Assembly (NCBI GenBank): GCA_043812495.1 | Contig: JBDRMG010000053.1 | Location: 1-33,716 of the forward strand | Length of the DNA stretch: 33,716 nucleotides | Reading direction: 5' to 3' | Source: Candidatus Omnitrophota bacterium | GTDB taxonomy: Bacteria > Omnitrophota > Gorgyraeia > Zapsychrales > JBDRMG01 | Part shown: positions 1 through 33,716 of the stretch, piece after piece | Layout: every line of letters starts with the position of its first letter | How positions within the stretch are numbered: position 1 is the first letter of the stretch | Translations under genes and position numbers: made by a program | Notes under the pieces: model-generated | Database searches by the model: none | What the model saw: only the letters and a program-made list of their open reading frames with translations | What the model was told of the DNA's origin: nothing

Positions 1-3000
1 TCGCTTGCTCACCATGAATCTCTGTGGAGATTCATGTTCCGTCCCGGATATCCAGATTCCCCGGATAACCTAGTCCCCGATTCCCGGATAACCAGATCAC
101 CGATTCTACATATACTATTACTCACCCTTCTCGCCGCGGCCATTGTTTTAGCATTGACAAATCCAAAAGCTCTAGAGCAAGGATTATTCTTCGGCGCTGG
201 CTTTTTGGGCGCCATAATCGAACCACGGCAGTTCTCTTTAGAACCATCGACCTCAATTTCTATAGATCCGCGCGCCTACCCTGATTCATCTACCGTCGGA
301 CAAGAATGGGAGATCATCAGGAAAATTGTTCCCCAATGGAAGAAAATACAAAAAGAAGTCGATCTGTTGTGGCGCGATCCGCGCACAGATATCAAGCTTG
401 CCTATTCGTATGTTGCAAAATACGTGTCCAATCAAAAACAAATCACGCTGTTAATTGACTACAACAACCGAGGCTATAAAGCAGCCAGAGATGTTCTTAT
501 GGTTATGATGACGCCCTTGGTCATATGTTGCGTTCTATCCATCAGGAGTCGTTATCCAGATTATGATTTGAACAGAGAGGATTTGATTCATGTCGGGCTG
601 TACGGTTCCTATCAAACATCAGACGCAGGGCTTGTTTATGCGTTAGGAAAATTAAAGGATTTTGATCCAAAATCAAGCACTCTGCAAACATTCCTTGCCA
701 AAATGATAAGATGGGCCATTATCCAGGAAGTCTATAAGAAGATTTTGCCAGTATTGGGCCGAGAGATTTCTATTCACGGGTCTTTATCTTCAAAGACAGG
801 AAGGGAAGATGATTCAGATATAAAGACTTTAGAAGATAAGCTTTGTTGTTTACCTCAAACGCAAACGCCTACGGAGTCGGATGTTAGTCAACCAGCAGAG
901 ACGACGACCGCTTTGCTTCATGCTTCCCGAAGACCAACTCGAGAAAAAACAATCGATAGTTTGCGGCAAAATATTCTTAAAAAGAATCCTGCTTTACAAG
1001 AAGCCATGAGCTCTATGGATAGAGAAGAAATAGAAAGGTTAATCCATGCCTTACGGATCAAGGAGGCTATCAAACAGAACCTTAGGGATTGTTTATTTAA
1101 CGACGAATTCAGGACAACGCGATTTGGGAAGGAAAAAAGAGCAGGAGTCAGCGCCTCTATCCATAGAGCTGCGGAGCGCCTCAATGATAAATTAAACCAA
1201 CTTTTTGCCAATATCTCTCGCGTACGGATTACGGGCGCGGTCGATATCCTCAGAGAAAAAATCCTTGGTCAATATCCTTCTTTGGAAAAAGCCATGGGGA
1301 CTATGGGCCAAAGTGAAATAAGAAGGTTAATACAGACCCTATCGATCGGGGAAGAATATAAAAAACTTCTCGCCGCTTGTCTGTTCCATCAGACACTTAG
1401 CGTCGCTGATCATGAAAGACTCACAAAACCAGCAATATGGCAGATGGTACAGGGAGCTGCGCGGTCTCTTAATGAAATATTAGCGCATCTTGAGTCAGCA
1501 AAAGATCAAAAATTATCGACCGCGAAAGTCGCCAGCTATACAACATTTCCGATGACTACGGGAATGATCATCCTCGCTGCTGTTGTGATCGGATTGGCCC
1601 TGGGCGTTCTTCTTGTGCCGGGAGTGCGGAAGTGGCTCGCCCGCCTCATTAACGCGCCGGATGATCAAGAGATAACAGAAACCAGAGCACAGAAACCAAA
1701 GAGGCTGCTGGCGCAAAGCTCATACTCATCCGTGGCTGGGGACTTGAGCTTTAATACTGCGCCAGCGGCCTATGAATTTAAAGACGAATTCCAAGGATCC
1801 CGGACCTCTCTTTGGCGCGAAGTCTTCAGCATCGGTTTGACTACTTTGTTGATATTGACACCGTTTATCGGAAATTGGAGTCAAGCCTATGCAAAACAAC
1901 CATGGTCTTCGGGGGTGGATCTTAATATCGCGCCTTTCAAAGACGGTATTTATATCGGTTTAACCATTCCCTTAGATAAAAATACGCAACAAATCGAGCG
2001 TCCCGCGCCTAAAGTCCACTTGGGATGGCAGGATGTGGCCTTAACTGTCGCAACCGCTGGCTTATTCTTGATGCTGCGCAATGAGGTGAAAGCAAAAGAT
2101 CAATTCAAACATATTTTCACCAAGCATACTTATTACGAAGATGGCACCATAAAGATGACTACAACCTTAGAGCATTCTCCAGGGCCAAATGATTTGCCAG
2201 CCTATCTTTATGCAGATGTTCTGAATGCCATAGCCTTGAGCACTTTCGGCACTGTTCGTTCACATGGGTTTAATATGCCCCACCTGATCCGCAATACGGA
2301 AACCGCCGCATTTTTAGGCACATCCAAATTTGGATTAAAATATGCCACGATCGAATATCGTGACATTGACGGTTTTTCCTGGTTAATGACCGTTGGCTAT
2401 GATGCGGCCAATTCCGGGATTAAAAATCTGCTGCGTTATGGGGAAGATCCGTTTTATGTGCTCGAAACGGACTTGTTGGTTCCTTTCGTATTTCGATATT
2501 ACCCCCAGGGTAATCGTCAGAACAGTTCGTGGGATTGGAAAGTATTACCGGGGACAGTTGCAGAACTCACTGAGAACATCATTCAGGGATATCGTTTTGA
2601 CTTCAAGAGCTCTCTCAAGGTCGCTGCCCCAGTTTTTGTCAACGACGATCCTCAAGGCATGCTGAGCCATCTAAATCATAATGTGATTACATTAAGTAGT
2701 GAAGATAATGTGATACTTTGGCATGAAAAGATTCATGCCTTCAATTTTCATGATGAGATAGGAGTCACTCTCGTTGGTGATGAGGAAATTTCATCGTTAC
2801 TTAACAAAGCACCTTATTTGGGAGACTTCGGAACTTACCGGTTTTTAATAGATCACATCAGCTGGCAGCACGCTTTCAACTATTATGTTTGGTGCTATTT
2901 TAATGACTGGGCTAATAAAATTCACGGCTGGAATGAACATGACCAACTGCTTGAAGAAAGAGAACCGATGTCTTGGACGAATGATATTCGATTTAATATG

Positions 3001-6000
3001 GAATTAGAACGCTTTTCAAGAGAATTTCCATTTCACCAACAGCAGAGTATTCCGCAGCAGGATCCGTACGTTAGTCCCGAGGCCAGGATTATCAGTTCAT
3101 GGGTGGCGCTCAATCTGATGCCCAATGTCCTGCAGTCTTTTGTGGTCTCAAGCGATCCGCAAAGACGCTTTCCTGCCGATACATCGGCCGTTAAAAGCGA
3201 CACAACAATCTCTGTATCATCTGAGGAGCTACATAGCCTCATTTTGCCTGTTGGCATAATTGGCATTCTGATTCTTGCCGGCCTTGTCATAGTGGCAGTG
3301 CACCGCAACTGGTTCGGACTGAAGGATGTGTTTGATAGGGTTAAAGAAAAGATTGCTGGTGTAGTCCCCCATCGTTTTGCCGTAGGCAAAACGGACATGG
3401 GGGATCCCGCTGATCGTTTTGCCGAAGGCAAAATGAGCGGGATCCAAACAGACAAGAGGCCGTTGGTACAGGGAAGTAGCCTTCAGTCATTCCCTCGACA
3501 AGCTCGGGACGTTGCAGCTATCAGCCATCAGCAATCACATCAGCAATCAGCTGAAAGCCGAAAGCTGATAGCTGATAGCTCAAATGCGCTAACGGCCCGT
3601 TCTTTATTGGTTCGACTCGCTTCGTCCTTCGGCAAGCTCAGGATTCAGCTCGCTCACCACTGGTTGAAGAGTCGAGCCACCCTGCCCGTCCCGCCGCTTC
3701 GCAGCGAAAACCGCGGGCCGGAGAGCGAGTTCCGCCGAAGGCGGGGGGATCCAGTAATGACAACACAATTTAAGGAGATTTACTTAATAGTTTCGAGGTG
3801 GGTTAAGCGATGGCCGTGGTCTTTGAGAGATACTTTTATTTCTGAGACATCAGTTTTCAGGACGGCGACATCAGACTTAAGGATCGCGACATCAGATTTC
3901 AAAACAGCAATATCTGCCTTCATTATTCGAATATCGGCCTGGATTATAAATATTTGTTCCTTCTGCTTGCCCAATTCTTCAAATACGATATCAAGCTTTT
4001 TCTTGACAACCGATAAATCATCGATAATCGTCTTGATATCCGAATGGATGTTCTCAAGCACGACCGCGAATTCCCTGTCCTTGGAGAATTCTTTGAAAGC
4101 CTTTGTTGTCTTGCTGCCTTTGCTTTTCATAGCGAGAGTTATTGTAGGCCGGCGAAAAGTTATTGTCAAGGCAATTTCTTCCAGTACTCATGGAGCAAAA
4201 GAGAATATTGCGCCAACGGCCTCTTTCTTTAAACCTTGCGGCATCAACTGGCATGCGGTTTTAGTAGCCGTCCTTGTGACAGTGTTGACATTCTTGCCCC
4301 TGCCAAGCCAAAGGATCAGAGCCTTTGCCGAGGCTTTTGCCCAATCTTCATTGAGTTACAGCTGGAAAATAATGGATATGTACCCGGACCTTTACCGTTC
4401 TCTCAGCGCTCAGGAAAGGGCCATTTTCGACTATTTGATCGCTCGATTTGATATCCAGCCGTATCAAAAAATTCGCGTCGAATTCTTTGCCAAATACGCG
4501 CAATATATAAATGCCCGCCTAAAATACGATTCCAATTTCAGGAGTGAAGATTTTCTCGAAGAGTATTTTTGGTGGAAAGTGCAAACCGATCCGGCGTATA
4601 CGGGTGTCCGGGGCGACATAAGCGAATTTTTCAAAGGGTCCAGCGGTCAGCAGAGCGCGTGGTCCCAACGTCATATTTATGACAATCCCGACCACGTGAC
4701 CGCAAGCAACTGGATTGTCAACGATCAAATTCATCCCAATACGCACCGCGTCAAAGATAACGCGGATGCGCAAAATCACACCGCTTCTCTGAAAACTCAA
4801 TGGCATGCCGTTATGTTCTTCAGCCGTACTGTGCTCGAAGGCGGGTCCCTCCAAGAACGGGACTTGGCGGCGTTGCAGCAAATCGTTAATGCCATGCTCG
4901 CGCTCCAAAATAGCGACGGCAGTTGGTTCGGCACTTACCGTTGGGATTTTAATATTTCTCCGACGGATGAAAAACCCACTGATGACATTTCCGGCATGGC
5001 CACAAGCCTCATTGTCTATTACATCATCACAGGCGATGACAGCGTTTTGGACGCGGCCATTGCGGCCAATGATTGGATCTTAGGGCAGCAAGACTTAAAT
5101 GACGGCAATGAAACGTTTAACGCCTTTGGCTGGGGCGAAATACAAACAGACCAGGGAAGCGAAAAGATCAAAATCTTCCCGACGGTCTCGACCGCCATGG
5201 CCATAAATTCCCTCTTTGCGGTCTCAAGGTTTTCCGGTGAAAACCACGACGGCGCGGATTCCCTCAAATACATGACGCCGATTCCCTATGCCGCTGTTAA
5301 GTTAGTCTCATTTACAGGTTTTTGGGACGCAAGACCTCTGCCGGACGGCCAGCATTTTATTCTCGGCATGGCCGATACGACCGGTACGCTCATGACCGGC
5401 ACCGATGGTTTAATCGGATCGCAGACCGATCCCATTCTTGTTCTGGATTATTTCTTTGGATCCGGATGGCTCCCGTATAATCCTCAATCGCGCAACGGTC
5501 TTCCCTGGCTTAAGGATTCTCTGGAGAATACTATTGATGTCAATGATGTGACTATCGTAGGCTATCCGCAGGACCCAAGCTCCCCGAGCGTCTGGGCCCA
5601 AGGAACAGCGCAGGTCGGTATTGCTAACGGTGTTGTGGGCAATACCGCGAATGCCGAATTTAACTACGCCCAGGTGCGTCTCCTCAAAGACCCCGTGACA
5701 GGCGGCATTTATTACAGCCGGGGCAGTCCTGAACAAGGCTGGCCGTGGAATTATCCTTATGCCGATGTTACGGGCACGATTCTTTGGATGCTTAACGGCA
5801 GCGGGGTCACGGTCCTCAATATTCTTAATGTGGATGTCATGACCCCGGCGGACGAAGGCGAAGAACCCCAAGCTATTCCGCAAGGCGTTCTGCTTGTCCG
5901 CGACCCGGCCCAGCATATCAATTATCCCAACCCGTTCAATGACGAAACCGTTATCCGTTATGAACTTTACCGCAGGAGTGATATGACGGTTCGCGTTTAC

Positions 6001-9000
6001 AATATGCTGGGGCAGCTTGTCGAAGAATTCGAGGAAGGCTTGCGCGAACGCGGCGTGCACGAAATCCGCTGGGACGCCGATCCCGCGGCGAACGGCGTGT
6101 ATCTTATTCAAATCGAAGCCAGAGACGACAAACTCAAAGTGATCGATACCGAAACCGGCAAAGCCGTGAAGCTCCACGCCGCCCTGTGGCCGTTGGGGAT
6201 GATGCCGTTGAGCGGGTTGGGCTGGACGATGCTGGGGCTTGGGGTGTTGGCGGTGGTTGCGGCGGGAATCGGGATTGCCTATTGCTTGTTCAATATTTCA
6301 AGAAAGGCGCGAGGGGTGACTATCTCAATACCTTCCAGCGGAGACAACGCGAGAATATCCTTATCGCCGGTCACAAGATATGACTTAGAGGCCAGCGCGC
6401 AGGAAAGAACCATATTGTCTTTGATATCTCGACATATCTTCACTTGGATACGAGGATTATTAAAACGAGCTTTTTCTTTAATCAAGGCAATGAGAAGCTC
6501 GCCGTCCGCGCTAGGAATGGCAAAAGATAGTTCCGGTTTTCTTACGGCAAAGACGAGTTCATTCAGGAGTTCATCAGATGTAACGAGCAAAAATCTTCCT
6601 TCAACGAAAGCGTTGATAATCGCCCGCGCTGATCCTTTCAATAGTCCGCTGATGAACACATTCGTGTCAATGACGGCTTCGAGCATAATATTCGTCTCTA
6701 GCCTGATGGACGATTTTGGTGATTTGCTTCTGAGAAAGGGGATTCTTCTTAAGGCGGGCGTCAATACGAGAGAGCAATTGCTTAAATCGCGCCTTCCAGG
6801 TGTCGCGCTCAAGCTCTTGAATCAGCTTGACTCTGTCTTTGGTGGGAAGTTCCAAAATAGCTTCCTTAAGCTGCTTGGAATTCAATTTGATTTTGATCAT
6901 GACTCAAGTATAGCGTTTTCAAATAAAAATGTCAACACCCCAACCCGGCAGGTATTGCAACCTGTCTTTGTTTACGCCGGCCTCGGGCCTGTTGGGATGA
7001 TGCCGGCTACTGCAATCGACTGGATCATATTGGGGATGAAGGTGTCGCTCGTAGTGGCTGCGATGCTTTTCGTTTATCAGGCCATCCTCTATGTGAGGCA
7101 TATCAAAAACGGCGGGACTTTCTTCCCAACATTTGTTTCTCCAAAGATGAAATACATTTCTCTCAAAAACCTTATAGGATTTTTTGTATCCCTTCCAAAG
7201 AATATTGTACCGCCTAGCTGGATTTTACCTCGCCATCCTATAGATGCCCCTGTATTGGGTGATCCGGGCATAGAAAAGCTGAAGCTAACAGAGATATATC
7301 AAAGAGACATTCTTGGGATGCGTGTGTTTTCTAGAGACATTGGGCCGAACCCAACTGCCTTTATTCGTAATGATTGGGCTGTTATAAGAGGCTATGGATG
7401 TGTTAGCAGGGATGGTTGGTGGGTAACAGAGTTACGTGATGGGGACACAATAAATCTTATTCGCTGGGGTTATTATCTTGCAAAGTTAAAGAAAGAATAT
7501 GGCGTAAAGAACGCGGCGATCATTAGTCACAATGCTCATAAAGGCGGCTTAGCAATTCCTGCCGGAATGAAAGTTGTGATAGTCTCTGGATATGTGTCAA
7601 TCTTTAATTCTTTTTGGATAGGATATGTCTATGGTCTATTTCAATTGATCGATAATAGTCGATCTGCAGAAAATCGCATCATTCATCCATCTCCATTTAC
7701 AGGTTGGGATAAGCTGTTATGGGCCATTCGCATTAGGATTATGTCCATGCAGAAATCCTTAAAGCGATCCACCAGACAAATGGAATCTGCTGAATCTAGA
7801 GTAAACATCTTTATCCCAATACCATTGATTGCAGCGGATGGAGCAATGCTGGGGATTGCGGCGTTGGTGTCGGTTGCGGCGGGAATCGGGATTGCCTATT
7901 GCTTGTTCAATATTTCAAGAAAGGCGTGCGGCGTGAATATTTCCACGCCTTTAAACGGGGACAGTGAAAGAAGTCCTTGCCTTCTCGATCTCTTGAGAAA
8001 TCTTTTTATTGGAAATCTTAAGTCTTTTACGGCGTTGATCGATGCTCGTCAGGATCGCGTCGAGGCGCTTAGCCCACGTTTCCTTTTGAAGCTTACGAAA
8101 CAGCTCAATTTTAAATCTTATGGGCATGCGATCAATGATCTTCTCAATTTCCTTCTCGTTAATATCCAAAGACATCTTAATCATAATTCAAATCCTCCTT
8201 GTTTTGATTTCAGTATAGCGTTTGCGGGTAAAGATGTCAATGTCCGGCATTATCAAATCGCCAAGTTGCCGGTCTATAGCTTCGCCGCCGTCGATCCGAT
8301 GGGGATGATGGGGATTGATTTGTCGGTTGAGGTTGTCGTCTTAGGCCTCGTTGGCGTCTTGTTGGTGGTTTTGGCAAGGATGATGGTAAAGGCGATAATG
8401 ACAAATGGCAAATATCAAATGTCCAATAAATTCCCAATGCCCAATGTTAAATGGGTTTTGATTCATTGGAAATTTGTCATTGGTCATTTATTTGATATTG
8501 GGAATTTTTCATTTGGCATTAAGAACGAAACCTTGTCTCTTCCAGCAACATCCTATTGCCTCTTCGACCCCACGGGCTTGAGCCTGATTCCGATGGTTCT
8601 TCCGCTCTTAGGCGCGATCATGAATCGGGCAGATGTTGAAAGCAAAAAAGAAGAAATCATTGCTCGATTTGTCGAATGGTGTAAAGAGAGCCATATTGTG
8701 CCAGATGCAAGTAATGTTGAGAATTACTTAAGTGCTTTTACGGGCGGGTTGGACGATATTGTCTTGGAGCTTGCGTTAGAAATCTGCGGACAAGATGAAG
8801 AATCAGCATTAGCCCTTGCTGAGCAGTTAAAAAGCGACCTTATTAAGGGAGCAACCGCAGCCATAGAGAGCGAAGAGTCCGCCGAAGACAAAGAAAAACA
8901 AGAGGCGCTGGAAAAGGAACAACAAGAAAAGTTTACTCTGACAAAAGAGTTTAAAGTCGCATTTAGCGATCTTGGCTCCAGCAATACGGATAAAGCGCAT

Positions 9001-12000
9001 CACGGAGAAGCAGTCATAAATCGATATATTCAAACACAAGGCAAGAGCGTCATTTTAAAATTAGTCGAAATACTCCAGGAATTAAAAAGTAAAAAAGATG
9101 GTCATGTTAAAAGAACATTTCATTCCGGAAGAGGACAAGACCTCAATAAGACAGCCGTGAGAAATCAGGTCAGAAGAATCAAACAACTGGTTTTGGACAC
9201 ATGCATCGCGTGGCTTGGCGAGGGCAATGAGGCCCAGGTGGCCATGGCCGAGCGCTTCATCCGTCAACTGGGAGGAAAAGAAAATTTAAAACATGCGCTT
9301 GGGGAGCTTGGAAGAAGAGAAAGAAAAGGGCGATTAAGCGAGAAAGAAGCGGCCCAAAAAGAAAATATCAATCGCATTCTCGCGGCTCTCGCCGTTATGC
9401 TCTTGGTCCTTATTCCGGCGGCGCTTATTTTCGGTCAATCCGCTTTCTACGCTCAAAACATGCTGCCTTTGGCCGCGATGGTCCTGGCCGGAGTTCTACA
9501 AAATTGCCAGGAAAAAGAAGACCCCGGTTTGTTAGATATCGTTACCACCAGGCAGTTGCTGCTTCGACAATTAGAGAAAGCGCTCGAAAATCCCGAGGGT
9601 ACAATAGCCACATTCATCCAGATTACAAGTGAACTCATGAGACTGGGCCTGAAAGAAAAATTAATTGTCTTAAGCGCGGCTGTTCAAAAGGAAGTTGGAA
9701 GACTTAAGGACGTTGTTGAACAAATCAAAGCCGGCAAAGACGCGGCTGACTTGGCTTCCACGCTCCAAAGCATAAGCCAAAATCTGGATACGGCCGGCCT
9801 CGATGACATCATTCAAGCGGTTGATAAGATACCGCGGATTGAAAGAAACTTATGGCATGACGTGAAAAATGCTCTAGGGTTCATCACGGGCGGTCTCGGC
9901 CTTCTCCTGGCCCTGGAGGGCCAGAAGCAAATCGACAAAGCGCAGGAATTTCTGGATTTGATTGTGAAGGGAATCCATGACGCCGCGGACATCATCGGGG
10001 GCGATGCCCTTTATGAAGGAGAAACAGAGGATGACACGACCATCGGACTGTCCGCCGTGTTCGGCCTGCCTTTAAGCTGTGAGATAGCGCTTTTAGCCGG
10101 ATTGGCGGTTGGCCTTGCGCTGGCCGTGCGGTGGTTAAGAAATATTGTTTTCAGCCGCACAAACCTCCCTTATCGAGGTCATAACTTTGTTGTTTTGGGC
10201 TATGCGTTCGGGGTGCTGCTGGTCGCGGCCGGGCTTTTTATGGCCTTGGTCGCGTCAGTTGAGTTGATACGAGCCGGCCAGATCGTTTTGGGTATCGTGG
10301 GAATTTTGTCAGGCTCTATCAATATCGCCATGGCCTCGGCGCTCGCAAGACTTTTTGGCATGTATCATTATGAAAACAAAAAAGAAGCCGCTGTTTCCCG
10401 CCAAAAGAAAATATTCAACCGAATCCTGCCTTTGACTGCCGGCATCACCATCTTGATCGGTCTTATGAATATCAGCTCTCTGACGACCGTTGGAATTATT
10501 TTCGGAATTCTGACCGTGATCGCGGGCAGTGCGGTCATGATTCTTCAGCCGCACCGGTTTGACCGGGCAGAGAAGGCCATGGCGCAGAAAACAGCTAATC
10601 AAACCCTCAGACATCTCGAGAATGGAGATCTCCATAAATGGGACCTTTGGGTCAAAATTCTCGAAAAGCTTCTTCGCTATGGCGGTCCTTTGGCCTGCGG
10701 ATGGAAAGTTTTCAGGAAAGACGGCACCATGAAAAAAGGCGTTCAGAAAGAAGCTCTGAAATTCCTCAAAAAAGCAGATATTATCCGCATCACCGAGGCA
10801 CCGGAAGAGTTCAGCCACATACCGCAAAATATTTTCCAGAAATTGCAACAAAAAGGCTGGCTCATTGTTTGTACGGATTCTCCTTATCTTTTGAACAAGA
10901 ACGGAAAACAATTCCTCTTTGCTTTAACGCTTCATGAAAAAACAGGCTACCTGAATGAAGGGAAATATATCACCCTCGGCTTACTTGATCAAATGCGGGC
11001 GTTAGGCGGGCTTGAGGAACTTAATGATCTCATCGCTTTCGAGAATAAAAACCAGGAACAAAAGAAGGAAGATGCTGGCGAGTCCGAAGTATTAGCCCGG
11101 AAAATACTCGATGTTCTCAGAATCCGGCAAAAACAGAAAATGACGGTTTTGATCCTTTGCGATTACAATTTGGAGCGCTCCGTTATGGCCAGAGCTCTTA
11201 TCGATGCGAGCGCGGACGAAGGTCTGCTGGATAGAATCGACATCATTACGGCCGGGATTTCTTTATACGAAAACTATCTCGACAGAGGCGCCGAGAGGGA
11301 GCTTCTCAGAAGATTGATCCAGGACCAACCAATCCTCTTTGGCCATATCCCTGTGGCCGCGCAAAGCCGTCAAATCAGACAAGCCGGTCTAATCTTGGTC
11401 ATGACGGAAGAACAAAGAGCCTTTCTGATATCAAAATATCCCGAGATTGAAAAGAAAATATTCCTGCTTCTTGGGGATAAGGATTTACATGCCACTCAAG
11501 ATGACCGCAAGATTATTAATGGCAAGACCTACCAGCCTTTAAGGCGAACTATCGAAAATCATTTGGACAGTATTCTTGACCGCATCGAATCAGCCGCGGC
11601 GGATTACGCGGGGGTTATCCGCAAAGAAGACGATTCGCTTAATAAAACCACTGAAGCAGAAAATGGTCCAATGGCCGGGTCCGGGCAGGGGCAAAAAATG
11701 CCATTGCCAACAAGCTCTCAAGAATTCCAATCACCCGCCGGAAGACTTTTGGATGCGTTCAAACTCCATGAAGCTAAAATTATTGAACAATCCGAGAATA
11801 ATATCGTGGAGGGCTTAACCATTTACACAATTGAAACCCCTGAGAGAATCGACAGGACCGAGGCGCCGCAAGGATTGGAGATTTTGGATAATGAATTGGC
11901 TGCGGTCAGACGCTTCGATCTTCTGTATAACGATAACAGTGAGCTTATTGCGATCTTCCCTGTGCTTGAAAGGAAAGCAGAAGGTGCCCGATACATTGAT

Positions 12001-15000
12001 TTTTGTGATTATTATGTTTCGTATGTCTTATTAAGAAGAGAAGGCAAAAAAGAAGACATCATCAGAGGCTGGCAGGAATTTGCAGCCCAAAGAAACAAAA
12101 ATAGAGATCTAGTTGATCAGTACCAAAAGGCCAAATCAATCGGTAAGACAATCGAGAGGGTCTGGGGAGAAAAAGAAAAACAAACTCCTTTTATATACAT
12201 TGAGTTGCCTGAAGAAAGCATTGTTCCATCTATGTATTCTTTTGATCCCAACATTTTCTTGGGGATTGATAAAGAAAGCAAGATCAAAAAGAAGATTGAC
12301 CGCATGTTAACGCAGAATCCTGATACGGAGAGCGTCATCCTGATCGCTCCTCCAACGGTCTTCTCGCCCGCTTTCCATAAAAATCGATCTGCGGACGATG
12401 ATTTTGTTATTCACATTATGCAAGAAGTCAAGAAATTTAAGTTTGCCAAAGATGACAATATTCTCGATTCGGCCACGGGCACGGGTTATCTTCTCTGGGT
12501 GGCGTGGGTTATGGCTGGAAAAAGAAAAGACTTGAACTATTATGCCCTGGATATCAATCCTTTGGCCGCAGCCAGTGCCCTTATTAATTTGCAAGACATT
12601 GCTGGAATTCCTGTGCAAGTCAAAGCACATAACAATGTCATTTCCAAAGAAGGCACGCCTGCATTTACAGAGAAACACAAAGACAAGATTAAGCCGGTTG
12701 TCTTCCAATTCATTATTTCCAACAGCCCTTCGTATGAAAAGAAAGAATTGGATGAACCGCAAGACAATGCCATGCACATAAGGCTTGAGCAATATCATGA
12801 CGGCGGTCAGGCGGGACGGAACTATCTGTCGCGATTTGCCGAAGGCCTGCGCATCATTCAGGATTCAAAACGAGGATTGGCTGTTACTTGGAATGAAATC
12901 CCAGAATTAGGTCGCGATCCTGTAGGAGATATCCTCGCTCAAGCCGGATTGCATTATGAAAAAAACAAAGGCGGAATCTTCACTGACTATTGGAACCATC
13001 CGACGTGTCTCATCAGAAATCCGCGGCGAAAAGCGTTAGAAGTTATCCCCCAAGACGCTTCTGTCAAAGGCAAACCCAACGCAGAATTATCCATCTTCAT
13101 CTTTAGCCAAGAATTTATGATTCCGGCATTAATTATGCTAAGCGCTGCAGTATTTTTGTATATCAATAGCTCCTCAAAATCATCTTCAGAAGAAACAGTC
13201 AGATATTTTAGCACTGGCGAAGGCCAAGATCATAAAAACGCTTTTGAGAATATGCGCGAGGCCATAGAGCTTGCTCTATCGATAAAGGATAAAGACGACG
13301 TATTGAGCGGAATTGTCGAAATATTAACGTCCGCTGTTTATCATCGCAAAAGTAAACCTGTGGCCCAAACCATTGAATTCCTTATTGCTAATTTCCAGAT
13401 GCCCCCTCACTTAAAGTCCGAACTTTATCAGGCCTTATTATATGCATTTGAGTATTTCGATAATGAACACGCAGCTTGCGCGTTAGCCAATCTGATGACC
13501 CGTTTACCGACGCCTGGTGAACTAGATCCACTAAAGGTAAACGGTCTCCGGCTATTTAAATCGAAGGCTCATCAAGGAAATCGCCTTGCGGCCCAGACAT
13601 TAGCGGAATTAGCTCCTTATTTACTAAAACTCATGACTCATCCAATTCCTGATGATTTAAGAAAAGAGGCTGTTAACGCATTAATGAAATTGCCTCTTGG
13701 AATTAGCGGTCCAGAACTCAATTTGACTGAAGGAGATTATCCTCTTGTCAGAATAGAAGATGTATTAAGCAAGGTTGACTCCGGCCATCCTCGCCATGCC
13801 AGATTCATTTCACGGCATTTAGGCCTTTCAATGGAATTGGCTTATTCAAGGCAGCTAGTTTATGATCTAGACGATGATAATCTTTTAGTCTTCAAGATAT
13901 CCGACAAAAATGGGAGTCCTTTAAGTTTATTGCGGGAGGTGTTTTGGATGAAACATCTGAAAACACTTAAGCAAAATGGAGAATTCGAAGACGTAAGATT
14001 TGAGATACCTGAGCCTTTAGAGTTTTCAGATTCTCATGTTATTAAACTGCAAGATATTCCCATCGATGTTCCTCGCGGGCTAAAGCTTCATCCCAAACAG
14101 TACGCGATCTGCTTTGTGGTTCATAAAGACTATTTTAGATATCCCAATGAAACAGATCCTGAACTAAGACTTAATGAGGAGCAGGCCCTAGAGGTTTATC
14201 CTAGAAATGCTTTTCTCTTAGGCCGCCTTGCCTCTTTAGGTATCCTCACCACGGATGTTATTGCTTTATTTCACAGCAGGATGCAGGCCTATAAGACAGA
14301 TCGCGATGGTGGCATATACCATGTCTGGAAAAGAGGACGACAAGATCGCTGGCTATATTCTTGCGATTGTCCAAATTTTGGCGTAAGCGGCGGAAGAGAC
14401 TTTGAACACTACATATCGTGGCCGACAGATCAGCCGCCAGCAGGTTACATGAAAGGTCAATTAGGATTATGCCATCTTATGGAAATACACTTTTTAAGTC
14501 TGCTTGACGCAAGCGGTAGTTACTTTAGAAATAAGGATAGAACCAGAGTAGGTGTAGGTGAAAATTCCAGGCCCGTTGATGCTCGAGACTTATTCGATGG
14601 GGAGTTATTTAGGAAAATGGTTGAGAAGATCTTTCTGAATTATTATCGGGGTTTTACAAGAGAAGCTTGCGCAAATGAACTCCCCGTGAATTTTGATTTT
14701 CTTATCAAGCGAATGATTGATGAAATGGGCGTGGATAAATATATGACCGAAGTGTTAAGAAAAGATATCCAAAATCGGATGTCTGATGAAGAATTTAGAG
14801 AAGCACTTGTCCGTGGAGGTTTCTCTAAGGAGGAGGCATCTGCAAAAAGAAAAGGGGAGAGTCCTGTCGCGATTATGACCGGTCCGCACCTAGGTGAGTT
14901 TAATCAAGCAACTTCTCTTCCTGAGATGTTCGATGCCATAGAGGCTATGGTGGTCTTGTGCGTACAGGGTTTGTATAGAAAAGAAAACGATCCAAGTCAA

Positions 15001-18000
15001 CCTCATTCCGATTTTGTCGATAACTTACCCGTTGGATATTTCGTCTCTGGGAAACCGCAAGCCAATCCGAACCTCATAATCGAAAGAGAAGAAACACTTT
15101 ATAAGCGTTGGATTCAAGGAACCGCGTTAGAACAATTTGTAAGAAGTATAACAATTAAGCAGAATAGCGAATCAATTCTCGAAGGGACCTTGGTAACAGA
15201 TTCCTACGAGATTCCTTTTGAGATTCAGGTCCAAGACGGAATCCTCACCGGGCCGGCCGCGGCGATTGAAGATAACGAGGATCGCCGCGCATACTCCAAG
15301 GAACTTGTTCGCGTCATTCTCAAGTGGCTTAAAGACGAAGGATTCGTCCAAGGCCGGTTTTTTGTCAGCAATAAACATGCTGTTTCTTTTCTTGAGCAGA
15401 CATTGATGTTTTGGGCTGGCTCAGAAGAACAATCTTTTCGAACGGATACAAAGGGCGCGATTTATACGGTCATAACCTATGACCTTACAAAATTGGATCT
15501 TGATGCGCAATTAAGCGTCCGGGATACGTTACCAAACAGGAACGCATCAAGCGATTCAAATGATATAGGCGCGCTCTTCTGGGATGCAGCGTCTTTCTTA
15601 ATTTTTGTCTTGGCCATGATGATATTTATCGCATTGATTTCCAGGGTCATAAAAATCGCTTATCGCCGCTTTGTTATCCTTAGGGGCATTCAAAAAAGCT
15701 TCCCCGTTCTTTATCCCAAAGACATGATCGGTGCCGTTGAATCCGTCCAAAGAGTCAAAGACCCTTCTGTTTCCCGGCTTGACAAAGTCGGACACGCCCT
15801 TGCCCTGTACCAAATGTCCTATCGCCAGTTTAAAGTCGTGAGAGACGCCCTTTCCGGGCATATCCATCTCTTTGGTCTCATGACGCTTTCCGCGTACAGT
15901 CATTTCGGACATAACCAAAAGATCTTTGGAAAACTTATGCACGATGAGATTTTCCATCTAGTCGGAGGAGTTTATAATTTATTACCCTATAAGTTGACGA
16001 CTTTGGTTAAAGGCCCAAGCGGCATGTATCTCAATGAGAATTTCTACGGCATGCCTTACCTCTTCGACCCTTACTGCCGAAATAGGACCAGCGCTTTTGC
16101 CCGCAGAGAAAACGAACGCTTCAGGATCGATTTTAGAGCCGTTGCCGATATTGCGGCCGATCAAGGTTTCACGCTCACCTTTGAGATTGTTCGATACAAT
16201 GGGCACCAAGAAGATGCAAATGGTTCACCCATTCAGATCACAAGCGATGGCCGCTATGTGATCGTCTATTATCGCGTGTCCTCACCCTTAGAAGAAGCGA
16301 CTTATCGTGTCGCCTATCGCACGAAGGTCAATGAGCTTCAGGAAAGGCTCGATGGGACGCAAGAAGCAGACGAAAGACTTGCTCTCTACTTTCGGCTGGC
16401 CAGGCTCTATTTCGATCTAAAAAATTATAGTAAAGTCGTGGACTTGGTCGATAGGACAATCGCAGGACTGACGCGCGTGGATGCGTTTAGGCATGGGCCC
16501 TTAAAACGTAAAATGGTCGTCTACTATTCCTGTTTAAGAGAACTTTTCCAAGCTAAAGACTTTGACGAAGCAAAGACGTTGGATCATCTATCCGAGATCA
16601 GAGAATCATTTGCCTTTGAACTTGTTGCTTTTGAGACATCACCGCTGAAACCAGAAATCGAAAAAGCAATCAACACAATCGACCGGCTTACGGTCCTTGT
16701 CGAGAGTGGAGGAACAAAAACCATGGAACGACCCGCCGATCTTAGAGGTATGCTCAATAACGTTATCGCTGTCAGTAATCAGATATTTCATCAATCTCCA
16801 AGTCGGCAGGACCATAAACAAAGAATCAGTGAACTTTGCGCCTATATCAATACGATTGAACCAGGGACAGACGAATTTGAGCTTCTCAAGCATGTGCTTT
16901 GGAAGATGACAAATCTAGGCTTTATTGTGACGGACGATTTATTTGCGATGCAAAGAATCCTTAAGACAGTCCTTTTAAACAAACGACTGATGGCGTATCT
17001 CTATTCCCATTTGCGGGAGCTTGAGAAAAACGTAACCACAAGTGCGCAATTCCGGTCCTCTCTCAGGGCAGCCACAAAAGAAGCCGGGGCCCATCAGAGA
17101 CGCGCCGATGCTATTGAAGATTACTCCATTAGCGGTTTAGGCCGGGAAGCCGTGGAGAAAGAGATTAAAGACCTGAAGGGCGGCAAAGACTTGGAGGGCG
17201 CCATAGATTTTCTGATTAAAGACGGTCTTATTCTTGAGCCGGACCGTTATGCGCTACTCACCGAAGGTGTCGAAAGAAGCGATGTCAGGTTTGCCGCGAT
17301 TTACAGGGCTGTCGAGATTGCCGCAAAGAATCTCAACGTCAGCATAGACGTGGTGATAAAACTCTTGCGTATGCGCGGAGTGTATTTTGTCATGGCGCCC
17401 GACGGCTGGGGCATCGGCGAATCGATCGCGCTTTATCGCAATCAGCCCGTGATCATCATGGATAATAATCGCAACGAAAGGAACATTGCTCACGAAATCG
17501 AATCCGTGCTCACGGGTTTTGACCATCAAGCCATTCTTCTTATCGACCGGGGGCAAGTGAATAAAACGCTTCGGGAATTGATCGATCAAAGAATGGAGGA
17601 CGCGCTTTTAAGAGGCATTTTCCCTGAGATCCAGGATTACAACTCAAAAGGCAGCGAAGGCCTCATCGAGGCCGGGCCGGTGGATATCGATGCGCTGGTC
17701 AATCAAATCTTGTCCGTTTTACGCAAAAAACGAATAACACATGAAGGCACGAAAGAAGAGAAATTAATTTCTGAAATTATACGCTTTACCAAGAAAATTG
17801 AGCCCTGGTTTATTCGCTTCATTCGCGAAAAGATTCACCCAGGCAACCTGAGAATTTGCCGCAAGACCGCGTTTGCTTTGGCGCGCATCTTGTCAGATCA
17901 GTTTGGCCTGCCCATATTTGGTTATGATTCAATCAGACTGGAAGTTGTAAGTGGAATATTAACCAATCCAATCAATGGTCATTATTTTGTTTCACTCATT

Positions 18001-21000
18001 GTCGATAACAAAAAAGCTCTGTTTCTTGACGGATCCCGTTGGTTTGACGATGATTTCATTTTAATCCATGAGTACGATGATGCCATAAAGCAGCTTGATA
18101 TTTTTGAATGCTCTGAGGCCAATGTTAGTCAAACTGCTTCCGGCCACACGTTATTATTGGCTATGTTAGCCGCAGGATATCGAGAGAGAAAGAAATTGAT
18201 GGCAGGACAGCTTGAATTGGATAAAGAAACAAGCGATTTCGTTGATCGTATCCGACAAGAGTTTTCCAAACAGAAGTCCCGCCTTGGAATCATAGCATCG
18301 CCATTATCCATTCTCGGCCTTCTCGGCCTCTTCGCAGCGGCTTTGATCATCATCCCTCACGCCCTGGCCGCCGGCTTCTTGGGCCAGGTGTCGATGTTAG
18401 CGTTGGTACCGGTGTTGGGAAAGATAGGAGAAAACCTTGAATCCAATAGAAAGATGGAGAGGCTAGTTATAGGATTGATAGAAGCATTAAAATTTATCCG
18501 TTTAGATGAGAATGATATTGAAATTATGATTGCATTTTCTGGGGAAATTCACGCTGAGGATGCTGTCAACAAATTCTTAAAAGACCAGGATTTCAGAGAA
18601 GAAGTTCTTTCATCCATGGTTATCGCTTTACCGAATAATTTGCAAAAGTTGTGGGATACGAGTGAATCCCTTTCTTTAGAGAAACACCAACTTATGTTTG
18701 TCATTAATCGGGTTGCCCAGCGCTTGGGACAAACAACGATTAATATCGTAAGTCAAGAAGATAATATTCAACATCAGTTGAAAATTCCTCTTGATGTAGG
18801 CGTTGTAAGAAGATCTATTCGGTATTTTGCATTGACTTCTAGTTTGGATACAGCATTAAAAGATCTGCTACGTAGAACTTTTACGCAATCCACCGGTTTC
18901 GAATTTAGATTACGCAACCTTGCCTTGGATGAACGCGCAAAGGAATTTTTGACTGCATTTCTGCAAACCAGAGACGGTTCTCAAGCAAAAACCGGAGAGG
19001 CCTTTAGTTATTTGCTGAAATTGACAAAAGCGGGTCAGACGCCTAATTTTGAAGAGATCCTGAGACAAAGAAGAGAAAGGTTGCATCAAATAATAGAAGA
19101 AATCGAGGCCTATGAGAATATGATGGCCGGAACAAAAGAAGACGGTTCTTCCATTGATTATGAACGCGACGTGATTATGGGTGGCTTGCGGCCCCCTCTT
19201 GGCAATAGGGAAGATACTCTCAAAGAAATGAATGTAATTAATGACATTCTTGGGTTAGATGAGAATTCTGTCCCTGCTCTTTTTGACGAAAGAATATTCC
19301 ACATTGGAAGAATTCTTGCTCCGCGGCATAAGCGTATCCGAAGCATTTCTGATTATTTAGAGATGTATTTTCGCATCTATCCCATCGACAAGCACCAAGA
19401 GGAGATTTCCGAAATAGCCCTAGTTGTCCTGAATAAGCTCTATATGTTTCTCTCGGAATTTACGAAACTTCTTAGGGGATTGGAACAGATTCTTGATGAC
19501 GAGAAGGTTATCTTCCGGGAAGAAATTTTATTTTTACGTATACCTAAAATTATGGTCATGAAGGAAAAAATCATTGATGCGTATAAGGATGCACAAGAGC
19601 TGTTAAGCAGGCAAGAATATGCAAAAGCCATAAGATCCGCCTCAGCAATCTTTGCAAATGTCGATAGCGAATTATCTAATAATACATATCCCACGCTTAT
19701 TAATCGTCAGTTTACCTCTATCCTGGCTAAGAGTGCCCGCGATGAGAAAGTTCAAAGAGTCTTATCAAGACTCAACGAAATCGATTTTGACAATGCTCGC
19801 TTAAACGCTTTTATGGTTGGTGTCACTACGGAGGGGGCTGCTTATTCATTGTTGAAATATCCCTATATACGTAGCTCGGATAATGTCATTGGCTTCGGAA
19901 TGGAAATTGACCCTTGGGAATCTATCAAGCAGGCTTTTTTGATTTATGAGAATATTGATATTTCTGGTATTGAGCGAGAGTGTCCCAGAGAACCTCTTAC
20001 AACTAATATTCTTGTTTTCGGCTCACGGGTAGATTTGCTTATTACCGAACTTCTCAAAAATGCCATTGTATATGCAAAATTTAATGAAAATACGCGTTCC
20101 TTGACCGGAAAGATTCGCGAAGACCATAGAGAGACAAAAGAAGGATTTCTTTATACAATTGAAGACAACAACAATGGTATCCTCCCGAGAAATTTAGAGA
20201 AAATCTTCTATGTTTGTGAATCAACTAGGGGGGATCTTTATAAGAAATTTGCAGGAGGAGGCGTTGGCCTTGCCGAAGTGAAAAACATCGTGGATATGCA
20301 CAATGGAAGCATCCAGGTTATAAGTAGAGTCCGTGGCGAAATGGCGTATGAGATTAACTATAATAACGGAAAGTTTTCAAAGGTCAAATCCGTAAATCAG
20401 AAAAACGAACAAGCACATTTAAGGTATCCAACCGGCACCAAATTCATTATAACTCTACCTTATCCTATGATTTATGTTAATCTTGTTGCTCCACCTTTTG
20501 AGGAAAGGGGGGAGAATAATGAATTACCGCTTACAAAGCTCGACTTTAGTGTCAATAAAGACAAAGAAAACTTATCGCAGAGTGGATACCTTGAATTATT
20601 TACAGGTGCCGTTGATTCTTCTCTTGCGATGGGATTGGCGGCGGCTGCGGTGCTGGCAGTAGTCACGGCCACAGGGTTGATTTTAAGAAAGAACGAAAAA
20701 GTGAATGGGGCGAGGGCGCCGGGAGTCAGTCAATTTATAAGTAATCAAATTAAGCCGCTGTGGCCAAAAGTCAGAAATGCGCTTGCTCGACCTCTTACCG
20801 TGGCTGGTGGAAGAGCAAGTTTGGCCACAGCGGCTTTTGTATTATCCGTGGTCCCGACGCTCCGACGTTCCGTCGAAGATCCGGATCCCGTCTTCCACAA
20901 TTCAATATCAGAAAATTTCTGGACTGCTCCGATACCACGAAATAATGAAAAGAATGTCGGGGGTCGGAGTCCCGACCGACAACGAAGTTGGAGCGTCGGA

Positions 21001-24000
21001 AGTGGGGCATCACGATTGCTTCCTAGCGGGATTTTTGCCTCCAATCAGCTTCAATTAAATAGGACAAAGTCGATTATATCGTTCCAGCACAGCCAAGCTC
21101 ACGCCTTCTTCCTTCCTTTACTTTCTCTTATGAACAGTGAAACCACCACAGGATGGCTTATGCCCATAGTGACTACTTTGGTCGTTATTTTCATTGTCGA
21201 GAAAATATTTAGGCTCAAAGCACGAAAGATACTTAATGCGTCGGAGTTAACCGAAGAGCAGATTCCTCAACAACTGGCGAAATGGCATTTTATTGCCGCG
21301 TTTTCTCTCGCACTTCTGGGAACTCTCAGCCTCAACTTAGAGATGCTATGGAACGCGCTCGCAAATACCCAAACCGCTGAACCGTTAAGCTTGATTATAA
21401 ATATACTCCTCATTTTCACGGCGATGTTTATTATATCTCTGTTTATGTTCAGAGGAGCTATACGCAGAGAAGTAGAAGCTTCACGAAAGGAAAAGGAACA
21501 AGAGACGGATGGTAGTAGTGAGACCCTCAAGCCGGAAGACCTCGTCGAATTCGCCGCAGAACATGGCTTCATCAAAATGCTGGCTGAAATTGACGGGAAA
21601 ACGCCGCAACAGATAGCATCTCTCTTTGTCTCTTTCAACGAAGTGAATTCGCCCGGATTCAACCTTATAAAAATGCCGCTGCGCTCAATGGTATTATTTA
21701 TCAACAACAACCCATCTCTTTGTGAAAGAGTTTCCAAAATGAAAGTCACCCGGCGGCATGGAAAGATGAACCGTGTGGAATTCCTTTTTAACCCTGCCCA
21801 AGGTCCCTATGCGCACCTTAGCATAGAGAGAAACGGAGATTCTTCCCAATGGTCCTGGTCTTATCGATTGGGACGCAAATTCACATTGTTCTGCTTTGTG
21901 GGAATACGGCGAATTATTAGCATCGTAAGGGTGGAGAGAATGTTGACAGAAGAAGATTATCTGTTGTCCGAGGGCGGCCTAAAACCAACGCCGCAAGACA
22001 GCTCCGACACGGCCGGTTCCTCAAGCCAATCATCCGAGCTGCTTTCAATCTTCCATGGGCCTCATTTTGTTTCTCTCCTAAGCGGAATTATTTTGATCAT
22101 CCTAACCGGACTACTTTTAAGATACGCAAAGCAGGTGCGGGCAGAGGATATCAAGTGTCAAGTTTCAAGTGTCACGTGTCAAGGCAATCCCTATCCCCTC
22201 AACGCTGAATTTAAAGATCCTCAAAGACAGAAGGTACAAGATACAAGAAATCCGTCAAATTCTTCGAATTTGACGAGACCTCGGCAATTTGTTGGAAACA
22301 AATTGCCGGGCAAGCTCCAAACAATACTCAAGAATCAAATTTCAATATTCAAACGTTTGGGATTTGGAAATTGGAATTTGGATATTGTTTGGAATTTGTT
22401 ACTTGGTGCTTGGAAATTCAAATCTCCTTTGTCCCCAATACCTCAATCTCCCAATTTCCTAGTCCCGGGTCGCCCCATCGCCGGATCACCCCATCAAACT
22501 CGCTCTACGCTATCCGCTATCCTTGAGCGTTTAGCGTTTAGCGTAGAGCGTAGAGTTGATAAAGACCTATACGCTAACCGCTATACGCTATCCGCTATTC
22601 CTCTTACCTCCGCGGCCCTCATCCGTCTTCGCCCCGCCTTCGGCGGGGCTACGCCGGATTTCACCCAACAGACTATGAAGACGGATGAACCCGGTGAAGC
22701 TAAACGTGAAGTCCCGCCGTCTTTTGGCGGGATGAAACAATTTAGCGAAGACGGGTCATATCCAGGCACCACGCCTGCGTGCCGTAATGTCGCACTTCGG
22801 CGTGCAGGCATGGGCTTTAACCAGTGGGGCTTCATCTCCCTCGCTGCCGCGACGGTCCTCTTCTTTATCATGCCTCATAGTACGGCGCTAACTTCTGACG
22901 CATTTCTTTTAGGTAAGATTCAGAATGTACCGGTAGACAATCTTTCTCTTTTAGGGCGGACAGGGAAAAACCTAAAGCAGCTTGATGAATTCTTCCACGG
23001 TGAGATTGGCGTTGCGGATCAAAGACCGCAAGGTACCCTTGGCGAGGATTTTGTGGTTGGGAATAGACAAAACGCTACACATACCTTCCTTTTCCATGAT
23101 GATATGAGAGCCGTAACGCGCGATAATCCATCCGTCCTTACGAAAGGCCTTGACAGCCTCTTGGCCAGAAATATCAGAAGGAATCTTGGGCATTTATATC
23201 GAAACCTCATAAAGAAGTTCTTCTTTATGCTTGGCTTTTTCTCTTTCAGCGCGCCTATTGAGCACCTCAAGACAGCCTCTCATCGCGTCCTTGATGTTTT
23301 CCTTAACTTCCTTAAGAGTTCGTCCTTGACTAACGCAGCCAGGAATGGCGGGACATTCAGCAACGTACCAACCGTCCTCGTCTTGCTTTATGATAGTCTT
23401 ATATTTCATCTTGCGCTACCTCCTTATTTTCACTTCGCACTCAAAGATAGCACGAACGCACATGTAAGTCAAGCCATAGTCGCGCCATTAGGCGCAATGA
23501 GTGAAAACACAATCATCGACAGTCATCTATTGGCCTTTGCCCTTTTGACAGGGGTCATCTTCCTTGCGCTTGTGGCGGCGCTTTTAAGATACAGTAAGCA
23601 GATTCGGGCACAGAATGGCATTGACCATCAGACATTGGTCACAAGTTCCGCCACAAACTGTGGCGAGACCTCGCCGCTTTACGGCGGGCACAGGGCACAA
23701 GTCACAAGTAGAACCCTAACCTCTAACCCCCATTTCCTAATCTCTAAAATAACAAACCCGCATTGGATTCATTGGATTAGAGGATATCCGGGGATCCGGG
23801 GATCCGGGACTAGGATATCAGGATATCAGGAGATTGGGGACGTAAATGATTTGTCCCCGATTTCCCAATCGCCGGATTCCCTAGTCCCGAGTCACCCGAT
23901 CTCCAAATCACCTCACCAAACTCGCTCTACGCTATCCGCTAAACGCTATACGCTCATAACCTCCGCGGCCCTCGTCCTCATCGCTGCCGCGGCCATTTTT

Positions 24001-27000
24001 ACTTCTTTAGCGGAGCAGGCGTTTGCTTCTAGCGCTGTTCTTGCGCCTTTGGCATTGATCGGATCAATTGCAACACAGGATTTTGGCGATTTTGTTTGTC
24101 AATATGATCCGGATGGCAATATTAACTATATTGTCAATCAAAATGGGGAATTATTGGCCCTTTATCGGCATCTTGATGAACAAATCAACGAAAGCTCAAT
24201 CGAAAGAGTTAAAATTCGGAACCTATTTGCTAAGGACCCGGAATACATTGTCCTTGAGCGTGATTATTCTGATGGCCATATCGCGTTTTCTATCCTTGTG
24301 AATAATGAATTCGCGGGCTATCGACGTTTCCAAATAGAAGACAGAACTTTTGTCTTGGAAAAGATTAAAGTTAAAGATCACTTCAGCAATCAAGGCATTG
24401 CCATGAGTATTTTAAATTGGCTAGCCCTGGAAGCAAAAAGAAAGTCCTTTGGGCTAAAAATTGAAGGCATACACAATCCGCTCATTACTTATTTTGCTGG
24501 CAGAATTTATGATCCCGAAAGAAAGATTATGTTTTCTGCCGTTCCGGGAAAATGGTCTGCGCATGACCATGTTGATGCTTCATTACTAGACTCCGAAGTC
24601 GTCGGTCCCTTAGAAATCATGACAGGGGAAGAGAGGCCGGCGTTGTTGCGGCCTCAAAAAACGACTGATGGAAACTTAATAACAAAATCATCAATCGAAG
24701 GCGTTGATATTAAAATGGATGGACTCAAAATCATAGCGATTGATCAGGAAAGTGGCAAAACATTACAAATCGAGTACAAAGGACTTATTTCGCTCTCCGG
24801 CTGGCCAAAACCGATCACAACGAAACAGCCAAGAGACCAAAAACCAATAGGCGGAGTTTCCTCAAATGTTGATAATCGTAGATCGCATCTTGCGGCAACA
24901 CCTTTGACCGGCACAGAAGCCGTGATTAGCATCGATTTTGCAATAATATTGTTAATTATTGCCCCGCTCGCCTGGTGGATTTATTCCGCTCTAAAGAAAA
25001 GAAGACAGACGGATTACTTGGACGAATATTATAATCAATTCAGCAAAATGCCGAAATTCAGCGTTCTTATCCGGGATATCTATTGTCAAGGGAAAGCTGT
25101 TTATCGGCAATACTTCTTCGGGCGATATTACGGAAAGGTGAAGAAACCCTTTGTCTTCCTCGCGCGGTTTATCAAAAACCTGCCTCGTGGAATACTTCTT
25201 CTCTTCTTGACGATCGGCGCGATCCTCGCCGTCATCATTTTTATTTTGCTATCTGCGGAAGCGTTTGCTTTGAGCGCCATGTTGTTGCCTTTCTTGGGCT
25301 TGATACAATCGGACGATAAAGACCATAACTCTTGGTATGCATCCGAGCCAAAAATGTTTGTTGACCCCGATGTATACATCAATGGCCTCAGGGCAATTGG
25401 CCGGGCCATAGACGAATGGCGATTCCACGAGGGAATGCAGTTGGCTGACATCTACCGACTCTCCCGGGGAGATCCAAAGCCGGAAATATTTGATGACGAA
25501 GTTTTGGAAGCCTATCGGCCTGCCATAGAATTGTTTAACCAACTTTTGGGTAAAGAAATGAAAAGGGAGTTCGGCCCTTCTACCCTGCTTTATGGAATAA
25601 AAAGATTGCATTATCTTTTCTCAATAGCTGATGCAAAGACTCGTCAGCAATCCGGGGGGCTGCGTCCTGACGCCCTTGGTCAGTTTGAACGATTGCTTGA
25701 GTATTTGTTTAGCGACGAATTTGGGGAGCGATTACACAAAGAGGCCCTTGATGCCATCAGCGATATTTTCATCGAACTCCTCAAAAGTCAAGTTTTGGGT
25801 TCCGGAAATCACCGCGTCTTTGGGCTTGCCATGAACTATATTCTAATCAAAACCGGATATAGTCCGTTGATCTTGACAGATAATAATGTCGAGGAATACC
25901 TGAGAGCAGCCTATCCGATCATTTCAGAAGATGAAATTCTAAACGATGCGGCTTATGCGCGGATGAAGAAAGACATGCAAGCGCTGCTTGAAAAGAATGT
26001 CAGGCGCATAGAGGACAAGCTCCAGAAACGTCTGTCCGGCGTCAACGGCCTTCTGACACGCGTGGAACGGGATCCTCGCTACGGTTATTTGAGAGACCTT
26101 GCGGATCCGCAAGGTACGGGTGAGCTGGCTGCGGACGAGAAATGGAGTCACGTGAATCAGGAAGATTTTGACTGTGGCCAAAGAGAAGAAAATACGAGAG
26201 AGTTGAGGCCTCATTTACCCGTCATTGTCGCTTTTGCCAAATGGATCCTGGATTGCGAGGATTTTAAAGGCAAAAAACTTGTCTTCTTGGGGCGGTCTTG
26301 TGATCTTGTCTATGACGCGGCCGAGGCGCTCACACATTTCGATTCCGCATACCAAGATCGGCAGGGAGATCTTTTTGTTGTGGATTATCCCGGACAGTCC
26401 TTTGAGCATGTCTTGCCCATCAAGCTGGCAGGGTATGCGCAAGAAGCGATTGGCCTTGACCCAGAAAATACTCAGGGTATCGTTCTGATTAATGAGATGA
26501 TTTTTGGGGCAAAAGGTCATCTCTGGAAACAGATTGAAACTCCGGAAGAAAAAATTGATACGGTCATTATGCACGCACGGGGCCGGAAAGGAAAAAATAC
26601 CTACAGCCAGAATGTCCCCCGCGAAGAACGGCAGGCCGTCATAAACGCCGCTTATTGGCTCGGCAATCGTTATGACAGTGCCAGAAATTATGACGTAAAA
26701 GGAGGTGGAGTCAATACACCGACTCTGAGATACAGTTATTTAACAAATTACGCGCTTAGACGTCTCCTGCACAAAATGCTTATTGCGGATGAAATCAAGG
26801 GAATGCAAAGGCCTCAAGGGATCGCCATCCTCGGTTGCGGACGCTGGGCCTTTTTGAGAATTATTCCGAAACTTTTGGCCTTGCGCCAAAACCCGGATTT
26901 TCCGTACTTTAGCCAAGATCAAATCATTTATCTGGTCCGTCCGCGCGACCCGACATCCAAAAAGAACAGTCCCTGGCGGAACAATATCGACGGGGTTTTA

Positions 27001-30000
27001 CAAAACAATTCCAATATCCAGATTCTCGACACGGAAGAAGAAGCGATGCAACACGAGGATGTCGGCATAGTCATAGCGGCTAAACGCTTTGCTAAAGACA
27101 ATGAAGAGGTTTGTCTGCAAGCCCTCTTGCATGGCAAGGATGCGTTTACGGAAAAGCCTCTGGGCCCAAGGGCGGACGAACTCGCCGCTTCGGCAGAACG
27201 GCTAAAGAAAATCTATGCCGTTGGTATGCAATGGATTTATGATCCCGACCTCCTCTTTCTTAAAAAACAAATGAAACAATTGGGCCCGATCGTATCGATA
27301 GAAGCCGCTCTGCTCAATTCAAAAGAAAATGACGATATGGACCAATTTGACAATCTTGGTATTCACCTTTTAGCTGCTTTAAATATACTTTTGGGTGACC
27401 GGCTCAATTGCTTTGAAAATCTGACCCTGCTCACTGATGCCGCCGAGCATACAAAGCGCGTCTATGTCCGGTTTGACCTTAACGGGACAGGGCCCCTGTC
27501 GGTTGTCATCAAGGCCGATAATTTCTACAAAAGCGACAAAGAGCGCCGCTACATCACCGTCTGCGGCGAATACGGTTCAATGACGCTTGATTTGATGAAT
27601 CCGCGAACGCTCACCGCGCGCCTCACAGAAGACATCCCCGGTTCCGCAGCAAGAAGTATAACTCTTGAACAAAATGTTGACCGCGATGCGATTCGCATAG
27701 GATTCGAAAGATTTTTCCGGGCCGTTGCCACAAGAGATGAGGGCATGCTTGAAACCAGCGTCCGAAAGGTCCTGCCTGTCTGGAAGATCGCGAAGGATAT
27801 TGAGCAATTAATCCAAGATCAAAGCAGCGAAAAATCTCATCCTGTTTCTCCTCAAGGTGCCGGCAAAAGAAATACCGTTGGCACATTCATGCCGCTTTTG
27901 CAGGTCCGCTCAAAGCGCGACTGGGGCGTTGGAGATTTTGAAACTATGAAAACAGCGGTTGATTTCCACTCGCAAACGGGTCAAAACATTATTCAGATTC
28001 TGCCGTTTAATATGTCTTCCGCCAATAATGCGCCGTATTCGGTGGCCAGCTCAAGATTGATGGATCCGGTTTACATCGGCATTGAGGGTCTTTTAGCTGA
28101 AATCAATAGCCCGGCTGCCCGTCAAGCGATTCAAGACAGCCTTCAAACTATCGAGGAATTACGACAAGCCGATCAGGTTGATTATGAAAGAATCCGGGCA
28201 CTCAAACTGAGTTTACTCAGGATGATCTGGGAATCTTTCCGGAAAAATGAAAAAAGCGCTCTGAGCAGGGATTTCGACATCTTTCAAGAGGAAAATAAAA
28301 GTTGGCTTCAAGATCATGTGCTTTATCTCATTCTTAAAGACTTCTATATCAAAGAGGAAATGTCCTCGGGCGCTGACTGGAACAAGCTGAAGATGTGGGA
28401 TTGGCGAAATTGGCAGGCGGGCTTGCGCGACCGTAACGCGCAAGCGATCAGCGCGGCCAAGAGCCAACATCAGGAAGAAATCCTTTTCGGCGCCTTTGTT
28501 CAGTTTGCCGCTTTCCGGCAGTATCGTCAGCTTGTTCAATACGCAGAAGACAAGGGCGTTGAATTTATGATTGATATCCCATTTGCCTTGGACGGCGCGG
28601 ATATCTGGATTCATCCCGATGTCTTTGGTCTTAAAAAAGAGAACGGATACAAACGCCTTGTCACGCAAGGAGTCCCGCCTGAGGCGGCCTATCTGGCCGG
28701 TCAATACTGGCAGTTCTATCCGTATGACTGGAGTCATCCAAAAGCGGTTGAATTCATCCTTGATATGTTCAGATTCAACCAGACAAAAGCCACCTATATC
28801 CGCTTGGATCACGTGCTGGGTTATTACAGGAGTTATCTCTATACGGAAGATATTGACGCAGAAATGACCCTTGAGAAACTTGGATTGGACGAAGAAATCG
28901 GGAGATTGCAAAAACAAGCGCAGACAAAAGGCCGCGAAGCAAAACAAGAAGCCGTTAAAGAGGTCTATGAATTAATTACGAAGAAGCTTTTGGATTTGAA
29001 CGGTTCTCAAGGTAACCGGCTTCCTTGCGGATTGCCGGAGGATGCTATTTCTCTATTGATGGACGAAGAAGGAAATCTTTCTTCTGATGCGATGATTCGT
29101 GTCGGCCGGCAAGTTCCCGATGGTAAGATCAATGAAAAACTGCCTGAAGATTCACCATGGGCCAGGACATATGTCGTGGAAAAAGCGGTGTACCGCACTC
29201 AGCCGCAATGGGATTTTATCCGCATTACACCAAGTACCCCAATCAAGGATCAAGGATTCCTCTATGAATATTTATTCCCCGAAGATGGCAGCAATGTCCG
29301 GCCGACGGATAGTATTCATCTTGGATATTTCAAGCTGGCGCTTGGCGAAGCCATGATGAGCGAATTCTTAAAATTGGCTCAAGAACAGGGAACAACACTC
29401 ATTTGGGAAACGCTCGGCGTTGTCCCGCCGTGGATTCAGGAATCCGTCGAACGCCTGGGCGGCACCAATTATATTCCGGTGATCTGGGGTGAGGTGCCCG
29501 CATGGGGCAAAATCAAGAATCCATATCATCCGTCCAACCATATCGAAAATGCTTTTGTCACGTATGGTCTGCATGATTCCTGCTCCATGAGAGAGCGATG
29601 GGAAAATGAAGAAGAACAGCTCAGTCGAACCACCAAACAAGACCTGCTTAAAGAATGGTTTGGCCAAGATTGGAGCGATGACGATCTTTTGACCCTCACG
29701 CCCAAAGTTCAGGAAAAATTATTAGAGTTGGTTTATTCGTCAAAAGCAAAAATAGCCGTATTGACCTGGATCGACCTATTGGGATTAGGGGATGGGTATC
29801 GTCTCAATACGCCGGGCATTCAGGAAGGTCAGTGGATTAAGCGGCTGCCTTCTGATGTGACGTTTGAAGATTTATTAGCCGCGGCCGAAGGCAAGCCCTC
29901 GACGCAGAGAGCCGAGGACGCTGTTAAGCTGATTCACCGTCTTATGATTGAGGGCCGCAGAATAAGAGCTCTGGAGGGAGCCCGTGATCTACCTGTGCTC

Positions 30001-33000
30001 GGCGCCCTCCCCTTGCTCGCTGGGTTTTCATGGAATGATTTATCGAACATGGTACAAAATCCGGTGGTTCAGGTTGTACTTATTCTTATCATCATCGTAT
30101 TGGTATGGCTCATCCGGTCAGCGGCATTGAAAGTTTCTAAAAATCGCCAACAAAAGCAAGAAAGAGACAATAGAGACAGAGAACGCGAAAGACAATTTAA
30201 GAATGATTTTACGCCAGCACAGGACGGAGAATTAACAGCCGTGCATAGCGTACGATTCCAACCCCTGAAAGAAGCAACAATAGAAAAACCCGAAGGACAA
30301 AGTGGTATTGATGAGTTCTTAGCCTATGCCCTGACGCCGGCCCAAGTTATGGCCTACGTAAAAGGCCGGCAATCGGACAATAAGCTTGGCTTTACCCGCA
30401 TCCATTTGGTTGAAGAAACAGGAAAAGTTGCCCGCCGGTCCCTGGGGAGCCTGACCGCCCGATTACATCATTGTCTGTTTGTTAACAACGCAGAAGGAGA
30501 GCGCGAAGGCGCGCGCTCTGCGGATTTAAGCGAAGGTGAATTCATCGGGGAACAATCTTGGCATAATGTGTTCGGCGCCTTTAATGTGGATGAATGCGCT
30601 CCCGCCCTCAATTCACTGAGTCGCGGCCTTGGTCTTTCGTCCTGGGCAGCTCTCATGTACCAAGAGCAGAACCGGAGGCGCCCCCTGCCGCCCACGAAAG
30701 GTGCCGTCTATCTGGAGAAATACTTATTGTCTCCTGAGGTGGCCGGCGCCCCGATCGATTGTTCTCTGCCTTTAAAAGAAAACGTGGACAGAATTATCGA
30801 TGAGAAATTCAAGTATTCTCTTTGGAGAAAGATTACCAATCCTTTCTTTAATGGCTTGTGTCGCATGCTTGGAGAAGAAAGAAGTGAGCAATGCAAAGAA
30901 ATAATAAAGTCTGCATTGAGATTTCTTCGTTTTCCCGTTGATCAAAGACGATATCGGAACTTTAAATTAGCTATGCTTGCCAGAAGGCATTATCTCACGT
31001 GGATTAAGCAGCTTATTTTTGAGATGGGTATCAAACTGGATAGCAGAGATGCACAGCGGGAATATGAAAAAATTGTCGCGTATGTCGATTCTGTCGAAAA
31101 AGGTAAGTCCGTCGGGATGTATCGAAGCGGTAATCTCACGCTCGTTGCGGCCGGGGACGCGACTCCTGCTATCAATCTTGCCCTCATGGATGGACAGATT
31201 GATTGCTTTATTGGAGCAGGTCGCGGCATTGAAGGCCTCATGGCTGCCCTGATTCTTAAACAGCACGGCGGTGCCGTTTATGTTAAACCCCTTCCCTTGG
31301 AAGCATTAAAAAGAGGAGGCAATATTGATGATAATAAAGAAGATTTTACATCCGCCGAGGAAGCGGATCTAAGAACGGTGGAAATTGTACGACCCGGAAC
31401 TCAAAAAGGACGTCAGATTCCATGGAACCGGACACTGGACATCCATGACCTCATTAGGACAGAACAAGCCACCATGGTGGCTGTTGCCTTCGGTGAGAAA
31501 AATCCCTGGGGATTCCCGGATTCAACGATGGATGTCCAAACTGGCCTTATCACTGTTCCCGTACTTATCTCGGATAACACAGGCGAAATGTTCATAGCGC
31601 ATATCACATTCCGTACGAATATTTCCGAGTCTCTGGAAGAAATGGCAAAGAAGAAAGGTAAAAGAAAATTATGGGCCACACTGGACTGCGCGAGAGCTTA
31701 CTGCAAACGCGGTATTGCCGTAGAGGCGGAGCAGTTGCTCAGAAGCCTAGAGCTCGATCTCAAGCGAAATTCCCGAAAGAATAAAGAATTTAAGCAAAGT
31801 GCGGAGGGTAGAAGATTTGAGTCATTGATGGAGGCGTTACGTGAGTATGTGGCTTTCGTCAGGATTATGTCGTACGGCAAAAAGGAATTGTTCGGAAGGA
31901 CGGAGGGCGCGCAGAAAGCAGGTGATTCTGAGGATAAAAAAGGCAGGGTCACGATCTATGAAGGGCTTTATGATGTCGGCTTAAGGCATTTGGAGAACGT
32001 CATGAATCTCGACGAAAAGGATTATGTCGGCGTGCGAACGGTCTATGAGCAGCTCATTCAGTTTCTGGCCTGGATAAACCATCGGGCCGGTGTATTGAAA
32101 TTTGATCAGTATGAAGAGATTCTTGAGGGAAACATTCGCCCTCTGGAAGAGCGGCTTAAAATAGAAAAAAGTCCCAAGCCCACCATAGCCAAAAAATGGG
32201 AAAGAAAAATATTTATTGAAGAATGTCAGACCAGCTTGAAAAAAGAGCGCGATAGAGCCAATGCGCTCAAAAGCCAAGGAGTGCAAGCCTTAGAAAAATC
32301 CAAAAAATTTTATGAGCTGATCATTAATATAGAAAGCGAATCAGAGTTTATGAAGTGGGAAAAAGGAATTGCCCGTTTGCGCCTTCAAGAAATTGATTAT
32401 CTGAAAGACACCATGGTGGGTGGAGGAAAAGACCTCCAGGCGACCTGGACGCAGCTGGGTAATATTTTAGAGAAAATTGCAGAAGTTCATGATAAAAACT
32501 TAGGCTATCATTTCACGGCCCTAAGGACCTATCAGGCGAGCTTAAAATACCGCTGGAAAGCCCTTCACAGATATCCGGGGCTCGCTCCTTTTGACACGCT
32601 CAACAATACAGGGGATCTCTTAAGACGTTTAGGGCGATACGTGGAATCCATGGATCATTACAGGATGATTGTTTTTAGAACCACCAAAGGGGTTTTTGCC
32701 CTCGATGAAGAAGTCGACAGCTTCAAGCAAGATCCTCAAAATTATTTGCAAGGGGAAGGCGGAGACTATGGCTCAATGTACCGTTCCGGTCTCTCCGAAG
32801 TATTCGCTGTGCGTAGGGCCGTCAAAGGCATCATTGATTGCGCCGTCAATATGGTCGGCAGAGACGATATTCGGGGGATCGCCGATGAACTGGATGACCT
32901 CTTTGCGCATGAAGATATTCTGGTGCGAAGATGGACCATCGATGTCCTTAAGGAAAGGGCTCTGGGCCGGGAGGAAGATGCGCTGGACCGGAAAAAACTT

Positions 33001-33714
33001 CAACTGTTAAGTAGCCAAATCCTTTTGCATTTTCTTAGCAAACCATCCTCAGAAATGAAGGAAATTTTCTTTGCGGAAGATGCGGGGAAGGTGACCGAGG
33101 ATGATCTTAGGGAAATGCTTCAAACCATCAGGGATGTTTCCTGCGCCTCATGCATCCGGGCCGTAAGAAAGCTTCTCTTTCATAGAGATTTAAAAATTAG
33201 CCGTTATGTTGCGGAGATTTTAGCCAGGGTCGGCATCAAAAGCGACAATAGAGAAAGGACTTTACAAAGATTAGTCAGAAGGCAAGTCCATCTTATGGGA
33301 GAAATCAAAGTGCTGCAAGAAAAAATGGAGGAGTTGTCCGCTGATCAAGAGAATGAACGCGAGAAAATCAAAAAGGACATCGCGCAACGGCAGAACTTTG
33401 TGGATTTTCTCGGGAAAAGCCAGGAGCAAATTGAACAGAGGGCTCATTATGCCAGAGAAATCGGCAATAGACTCAAAAACCAGAAAGAACCGGTCGAAAT
33501 TGAGCTTTATGGCGAAGGGGTCGAATGGATGAAAGTTGCGCCGGAAGCTGTCTGGATCATCAATCAGTTGAATCAGACCGGTTTATCGGTTACGGATATT
33601 CGCGGTTCCTTAAGCGTGCGAAGCATTATTTTTGACTATGTTCTTTCCCCGGAGAAATCATCGAAAAAAATTGAATTTATTTTTCATCCGCTGAACCTGA
33701 CGATTCTTTCATCG
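1..33714 (+). CDS. Partial giant multidomain membrane protein (at least 11,238 aa; start and stop lie outside the window)
   Basis: Manual translation of frame +1 shows no TAA/TAG/TGA across the window. No plus-strand ORF in the track is in frame +1. More than a dozen recognisable domain motifs all fall in this frame. Confidence 0.93.
445..843 (+). other. Sigma-70 region 2(-3)-like domain of the giant ORF
   Basis: AARDVLMVMMTPLV...REDLIHVGLYG...GLVYALGKLKDFDPKSSTLQTFLAKMIRWAIIQE resembles the region-2 pattern EDLxQxG..GL..A..xFDP....F.T.A...IR.AI. It is followed by ISIHGSL...DDSDIKTLEDKL, like the end of region 3. Confidence 0.7.
949..1494 (+). repeat. Tandem 96-aa (288-nt period) helical protein repeat
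   Basis: IDSLRQNILKKNPALQEAMSSMDREEIERLIHAL...CLF...AAERLNDKL aligns with VDILREKILGQYPSLEKAMGTMGQSEIRRLIQTL...CLF...AARSLNEIL. Anchors at 961/1249 and 1168/1456 both differ by 288. Confidence 0.85.
1894..3050 (+). other. Putative zincin-like metallopeptidase module after a signal-peptide-like segment
   Basis: VILWHEKIHAF gives HExxH at 2722-2736, with LLEERE downstream as a possible third ligand. The module is preceded by hydrophobic GLTTLLILTPFIG...QAYA. Confidence 0.5.
3366..3750. repeat. Cluster of REP-like palindromes and heptamer repeats read through by the giant ORF
   Basis: Hairpins CGTTTTGCC-GTA-GGCAAAACG (3373-3393) and CGTTTTGCC-GAA-GGCAAAATG (3415-3435). AGCTATCAGC (3516-3525) / GCTGATAGCT (3571-3580) inverted repeat made of ~7-nt units. 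Also GGTTCGACTC...GAGTCGAGCC and CCGCC-GAA-GGCGG. Confidence 0.8.
3780..4130 (-). CDS. Nested antisense coiled-coil protein (116 aa, heptad repeats), function unknown
   Basis: MKSKGSK...FAVVLENIHSDIK...ADIAVLKSDVAILKSDVAVLKTDVSEIK, with 21-nt DNA periodicity. Start placed at ATG 4130 because a consensus promoter lies 10 nt upstream. Confidence 0.8.
   Translation of the reverse strand: MKSKGSKTTKAFKEFSKDREFAVVLENIHSDIKTIIDDLSVVKKKLDIVFEELGKQKEQIFIIQADIRIMKADIAVLKSDVAILKSDVAVLKTDVSEIKVSLKDHGHRLTHLETIK
4141..4169 (-). promoter_or_regulatory. Sigma70 promoter of the coiled-coil gene
   Basis: TTGACA (4169-4164), 17-bp spacer, TACAAT (4146-4141), then 10 nt to the ATG with no SD. Confidence 0.8.
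4680..5830 (+). other. Alpha/alpha-toroid domain (six-hairpin glycosidase or prenyltransferase-repeat-like)
   Basis: MLALQNSDGSWFG, YYIITGDDSVLDAAIAANDWILGQQD and SVWAQGTAQVGIA. The composition is acidic and extracellular-like. Confidence 0.55.
5917..6170 (+). other. T9SS type-A CTD-like / FlgD-Ig-like domain in an internal position
   Basis: NYPNPFNDETVIRYEL...TVRVYNMLGQLV...GVHEIRWDA...NGVYLIQIEA matches the characteristic motif string of this domain. Confidence 0.85.
6279..6686 (-). CDS. Nested antisense PIN-domain (VapC-like, PIN_3-type) toxin, 135 aa
   Basis: MLEAVIDTNVFISG...ELLNEL...ICRDIKDNMVLSCA...LVTGDKDILAL keeps the PIN acidic motifs. ATG 6686 overlaps the 3' end of the upstream gene. 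Confidence 0.92.
   Translation of the reverse strand: MLEAVIDTNVFISGLLKGSARAIINAFVEGRFLLVTSDELLNELVFAVRKPELSFAIPSADGELLIALIKEKARFNNPRIQVKICRDIKDNMVLSCALASKSYLVTGDKDILALSPLEGIEIVTPRAFLEILNKQ
6667..6900 (-). CDS. Nested antisense putative antitoxin (77 aa), cognate to the PIN toxin
   Basis: Small basic helical ORF directly upstream of the PIN gene, overlapping it by 20 nt. It has its own promoter and a paralog at 7951-8184. Confidence 0.8.
   Translation of the reverse strand: MIKIKLNSKQLKEAILELPTKDRVKLIQELERDTWKARFKQLLSRIDARLKKNPLSQKQITKIVHQARDEYYARSRH
6907..6935 (-). promoter_or_regulatory. Sigma70 promoter of the antitoxin-PIN operon (probably leaderless)
   Basis: TTGACA (6935-6930), 17 bp, TATACT (6912-6907), then 6 nt (TGAGTC) to ATG 6900. 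Confidence 0.85.
7896..7973 (-). pseudogene. C-terminal remnant of a second PIN toxin
   Basis: Reads LLSLSPFKGVEIFTPHAFLEILNKQ*, versus ILALSPLEGIEIVTPRAFLEILNKQ* in the intact copy. The rest of the gene is absent. Confidence 0.85.
7951..8184 (-). CDS. Nested antisense orphan antitoxin paralog (77 aa); its last residues come from the deletion junction
   Basis: MIK...P...L.+ETWAKRLDAILTSIDQR.K....S.K.I....EKAR is similar to the 6667-6900 product. SD AAGGAGGA at 8200-8193. Confidence 0.78.
   Translation of the reverse strand: MIKMSLDINEKEIEKIIDRMPIRFKIELFRKLQKETWAKRLDAILTSIDQRRKRLKISNKKISQEIEKARTSFTVPV
8212..8240 (-). promoter_or_regulatory. Sigma70 promoter of the orphan antitoxin
   Basis: TTGACA (8240-8235), 17 bp, TATACT (8217-8212). 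The hexamers are identical to the first copy while the spacer has diverged. Confidence 0.85.
8397..8520. repeat. Imperfect long hairpin built from ~7-nt CAAAT/ATTTG-type units
   Basis: AATGACAAATGGCAAATATCAAATGTCCAAT... is followed by complementary ...ATTTGTCATTGGTCATTTATTTGATATTGG...TTTGGCATT. Confidence 0.75.
9830..9996 (+). other. HisKA-like phosphoacceptor helical hairpin
   Basis: NLWHDVKNALGFITGGLGLLL...KAQEFLDLIVKGIHDAADII, with H-box HDVKNAL at 9856-9876. Confidence 0.6.
10050..10550 (+). other. Multi-pass TM bundle (about 5 hydrophobic segments)
   Basis: IALLAGLAVGLALAV; FVVLGYAFGVLLVAAGLFMALVA; IVLGIVGILSGSINIAMA; ILPLTAGITILIGLM; VGIIFGILTVIAGSAVMIL. Confidence 0.75.
11140..11590 (+). 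other. LMW protein-tyrosine-phosphatase / ArsC-like domain
   Basis: MTVLILCDYNLERSVMARAL gives Cx5RS (Cys 11158). Also IITAGI, AGLILVMTEEQ and KIFLL. The canonical DPY motif is not seen. Confidence 0.8.
12330..13010 (+). other. HemK/PrmC-like class I SAM methyltransferase domain
   Basis: PTVFSP, ILDSATGTGYL, YALDINPLA, FIISNSPSY (NPPY-like) and HDGGQAGRNYLSRF. Confidence 0.8.
13650..14980 (+). other. SidJ-related pseudokinase (glutamylase-like) domain
   Basis: LVFK...LLREVFW, DYFRYPNE, LFHSR...DGGIY...GRQDRWL.SC..PNFGVSGGRDFEH and TGPHLGEFNQ follow the motif order I recall for SidJ-family proteins. Confidence 0.72.
15180..15500 (+). other. Possible degenerate GNAT-like domain
   Basis: DRRAYSKELVRVILKWLKDEGFVQGRFFVSNKHAVSFLEQ resembles GNAT motifs A/B without the glycines. 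Confidence 0.35.
17780..18120 (+). other. Transglutaminase/papain-like domain with a Cys-His-Asp triad
   Basis: ICRKTAFALARIL (C 17857), LEVVSG...GHYFVSL (H 17980) and ALFLDGS (D 18028). Confidence 0.6.
20020..20463 (+). other. HATPase_c (histidine-kinase-type ATP-binding) domain
   Basis: N-box ELLKNAIVY, G1 IEDNNNGI, F-box LEKIF, G2 GGGVGLAEVKNIVDMHNGSI and terminal GTKFIITLP. Confidence 0.88.
20752..20999. repeat. Perfect 17-bp inverted repeat with a nested stem, followed by a REP-like palindrome pair
   Basis: AAGCCGCTGTGGCCAAA (20752-20768) / TTTGGCCACAGCGGCTT (20820-20836), with inner CTTGCTC/GAGCAAG. CCGACGCTCC (20854-20863) / GGAGCGTCGG (20990-20999). Confidence 0.85.
22150..22830. 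repeat. Dense cluster of heptamer/octamer repeats and REP/MITE-like palindromes read through in frame
   Basis: TCAAGTG-type 7-mers; twin hairpins at 22253-22308; CGCTA../TAGCG.. 7-mer arrays at about 22500-22600; CCGTCTTCGC (22623-22632) / GCGAAGACGG (22745-22754) enclosing further hairpins. Confidence 0.8.
22972..23193 (-). CDS. hicA: Nested antisense HicA-family toxin (73 aa)
   Basis: MPKIPSDISGQEAVKAFRKDGW...GSHIIM...SIPNHKILAKGTLRSLIRNANLTVEEF has the GSH motif and the P.H..L..GTL..I signature. Confidence 0.93.
   Translation of the reverse strand: MPKIPSDISGQEAVKAFRKDGWIIARYGSHIIMEKEGMCSVLSIPNHKILAKGTLRSLIRNANLTVEEFIKLL
23194..23409 (-). CDS. hicB: Nested antisense short HicB-family antitoxin (71 aa)
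   Basis: QDEDGWYVAECPAIPGCVSQGRTLKEVKENIKDAM. SD AAGGAGGT at 23425-23418. The stop codon directly abuts the hicA ATG. Confidence 0.93.
   Translation of the reverse strand: MKYKTIIKQDEDGWYVAECPAIPGCVSQGRTLKEVKENIKDAMRGCLEVLNRRAEREKAKHKEELLYEVSI
23444..23472 (-). promoter_or_regulatory. Sigma70 promoter of hicBA
   Basis: TTGACT (23472-23467), 17 bp, TATCTT (23449-23444), preceded by a TGn extended -10. Confidence 0.72.
23575..23975. repeat. Second, related repeat block (diverged copy of parts of 22110-22620)
   Basis: LLRYSKQIRAQ versus LLRYAKQVRAE. 23851-23941 resembles 22429-22519, with identical CAAACTCGCTCTACGCTATCCGCTA. GGATCCGG/GGATATCA 8-mers resemble those at 44-105. Confidence 0.8.
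24270..24510 (+). other. GNAT acetyltransferase domain
   Basis: FSILVNNEFAGY...FVLEKIKVKDHFSNQGIAMSILNWLALEAK...HNP matches motif A (V...x.QGIA). Confidence 0.7.
25560..25920 (+). other. Degenerate Fic/Doc domain
   Basis: IKRLHYLF...QVLGSGNHRVFGLAMNYILIKTGYSPL...EEYLRA. The HPFxxGNGR motif reads QVLGSGNHR (25789-25815). Confidence 0.65.
26200..26780 (+). other. Alpha/beta domain resembling the FLxRD-type domain found next to HAD hydrolases
   Basis: FAKWILDCEDFKGKKLVFLGRSCDLVY and GIVLINEMIFGAKG; weak motif resemblance only. Confidence 0.35.
26815..27815 (+). other. Gfo/Idh/MocA oxidoreductase domain
   Basis: IAILGCGRWA, ALLHGKDAFTEKPL, NLGIHLL and ITVCGEYGSMTLD. Confidence 0.88.
27865..29960 (+). 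other. GH77 4-alpha-glucanotransferase (amylomaltase, MalQ-like) domain
   Basis: WGVGDF, IQILPFN, APYS, DIPF, GVPPE...GQYW, RLDHVLGYYR, IWETLGVVP, YGLHDS and RLNTPG...QW..RL. Confidence 0.92.
30300..31620 (+). other. GlpX-like (class II fructose-1,6-bisphosphatase) domain, divergent
   Basis: NAEGEREGA, VYLEKYLLSPEVAGAPIDCSLPLKENV, GDATPAI...IDCFIGAGRGIEGLMAALILKQHGG and LDIHDLI follow GlpX motif order. The DPxxGT motif is replaced by DECAPA. Confidence 0.75.
31670..33240 (+). other. TPR/HEAT-like helical region
   Basis: TWTQLGNILEK...ALRTYQASL, TLNNTGDLLRRLGRYVESMDHY and LLFHRDLKISRYVAEILARVG. Confidence 0.55.
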
Positions 33715-33716
33715 GC

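Follow-up and report, generated by a model that had tools for sequence, protein, structure and literature searches.

The window analysed here, a stretch of 33,716 nucleotides that is an entire contig (C53; G000:C53) of a Candidatus Omnitrophota genome, is quite probably the middle of a giant Omnitrophota gene composed of membrane anchors and payloads and translated through its linkers, with toxin-antitoxin (TA) operons on the opposite strand as some of the payloads. Giants themselves are known; what is new relative to the literature searched is the TA content of antisense genes inside them. West-Roberts 2023 (bioRxiv 10.1101/2023.11.21.568195) names two open questions about genes of 10,000-100,000 codons: whether they are truly translated in a single frame, and by what route they grow. 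The nested genes, being of known families, serve as an internal control for read-through of the giant frame, and they mark module borders and point to an exchange of payloads where the flanks code for anchors. Whether bacteria have antisense genes embedded entirely in another gene is disputed; those described here belong to standard TA families and recur in dozens of genomes. Since annotation misses giant or nested genes, TA counts for the phylum are probably too low.

An open frame of 11,238 codons

Translated computationally, frame +1 (positions 1-33714, plus strand) contains no stop in 11,238 codons, while the other five frames of the window have 410-718 stops and no open stretch longer than 295 codons. 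This bears out the first-pass annotation, which had described a frame stop-free through the whole window and an ORF of more than 11,200 residues open at both ends. Neither a start nor a stop is present, and the frame is open at both ends because the contig terminates there; both ends fall in repeats. C42 is the only contig with a demonstrated link to the window, through a 27-nt end overlap that is in frame and located within a repeat, and joining it lengthens the frame to 14,590 codons. Giant-ORF pieces of this genome (completeness 90%) sum to 93,478 codons on 14 contigs, not in one assembled frame, and make up 14.5% of the genome. The proposed Omnitrophota origin agrees with ribosomal protein uL2, for which all five organism-named entries among the best 120 matches are Ca. 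Omnitrophica/Omnitrophota.

An assembly chimera, or a non-coding region open by chance, might be suspected from contig ends in repeats, from the scatter of giant pieces over 14 contigs, and from the lack of a read set spanning modules: two DNA runs returned short contig pieces only (12 of 16 listed without mismatch), none spanning whole modules, and this read evidence is too thin to weigh for or against chimerism. Such an artefact is nonetheless very improbable given the contrast in stops between frames, the known domains sharing a single frame, the overlaps between different giant contigs (in frame in 9/9), and the recurrence of this nesting in 25 further genomes from the order, a count overstated to the extent that kin are not independent. 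A chimera is not expected to keep a frame through repeats and antisense operons. It should be said that the frame is interrupted twice elsewhere among the genome's giant pieces, by a one-base shift (C20) and by a shift within a hairpin repeat (C63), so either read-through has exceptions or the assembly is wrong at those points.

About 17 unrelated domains had been claimed for this frame. Some 15 are detected, with firm support for seven: five above curated cut-offs (Por_Secre_tail, LMWPc, HATPase_c, Glyco_hydro_77 and the NF033874 SidJ-related pseudokinase) and two by fold search or Atlas (an (alpha/alpha)6 glycosidase/epimerase fold and a Fic-like domain). The other eight lie below cut-off (sigma-70, HisKA, methyltransferase, HEAT, GNAT, GFO_IDH_MocA, GlpX and TPR; Table 1). 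An AlphaFold2 model of the glycosidase-fold domain (pLDDT 72.9, pTM 0.81) aligns in Foldseek at TM 0.63 to MmpH, glucose-2-epimerases and GH76, and the GH77 domain has RLDH, WETLG and LHD motifs, which we take to be catalytic. Seven weaker NF033874 matches in the order all lie within open frames of 1,883-18,668 codons; a search of the family's only other genome did not find the SidJ-related segment, and sequence search with it and with alignments A1 and A2 gave no solved relative. Sister giant contigs of the genome encode GT5 and GT1, TPR and M23 (C65), M50 (C11), methyltransferases (C19) and, where the C45 piece begins, an N-terminal C39 peptidase.

The transmembrane (TM) segments claimed for the giant frame are likewise present, a hydropathy scan giving 28 TM-like segments in the window. 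In the giants of this genome, basic residues follow the TM helix in 110 cases and precede it in 38, compared with 171 and 161 cases in ordinary ORFs (p 2e-6), whereas an uncut polytopic chain would be expected to alternate. One explanation, to which we give a little under an even chance and which is compatible with anchors plus payloads, is a polyprotein: a single translated chain cut near its anchors into many single-pass, N-out/C-in enzymes, with the linker peptides discarded. Putative cutters are the N-terminal C39 peptidase that begins the C45 piece, the M50 domain in C11, or signal peptidase, and cleavage was also proposed in West-Roberts 2023 (bioRxiv 10.1101/2023.11.21.568195). However, the asymmetry did not show in 43 segments from relatives (24:19), re-entrant hairpin anchors could produce it without cleavage, and neither a prepilin-type motif (G-F-T-L-x-E; 0/110) nor a double-glycine motif (7/110) is enriched ahead of the anchors.

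The first-pass annotation also suggested a possible toolkit for manipulating a host or prey. On this reading, which is also the West-Roberts model, the giant protein would be exported and its domains would act on or in the prey cell. In keeping with this, a signal-like helix precedes the glycosidase-fold domain and its Ig-like tail, the SidJ-related, Fic-like and phosphatase domains are similar to effector folds, and a giant of V. archaeovorus is reported to reach a 3-fold higher abundance when cells are attached (West-Roberts 2023, bioRxiv 10.1101/2023.11.21.568195; Seymour 2023). Nielsen & Lui (bioRxiv 10.64898/2026.06.07.730766) leave four hypotheses open. Only the glycosidase-fold and Ig-tail module of the window looks exported; most domains come after an anchor with a basic C side, which by the positive-inside rule would place them in the cytoplasm. 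Families that normally work in the cytoplasm account for most recognisable domains of the window, including its GH77, GlpX, histidine kinase and sigma-like domains. The active-site loop of the Fic-like domain and the GlpX-like site both look degenerate, furthermore, beside what we take to be the respective family motifs. We consider an attack on prey unlikely to be the role of this protein.

Table 1. Features of the window (coordinates are window positions)
Feature	Position	Strand	Evidence or remark
Sigma-70-like region	484..1029	+	below cut-off; TIGR02937 E 0.0084; Sigma70_r2 E 0.079
Coiled-coil protein gene, 116 aa	3780..4130	-	nested; paralogue nested in C65
Promoter-like site TTGACA-17-TACAAT	4141..4169	-	10 nt upstream of coiled-coil ATG
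(alpha/alpha)6 six-hairpin glycosidase/epimerase-fold domain	4681..5910	+	preceded by signal-like helix
Por_Secre_tail / FlgD Ig-like domain	5923..6132	+	PF18962 36.6 bits; TM anchor next, 6232-6288
PIN-family toxin gene, complete, 135 aa	6279..6686	-	PF13470 66.9 bits, profile 2-115/115; TIGR00305 81.1 bits
VapB15-like antitoxin gene, 77 aa	6667..6900	-	overlaps toxin start; NF047401 45.4 bits, below cut-off 80
Promoter-like site TTGACA-17-TATACT	6907..6935	-	11/12 consensus match
Decayed second cassette	7896..8184	-	VapB15-like antitoxin 7951-8184 and PIN toxin remnant 7896-7979
Promoter-like site TTGACA-17-TATACT	8212..8240	-	11/12 consensus match
Intergenic-type short-period repeat, read in frame	8397..8524	+	repeat comparison
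HisKA-like segment	9847..9996	+	below cut-off; PF00512 E 0.0044
Low-molecular-weight protein tyrosine phosphatase domain	11146..11511	+	PF01451 32.7 bits; C-x5-R loop
SAM methyltransferase-like region	12436..12756	+	below cut-off; TIGR03534 E 0.0018; PF05175 E 0.017
SidJ-related pseudokinase domain	13621..14976	+	NF033874 411-415 bits, cut-off 300
Histidine-kinase ATPase domain	20026..20463	+	PF02518 48.6 bits
In-frame linker with hairpins and intergenic-type repeats	22300..22830	+	copies elsewhere
HicA toxin gene, complete, 73 aa	22972..23193	-	PF07927 52.6 bits, profile 1-58/58
HicB antitoxin gene, 71 aa	23194..23409	-	PF15919 29.9 bits; AGGAGG ribosome site
Promoter-like site TTGACT-17-TATCTT, extended -10 TG	23444..23472	-	9/12 consensus match
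Intergenic-type repeat, read in frame	23770..23960	+	repeat comparison
GNAT-like segment	24250..24453	+	weak, E 0.05-0.13
Fic-like domain	25318..26070	+	Atlas score 0.94; 168-173 features common with Fic clusters
GFO/IDH/MocA oxidoreductase NAD-binding domain	26824..27225	+	below cut-off; PF01408 E 0.00037
4-alpha-glucanotransferase (GH77)	27892..29850	+	PF02446 273.8 bits
GlpX fructose-1,6-bisphosphatase-like region	31135..31482	+	below cut-off; PF03320 E 1.8e-5; also TIGR00330
TPR-like repeats	32461..32664	+	below cut-off; PF13424 E 0.005

Toxin-antitoxin genes on the opposite strand

The alternative-frame ORFs of the window had been dismissed as shadows of the giant frame, which does not hold for several of them: judged by profile matches and gene layout, these are complete, conserved TA genes antisense to the giant frame. 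Three of 111 alternative-frame segments exceed Pfam cut-offs (PIN_3, HicA and HicB), all on the minus strand, and in total the giant frame harbours two intact operons (PIN-toxin/VapB15-like and hicBA), one orphan antitoxin and one gene for a coiled-coil protein, each preceded by a promoter-like site of the sigma-70 type. The coiled-coil protein matched no family above cut-off in Pfam and other profile scans. The nested TA units adjoin membrane-anchor segments, the stop codon of the complete PIN toxin falling within the end of a giant-frame TM anchor. In 9/9 nested PIN homologues D7, E43, D87/D90 and D108 are invariant. The VapB15-like antitoxin upstream is probably leaderless, with its ATG 6 nt past the -10 box; no solved relative of it was found, nor any metagenome relative of the window's antitoxin sequence. 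The orphan antitoxin of the second cassette has an AAGGAG/AGGAGG ribosome site, and its PIN toxin is reduced to the last 27 codons, yet the giant frame stays open over the deletion. HicA carries what we take to be the family's GSH motif. The adjacent HicA and HicB domains, with the hicB stop adjoining the hicA start and with promoter-like and ribosome sites, have the composition of a hicAB operon. A promoter scan of the whole window did not rise above chance (30 vs 24.9 and 29 vs 25.4 sites), and it is only placement that is informative: the three sites matching at 11/12 are all on the minus strand, directly upstream of nested genes.

Nesting extends well beyond the window. Of the TA loci found in this genome, nine of 11 lie inside giant ORFs and two outside (binomial p ~1e-6), a disproportion inflated by a search that was more thorough inside giants. 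The other giant contigs hold 1,244 alternative-frame ORFs, of which the 144 best by codon score were scanned; nine pass cut-offs, and all nine are antisense, seven of TA type and two from an IS630. Relatives have 8/17 PIN matches, 7/29 HicA loci and 13/29 DUF433 loci nested antisense. In an antitoxin-profile test set beforehand, 12 of 15 new matches were nested, including 10/10 at E<=1e-12, as were both matches in metagenomes (2/2). The strong new VapB15-like/PIN matches always have the antitoxin in phase 0, and the toxin is in phase 1 in the 10 PIN loci examined, at identities of only 32-47%; constant phases at such divergence suggest long residence or spread within giants rather than fresh random insertion. 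The PIN query found five loci in named genomes (Chloroflexota, Thermodesulfobacteriota), and no long frame encloses any of them; 0/14 viral PIN loci were nested.

Selection, probable read-through and proposed cassette exchange

A recoding null (0 stops vs ~44 expected in 19 nested ORFs) would by itself be circular, as the nested ORFs were picked inside open frames, and it was set aside in favour of flank-defined groups and the antitoxin-profile test. All 16 same-order loci whose two 600-nt flanks share an open antisense frame are free of stops across the TA core (13/53 loci were dropped for short flanks); L041, from outside the order, has open flanks but nine core stops. Between loci L056 and L057, substitutions by nested codon position number 13/6/43 in hicA and 18/10/44 in hicB, and residue changes in the nested versus giant frame 13 vs 47 and 17 vs 42, respectively; among antitoxin pairs the giant frame is the more divergent in 132/136. 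The 17 antitoxins use TTA/CTA in 0 of 120 leucine codons and TCA in 0 of 77 serine codons, where ~36 would be expected. That silent positions are saturated and yet these three giant-frame-stopping codons are absent provides sequence evidence for read-through across linkers. The nested proteins are conserved and the giant-frame residues scrambled, without stops, which argues that selection maintains read-through as well as the nested genes; as far as substitution patterns can tell, purifying selection on the nested frame coincides with stop avoidance in the host frame, as in an embedded antisense gene. In duplicated giant-frame stretches (704/545/681 substitutions by codon position) the third-position signal is weak and comes mostly from TPR copies.

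Some linkers contain intergenic-type repeats. The linker at 22300 has similar copies in C63, C65 and non-giant contigs, and in rough, gapped alignments 6/6 matches outside giant ORFs to the repeat at 8397 have a stop in the equivalent frame, as do 8/11, also roughly aligned, to that at 23770. No regularly spaced repeat family appeared in a repeat scan of the window. The window's two vap cassettes are 84% identical in the anchor flank, 76% in the promoter and 49% in the antitoxin gene. TA loci start no more than 35 residues after a TM in 7/9 cases and end no more than 45 residues before one in 8/9 (the upstream border of locus C42b was set too far out, making its distance to the next TM unreliable), compared with about 18% of random sites within 60 residues.

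We hypothesize that the giant gene is made of units, each a membrane-anchor segment plus a payload. Most payloads would be enzyme or signalling domains in the giant frame, and some whole TA operons in reverse, each with a promoter and a ribosome site of its own, such that both strands are coding. Ribosomes would pass through the linkers in the giant frame, since a stop would remove everything downstream, with the linker peptide itself as filler. Cassettes may enter or move by recombination at anchor-coding flanks, the survivors being those without stops in the giant frame. In the least certain step, by analogy with chromosomal integrons, the TA cassettes might act as addiction modules limiting deletion of a ~280 kb repeat-rich locus. 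A rival account differs from this one solely in whether the giant gene benefits: TA modules and IS elements may land at random in low-constraint linkers, where stop-free copies persist and decay while the giant gains nothing. The IS630 and the intergenic-type repeats are likewise read through, 18 of the 19 nested ORFs occupy two stop-poor antisense phases (11 phase 0, 7 phase 1), and among HicA domains that stand free, many come close to lacking stops in the aligned antisense frame and 6/22 lack them altogether, so that a mere filter at insertion accounts for part of the pattern. Random landing is harder to square with the nesting and fixed phases of the strong, divergent VapB15-like/PIN matches (10/10) and the invariant catalytic acidic residues. 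The toxin is broken or deleted in five loci, with the giant frame open throughout, and such recurrent decay fits selfish passengers and stabilisers equally. We rate pure passengers a serious possibility, somewhat less than even.

Comparison with known systems

The kind of giant seen here is supported as a known Omnitrophota one, the Archaeovorin type (bioRxiv 10.1101/2023.11.21.568195) or multi-enzyme class 1 (bioRxiv 10.64898/2026.06.07.730766), and domain content in the window and sister contigs matches the giant multi-domain membrane-protein class that had been proposed. Proteins of at least 10,000 aa count as 'large', and those of at least 30,000 aa as 'giant' in West-Roberts et al. (bioRxiv 10.1101/2023.11.21.568195). 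Shared features are the phylum, a very long single frame, TM density (one helix per ~400 residues here, ~1 per 370 in a published example), and a mix of GT5, GT1, FBPase, HATPase, GNAT, methyltransferase and TPR/HEAT. The published type has an N-terminal signal with a C39 or S8 peptidase and, in most but not all, a divergent SecA DEAD domain. In this genome an N-terminal C39 peptidase lies on a sister contig (C45) separate from the window, and SecA_DEAD was not found in the giant contigs (two matches in the 90% complete genome, C10 and C55). Both texts mention TA genes solely as flanking or mobile cargo (bioRxiv 10.1101/2023.11.21.568195, 10.64898/2026.06.07.730766), and the terms 'antisense', 'nested' and 'opposite strand' are absent from both texts; in the literature searched, TA operons nested in giant ORFs are undescribed, though preprint supplements may bear on this.

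In Vibrio superintegrons, TA cassettes are reported to limit large deletions (PMC8876359). Like those cassettes, the nested operons have their own promoters and are spread along an extended series of modules that can be exchanged. Unlike in integrons, the series forms a single open frame that continues through the cassette, the flanks encode membrane anchors, and a stabilising role is a proposal by analogy. No integron integrase was found in the genome's contigs, beyond which the true ends of the giant locus lie; the only two tyrosine recombinases (301 and 291 aa) are on non-giant C16 and C18. It is tempting to speculate, though we think it doubtful as a whole, that Omnitrophota giant genes amount to cassette arrays kept in frame and parallel integrons without an integrase, with anchor flanks as recombination sites, one polyprotein as product and a stop-free antisense TA lineage, adapted to that frame, guarding against deletion.

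In olg1/olg2 of Pseudomonas aeruginosa, young ORFs are overprinted on an old gene (PMC8850804), a complete gene lying, as here, opposite another with selection on both frames. Unlike olg1/olg2, the nested genes are of old, well-known families and the host frame is filler; they comprise whole two-gene operons of several families in many genomes, with predicted translation. Ordinary type II systems (TIGR00305/PF13470 with VapB15-like; HicAB; DUF433-DUF5615) match the nested operons in gene order, size, coupling, promoter and catalytic residues. What departs from usual type II TA is location inside another gene's open frame, a position occupied by the VapB15-like lineage in nearly all strong matches of the order.

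The giant open frame and its class

The contig is the window end to end, in a genome of 1.94 Mb on 66 contigs, and frame +1 is open at both ends because the assembly stops there. Computed translation bears out the first-pass annotation in reading this frame as stop-free, with 0 stops in 11,238 codons compared with 410-718 in each other frame; the giant open frame is real, and an artefact is highly improbable. The many domains and transmembrane (TM) segments claimed for it also hold up. Five domains exceed curated cut-offs in a giant-frame profile search (Por_Secre_tail, LMWPc, HATPase_c, GH77 and a SidJ-related pseudokinase), a six-hairpin glycosidase/epimerase fold (fold search, TM 0.63) and a Fic-like domain supported by Atlas add to these, eight further domains score below cut-off, and a hydropathy scan marks 28 TM-like segments. 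Most of the window's domains are likely cytoplasmic, a position that fits poorly with a prey-attack protein, which is rather unlikely.

The pseudokinase passes its model cut-off in this genome alone among 168, and each of its seven weaker matches lies within a very long open frame. Another segment has no family match in the profile search and contains Cys, His and Asp, at a spacing that we take to be close to a transglutaminase/papain-type triad. Near the window start, ~440 residues between a signal-like helix and an anchor, with a HEKIH motif at aa 909 and no family match, are probably an exported module.

Among the best 120 matches to uL2 of this genome, all five that name an organism are Ca. 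Omnitrophica/Omnitrophota. The genome holds 16 giant-ORF pieces on 14 contigs (93,478 codons summed), and overlaps between different giant contigs are in frame in 9/9 cases (two comparisons, 7 + 2); in one of the nine, contig C42 overlaps the window start by 27 nt, inside a repeat and without proof of a join. At the beginning of one piece (C45) stand a start codon, a signal-like helix and a C39 peptidase; none of the genome's pieces was recognised as C-terminal. A giant-frame profile search of the sister pieces, other than C20, C63 and small contigs, found TPR, GT5+GT1, M23, M50, methyltransferase and sugar-isomerase domains, and a domain search of the giant contigs found no SecA_DEAD. A 2-kb contig, C55, carries a fragment of a second SecA gene with a frameshift. 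Two pieces contain frame breaks without obvious restart: on C20 the frame shifts by one base within a domain, and on C63 it shifts inside a hairpin repeat directly after a TM anchor; each break is either a real mutation or an assembly error. The earlier attribution to an Omnitrophota giant multidomain membrane protein agrees with the uL2 matches and with domain content that matches the Archaeovorin or multi-enzyme class, as set out in West-Roberts 2023 (bioRxiv 10.1101/2023.11.21.568195) and Nielsen & Lui 2026 (bioRxiv 10.64898/2026.06.07.730766).

Toxin-antitoxin genes antisense to the giant frame

The assertion that callers report only shadow ORFs here has to be withdrawn: Pfam cut-offs are passed by three of 111 alternative-frame window segments, all on the minus strand, namely a complete PIN toxin, HicA and HicB. 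The coiled-coil gene and both vap units each have one of the window's three best promoter matches (11 of 12) immediately upstream, a promoter-like site (9-of-12 match, extended -10) lies upstream of hicB, and the only strong minus-strand ribosome sites are those of hicB and the second VapB15-like antitoxin.

Coordinates of features in the window, its sister contigs and a related genome (G002)
Feature	Location	Strand	Remark
Module between signal-like helix and anchor	window 1900-3220
Coiled-coil gene	window 3780-4130	-	nested unit 1 of 4
VapB15-like/PIN operon	window 6279-6900	-	nested unit 2 of 4
Second VapB15-like gene, then just the final 27 PIN-toxin codons	window 7896-8184	-	nested unit 3 of 4
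SidJ-related pseudokinase	window 13621-14976
Cys/His/Asp segment	window 17854-18030
hicBA	window 22972-23409	-	nested unit 4 of 4
IS630-type element (L005)	C20 8479-9484	+	antisense in giant ORF
Frame break	C20 ~33,600
Nested pair (L008)	C63 11,559-12,047		antisense
Frame break	C63 ~17,100
Small paralogous genes	C11 ~13,180-13,600 and ~19,690-20,050	+	same strand as giant, out of frame
Second vap cassette copy (L102)	G002:C13 2798-5893

On the other giant contigs, the 144 best by codon score among 1,244 alternative-frame ORFs were scanned, and 9 of them pass cut-offs, all antisense: three PIN, DUF2283, DUF433, DUF5615, HicB and two ORFs of an IS630. Toxin-antitoxin (TA) loci in the genome number 9 inside giants vs 2 outside, the inside having been searched harder. 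Locus L008 has a TTGACA promoter; its first gene, of 88 aa, has no Pfam match and presumably resembles DUF4258/BrnT, and DUF2283 follows. The C11 paralogues (~89 and ~111 aa) have GGAGG ribosome sites, and their differences concentrate at giant codon position 2 (4/26/6), their own third position.

Nesting recurs in 25 other genomes. With the window's PIN as query against 40 genomes of the order, 8/17 matches are antisense in a frame open across the whole 2-3.4-kb locus, in one common phase and each with a VapB15-like partner; the nine free-standing matches pair with other partners. Nested loci make up 7/29 of the best HicA loci from other genomes and 13/29 of DUF433 loci (same-strand nesting 0), and both metagenome antitoxin matches are nested (2/2); nested PIN loci were found in 0/14 viral and 0/5 out-of-phylum cases. 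Absence of stops is itself the definition of 'nested', so two tests free of that circularity were added. Flanks were long enough in 40/53 loci, and the TA core was stop-free in 16/16 same-order loci (three from this genome) in which a single antisense frame is open through both 600-nt flanks. A profile built from 10 antitoxins matched 20/168 genomes prospectively; 12/15 loci outside the profile are nested, including 10/10 at E<=1e-12, and the three free loci rank among the weakest matches. Because kin are not independent, these counts are not probabilities.

Signs of selection on the two strands

In the codon-aligned antisense pair L056 and L057, both hicBA loci, substitutions by nested codon position are 13/6/43 in hicA and 18/10/44 in hicB, and residue changes number 13 in the nested vs 47 in the giant frame for hicA, and 17 vs 42 for hicB. 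Differences are greater in the giant frame for 132/136 antitoxin pairs, and the PIN acidic residues are invariant (9/9). The third-position pile-up, the giant-frame excess and the invariant residues together argue that the nested proteins are conserved and that the giant-frame peptide above them would be filler.

Seventeen antitoxins nonetheless contain none of the codons that would put a stop into the giant frame (TTA/CTA 0/120 Leu, TCA 0/77 Ser; the codon usage of this genome predicts ~36), and TTA/CTA make up 0/43 Leu codons in nested HicA vs 31/119 in free HicA. The giant frame stays open despite a broken or deleted toxin at window 7896-7979, on C20 and at L035, L089 and L102, and it crosses intergenic-type repeats whose copies outside mostly carry stops. 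Locus L102 has deletions in both genes and lies ~5 kb from an intact copy, the frame being open over both. The IS630-type element, single-copy in the genome, consists of an HTH_33 ORF linked to a DDE_3 ORF by a G5-A6 run, and is crossed by ~350 open codons (~1 kb). The simplest reading of the absent stop codons and of a frame open over broken toxins, IS630 and repeats is that ribosomes would have to pass the giant-frame linkers. The TA cassettes may protect the giant locus, by analogy with chromosomal integrons, where such protection comes from TA cassettes that carry promoters of their own (PMC8876359), or they may merely ride along; toxin decay is compatible with either.

Anchors, payloads and known systems

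TA loci start <=35 residues past a TM segment in 7/9 cases and end <=45 residues ahead of the next in 8/9 (random sites, ~18% at 60 residues), and the flanking anchors are, by eye, often near-duplicates. Between the window's two vap cassettes identity falls from 84% in the anchor flank to 76% in the promoter. The antitoxin gene reaches just 49%, a pattern that an exchange of payloads between homogenised flanks would produce. Loci L070 and L071 have a hicBA cassette and the preceding module in common and differ after the cassette, and duplicated stretches among the genome's giants align 11,945 bases in frame and 161 out. We consider it likely that the giant gene would be composed of units of membrane anchor plus payload, read through its linkers and carrying backward TA cassettes, with both strands under selection. 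Basic residues after vs before TM helices number 110:38 in this genome's giants and 171:161 in ordinary ORFs, an asymmetry not expected of a chain that alternates and stays uncut; it is absent from relatives' segments (24:19), and a motif search before the anchors of this genome's giants found no cleavage motif. Processing of the product into single-pass enzymes is plausible, at slightly less than even odds.

The giant itself belongs to a known class, and the nested TA operons are the new element within the literature searched. The words 'antisense', 'nested' and 'opposite strand' do not occur in the main texts of West-Roberts 2023 and Nielsen & Lui 2026, nor 'antisense' and 'toxin-antitoxin' in the portion consulted of Seymour 2023, and a wider literature search, bioRxiv supplements excluded, found no description of TA operons nested in giant ORFs. 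The embedded antisense genes described so far, olg1/olg2 (PMC8850804) among them, are young overprinted ORFs; the nested TA operons present the reverse case.

Follow-up and report, generated by a model that had tools for sequence, protein, structure and literature searches.

Some viral polyproteins are cut by signalase, and MARTX-type effector polyproteins are cut by an internal cysteine protease. The giant proteins considered here share with the MARTX type one long chain, a variable enzyme cargo and a built-in cysteine protease, but they have a different protease family, a Sec-type N-terminus, tags at most module boundaries and far more modules. For these giants, West-Roberts et al. suggested autocatalytic cutting by C39 or S8 and described the cleavage points as unknown (bioRxiv 10.1101/2023.11.21.568195). 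Nielsen and Lui took the giants as intact membrane proteins and attributed internal signal-peptide calls to artefacts of chunking (bioRxiv 10.64898/2026.06.07.730766). The main texts of both studies contain neither "RAPP" nor "arrest", nor a sequence motif.

The window, that is, the whole stretch of 33,716 nucleotides analysed here, corresponds to the entire contig C53 and comprises one stop-free frame of 11,238 codons (1..33714, + strand) that is open at both ends. C53 is one of about 12 giant-gene pieces in this genome (G000), together amounting to approximately 92,000 aa. Like archaeovorin-type giants, it combines a giant frame, many helices and mixed enzyme domains, and it is an internal piece of an Omnitrophota-type (archaeovorin-type) giant gene: a cassette array of 200–700-residue enzyme modules with hydrophobic tags between them. 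This architecture suggests an Omnitrophota host. Archaeovorin-type giants also carry an N-terminal signal peptide and a C39 protease; in this genome both were found on contig C45. C45 and C53 are unjoined in the assembly, and we infer that they are parts of one gene. A SecA-DEAD domain lies within the giants of the relatives G007 and G011 and is weak in G018; in G000 it is confined to one frame of 997 aa plus one of 476 aa where contig C55 begins. Cargo in the window includes a SidJ-related pseudokinase module (13624..14976, +; NF033874, 413 bits vs. a cut-off of 300), a 4-alpha-glucanotransferase (GH77; 27892..29850, +), LMWPc (11146-11493, +), GFO/IDH/MocA, an FBPase-like domain and a weak sigma-70-like match. 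Scans for related loci yielded just three and one loci, with L079 and L082 repeating G001 and G011, and a DNA run of low depth, whose short pieces came with no differences listed, was uninformative on conservation.

The linkers between modules are read-through antisense genes, and antisense toxin-antitoxin genes are intact inside the frame. On the minus strand we found a nested coiled-coil gene in a linker (3780..4169, coding better on that strand), a nested PIN-domain gene with a small, probably antitoxin-like upstream partner (6279..6900), and a nested hicB-hicA toxin-antitoxin pair (22972..23409), both members of which reach at least the Pfam cut-off. A small gene at 7951-8184 is a paralogue of the PIN-gene partner. 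Adjacent single-helix pairs had the same orientation in 31 of 60 cases, and isolated helices were 90 out-to-in vs. 32 in-to-out, most boundaries having no in-to-out helix.

The preliminary description had singled out five A-x-A tripeptides and proposed that signal peptidase I may process the chain there as a polyprotein. All five are present at the positions given there, in frame +1 of the one stop-free frame, each after a hydrophobic stretch. Each also stands, by inspection, just before a new module, as had been stated, except that at sites 3–5 a second short hydrophobic tag lies in between. Using a 19-residue hydropathy cut of 1.6 to call helices, four of the five site helices pass and the site-1 helix fails; the whole frame contains 76 A-x-A tripeptides, with one downstream of 10 of its 35 called helices. 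Sites 2–5 have a basic n-region, a hydrophobic h-region and an A-x-A 3–12 residues beyond, and site 1 has a weak helix with Glu just before. The five sites share with type I signal peptides basic residues, a hydrophobic helix and an alanine-rich c-region with A-x-A, but they are internal, the pooled set shows no spacing excess over composition, and behind sites 3–5 come a further hydrophobic tag and enzymes of cytoplasmic type.

Site 1 (1822..1893, +; AYA at 1885-1893) precedes a 440-aa soluble module for which homologue searches found none. This module is closed by a boundary motif and an out-to-in helix (3220..3294, +), with a motif score of 11.2, the maximum in the window. Site 2 is an internal signal-peptide-like helix with AFAEAFA (4252..4341, +; AFAEAFA at 4321-4341), followed by a module of a secreted family (4342..6162, +) with a T9SS-type/FlgD tail at 5923-6132. 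Homologues of the site-2 module gave weak matches to alpha/alpha-toroid families, and 12 of 18 had a signal-peptide-like N-terminus when read by eye; an internal export-like signal also precedes this domain family in two other large proteins (P0008 and P0016). A word-index search with the module recovered the tail alone, and a PDB sequence search gave no informative match. A boundary motif with L-H-A (6163..6288, +) overlaps the tail domain by its final residue and leads into an out-to-in helix, and the motif start coincided exactly with the natural domain end in two of the four tail domains seen.

Site 3 comprises a helix, ALA and a short tag ending P-V-L-G-K-I (18310..18426, +; ALA at 18361-18369), ahead of a HATPase_c (histidine-kinase-like) module (18454..20544, +). 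Orthologues of this module lie in the giants of G001 (43.6%) and G011 (39.4%); the tag is absent in front of one of four giant orthologues (L080), and one stand-alone relative gene (L081) has its own signal-peptide-like N-terminus, though the cargo looks cytoplasmic. An out-to-in helix and RAPG follow at 20629..20724 (+), the window's sole match to the arrest-like motifs searched for; G001 has RGP at the equivalent position. Site 4 consists of a helix, AFA and a 14-residue tag ending G-S-I (23953..24069, +; AFA at 24019-24027), and its orthologue in G001 has L-Y-A and a 14-residue tag in the identical register with the helix absent. At site 5, a helix and AFA are followed by the tag L-S-A-M-L-L-P-F-L-G-L-I (25192..25305, +; AFA at 25261-25269; motif score 4.3), a tag type that stands alone in G001. 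The modules behind sites 4 and 5, which, from motifs read by eye, we took to be GNAT-like and Fic-like, respectively, had no GNAT and no Fic match in Pfam and NCBIfam. Where the site-3 and site-4 modules have orthologues, these lack the features of the sites in part: the signal-like helix and its A-x-A are gone and the short hydrophobic tag is kept; the tags at these two sites score below 4 on the learned motif.

A-x-A is about twice as common after in-to-out helices of the pooled giants (55/313) as after control helices (29/340). In G000 (80,515 aa of giant pieces, excluding C45 and one C63 piece), the tripeptide followed 14 of 71 in-to-out vs. 9 of 126 out-to-in helices (p = 0.011) and 23 of 245 ordinary internal in-to-out helices (p = 0.022); in the seven relatives the counts were 32/153 vs. 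22/258 (p = 5e-4). The enrichment stands against other and ordinary helices but not against composition-matched shuffles, which gave 48.9 expected vs. 55/313 observed (p = 0.11), AA and AxxA likewise being at expectation. As a positive control, N-terminal signal-peptide candidates of G000 carried A-x-A in 31 of 175 cases vs. 21.8 expected (p = 0.014) and A[FYLH]A in 13 vs. 4.3 (p = 0.002). In the window alone, three of six strictly called in-to-out helices had an A-x-A (AxA, p = 0.52; A[FYLH]A, p = 0.053). The c-region alanine fraction was 0.128 in giants, 0.126 in the N-terminal candidates and 0.089 in ordinary helices. Because the shuffle removes the excess, it reflects alanine-rich, signal-like c-regions, with the -3/-1 pattern not proven. 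A signal-peptide weight matrix trained on the N-terminal candidates was confounded and was dropped: its mixture collapsed, and the higher scores fell to out-to-in helices.

Unsupervised expectation maximization with no prior pattern, applied to 670 boundary regions from eight genomes, recovered the motif L-x-[ACGS]-F-[VIL]-x-P at tag starts. Held-out regions exceeded a column-permuted null with p = 1.1e-6 in G000 (n = 176) and p = 2.9e-6 in G018 (n = 163), and exceeded 281 ordinary helices with p = 3.9e-7 and p = 0.0018, respectively. The motif is lineage-dependent: in-sample scores of at least 7 were reached in 73/138 regions of G007, 26/62 of G011, 7/42 of G001, 29/176 of G000 and 13/163 of G018, compared with 5/281 ordinary helices, and in none of 49, 21 and 19 regions of G022, G030 and G002, though all three retain C39. 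A stricter hand-made pattern showed no enrichment over shuffles (27 vs. 26.7 in G000; 11 vs. 13.7 in held-out G018). Homologous stretches ended near tags in 32 of 67 cases (p = 0.0025) and started near them in 27 of 67 (23.3 expected, p = 0.125). Stand-alone homologues in G000 provided seven usable boundary markers, one of them near a tag. Internal lipoboxes numbered two in giants vs. one in ordinary proteins (not significant), exosortase PF09721 had no match in the 90% complete genome, and four tag regions gave no NCBIfam match, both results speaking against an exosortase-type C-terminal sorting signal.

The sequence just behind the N-terminal C39, which was outside the training set, ranks in the top 0.3% of windows by motif score in 8/8 giants, and all eight keep V, F, W and G of this segment unchanged, as they do the Cys-His-Asp triad. 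A C39 start is present in 26 of 31 genomes searched, and G000 has a single C39 match. The predicted structure has a pLDDT of 80–88 through the motif and below 50 from residue 175, with the double-glycine protease 6mpz as its best structural match. The giant C39 is alike in fold and triad to the LahT150/6mpz-type C39 of PCAT/AMS exporters; unlike these exporters, the giants have no transporter, and the putative leader lies behind the protease on the same chain. Canonical C39 cuts after GG/GA/GS (PMC6363468). The adjacent segment resembles double-glycine leaders in its hydrophobic -12 and -4 and Gly at -2, but its -7 is variable and its -1 is occupied by S, D or N. The internal copies, which often have Pro for Gly, do not follow the GG/GA/GS rule with hydrophobic -4, -7 and -12, having Pro/Leu there; G-[SDN] occurs in the adjacent site only. 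Site 4 suggests a register with the cut after L-x-A, unlike the double-glycine register. Lying behind a signal peptide, the C39 should be outside the cytoplasm, whereas much of the cargo needs cytoplasmic cofactors.

The giants carry RAPP 28 times over 437,000 aa, with 3.8 expected and all eight genomes contributing; the ordinary proteins of G000, totalling 480,000 aa, have 0. Arrest-like motifs lie at most 30 residues after a hydrophobic segment in 27 of 68 cases (4.5 expected), and the excess is confined to the sense frame, with 39 codon spellings in 52 motifs. These four-residue motifs are identical to those of RAPP/RGPP/RAGP arrest peptides and are excluded from the ordinary proteome; the known cases (ApdA, ApdP and SecM; PMC12992588) are near the C-terminus of small leader proteins, whereas the giants carry many copies inside giant frames. 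The excess suggests programmed ribosome pausing within the coding frame.

On this evidence a processed polyprotein is likely, and we give about even chances to a giant chain that is divided into separate products, either anchored in the membrane or exported. Most cuts would fall at L-x-[ACGS]-F-[VIL]-x-P/G, with the chain's own C39 as the predicted reader. The motif in the tags would be the cut site, and the C39 at the likely gene start its cutter; RAPP-type motifs may pause the ribosome so that tags are handed to the membrane or a protease. Signal peptidase I may also cut true internal export signals before secreted modules (site 2, and probably site 1), and the signal-like helix at sites 3–5 may be an accessory added ahead of a conserved tag. 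That signal peptidase I, cutting at A-x-A after each internal helix, is instead the main processing enzyme appears improbable. A lepB-type gene in the genome, the twofold excess in G000 and seven relatives, c-regions as alanine-rich as those of N-terminal candidates, and the secreted family and export-like signals around site 2 speak for it; the excess vanishes under shuffling, helix and A-x-A are not conserved ahead of orthologous modules, and the in-to-out helix is missing at most boundaries. The preliminary proposal is not supported for signal peptidase I as a general cutter, and signal-peptide-like A-x-A sites likely explain just a few cuts, while its broader idea of a processed polyprotein finds support in same-orientation helices, antisense linkers, the recurring motif that resembles the site beside the intact C39 and signal-bearing stand-alone relatives of two modules.

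A giant that stays whole, with signal-like helices as uncleaved anchors or captured-gene leftovers and tags as re-entrant anchors in which the motif is structural, seems unlikely, although it agrees with the assumption of Nielsen and Lui and with A-x-A spacing not above composition. Sites 1 and 2 are compatible with ordinary signal-anchor/stop-transfer topology, and a short arm plus helix could make a hairpin leaving both neighbours cytoplasmic. This reading leaves unexplained why the tags match the motif next to C39, why the motif starts at the tail domain's natural end and why hundreds of antisense-derived linker residues are tolerated, and Met before helices (60/313 vs. 25% background) shows no excess of fossil starts. 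Cutting by an intramembrane protease, either after L-x-[ACGS] by a prepilin peptidase (class III) or within the tag by a site-2 (M50) protease, is quite improbable. The motif does mark a change from polar to hydrophobic sequence, where a small residue precedes Phe, and the genome has one A24 gene as well as an M50 domain in the giant piece C11. However, just 7 of the 148 strong motifs have Glu/Asp at +5, and acidic residues outnumber basic ones upstream (363 vs. 200), in contrast to the real prepilins of this genome. Protease-free separation of products on the ribosome at RAPP/RAGP stalls would accord with the strong, sense-frame-only motif excess near helices; with 68 motifs for 670 boundaries, one of them in the window, and with the consulted sections of PMC12992588 describing arrest and not chain release with continued reading, we regard it as very improbable.

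Whether record-size proteins act as one chain is a named open question, and the missing cleavage points are a named obstacle (West-Roberts et al.). A motif matching a protease-adjacent site points to a candidate enzyme, yields predictions at the level of single residues and offers a means of dividing giants into units that can be folded. Tentatively, with somewhat less confidence than in motif-directed cutting itself, the giants may be true polyproteins, with a frame of up to 86,000 codons, RAPP-paced, C39-cut at dozens of motif copies and finished by signal peptidase at exported modules. They would serve to deploy membrane-tagged enzymes from an exchangeable library, possibly into a host cell. 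If this holds, what are called the "largest bacterial proteins" would amount to operons in a single frame.

The window makes up the entire contig C53 of genome G000 (1.94 Mb, 90% complete), and its frame +1 runs from end to end without a stop (11,238 codons). Giant-gene pieces in this genome total approximately 92,000 residues. Contig C45 carries a gene start encoding both a C39 peptidase, the only C39 match in the genome, and a signal peptide. Of 31 genomes searched, 26 had the same start, at the head of frames that reach 85,816 codons, and we infer that C53 is part of the gene that begins on C45. The giant pieces share their architecture with the Archaeovorin-type giants in the accessible text of West-Roberts et al. 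(bioRxiv 10.1101/2023.11.21.568195), where such giants, and suggested cutting by C39 or S8, are already published. At 13624-14976 the window also encodes a pseudokinase module related to SidJ, which scores over the NCBIfam cut-off. On C20 (33579-33670) and C63 (17005-17168) of G000, two giant frames overlap on the same strand in a changed frame, possibly a gene seam, a frameshift or an assembly error.

The preliminary description had proposed that A-x-A sites after internal hydrophobic segments may be cut by signal peptidase I, yielding a processed polyprotein. All five sites were located in the open frame, and they are of two kinds. Sites 1 (AYA, 1885-1893) and 2 (AFAEAFA, 4321-4341) each start a soluble module with an out-to-in helix at its end. 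Searches with the site-1 module gave no homologues. The site-2 module, which ends in a T9SS-type tail, had 18, of which 12 showed a signal-peptide-like N-terminus as judged by eye; two large proteins place an internal export-like signal ahead of such a module. Site 2 can credibly be read as an internal signal for export. At sites 3 (ALA, 18361-18369), 4 (AFA, 24019-24027) and 5 (AFA, 25261-25269), the A-x-A is followed by a tag, a short hydrophobic boundary segment ending in h-h-G-x-[IV]. The kinase-like site-3 module has four relatives: two lie in giants and have the tag without the helix, a third lies in a giant and lacks both, and the fourth is a gene standing alone with a signal-like start of its own. 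In the one relative of the site-4 module, L-Y-A stands where the window has the helix plus A-F-A; the register is unchanged, with 14 residues to G-S-[IV]. The stand-alone relative of the site-3 module, at locus L081 (2525-4873), is a histidine-kinase-like protein of 782 aa whose N-terminus resembles a signal peptide, apparently a cytoplasmic-type enzyme addressed for export.

Helices were called by hydropathy and oriented from basic residues. In the G000 giants, A-x-A lay downstream of 14/71 in-to-out helices, against 9/126 out-to-in helices and 23/245 internal in-to-out helices of a crude ordinary gene set (1,504 frames). Seven relatives, kin rather than independent samples and picked for long frames from 25 genomes with the C39 start, gave 32/153 against 22/258 in controls. 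The pooled rate (55/313; controls 44/492 and 29/340) matched that of the N-terminal signal-peptide candidates of G000 (31/175). The proposed enrichment in related giants was seen at about twice the control rate, but it vanished on shuffling the 12 residues that follow each helix (48.9 expected, p = 0.11; two further runs similar). N-terminal candidates kept their excess under the same shuffle (p = 0.014). The giant c-regions are alanine-rich like those of signal peptides, and the pooled set is no proof of -3/-1 sites. Twin-arginine-like and lipobox-like signals, too few for significance, occur inside giants (G011, aa 27876-27901; G022, aa 40673; and the large proteins P0016 and P0008, which carry a homologue of the site-2 module). 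According to the accessible text of Nielsen and Lui (bioRxiv 10.64898/2026.06.07.730766), internal signal-peptide calls are suppressed in their work, and 'cleav' had no match in the accessible text of Seymour et al. Searches of the available literature found no relevant paper on internal signal peptides and signal peptidase in a bacterial polyprotein, or on Omnitrophota and arrest peptides.

Unsupervised EM on 670 boundary regions yielded the motif [SGED]-[ED]-[STK]-L-x-[ACGS]-[FL]-[VIL]-[PL]-[PL], recovered in G000 and in G018 when each was left out of training. The invariant segment behind C39, outside the training set, ranked in the top 0.3% of windows for this motif in 8/8 giants. Three findings speak against its generality: three of the relatives have no strong motif, a stricter pattern made by hand failed in both G000 and G018, and scores stay below 4 for the site-3 and site-4 tags. 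In two of four tail domains the motif starts at the natural last residue. The C39 catalytic triad is intact; in the predicted model the segment is folded with the domain and confidence is lost directly after it. The closest structure was LahT150. According to the accessible text of PMC6363468, LahT reads positions -4, -7 and -12 and cuts after GG/GA/GS, a double-glycine site that the C39-adjacent segment fits partially and the internal copies poorly. C39-like domains are listed in polymorphic toxins in the accessible part of Zhang et al. (2012). M50 and M48 peptidase domains lie within a G000 giant piece (L009 on C11, aa 2893-3031 and 742-907) and are possible further processing enzymes.

Among the four-residue words over-represented in the giants of G000 and the seven relatives (G001, G002, G007, G011, G018, G022 and G030), RAPP was in the top three, with 28 copies across 8/8 genomes against zero in the ordinary proteins of G000; for R[AG][PG]P the counts were 54 and 2. 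Only the sense frame shows this excess, and many codon spellings are used. Of 68 arrest-like motifs, 27 are found no more than 30 residues downstream of a hydrophobic segment. The window has a single RAPG (20713-20724). RAPP-like motifs stall ribosomes and are avoided in bacterial proteomes, as stated in the accessible text of PMC12992588.

Linkers of the stop-free frame hold intact minus-strand genes: hicAB (22972-23409), a PIN gene with a small partner (6279-6900), a small paralogous gene (7951-8184) and a coiled-coil gene (3780-4169). Because the frame stays open across them, read-through is selected, and the overlying parts of the linkers probably do not fold. The inserts are flanked by heptamer-like palindromic repeats that are themselves read in frame (50-106, 3515-3574, 22419-22603 and 23780-23956). 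Boundaries share duplicated DNA of tags and linkers at 6229-6355/7846-7972 (127 nt, 83%) and 22114-22149/23581-23616, and also in C65, C11 and C42 of G000, which suggests that tags are recombination points for module shuffling. A G011 giant contains an entire housekeeping-type gene (aa 23318-23866; 65% identity to a stand-alone 543-aa G000 protein), starting four residues past a tag.

The recurrence of a motif resembling the C39-adjacent segment points to processing, and on these sequence patterns we give about an even chance to a chain cut at tags into separate enzymes, so that the polyprotein part of the original proposal may stand. Its enzyme fares worse: the doubled A-x-A frequency and alanine-rich c-regions speak for signal peptidase I as the main cutter, but the loss of the excess on shuffling and the giant-borne site-3 and site-4 relatives without helix and A-x-A make this improbable. 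An intramembrane protease is slightly less probable again, since the giant motifs lack class III (prepilin) signal features, and splitting of products on the ribosome is very improbable. An uncut chain is a serious though unlikely alternative: isolated helices in the G000 giants run 90 out-to-in against 32 in-to-out (8 unclear), and the 31 of 60 adjacent single-helix pairs with the same orientation would demand hidden or re-entrant crossings.

If the chain is cut at tags, one long frame would be translated, with ribosomes pausing at arrest motifs; each enzyme would keep a hydrophobic N-terminal anchor, and truly secreted modules would leave via internal signal peptides. The main difficulty is topology, as C39 should be exported and much of the cargo needs cytoplasmic cofactors. 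Either another protease cuts inside, or the entire chain is threaded out and acts on a host or inside it, a possibility hinted at by the stand-alone kinase module with its signal.

What the first reader, a model, noticed from the sequence alone, without database searches (positions are those of the whole stretch)
3780..23472. Four self-contained antisense transcription units, three of them toxin-antitoxin, nested inside the giant gene without breaking its frame
Seen: a coiled-coil gene (3780-4130), antitoxin + PIN toxin (6279-6900), an orphan antitoxin (7951-8184) and hicBA (22972-23409) are complete minus-strand genes while frame +1 stays open across all of them. Fully nested double coding of recognisable families is rare in bacteria. 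Inference: embedded TA modules could act as internal addiction locks that punish deletion of parts of a costly, repeat-rich gene, or as antisense regulators. Alternatively they are selfish insertions tolerated only when frame-preserving. This is the best candidate for an undescribed system here.
Basis: partly seen in the sequence, partly recalled or inferred. Interest (0 to 1): 0.95.

Follow-up and report, generated by a model that had tools for sequence, protein, structure and literature searches.

The report
Toxin-antitoxin genes backwards inside giant gene
Real toxin-antitoxin genes with their own promoters lie backwards inside a giant bacterial gene that stays free of stop codons as it runs through them, and relatives repeat the layout, so giant genes appear to host a guild of small selfish genes.

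Summary
The window is a whole contig of an Omnitrophota-type genome. Its frame +1 has no stop codon in 33,716 nt. All four minus-strand units exist at the stated coordinates:
- a VapB15-like antitoxin with a PIN toxin
- an orphan antitoxin, which is a duplicate that lost 312 nt of its PIN gene
- HicB with HicA
- a coiled-coil gene

Three units sit behind 11/12 sigma-70 promoter matches.

The layout is general:
- In this genome, 7 of 8 toxin-family hits lie antisense in giant open frames, which cover 14% of the DNA.
- In 60 relatives, 12 of 47 PIN_3 hits and 16 of 61 HicA hits are nested, all antisense and none sense.
- A ParE control gave 0 of 29 nested.
- Nested toxins have no stop in the giant frame's register; free homologues average 3.0-4.3.
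- Nested toxins cluster on the family trees.

Substitution patterns show purifying selection on the toxin proteins. On the giant frame they show only stop avoidance.

Best reading: autonomous TA cassettes adapted to live in the linkers of giant genes. The "addiction lock" idea remains possible but untested.

The scan had already noted nested coiled-coil genes in such ORFs on other DNA, but not TA modules. I found no paper describing this.

The parts
1..33714 (+). Fragment of a giant open reading frame (11,238 codons, open at both ends). It is a multi-domain, multi-TM 'Archaeovorin'-like Omnitrophota gene.
   Evidence: 0 stops in frame +1. In-frame Pfam domains: Por_Secre_tail, LMWPc, HATPase_c, Glyco_hydro_77 (1e-80) and a weak FBPase_glpX. 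The hydropathy scan listed 38 hydrophobic windows, some overlapping. Ten other contigs of the genome are open in the same way, 271.5 kb in all.
3780..4130 (-). Coiled-coil protein gene, 116 aa.
   Evidence: ORF. Paralogue at C65:24181-24498, 40.5% identical by tblastn and 44%, also antisense in a giant frame. The 3 hits in relatives and the C65 copy are all nested antisense, 4 of 4. No significant family.
4141..4169 (-). Sigma-70-like promoter of the coiled-coil gene (TTGACA-17-TACAAT, 11/12). The ATG lies 10 nt after the -10 box.
6279..6686 (-). PIN-domain toxin (VapC-like), 135 aa. Its codons are offset from the giant frame's codons (register 2).
   Evidence: PIN_3 1.7e-18; TIGR00305 7e-23; register. 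On the tree it falls in an all-nested group of 6 PIN_3 proteins.
6667..6900 (-). VapB15-like antitoxin, 77 aa. It overlaps the PIN start by 20 nt and lies codon for codon antisense to the giant frame.
   Evidence: NCBIfam NF047401 7e-12, full length but below the cut-off. ORF. No TTA, CTA or TCA codons.
6907..6935 (-). Promoter of cassette A (TTGACA-17-TATACT, 11/12). The ATG lies 6 nt after the -10 box, so the mRNA would be near leaderless.
   Evidence: The C65 paralogue carries the same hexamers.
7899..7973 (-). Remnant of the PIN C-terminus, 25 residues. This marks cassette B as a copy with its toxin deleted.
   Evidence: tblastn 72% over PIN residues 112-136. D1 repeat 6229-6355 / 7846-7972 at 83%. 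The cassettes are 707 and 395 nt long, a difference of 312 nt or 104 codons.
7951..8184 (-). Orphan VapB15-like antitoxin, 77 aa.
   Evidence: NF047401 2.6e-8. 48.6% identical to the C65 antitoxin.
8212..8240 (-). Promoter of cassette B (TTGACA-17-TATACT, 11/12).
   Evidence: It lies in the D4 repeat 6900-6935 / 8205-8240.
22972..23193 (-). HicA toxin, 73 aa, codon for codon antisense to the giant frame.
   Evidence: HicA_toxin 4.9e-14; register 0. On the tree it is a nested singleton among free HicA proteins; the most identical row is 49%.
23194..23409 (-). HicB-like antitoxin, 71 aa (N-terminal HicB fold only). Its stop codon directly abuts the HicA ATG.
   Evidence: HicB_lk_antitox 6.2e-7, profile positions 1-57 of 123.
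23444..23472 (-). Weaker promoter-like site upstream of hicB (TTGACT-17-TATCTT with TG, 9/12).
   Evidence: A match this weak is not above the level seen in shuffles.
6208..6297 (+). TM helix of the giant protein just before cassette A. Matching helices follow cassette A and bracket the other units: 7021-7077, 7801-7917, 8320-8376, 3238-3294, 4252-4308, 22048-22104 and 23530-23586.
   Evidence: Kyte-Doolittle scan. The flanks are repeated: 6229-6355 / 7846-7972 and 22114-22519 / 23581-23941.
5923..6132 (+). Por_Secre_tail (T9SS C-terminal sorting domain) in the giant frame, about 150 nt before cassette A. It looks like the fossil end of a former separate gene.
   Evidence: Pfam 1.3e-7, aa 1975-2044. 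That this domain normally ends a protein is from my own knowledge.

Best explanation
**What the window is.** It is a piece of an Omnitrophota giant gene: a chain of enzyme-like and surface domains separated by membrane helices and linkers.

**What sits in the linkers.** In four linkers, on the opposite strand, lie autonomous small operons with their own sigma-70-type promoters:
- a VapB15-like antitoxin with a PIN RNase toxin
- a copy of that cassette that lost its toxin
- HicB with the HicA mRNA-interferase toxin
- a coiled-coil protein gene

**How both strands stay readable.**
- The small genes belong to lineages of selfish cassettes that are 'frame-transparent': they are written so that one antisense register contains no stop codon.
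- For the antitoxins and HicAB, this means avoiding TTA, CTA and TCA codons.
- For PIN and the coiled-coil gene, it means avoiding certain two-codon combinations.
- The giant gene can therefore be read straight through them.

**Where selection acts.**
- Selection acts on the amino-acid sequence of the small proteins.
- On the giant frame across them it acts only to keep stops out. The giant protein simply carries a meaningless loop between two membrane helices there.

**Why antisense only.** A sense-oriented cassette would bring its own stop codons, ribosome sites and terminator into the giant transcript.

**Shown.** The ORFs, the family membership, the promoter motifs, the absence of stops, recurrence in relatives, clustering on trees and the substitution asymmetry.

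**Inferred.**
- The units are transcribed and translated.
- The toxins are active.
- The cassettes move between giant-gene linkers by recombination.
- The giant frame is kept open because uninterrupted translation is needed. One possible reason is to keep ribosomes coupled to the polymerase and avoid premature termination of a very long transcript.
For: **1. The genes are real.** Family matches are. The three best promoter matches in 3400-8700 (11/12) all lie on the minus strand directly upstream of three units. Across all 271.5 kb of giant frames, matches of 11/12 or better number 0 on the sense strand and 8 on the antisense strand, and 5 of the 8 sit in front of nested genes that have homologues. 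About 9 would be expected on the sense strand from the rest of the genome, P(0) = 1.3e-4.

**2. An unbiased scan.** Of 471 antisense ORFs of at least 60 aa inside the giant frames, 450 were scanned and 13 matched Pfam. Eleven matches are TA-type (4 PIN, 1 HicA, 2 HicB, DUF433, DUF5615, DUF2283) and 2 are pieces of an IS630-type transposase. The other 437 match nothing.

**3. Census of this genome.** All PIN/PIN_3 hits (4 loci), both HicA hits and DUF5615 lie antisense in giant-frame contigs. One ParE lies elsewhere. MazF, Phd/YefM and HepT were not found. That is 7 of 8 toxins in 14% of the DNA, binomial P = 7e-6.

**4. Sixty relatives of the same order.** Nested antisense in a frame open across the whole fetched locus: 12 of 47 PIN_3 hits and 16 of 61 HicA hits. 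Nested in sense: 0 of 108. For the coiled-coil gene, 3 of 3 relatives' hits are nested. ParE control: 0 of 29; Fisher P = 0.0012.

**5. Stop purging.** Nested toxins have no stop in the giant register in 13 of 13 (PIN) and 17 of 17 (HicA). Free homologues average 4.3 and 3.0 stops, and only 1 of 34 and 3 of 43 have none. The register is fixed within each family: 14 of 14 PIN in register 2, 18 of 18 HicA in register 0.

**6. Trees.** The nested state needs 4 changes on the HicA tree (shuffled mean 14.2; 0 of 500 shuffles as low), with three starred all-nested clades of 5 spanning several taxonomic families. On the PIN_3 tree it needs 5 changes against 11.3 (0 of 500).

**7. Selection.**
- Nested HicA clades have pN/pS 0.24-0.37 in the toxin frame and 0.93-0.98 in the giant frame.
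- The same antisense register in free clades gives 0.71-1.31.
- PIN behaves alike.

**8. Mobility and decay.**
- Similarity between nested loci in the giant frame is mostly confined to the cassette itself.
- Three nested toxins carry internal stops while the giant frame stays open.

**9. The linkers behave like intergenic DNA.**
- They hold hairpin repeats.
- In 14 of 15 copies of those repeats on non-giant contigs, no frame open longer than 400 nt covers the copy.
Against: - There is no expression evidence of any kind. No RNA run holds the stretch.
- Passive tolerance alone predicts that TA genes would be depleted in a place where 10-25 stops must be absent. Instead they are enriched here, which fits targeting or benefit to the host better.
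- The first step is unexplained: how a cassette with several stops in every antisense frame enters an essential open frame.
- Nested clades persist across family-level divergence with intact toxins. This fits host benefit as well as it fits selfish persistence.
- Related genomes are not independent samples, so the P values overstate.
- The genome is a 90%-complete bin of 66 contigs, so TA genes may be missing from the census.
- The ParE control covered only the 29 best-scoring loci of 105 relatives' hits.
- 'Nested' in relatives means open over 1.8-3.4 kb, not shown to be a giant gene in each case. However, several contigs carry two or three nested units 8-25 kb apart.
- pS is near saturation (0.72-0.77), so the ratios are rough.
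- No orthologous empty site was found that would show an insertion event.
Confidence: 0.6

Rival explanations
1. **Addiction locks.** The host keeps the nested TA modules because they penalise deletions and recombination within a costly giant gene that contains internal repeats. This would resemble the role described for TA cassettes in large chromosomal integron arrays.
For: - 7 of 8 toxin-family hits of this genome lie in the 14% of DNA made of giant frames.
- Nested-only clades keep intact toxins, with purifying selection, across several taxonomic families.
- Promoters are conserved between paralogous cassettes whose neighbouring module has diverged to 28-29% identity.
- The cassettes are flanked by direct repeats, which are the kind of sequence that promotes deletion.
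- TA cassettes regulating integron arrays are in print (PMC13108822; I saw only the search listing and the start of the abstract).
Against: - The units are clustered, not spread along the gene: four within 20 kb here, and none found by Pfam on C11 or C45, about 40 kb in all.
- Toxin loss is tolerated: cassette B here and 3 broken nested toxins.
- ParE modules, equally able to 'lock', are never nested, 0 of 29. This points to adaptation of particular cassette lineages rather than recruitment by the host.
- A coiled-coil gene and a transposase share the same niche.
- No test of deletion rates was possible.
Confidence: 0.2
2. **Antisense regulators.** The point of the units is their transcription against the giant gene. 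The promoters would fire into the giant transcript to modulate or segment its expression, and the encoded proteins would be secondary.
For: - Strong promoter matches inside giant frames occur only on the antisense strand, 8 against 0.
- Leaders are very short, 6-27 nt.
- The units lie in linkers between modules.
Against: - The proteins themselves are under purifying selection and keep full-length family matches.
- Free homologues carry promoter matches of 10/12 or better about as often as nested ones: 15 of 35 and 9 of 42 free, against 8 of 13 and 9 of 18 nested.
- There are no RNA data.
Confidence: 0.07
3. **Engulfed relics.** The units were once ordinary genes between separate same-strand genes. 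They were swallowed when the neighbours fused into one frame, and they are now decaying and without function.
For: - A Por_Secre_tail domain, normally a protein's very end (from my own knowledge), lies just before cassette A, and a TM helix follows the cassette.
- A complete GH77 enzyme is embedded in frame, profile positions 2-460 of 465.
- The linkers carry repeats that are intergenic elsewhere.
- One cassette has lost its toxin.
Against: - Most nested toxins are intact: 29 of 32 have no internal stop.
- Toxin-frame pN/pS is 0.24-0.55 at near-saturated pS.
- Promoters are retained.
- Homologous cassettes lie in non-homologous flanks, which relics fixed in place would not do.
- Engulfment may still explain how the first nested state arose.
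Confidence: 0.08
4. **Artefact.** The open frame, or the nesting, would come from mis-assembly, chimeric binning or chance.
For: The genome is a metagenome bin. Contig ends fall in repeats: the window's first 78 nt match contig C42 at about 96% in the giant-frame translation.
Against: - There are no stops in 11,238 codons, against 410-718 in the other frames.
- The same nesting is seen in 28 loci of 17 other genome handles (my count), always with the same family-specific register.
- Giant ORFs of this phylum are published as transcribed and translated (10.1101/2023.11.21.568195, passages read).
Confidence: 0.02

Closest known systems
Giant 'Archaeovorin'-type genes of Omnitrophota (West-Roberts et al., bioRxiv 10.1101/2023.11.21.568195; also 10.64898/2026.06.07.730766)
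   Same: - Very long open frames with many TM helices.
- Embedded sugar-metabolism enzyme domains; the paper names fructose-1,6-bisphosphatase, and this window has GH77 and a weak GlpX match.
- A small genome, of which giant frames make up 14% here.
   Different: Neither text contains 'antisense', 'nested' or 'opposite strand' (term searches). The first also lacks 'mobile' and 'transposase'. Genes on the other strand inside the giant frame are therefore not described there. Supplements could not be seen.
Type II toxin-antitoxin operons VapBC and HicAB
   Same: - Antitoxin-first two-gene operons with an overlapping or abutting stop and start.
- Full-length PIN and HicA domains.
- A promoter directly upstream of the antitoxin.
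- Typical decay to an orphan antitoxin.
   Different: - They lie wholly inside another gene's reading frame, on the opposite strand.
- Their codon choice leaves one antisense register without stops.
- HicB is short: only the N-terminal fold matches (profile positions 1-57 of 123).
- The VapB15-like antitoxins score below the family cut-off.
Ambigrammatic narnaviruses (PMC8316113; 10.1101/761890; PMC8155312; search listings and starts of abstracts only)
   Same: - A reverse-strand frame is kept open over a real gene.
- The abstracts seen report a reverse ORF that does not appear to code for a functional protein yet whose translation matters.
- From recall, not from the texts seen: the two frames are codon-aligned, and the forward gene avoids the codons whose complements are stops.
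- HicAB and the antitoxins here have the codon-aligned, stop-avoiding relation to the giant frame.
   Different: - This is a cellular DNA genome.
- The stop-free 'meaningless' frame belongs to a giant protein gene with real domains elsewhere.
- The overlap is local (0.3-0.7 kb islands) rather than genome-wide.
- PIN and the coiled-coil gene use a non-aligned register.
Embedded antisense overlapping genes of bacteria (E. coli O157:H7 examples, named in earlier scan notes; not read here)
   Same: A small gene fully embedded antisense in a longer annotated gene.
   Different: - There, a novel ORF of unknown family is overprinted on an old gene and its reality is debated.
- Here the embedded genes are members of well-known families, with relatives and signs of selection.
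- Here it is the long frame that is the by-product across the overlap.
TA cassettes in sedentary chromosomal integrons (PMC13108822; search listing and start of abstract only)
   Same: TA modules with their own promoters are interspersed in a very long, one-directional, recombination-prone array. They are proposed to stabilise or regulate it.
   Different: - No attC sites or integrase were looked for here.
- The array here is a single translated frame, not a row of promoterless cassettes.

Membership tests
VapBC-type type II TA (cassette A, 6279-6935) | Toxin with a PIN domain | tested here: met
   PIN_3 1.7e-18 covering profile positions 2-115 of 115; TIGR00305 81 bits against a cut-off of 29.
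VapBC-type type II TA (cassette A, 6279-6935) | Small antitoxin gene immediately upstream, in one operon with the toxin | tested here: met
   The 77-aa ORF 6667-6900 overlaps the PIN start at 6686 by 20 nt. One promoter match lies upstream, at 6935-6907.
VapBC-type type II TA (cassette A, 6279-6935) | Antitoxin belongs to a recognised antitoxin family | tested here: inconclusive
   NF047401 VapB15 at 7e-12, aligned over positions 1-66 of 66, but 45 bits against a cut-off of 80. No Pfam family. The word-based homologue search found nothing.
VapBC-type type II TA (cassette A, 6279-6935) | Toxin is toxic and is neutralised by the antitoxin | not testable with these tools
   This needs expression in a laboratory strain.
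HicAB type II TA (22972-23472) | HicA toxin domain | tested here: met
   PF07927 4.9e-14, positions 1-58 of 58. The GSH motif is visible in the translation; that this motif is the conserved one is from recall.
HicAB type II TA (22972-23472) | HicB antitoxin adjacent to HicA | tested here: met
   PF15919 6.2e-7 covering only the N-terminal 57 of 123 positions. The two genes abut in the same frame.
HicAB type II TA (22972-23472) | DNA-binding C-terminal domain on HicB for autoregulation | tested here: not met
   The 71-aa protein ends soon after the matched N-terminal part, and no second domain was found. That full-length HicB proteins carry such a domain is from recall.
Omnitrophota giant gene (Archaeovorin type) | Open frame of tens of kilobases with numerous TM helices | tested here: met
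   33.7 kb open at both ends, and up to 75.3 kb on C65. The hydropathy scan lists 38 hydrophobic windows, some overlapping.
Omnitrophota giant gene (Archaeovorin type) | Divergent SecA DEAD helicase domain (in most full-length genes, per the paper's abstract) | tested here: not met
   It is not among the 6 Pfam families found in this window. The other contigs of the gene were not scanned in the giant frame, so this says nothing about the whole gene.
Omnitrophota giant gene (Archaeovorin type) | Organism belongs to Omnitrophota | not tested
The label comes from earlier scan notes on this genome and from likeness to the papers.
Ambigram-like overlap (reverse frame kept open, not conserved) | Codon-aligned antisense frames, with the stop-complement codons avoided | tested here: met
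   Register 0 for 18 of 18 nested HicA genes. Register 0 for the window's HicB and antitoxins is my own reading of the coordinates. No TTA, CTA or TCA in these four genes. PIN and the coiled-coil gene are not codon-aligned (register 2).
Ambigram-like overlap (reverse frame kept open, not conserved) | The through-reading frame shows no protein-level constraint of its own | tested here: met
   Giant-frame pN/pS is 0.93-0.98 in nested HicA clades, inside the range 0.71-1.31 found for the same register in free clades.
Integron gene cassette | attC recombination site and a nearby integron integrase | not tested
   No search for attC or IntI was made. The flanking repeats found encode TM helices and hairpin elements.

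The most novel reading that the evidence does not exclude
Giant genes of Omnitrophota are a dedicated habitat for a guild of 'frame-transparent' genes. The guild includes nested-only lineages of VapBC-like, HicAB, DUF433/DUF5615 and DUF2283 modules, a coiled-coil gene, an IS630-type element and hairpin repeats. These have co-evolved with the giant gene so that it can be translated straight through them. In this reading the TA members repay the host by acting as internal addiction modules that protect a 270-kb gene containing internal repeats from deletion. The giant frame is kept stop-free across them because unbroken ribosome traffic is what allows such a long transcript to be completed.
Probability: 0.2. 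Interest if true: 0.9.

Novelty: new variant of a known kind. Interest (0 to 1): 0.78.

Why it matters
- **Hidden genes.** Standard gene callers cannot report a gene inside another gene on the opposite strand. Annotations of giant genes therefore hide real TA systems. In this genome, nearly all the TA systems I could find are hidden this way.
- **A strong case for overlapping coding.** The evidence is comparative: dozens of loci, known families and opposite selection signatures on the two strands. Antisense overlapping coding in bacteria is otherwise a contested topic.
- **What 'giant protein' means.** Stretches of these proteins are by-products, selected only for having no stop codon. This bears on how the proteins are modelled and on why the frame must stay unbroken.
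- **A testable question.** Do TA modules stabilise very large, recombination-prone genes, as proposed for integron arrays?

Tried and rejected
- **RNA evidence.** No RNA holder was listed for window 3500-8500. Laying the one DNA run (contigs, share 0.09) gave six short pieces, with no joints and no bridge across a cassette.
- **Orthologous empty site.** A search of 60 relatives with the module next to cassette A (window 4510-6204) found only distant matches of 26-47% identity in 3 genomes, plus a paralogue on C65. No insertion-versus-empty comparison was possible.
- **RNA families.** No tRNA or tmRNA. No Rfam family at gathering score in the window. At E up to 1 in 22000-24200 there were only miRNA-precursor look-alikes on the long hairpins. 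The GC-rich stretch 22581-22871 therefore remains unnamed.
- **Antitoxin relatives.** The word-based protein search found none.
- **Long antisense ORFs.** The 255-aa, 244-aa, 200-aa and other long antisense ORFs of the window, and a 404-aa one on C20, have no family. They look like by-products of the low stop density of two antisense registers.
- **Flanking domains.** I looked for a shared domain next to nested cassettes in relatives. The flanks carry unrelated domains: glycosyltransferase, HATPase_c, HD/GAF, M23 peptidase, sigma-70 r2, FlgD_ig. In 19 of 30 loci there is no family at all. A T9SS-type C-terminal domain upstream was seen only in the window, on C65 and in one relative.
- **Integron idea.** An integron-array reading was considered at the start and then dropped. 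attC and integrase were never searched for, so it is not excluded by test.

Full report
**What the window is.** The window is the whole of contig C53 of a 1.94-Mb, 66-contig genome bin.
- Frame +1 has no stop codon in 33,716 nt and runs off both ends. The other five frames hold 410-718 stops.
- Read in that frame, the sequence is a chain of recognisable domains:
  - a T9SS C-terminal sorting domain
  - a low-molecular-weight phosphatase
  - a histidine-kinase ATPase
  - a complete 4-alpha-glucanotransferase (E 1e-80)
  - a weak GlpX match
- A hydropathy scan lists 38 hydrophobic windows between these domains.
- Ten further contigs of the genome are open in the same way, the longest 75.3 kb. 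Together they make 271.5 kb, or 14% of the genome.
- This matches the giant, TM-rich, enzyme-studded 'Archaeovorin' genes described for Omnitrophota (10.1101/2023.11.21.568195). In the passages I read, such ORFs are reported as transcribed on one mRNA and detected by proteomics.
- Earlier notes of this scan also call this genome Omnitrophota. I could not check the taxonomy myself.

**The observation.**
- Family matches:
  - Pfam gives PIN_3 (1.7e-18), HicA (4.9e-14) and HicB-like (6.2e-7), all above their cut-offs.
  - Ten other long antisense ORFs of the window, scanned as controls, match nothing.
  - NCBIfam places the PIN in TIGR00305.
  - NCBIfam aligns both 77-aa proteins end to end with the VapB15 antitoxin model, although below its cut-off.
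  - The coiled-coil protein has no family.
- Promoters:
  - The three best sigma-70 matches between 3400 and 8700 (11 of 12 positions) are all on the minus strand.
  - They lie 6, 10 and 27 nt upstream of the start codons of cassette A, the coiled-coil gene and cassette B.
  - hicBA has only a 9/12 match.
- The 'orphan antitoxin' is a paralogue of cassette A.
  - The two share both end repeats.
  - They differ in length by 312 nt (104 codons).
  - A 25-residue remnant of the PIN C-terminus survives.
  - The toxin was therefore deleted without shifting the giant frame.
- Each unit lies between two hydrophobic helices of the giant protein. Cassette A follows a sorting domain that normally ends a protein (the 'normally' is from my own knowledge).

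**Is the open frame more than chance?**
- Free PIN_3 and HicA genes of related genomes carry 0.031-0.042 stops per codon in the relevant antisense registers.
- The roughly 613 giant-frame codons under the four units (my sum of the unit spans) should then hold about 19-26 stops. They hold none.
- The antitoxins and hicBA lie codon for codon antisense to the giant frame. A stop there would be a TTA, CTA or TCA codon in the small gene.
- These three codons make up 3.05% of codons in 716 ordinary long ORFs of this genome. None occurs in the four genes.

**Generality in this genome.**
- I listed all 471 antisense ORFs of at least 60 aa inside the giant frames and scanned the 450 longest that lay within one fetched piece. 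Eighteen shorter ones and three that crossed piece borders were not scanned.
- Thirteen match Pfam at E up to 1e-4:

| Family | Count | Contig(s) |
|---|---|---|
| PIN | 4 | C53, C65, C42 twice |
| HicA | 1 | C53 |
| HicB | 2 | C53, C20 |
| DUF433 + DUF5615 | 1 + 1 | C19 |
| DUF2283 | 1 | C63 |
| IS630-type transposase ORFs | 2 | C20 |

- The other 437 match nothing.
- Six-frame searches of the whole genome found every PIN and HicA hit in these contigs and on the antisense strand. One ParE toxin lies on an ordinary contig. MazF, Phd/YefM and HepT were not found.
- Counting DUF5615, 7 of 8 toxin-family hits lie in 14% of the DNA. Some are paralogues, so they are not independent.
- Promoter matches of 11/12 or better inside giant frames number 0 on the sense strand and 8 on the antisense strand. 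About 9 per strand would be expected from the rest of the genome.

**Generality in relatives.** In 60 genomes of the same order I examined two toxin families.
- PIN_3: 47 of 48 rows. I dropped the second fragment of one broken gene.
- HicA: 61 of 65 rows. Four weak hits were not fetched.
- I called a hit nested if a frame on the other strand was open across the whole fetched locus of 1.8-3.4 kb.
- 12 PIN_3 hits and 16 HicA hits are nested. None of the 108 lies inside a long frame on its own strand.
- Several contigs carry two or three nested units 8-25 kb apart, as expected for giant genes.
- The coiled-coil gene is nested in all 3 relatives' hits and on C65.
- As a control, none of the 29 best ParE loci of relatives (of 105 relatives' hits) is nested. 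Nesting is therefore a property of particular lineages, not of TA genes in general.

**Signs of adaptation to the giant frame.**
- Stops in the giant register:

| Toxin | Nested genes with no stop | Mean stops in free homologues | Free homologues with no stop |
|---|---|---|---|
| PIN_3 | 13 of 13 | 4.3 | 1 of 34 |
| HicA | 17 of 17 | 3.0 | 3 of 43 |

- The register is the same within a family: 14 of 14 PIN in one, 18 of 18 HicA in the other. In free homologues the two registers are about equally stop-poor, so I cannot explain this.
- On trees the nested state is strongly clustered:
  - HicA needs 4 changes, against 14.2 for shuffled labels.
  - PIN_3 needs 5 changes, against 11.3.
  - In both, 0 of 500 shuffles were as low.
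  - HicA has three well-supported all-nested clades of five, each spanning several taxonomic families.
- The window's PIN falls in an all-nested group. Its HicA is a lone nested member among free ones, so nesting has arisen several times.
- Between nested loci, similarity in the giant frame is mostly limited to the cassette itself. One pair aligns over 622 residues. The cassettes therefore sit in unrelated surroundings, which speaks for movement rather than fixed inheritance.

**Which strand is selected?**
- In the three nested HicA clades, pN/pS is 0.24-0.37 in the toxin frame and 0.93-0.98 in the giant frame.
- In nine free clades the toxin frame gives 0.12-0.35, and the same antisense register gives 0.71-1.31.
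- PIN behaves alike.
- The giant frame therefore shows no constraint of its own beyond the absence of stops. pS is near saturation, so these are rough figures.
- Three nested toxins carry an internal stop while the giant frame over them is intact. Cassette B has lost its toxin altogether.

**The linkers look like intergenic DNA kept stop-free.**
- Next to the units lie palindromic and hairpin repeats: 8396-8525, 22302-22410, 23776-23913 and 3600-3730.
- Other copies of these repeats are scattered over ordinary contigs. There, 14 of 15 copies are not covered by any frame open longer than 400 nt. The copies in giant contigs are read through.
- On C20 the giant frame runs antisense through a whole IS630-type transposase gene.

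**Interpretation.**
- The best reading is that these are autonomous selfish cassettes of lineages adapted to live in giant-gene linkers.
- The host's only visible demand on them is that they introduce no stop codon.
- I infer that the antisense orientation is compulsory, because a sense copy would bring stops, start signals and a terminator into the giant transcript.
- Why the frame must stay open is not known. Uninterrupted translation protecting a very long transcript is my suggestion, not a result.
The enrichment and the long persistence of intact toxins fit it.
- Against it stand the clustering of the units, the tolerated toxin loss, the absence of ParE, and the coiled-coil gene, transposase and repeats that share the niche.
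- How the first stop-laden cassette got in is unexplained. The fossil gene end before cassette A suggests that some units were engulfed when neighbouring genes fused.

**Novelty.**
- The two giant-gene papers do not contain 'antisense', 'nested' or 'opposite strand'.
- No paper in the library holds Omnitrophota, antisense and toxin-antitoxin together.
- A broader search on nested or opposite-strand TA genes gave nothing relevant among the 12 of 75 papers listed.
- Supplements were closed and may bear on this.
- This scan had already reported small coiled-coil and membrane-protein genes nested antisense in such giant ORFs, including one on contig C65 of this genome.
- New here:
  - the TA content
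  - the census
  - the antisense-only rule
  - the fixed register
  - the nested-only clades
  - the ParE contrast
  - the two-strand selection test

Noticed in passing
G000 contig C20:8421-9635 (L005): An IS630-type transposase (HTH_33 + DDE_3, split into two ORFs at 8970/8984) lies antisense inside a giant frame that stays open across all of it. It is a single copy in the genome. A 404-aa ORF in the third plus-strand frame spans the same stretch and has no family.
   Followed up: partly
G000 contigs C42 (6837-7292, 9125-9601), C19 (7660-8375), C63 (11838-12050): Further antisense-nested TA-type genes: two PIN genes on C42, a DUF433 + DUF5615 pair on C19 and a DUF2283 gene on C63. Their partners and promoters were not examined.
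   Followed up: partly
window 8396-8525, 22302-22410, 23776-23913: Palindromic repeats of roughly 85-140 nt that match themselves in both orientations. They have copies on ordinary contigs (C31, C47, C33, C22, C29, C10, C66, C15), where no long frame covers them. Here the giant frame reads through them. They probably belong to the hairpin-repeat families noted earlier in this genome.
   Followed up: partly
window 3600-3660 and 3678-3729: Short GC-rich hairpin-forming stretches downstream of the coiled-coil gene.
   Followed up: no
window 22581-22871 (core 22647-22772): A GC-rich stretch downstream of hicA with negative GC skew. A 126-nt core is 90% identical to C63:13939-14061, also inside a giant frame. 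It has no Rfam or Pfam match, and its nature is unknown.
   Followed up: partly
window 22050-22625 vs 23517-23975: The hicBA unit is bracketed by two diverged direct copies (up to 83% identical) of a segment encoding a TM helix plus linker. Cassettes A and B are likewise each preceded by a TM-helix repeat that has a roughly 55-nt perfectly conserved core (about 6255-6309 and 7872-7926). The unit that duplicates may therefore be helix-cassette-helix.
   Followed up: partly
G000 contigs C20 (about 33576-33670) and C63 (about 17002-17168): In both contigs two giant frames on the same strand overlap by 95-167 nt in different frames. This could be a frameshift, a sequencing error or a true gene boundary. 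No gene lies at the break.
   Followed up: no
window 1-78 vs contig C42: In the giant-frame translation, the first 78 nt of the window are about 96% identical to two places on C42. The assembly probably broke in a repeat, and C42, with its two PIN cassettes, may adjoin this contig.
   Followed up: no
all nested loci (window and L020-L110): The register is family-specific: all 14 nested PIN_3 genes use one antisense register and all 18 nested HicA genes use the codon-aligned one. In free homologues both registers are about equally stop-poor. Unexplained.
   Followed up: partly
window 27892-29850: A complete 4-alpha-glucanotransferase (GH77, profile positions 2-460 of 465, E 1e-80) is embedded in the giant frame, as if a whole cytoplasmic enzyme gene had been fused in.
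   Followed up: no

Follow-up and report, generated by a model that had tools for sequence, protein, structure and literature searches.

Antisense toxin-antitoxin-type cassettes and their predicted in-codon promoters inside a giant Omnitrophota reading frame

Like other Omnitrophota giant genes, the one described here is long and modular, and it raises a further question: how can small operons with promoters of their own be set backwards within its codons, and what keeps them there? The window (the whole stretch analysed, 33,716 nucleotides of Candidatus Omnitrophota DNA) is filled by a multi-domain giant ORF of 11,238 codons (1..33714, plus strand) that reaches both contig ends open. Its length and 29 hydrophobic segments fit an Omnitrophota-type giant gene, and in-frame profile matches include GH77, HATPase_c, LMWPc, GlpX-like, T9SS-tail-like and SidJ-related domains. 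Earlier accounts of such genes (10.1101/2023.11.21.568195; 10.64898/2026.06.07.730766; PMC10066038), in the text available, describe the same features: an ORF of great length, numerous membrane helices, enzyme domains scattered along it, and little conservation. The main texts of these three sources contain the terms antisense, nested and opposite strand 0 times, and their supplements could mention nested genes. A literature search returned no paper on toxin-antitoxin (TA) genes nested opposite a giant ORF, nor on antisense overlapping genes in Omnitrophota.

Four cassettes opposite one frame

Four cassettes occupy linker stretches of the giant ORF, antisense to it. The first is a single gene for a 116-aa coiled-coil protein (3780..4130, minus strand), nested in the wobble-aligned phase; 10 of 14 homologous loci are also nested, and an atlas search returned only unnamed coiled-coil or hypothetical clusters. 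The second begins with a 77-aa VapB15-like putative antitoxin in the codon-aligned phase (6667..6900, minus; NF047401 at E 7e-12 and 45 bits, cut-off 80), nested at 20/20 order-level loci, and continues with a 135-aa PIN-domain (VapC-type) putative toxin (6279..6686, minus) over the cut-offs of PIN_3 and TIGR00305. Residues D7, E43, D90 and D108 of this toxin, which we take to be the PIN acidic tetrad, are invariant in 15 aligned nested homologues. The third holds another 77-aa VapB15-like gene (7951..8184, minus; VapB15 at 34 bits, cut-off 80), followed by a PIN toxin gene of which the final ~26 codons remain (7896..7973, minus). Since the two antitoxins are 28% identical, the vapB pair are old paralogues. 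The fourth encodes a short, 71-aa HicB antitoxin (23194..23409, minus; PF15919 over cut-off, matching only profile positions 1-57 of 123) and a 73-aa HicA toxin (22972..23193, minus; PF07927 over cut-off).

Three of the four cassettes thus appear from their profile matches to be of TA type, one with a toxin remnant only, and the fourth is a coiled-coil gene. Two coupled small genes under one promoter are found at 6900-6279 and 23409-22972. As in type II VapBC (PIN) and HicBA systems, the antitoxin comes first, the genes overlap or abut, the toxin domains pass curated cut-offs and the PIN acidic residues are kept; unlike the usual systems, the antitoxins here are short, show no recognised DNA-binding domain or operator palindrome, and lie inside another gene. 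A search for solved relatives, those of the VapB15-like antitoxin included, found none, and an Rfam scan of the window gave 0 matches.

Direct repeats bracket three of the four cassettes. Repeat D1, covering a TM linker and the PIN 3' end (6229..6355, plus), recurs at 7846-7972 with 83% identity, and D3, encoding an AxxPxGMM peptide (6177..6204, plus; further copies at 6975-7002 and 8283-8310), flanks both vapB cassettes. The hicBA pair is enclosed by D6 (22114..22149, plus, and 23581-23616) and D2 (22428..22519, plus, and 23850-23941), whose copies are 81-83% identical. The D1, D6 and D2 spacings (1617, 1467 and 1422) are all multiples of 3.

Probable promoters written in giant-gene codons

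The first-pass annotation had placed a near-consensus sigma70 promoter with an exact 17-bp spacer, encoded within plus-strand codons, ahead of every cassette. All four motifs are present, each heads a nested cassette, and one plus frame stays stop-free over the whole 33.7-kb contig, through every promoter and cassette. Three of them, all on the minus strand in register 0 of the giant frame, are TTGACA-17-TACAAT (4141..4169) and two copies of TTGACA-17-TATACT (6907..6935 and 8212..8240); at 11/12 against TTGACA/TATAAT they are the best three sites of positions 1-17000. The fourth, TTGACT-17-TATCTT (23444..23472, minus), lies in register 1, where the giant reads the -35 box as Ser-Gln; it scores only 9/12, though with an extended -10 TG. 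The distances to the genes were also described correctly: the first two promoters stand 10 and 6 nt from the ATG, which at 6907..6935 is itself the predicted start site (leaderless), and the other two, 27 and 34 nt away, are followed by an AGGAGG Shine-Dalgarno sequence 9 nt before the ATG (8194..8199 and 23419..23424, minus).

As a null set for these sites we took 1000 shuffles among synonymous codons, which leave the giant protein unchanged. Minus-strand sites of 11/12 averaged 0.14 per shuffle, and three or more occurred with P = 0.001. The looser pattern TTGAC-N18-TAnnnT (17-bp spacer) matches the minus strand of the window exactly four times, always at these promoters (P = 0.009, a value that covers the count alone and leaves out each site's position 6-34 nt ahead of a gene). 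Selection had also been argued from the vapB pair, whose hexamers differ at 0/12 positions and spacers at 5/17; the pattern is there, but at P = 0.052 it is too weak to argue selection from the pair alone, and that argument was dropped. At the level of sequence comparison, selection on the hexamers holds across homologues only, not within the pair.

That wider comparison took in 60 nested cassettes. With spacer length left unscored, 54 carry a high-scoring promoter (6 fell under the score threshold) and 52 of the 54 have a spacer of 17 bp, as against 5% of null windows; the 2 with other spacers were left out of the register count. Spacer positions 7-19 hold at most 0.23 bits, so that hexamers above chance are joined by a spacer within the 16-18 bp range that is constant in length, not in sequence. 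An extended -10 TG, also unscored, is found in 29 of the 52. This evidence makes it very likely that the four sites in the window work as sigma70 promoters, under selection and superimposed on codons of the giant gene. The promoter type is ordinary for this genome, and like promoters head free-standing TA genes (an RHH-ParE pair at C47:70808 and a nucleotidyltransferase at C47:93427); what is unusual is the embedding.

The register of the promoters follows the codons of the giant gene: the stop-prone register is unused, and TTGACA is dropped where it would encode cysteine. Register 2 is used in 0/52, and in 61% of 145 background promoters it would put a stop at the -10 box. The TTGACA hexamer occurs in 24/27 sites of register 0 and in 0/25 of register 1, which would translate it as Cys-Gln (76/145 in the background). 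Registers are interspersed on a tree, though our trees are quick ones with weak deep support.

The nested genes bear the same mark. Across 46 nested genes of the codon-aligned phase (which leaves out hicB genes lying in a different one), TTA, CTA and TCA occur 0 times against ~100 expected, and ACA and GCA, which give the giant a cysteine, 24 times against 62-72 expected, the strongest depletion of any residue; control A-ending codons show no depletion in the same genes. The TA frame is constrained too, with 828/485/1322 differences at codon positions 1/2/3 in 31 pairs; the matches listed for the PIN alignment included no close relatives suited to proper dN/dS. Both frames are thus open beyond chance and under selection, as expected of an embedded antisense overlapping gene. 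Stop and cysteine avoidance is sequence evidence for translation of the giant through its linkers, on which giant-gene proteomics is thin (381 short peptides in the available part of 10.1101/2023.11.21.568195). It is scarcely credible that the giant frame goes untranslated through the cassettes, with its openness an artefact or by-product: the contigs are fragmentary and a public DNA run covered only short pieces of 1-20000, but the missing stops and the Cys-specific avoidance are repeated in independent assemblies. We infer that the giant is translated through promoters and cassettes, and that transcription starts at these sites.

What the promoters are for, and why the cassettes stay

Overprinted promoters imply convergent transcription at any time when both strands are expressed. 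The first-pass annotation inferred that it could cause interference or dsRNA processing sites, and the regulatory form of that idea is that polymerase collision or antisense pairing would regulate the presumed giant message, or giant transcription would silence the promoters and trigger the toxins. Transcriptional interference may well arise as a side effect. As the promoters' purpose, regulation of the giant message is improbable. The strict antisense orientation would suit it, as would promoters that often outlast toxin loss, and two negative results point the same way. No operator-like palindromes turned up at the promoters, which may therefore be constitutive (mean arm 4.5 against 4.6 in shuffles, a comparison blind to operators that are short or lack symmetry). 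Nor was a clear intrinsic terminator seen behind the cassettes; folding directly behind the window's four gave no stable terminator-like structure (z 0.14, 0.09, -0.10 and 1.14). The sites, however, precede genes that are intact and belong to known families (in this genome's giants, 10 of the 12 antisense promoter-like sites do so), their number and position differ widely between genomes, and a promoter that outlives its toxin still has an antitoxin gene to express. Because the same kind of promoter heads free-standing TA genes, interference and dsRNA are not supported as its purpose, and the sites are best read as native small-operon promoters. The suggested dsRNA processing sites are doubtful: RNase III was not found in this genome (90.5% complete, so absence is unproven) and passes its cut-off in just 3 of the order's 168 genomes, and RNase III-coupled antisense regulation was rejected for this reason. 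The available part of PMC12641178 does not address RNase III in Omnitrophota. Rho is present here and could keep antisense RNAs short; together with a lack of RNase III it may make the convergent layout affordable.

Nesting of this kind recurs across the class, in independent assemblies. The VapB15-like family is nested in 40/52 matches, compared with 3/160 fully nested among the matches listed for PIN controls, which are mostly unrelated and free-standing (a fourth, flagged by span alone, was rejected). TA-type cassettes number 9 in 0.256 Mb of giants and ~7 in 1.68 Mb elsewhere, about eightfold denser, with the free-standing count approximate and two pairs named by eye. Antisense promoter-like sites reach 35 against 9.2 expected, and sense sites 1 against 5.3, in regions chosen for known cassettes. 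P values overstate the case throughout, because kin are not independent. Flanking direct repeats occur at 5/32 cassettes and 3/400 control pairs, while 27/32 have no strong repeat within 300 nt (8 of 40 vapB cassettes lacked 300-nt flanks or a called start and were left out), and cassette flanks vary between genomes.

Decay strikes the toxin first. In 39 scorable vapBC cassettes (L037, at a contig end, was left out) the antitoxin is stop-free in 39/39 and the toxin broken or lost in 5; hicA, for which only 30/58 matches came with loci, carries stops in two further loci. At L058 the promoter and hicB start are also lost, and at L036 the antitoxin is shortened. Part of this bias reflects ascertainment, since it was the antitoxin that led to the loci, and by gene length alone the chance of 5/5 losses falling in the toxin is ~0.1.

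We favour, at a probability of roughly 0.55, the reading that self-expressing cassettes persist by addiction and thereby put a price on deletions within the giant gene. Predicted housekeeping sigma70 promoters would drive small cassettes set backwards in giant linkers. The cassettes, stop-cleared beforehand, would move between linkers by recombination; loss of one would free its toxin. The losses punished in this way would be deletions that run from one linker repeat to another in frame and so keep the giant open.

Addiction alone shows no host benefit. There is a smaller but serious chance that the linkers are a safe harbour for selfish elements, in which stop-cleared cassettes spread through filler-tolerant, often recombining sequence with no gain to the host and with stabilisation incidental. 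Such spread would explain why load varies so extremely (genome G103 has 16 antisense sites in 37 kb, several 20-kb stretches have none), why so many unrelated families take part, why capture has happened repeatedly (a quick tree shows three nested hicA groups, and there is a separate phase-2 vapB clade) and why there are apparent escapees, L167 and L249, whose antisense frame is still open. However, its addiction step is common to the favoured explanation, so stabilisation follows anyway, and a benefit accounts no less well for two observations, the enrichment of flanking repeats and the fact that many families of the class have long kept their cassettes intact. Guards are not required, because many giant stretches (e.g., L290, L291 and L304) hold no cassette; coiled-coil and small membrane-protein genes share the slot and carry no known toxin.

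TA families have stress, dormancy or anti-phage roles in other bacteria, and the cassettes may be modules of this kind, kept for their own benefit in giants that merely collect acquired DNA and that also take up intergenic hairpins and, in frame, complete enzymes. This is very improbable, as it leaves unexplained both toxin-first decay and why VapB15-like genes are so often nested when free placement would avoid double coding.

Known arrays and the meaning for Omnitrophota

The nearest precedent for guarding by addiction is the Vibrio chromosomal integron, whose self-promoted type II TA operons, dispersed in a long modular array, are proposed in the available part of 10.1101/2022.08.03.502626 to guard it against deletion. 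Unlike in Vibrio, the array here is one ORF, the cassettes and even their promoters double as codons, and the boundaries are linker repeats. The integron model itself was rejected on the integrase: the best IntI score in this genome is 89.5 bits against a cut-off of 265, which 2/41 genomes exceed. The other parallel is olg1/olg2 of Pseudomonas aeruginosa, where, in the text available of PMC8850804, both strands also code, with stop depletion and codon-position constraint. That overprinting is recent and taxonomically restricted, whereas here known families arrive as whole operons, recur class-wide and the host frame adapts.

A broader proposal, tentative and rather doubtful as a whole, is that Omnitrophota giants are translated cassette arrays, with modules shuffled via linker repeats, a dedicated lineage of antisense, stop-free and Cys-free TA operons as built-in anti-deletion guards, and register dictating promoter sequence. 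This would be an integron-like diversification that needs no integrase, in which the whole array is one protein and RNase III loss makes it affordable.

Since gene callers drop genes inside longer ORFs, nested operons are probably missing from annotation, and this genome alone hides 11 cassettes. They offer a possible explanation for the survival of 30-100 kb genes full of repeats in genomes of only 2 Mb, and they form a large natural set of dual-purpose DNA, read both as promoter and as codons, in which a simple rule ties the two.

Predicted promoters and the frame they are embedded in

All four minus-strand motifs lie where the first-pass annotation had placed them (4169-4141, 6935-6907, 8240-8212 and 23472-23444), and they are the only matches to TTGAC-N18-TAnnnT on that strand of the window. 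Their description as near-consensus holds for three, with 11 of 12 consensus bases each (P = 0.001 for the three in 1000 shuffles keeping the giant protein), but the fourth has only 9 of 12, together with an extended -10 TG. Selection had also been read from the conserved hexamers and diverged spacers of the duplicated pair, an argument that is weak by itself (P = 0.052). This promoter type is the norm of the source genome, G000, where 145 sites outside the giants (very long open reading frames) have a 17-bp spacer and 97 a 16-bp spacer, each of the other nine spacings tried giving 40 to 88 sites. The promoters are ordinary; the architecture around them is unusual. When nested cassettes were scored on their hexamers and spacing was left out of the score, 54 of 60 carried a strong site and 52 of the 54 had a 17-bp spacer, versus 5% of 600 null windows. 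An extended -10 TG at -15/-14 occurs in 29 of 52 nested promoters, and spacer positions 7-19 are low in information; hexamer conservation is partly circular here, but spacer length, the information at positions 7-19 and the TG are not.

The surrounding plus-strand frame runs without a stop through the whole contig (11,238 codons) and combines 29 hydrophobic segments with whole or partial enzymes taken up in frame, at approximate positions: a SidJ-related pseudokinase (13650-14980, match below cut-off), HATPase_c (20030-20460), a 4-alpha-glucanotransferase (27850-29860) and a GlpX-like enzyme (31130-31380). A stable branched hairpin of the intergenic-repeat type (22590-22720, z -3.9) lies within the giant coding frame, and similar repeat-derived peptide stretches are found near 8400-8600 and 23700-23950. 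Frames of at least 3000 codons make up 0.256 Mb of G000. At the end of contig C42, a giant frame of 3361 codons with two nested PIN cassettes shares a 27-nt in-frame overlap with window positions 1-27, a join that is ambiguous because the 27-mer is present three times in G000. Contigs C63 and C20, joined by an overlap of 103 nt, carry a series of frames of 6322, 5722, 4784 and 11,223 codons; at two spots consecutive frames overlap by about 90-160 nt, possibly through frameshifts or coupled genes.

Nested cassettes in G000 and its relatives

On the minus strand, the window holds a 116-aa coiled-coil gene (4130-3780), a VapB15-like putative antitoxin gene (6900-6667) overlapping a 135-aa gene for a PIN putative toxin, a second VapB15-like gene (8184-7951) followed by a PIN remnant of only the last ~26 codons, and hicB-hicA (23409-22972). 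Every G000 homologue of these six genes is likewise antisense within a giant frame. A scan of 892 antisense ORFs in the G000 giants gave 11 cassettes, nine of toxin-antitoxin (TA) type (PIN, HicBA, DUF433 with a partner, DUF4258-DUF2283) and two coiled-coil, and 10 of the 12 antisense TTGAC-17-TAnnnT sites there head a cassette. Applied to 343 sense-strand alternative-frame ORFs, the scan found no comparable promoter-led gene; sense-strand promoter-like sites in the G000 giants number 6. A 7525-codon giant on contig C11 contains two paralogous sense-strand ORFs of 89 and 111 aa in a different frame (~13321-13590 and near 19717; L285 and L286), which have AGGAGG but no TTGAC promoter. The remaining 1.68 Mb has about seven free-standing TA-type loci with the same kind of promoter, five of them recovered through family searches and the other two identified by eye. 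The words "antisense", "nested" and "opposite strand" are absent from the main texts of the Omnitrophota giant-gene papers searched (10.1101/2023.11.21.568195, 10.64898/2026.06.07.730766, PMC10066038), and a full-text search of open-access main texts for nested TA genes in giant ORFs or antisense overlapping genes in Omnitrophota gave no match.

Nesting recurs across 168 genomes of the order: it applies to 20 of 20 vapB loci, to 10 of the 30 hicA loci for which DNA was available and to 10 of 14 loci of the coiled-coil gene; PIN loci outside G000 are nested in 8 of 18 cases. With a 401-genome class sample and eight further loci added, 40 of 52 vapB-like matches are nested. General PIN loci are nested in only 3 of 160 cases among the matches listed. 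Two named Omnitrophota genomes (L086 and L153) hold the same nested cassette as G000, which together with atlas clusters points to Omnitrophota for G000 as well. Giant sequence beside cassettes is unrelated between genomes, and cassette position is therefore not inherited. Six relatives, sampled for already holding a cassette, contributed 380 kb of giant frame (L287-L306), in which antisense promoter-like sites number 35 versus 9.2 in shuffles, and sense sites 1 versus 5.3 expected (shuffle range 1-10). In one of them, G103, a 37-kb stretch contains 16 antisense sites, and 6 or more of these head genes with Pfam matches. Nested cassettes are packed very densely at its loci L300 and L301 (C4, 10001-50000); small membrane-protein genes are among them, and some nested genes resemble RelE and BrnT as judged by eye. 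In free-standing vapBC loci elsewhere (L167 and L249, also L252 and L264), the antisense frame is still open over the full cassette or a large part of it, which gives them the look of recent releases from a giant gene; L167 lies at the head of a short frame resembling a giant N-terminus.

Dual coding and likely convergent transcription

The giant frame constrains what can be nested in it. Placed in register 0, 1 or 2 relative to the giant's codons, 0%, 14% and 61% of 145 background promoters would put a stop at the -10 box, and nested promoters number 27, 25 and 0 in these registers. Register 1 aligns the -35 box with codons, so that TTGACA would read Cys-Gln in the giant; this hexamer occurs in 24 of 27 promoters in register 0 and in 0 of 25 in register 1, the background figure being 76 of 145. 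The window's hicBA promoter lies in register 1, which explains the T at its sixth position. On a quick tree whose deep branches are weakly supported, each of these two registers turns up in several clades. One vapB group (L259, L261, L263) is nested in the third, stop-prone phase, always with TTGACG in register 1, and is probably an independent capture. Within 46 codon-aligned nested genes, codons giving giant stops number 0 versus about 100 expected and those giving giant Cys 24 versus 62-72 (in both the vapB and hic sets), with no change in control A-ending codons. Apart from this, constraint lies on the TA frame and the giant peptide drifts. We infer that translation of the giant continues through the cassettes, which would serve it as near-neutral filler in which stops and free cysteines are not tolerated. 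Across the window's four cassettes, 615 giant codons still include 5 Cys, so Cys avoidance is statistical.

Convergent transcription from the cassettes had also been suggested as a possible cause of transcriptional interference or of dsRNA processing sites. For the latter, family, tblastn and custom-profile searches of G000 did not find the usual enzyme, RNase III. Of 168 genomes in the order only 3 score above the cut-off for it, and among the 91 high-quality genomes 4 show a match of any kind. In G015, a frame of 16,023 codons contains a weak RNase III-like match (C2, 29441-29791). Rho is present in G000. Some interference is favoured by two negative results: no operator palindromes were found at cassette promoters and no intrinsic terminators behind the cassettes. 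Regulation of the giant by interference is nevertheless improbable as the role of the promoters; convergent transcription is a likely consequence of the arrangement and not evidently its purpose.

Proposed addiction and the giant gene

Of the 39 vapBC cassettes that could be scored, five have a damaged or absent toxin and none has an interrupted antitoxin; hicA stops occur at two additional loci. Losing the toxin before the antitoxin is how active addiction modules would be expected to decay, an indication qualified by ascertainment (loci were found via the antitoxin) and by gene length, which alone gives five of five with a chance of about 0.1. Flanking direct repeats were seen at 5 of 32 cassettes, versus 3 of 400 control pairs; in the window they enclose three of the four cassettes, each time at a spacing divisible by three. 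Recombination between such repeats would remove the cassette and leave the giant frame intact. Vibrio integrons (10.1101/2022.08.03.502626) offer a functional precedent for addiction with stabilisation; unlike them, G000 has no integron integrase. Purely selfish lodging of cassettes in giants is a distinctly less probable account, and stress or defence roles are the least probable. Decay order, flanking repeats and the Vibrio precedent lead us to prefer addiction over these and over interference, at a probability of about 0.55: the nested modules may stabilise the giant gene that carries them.
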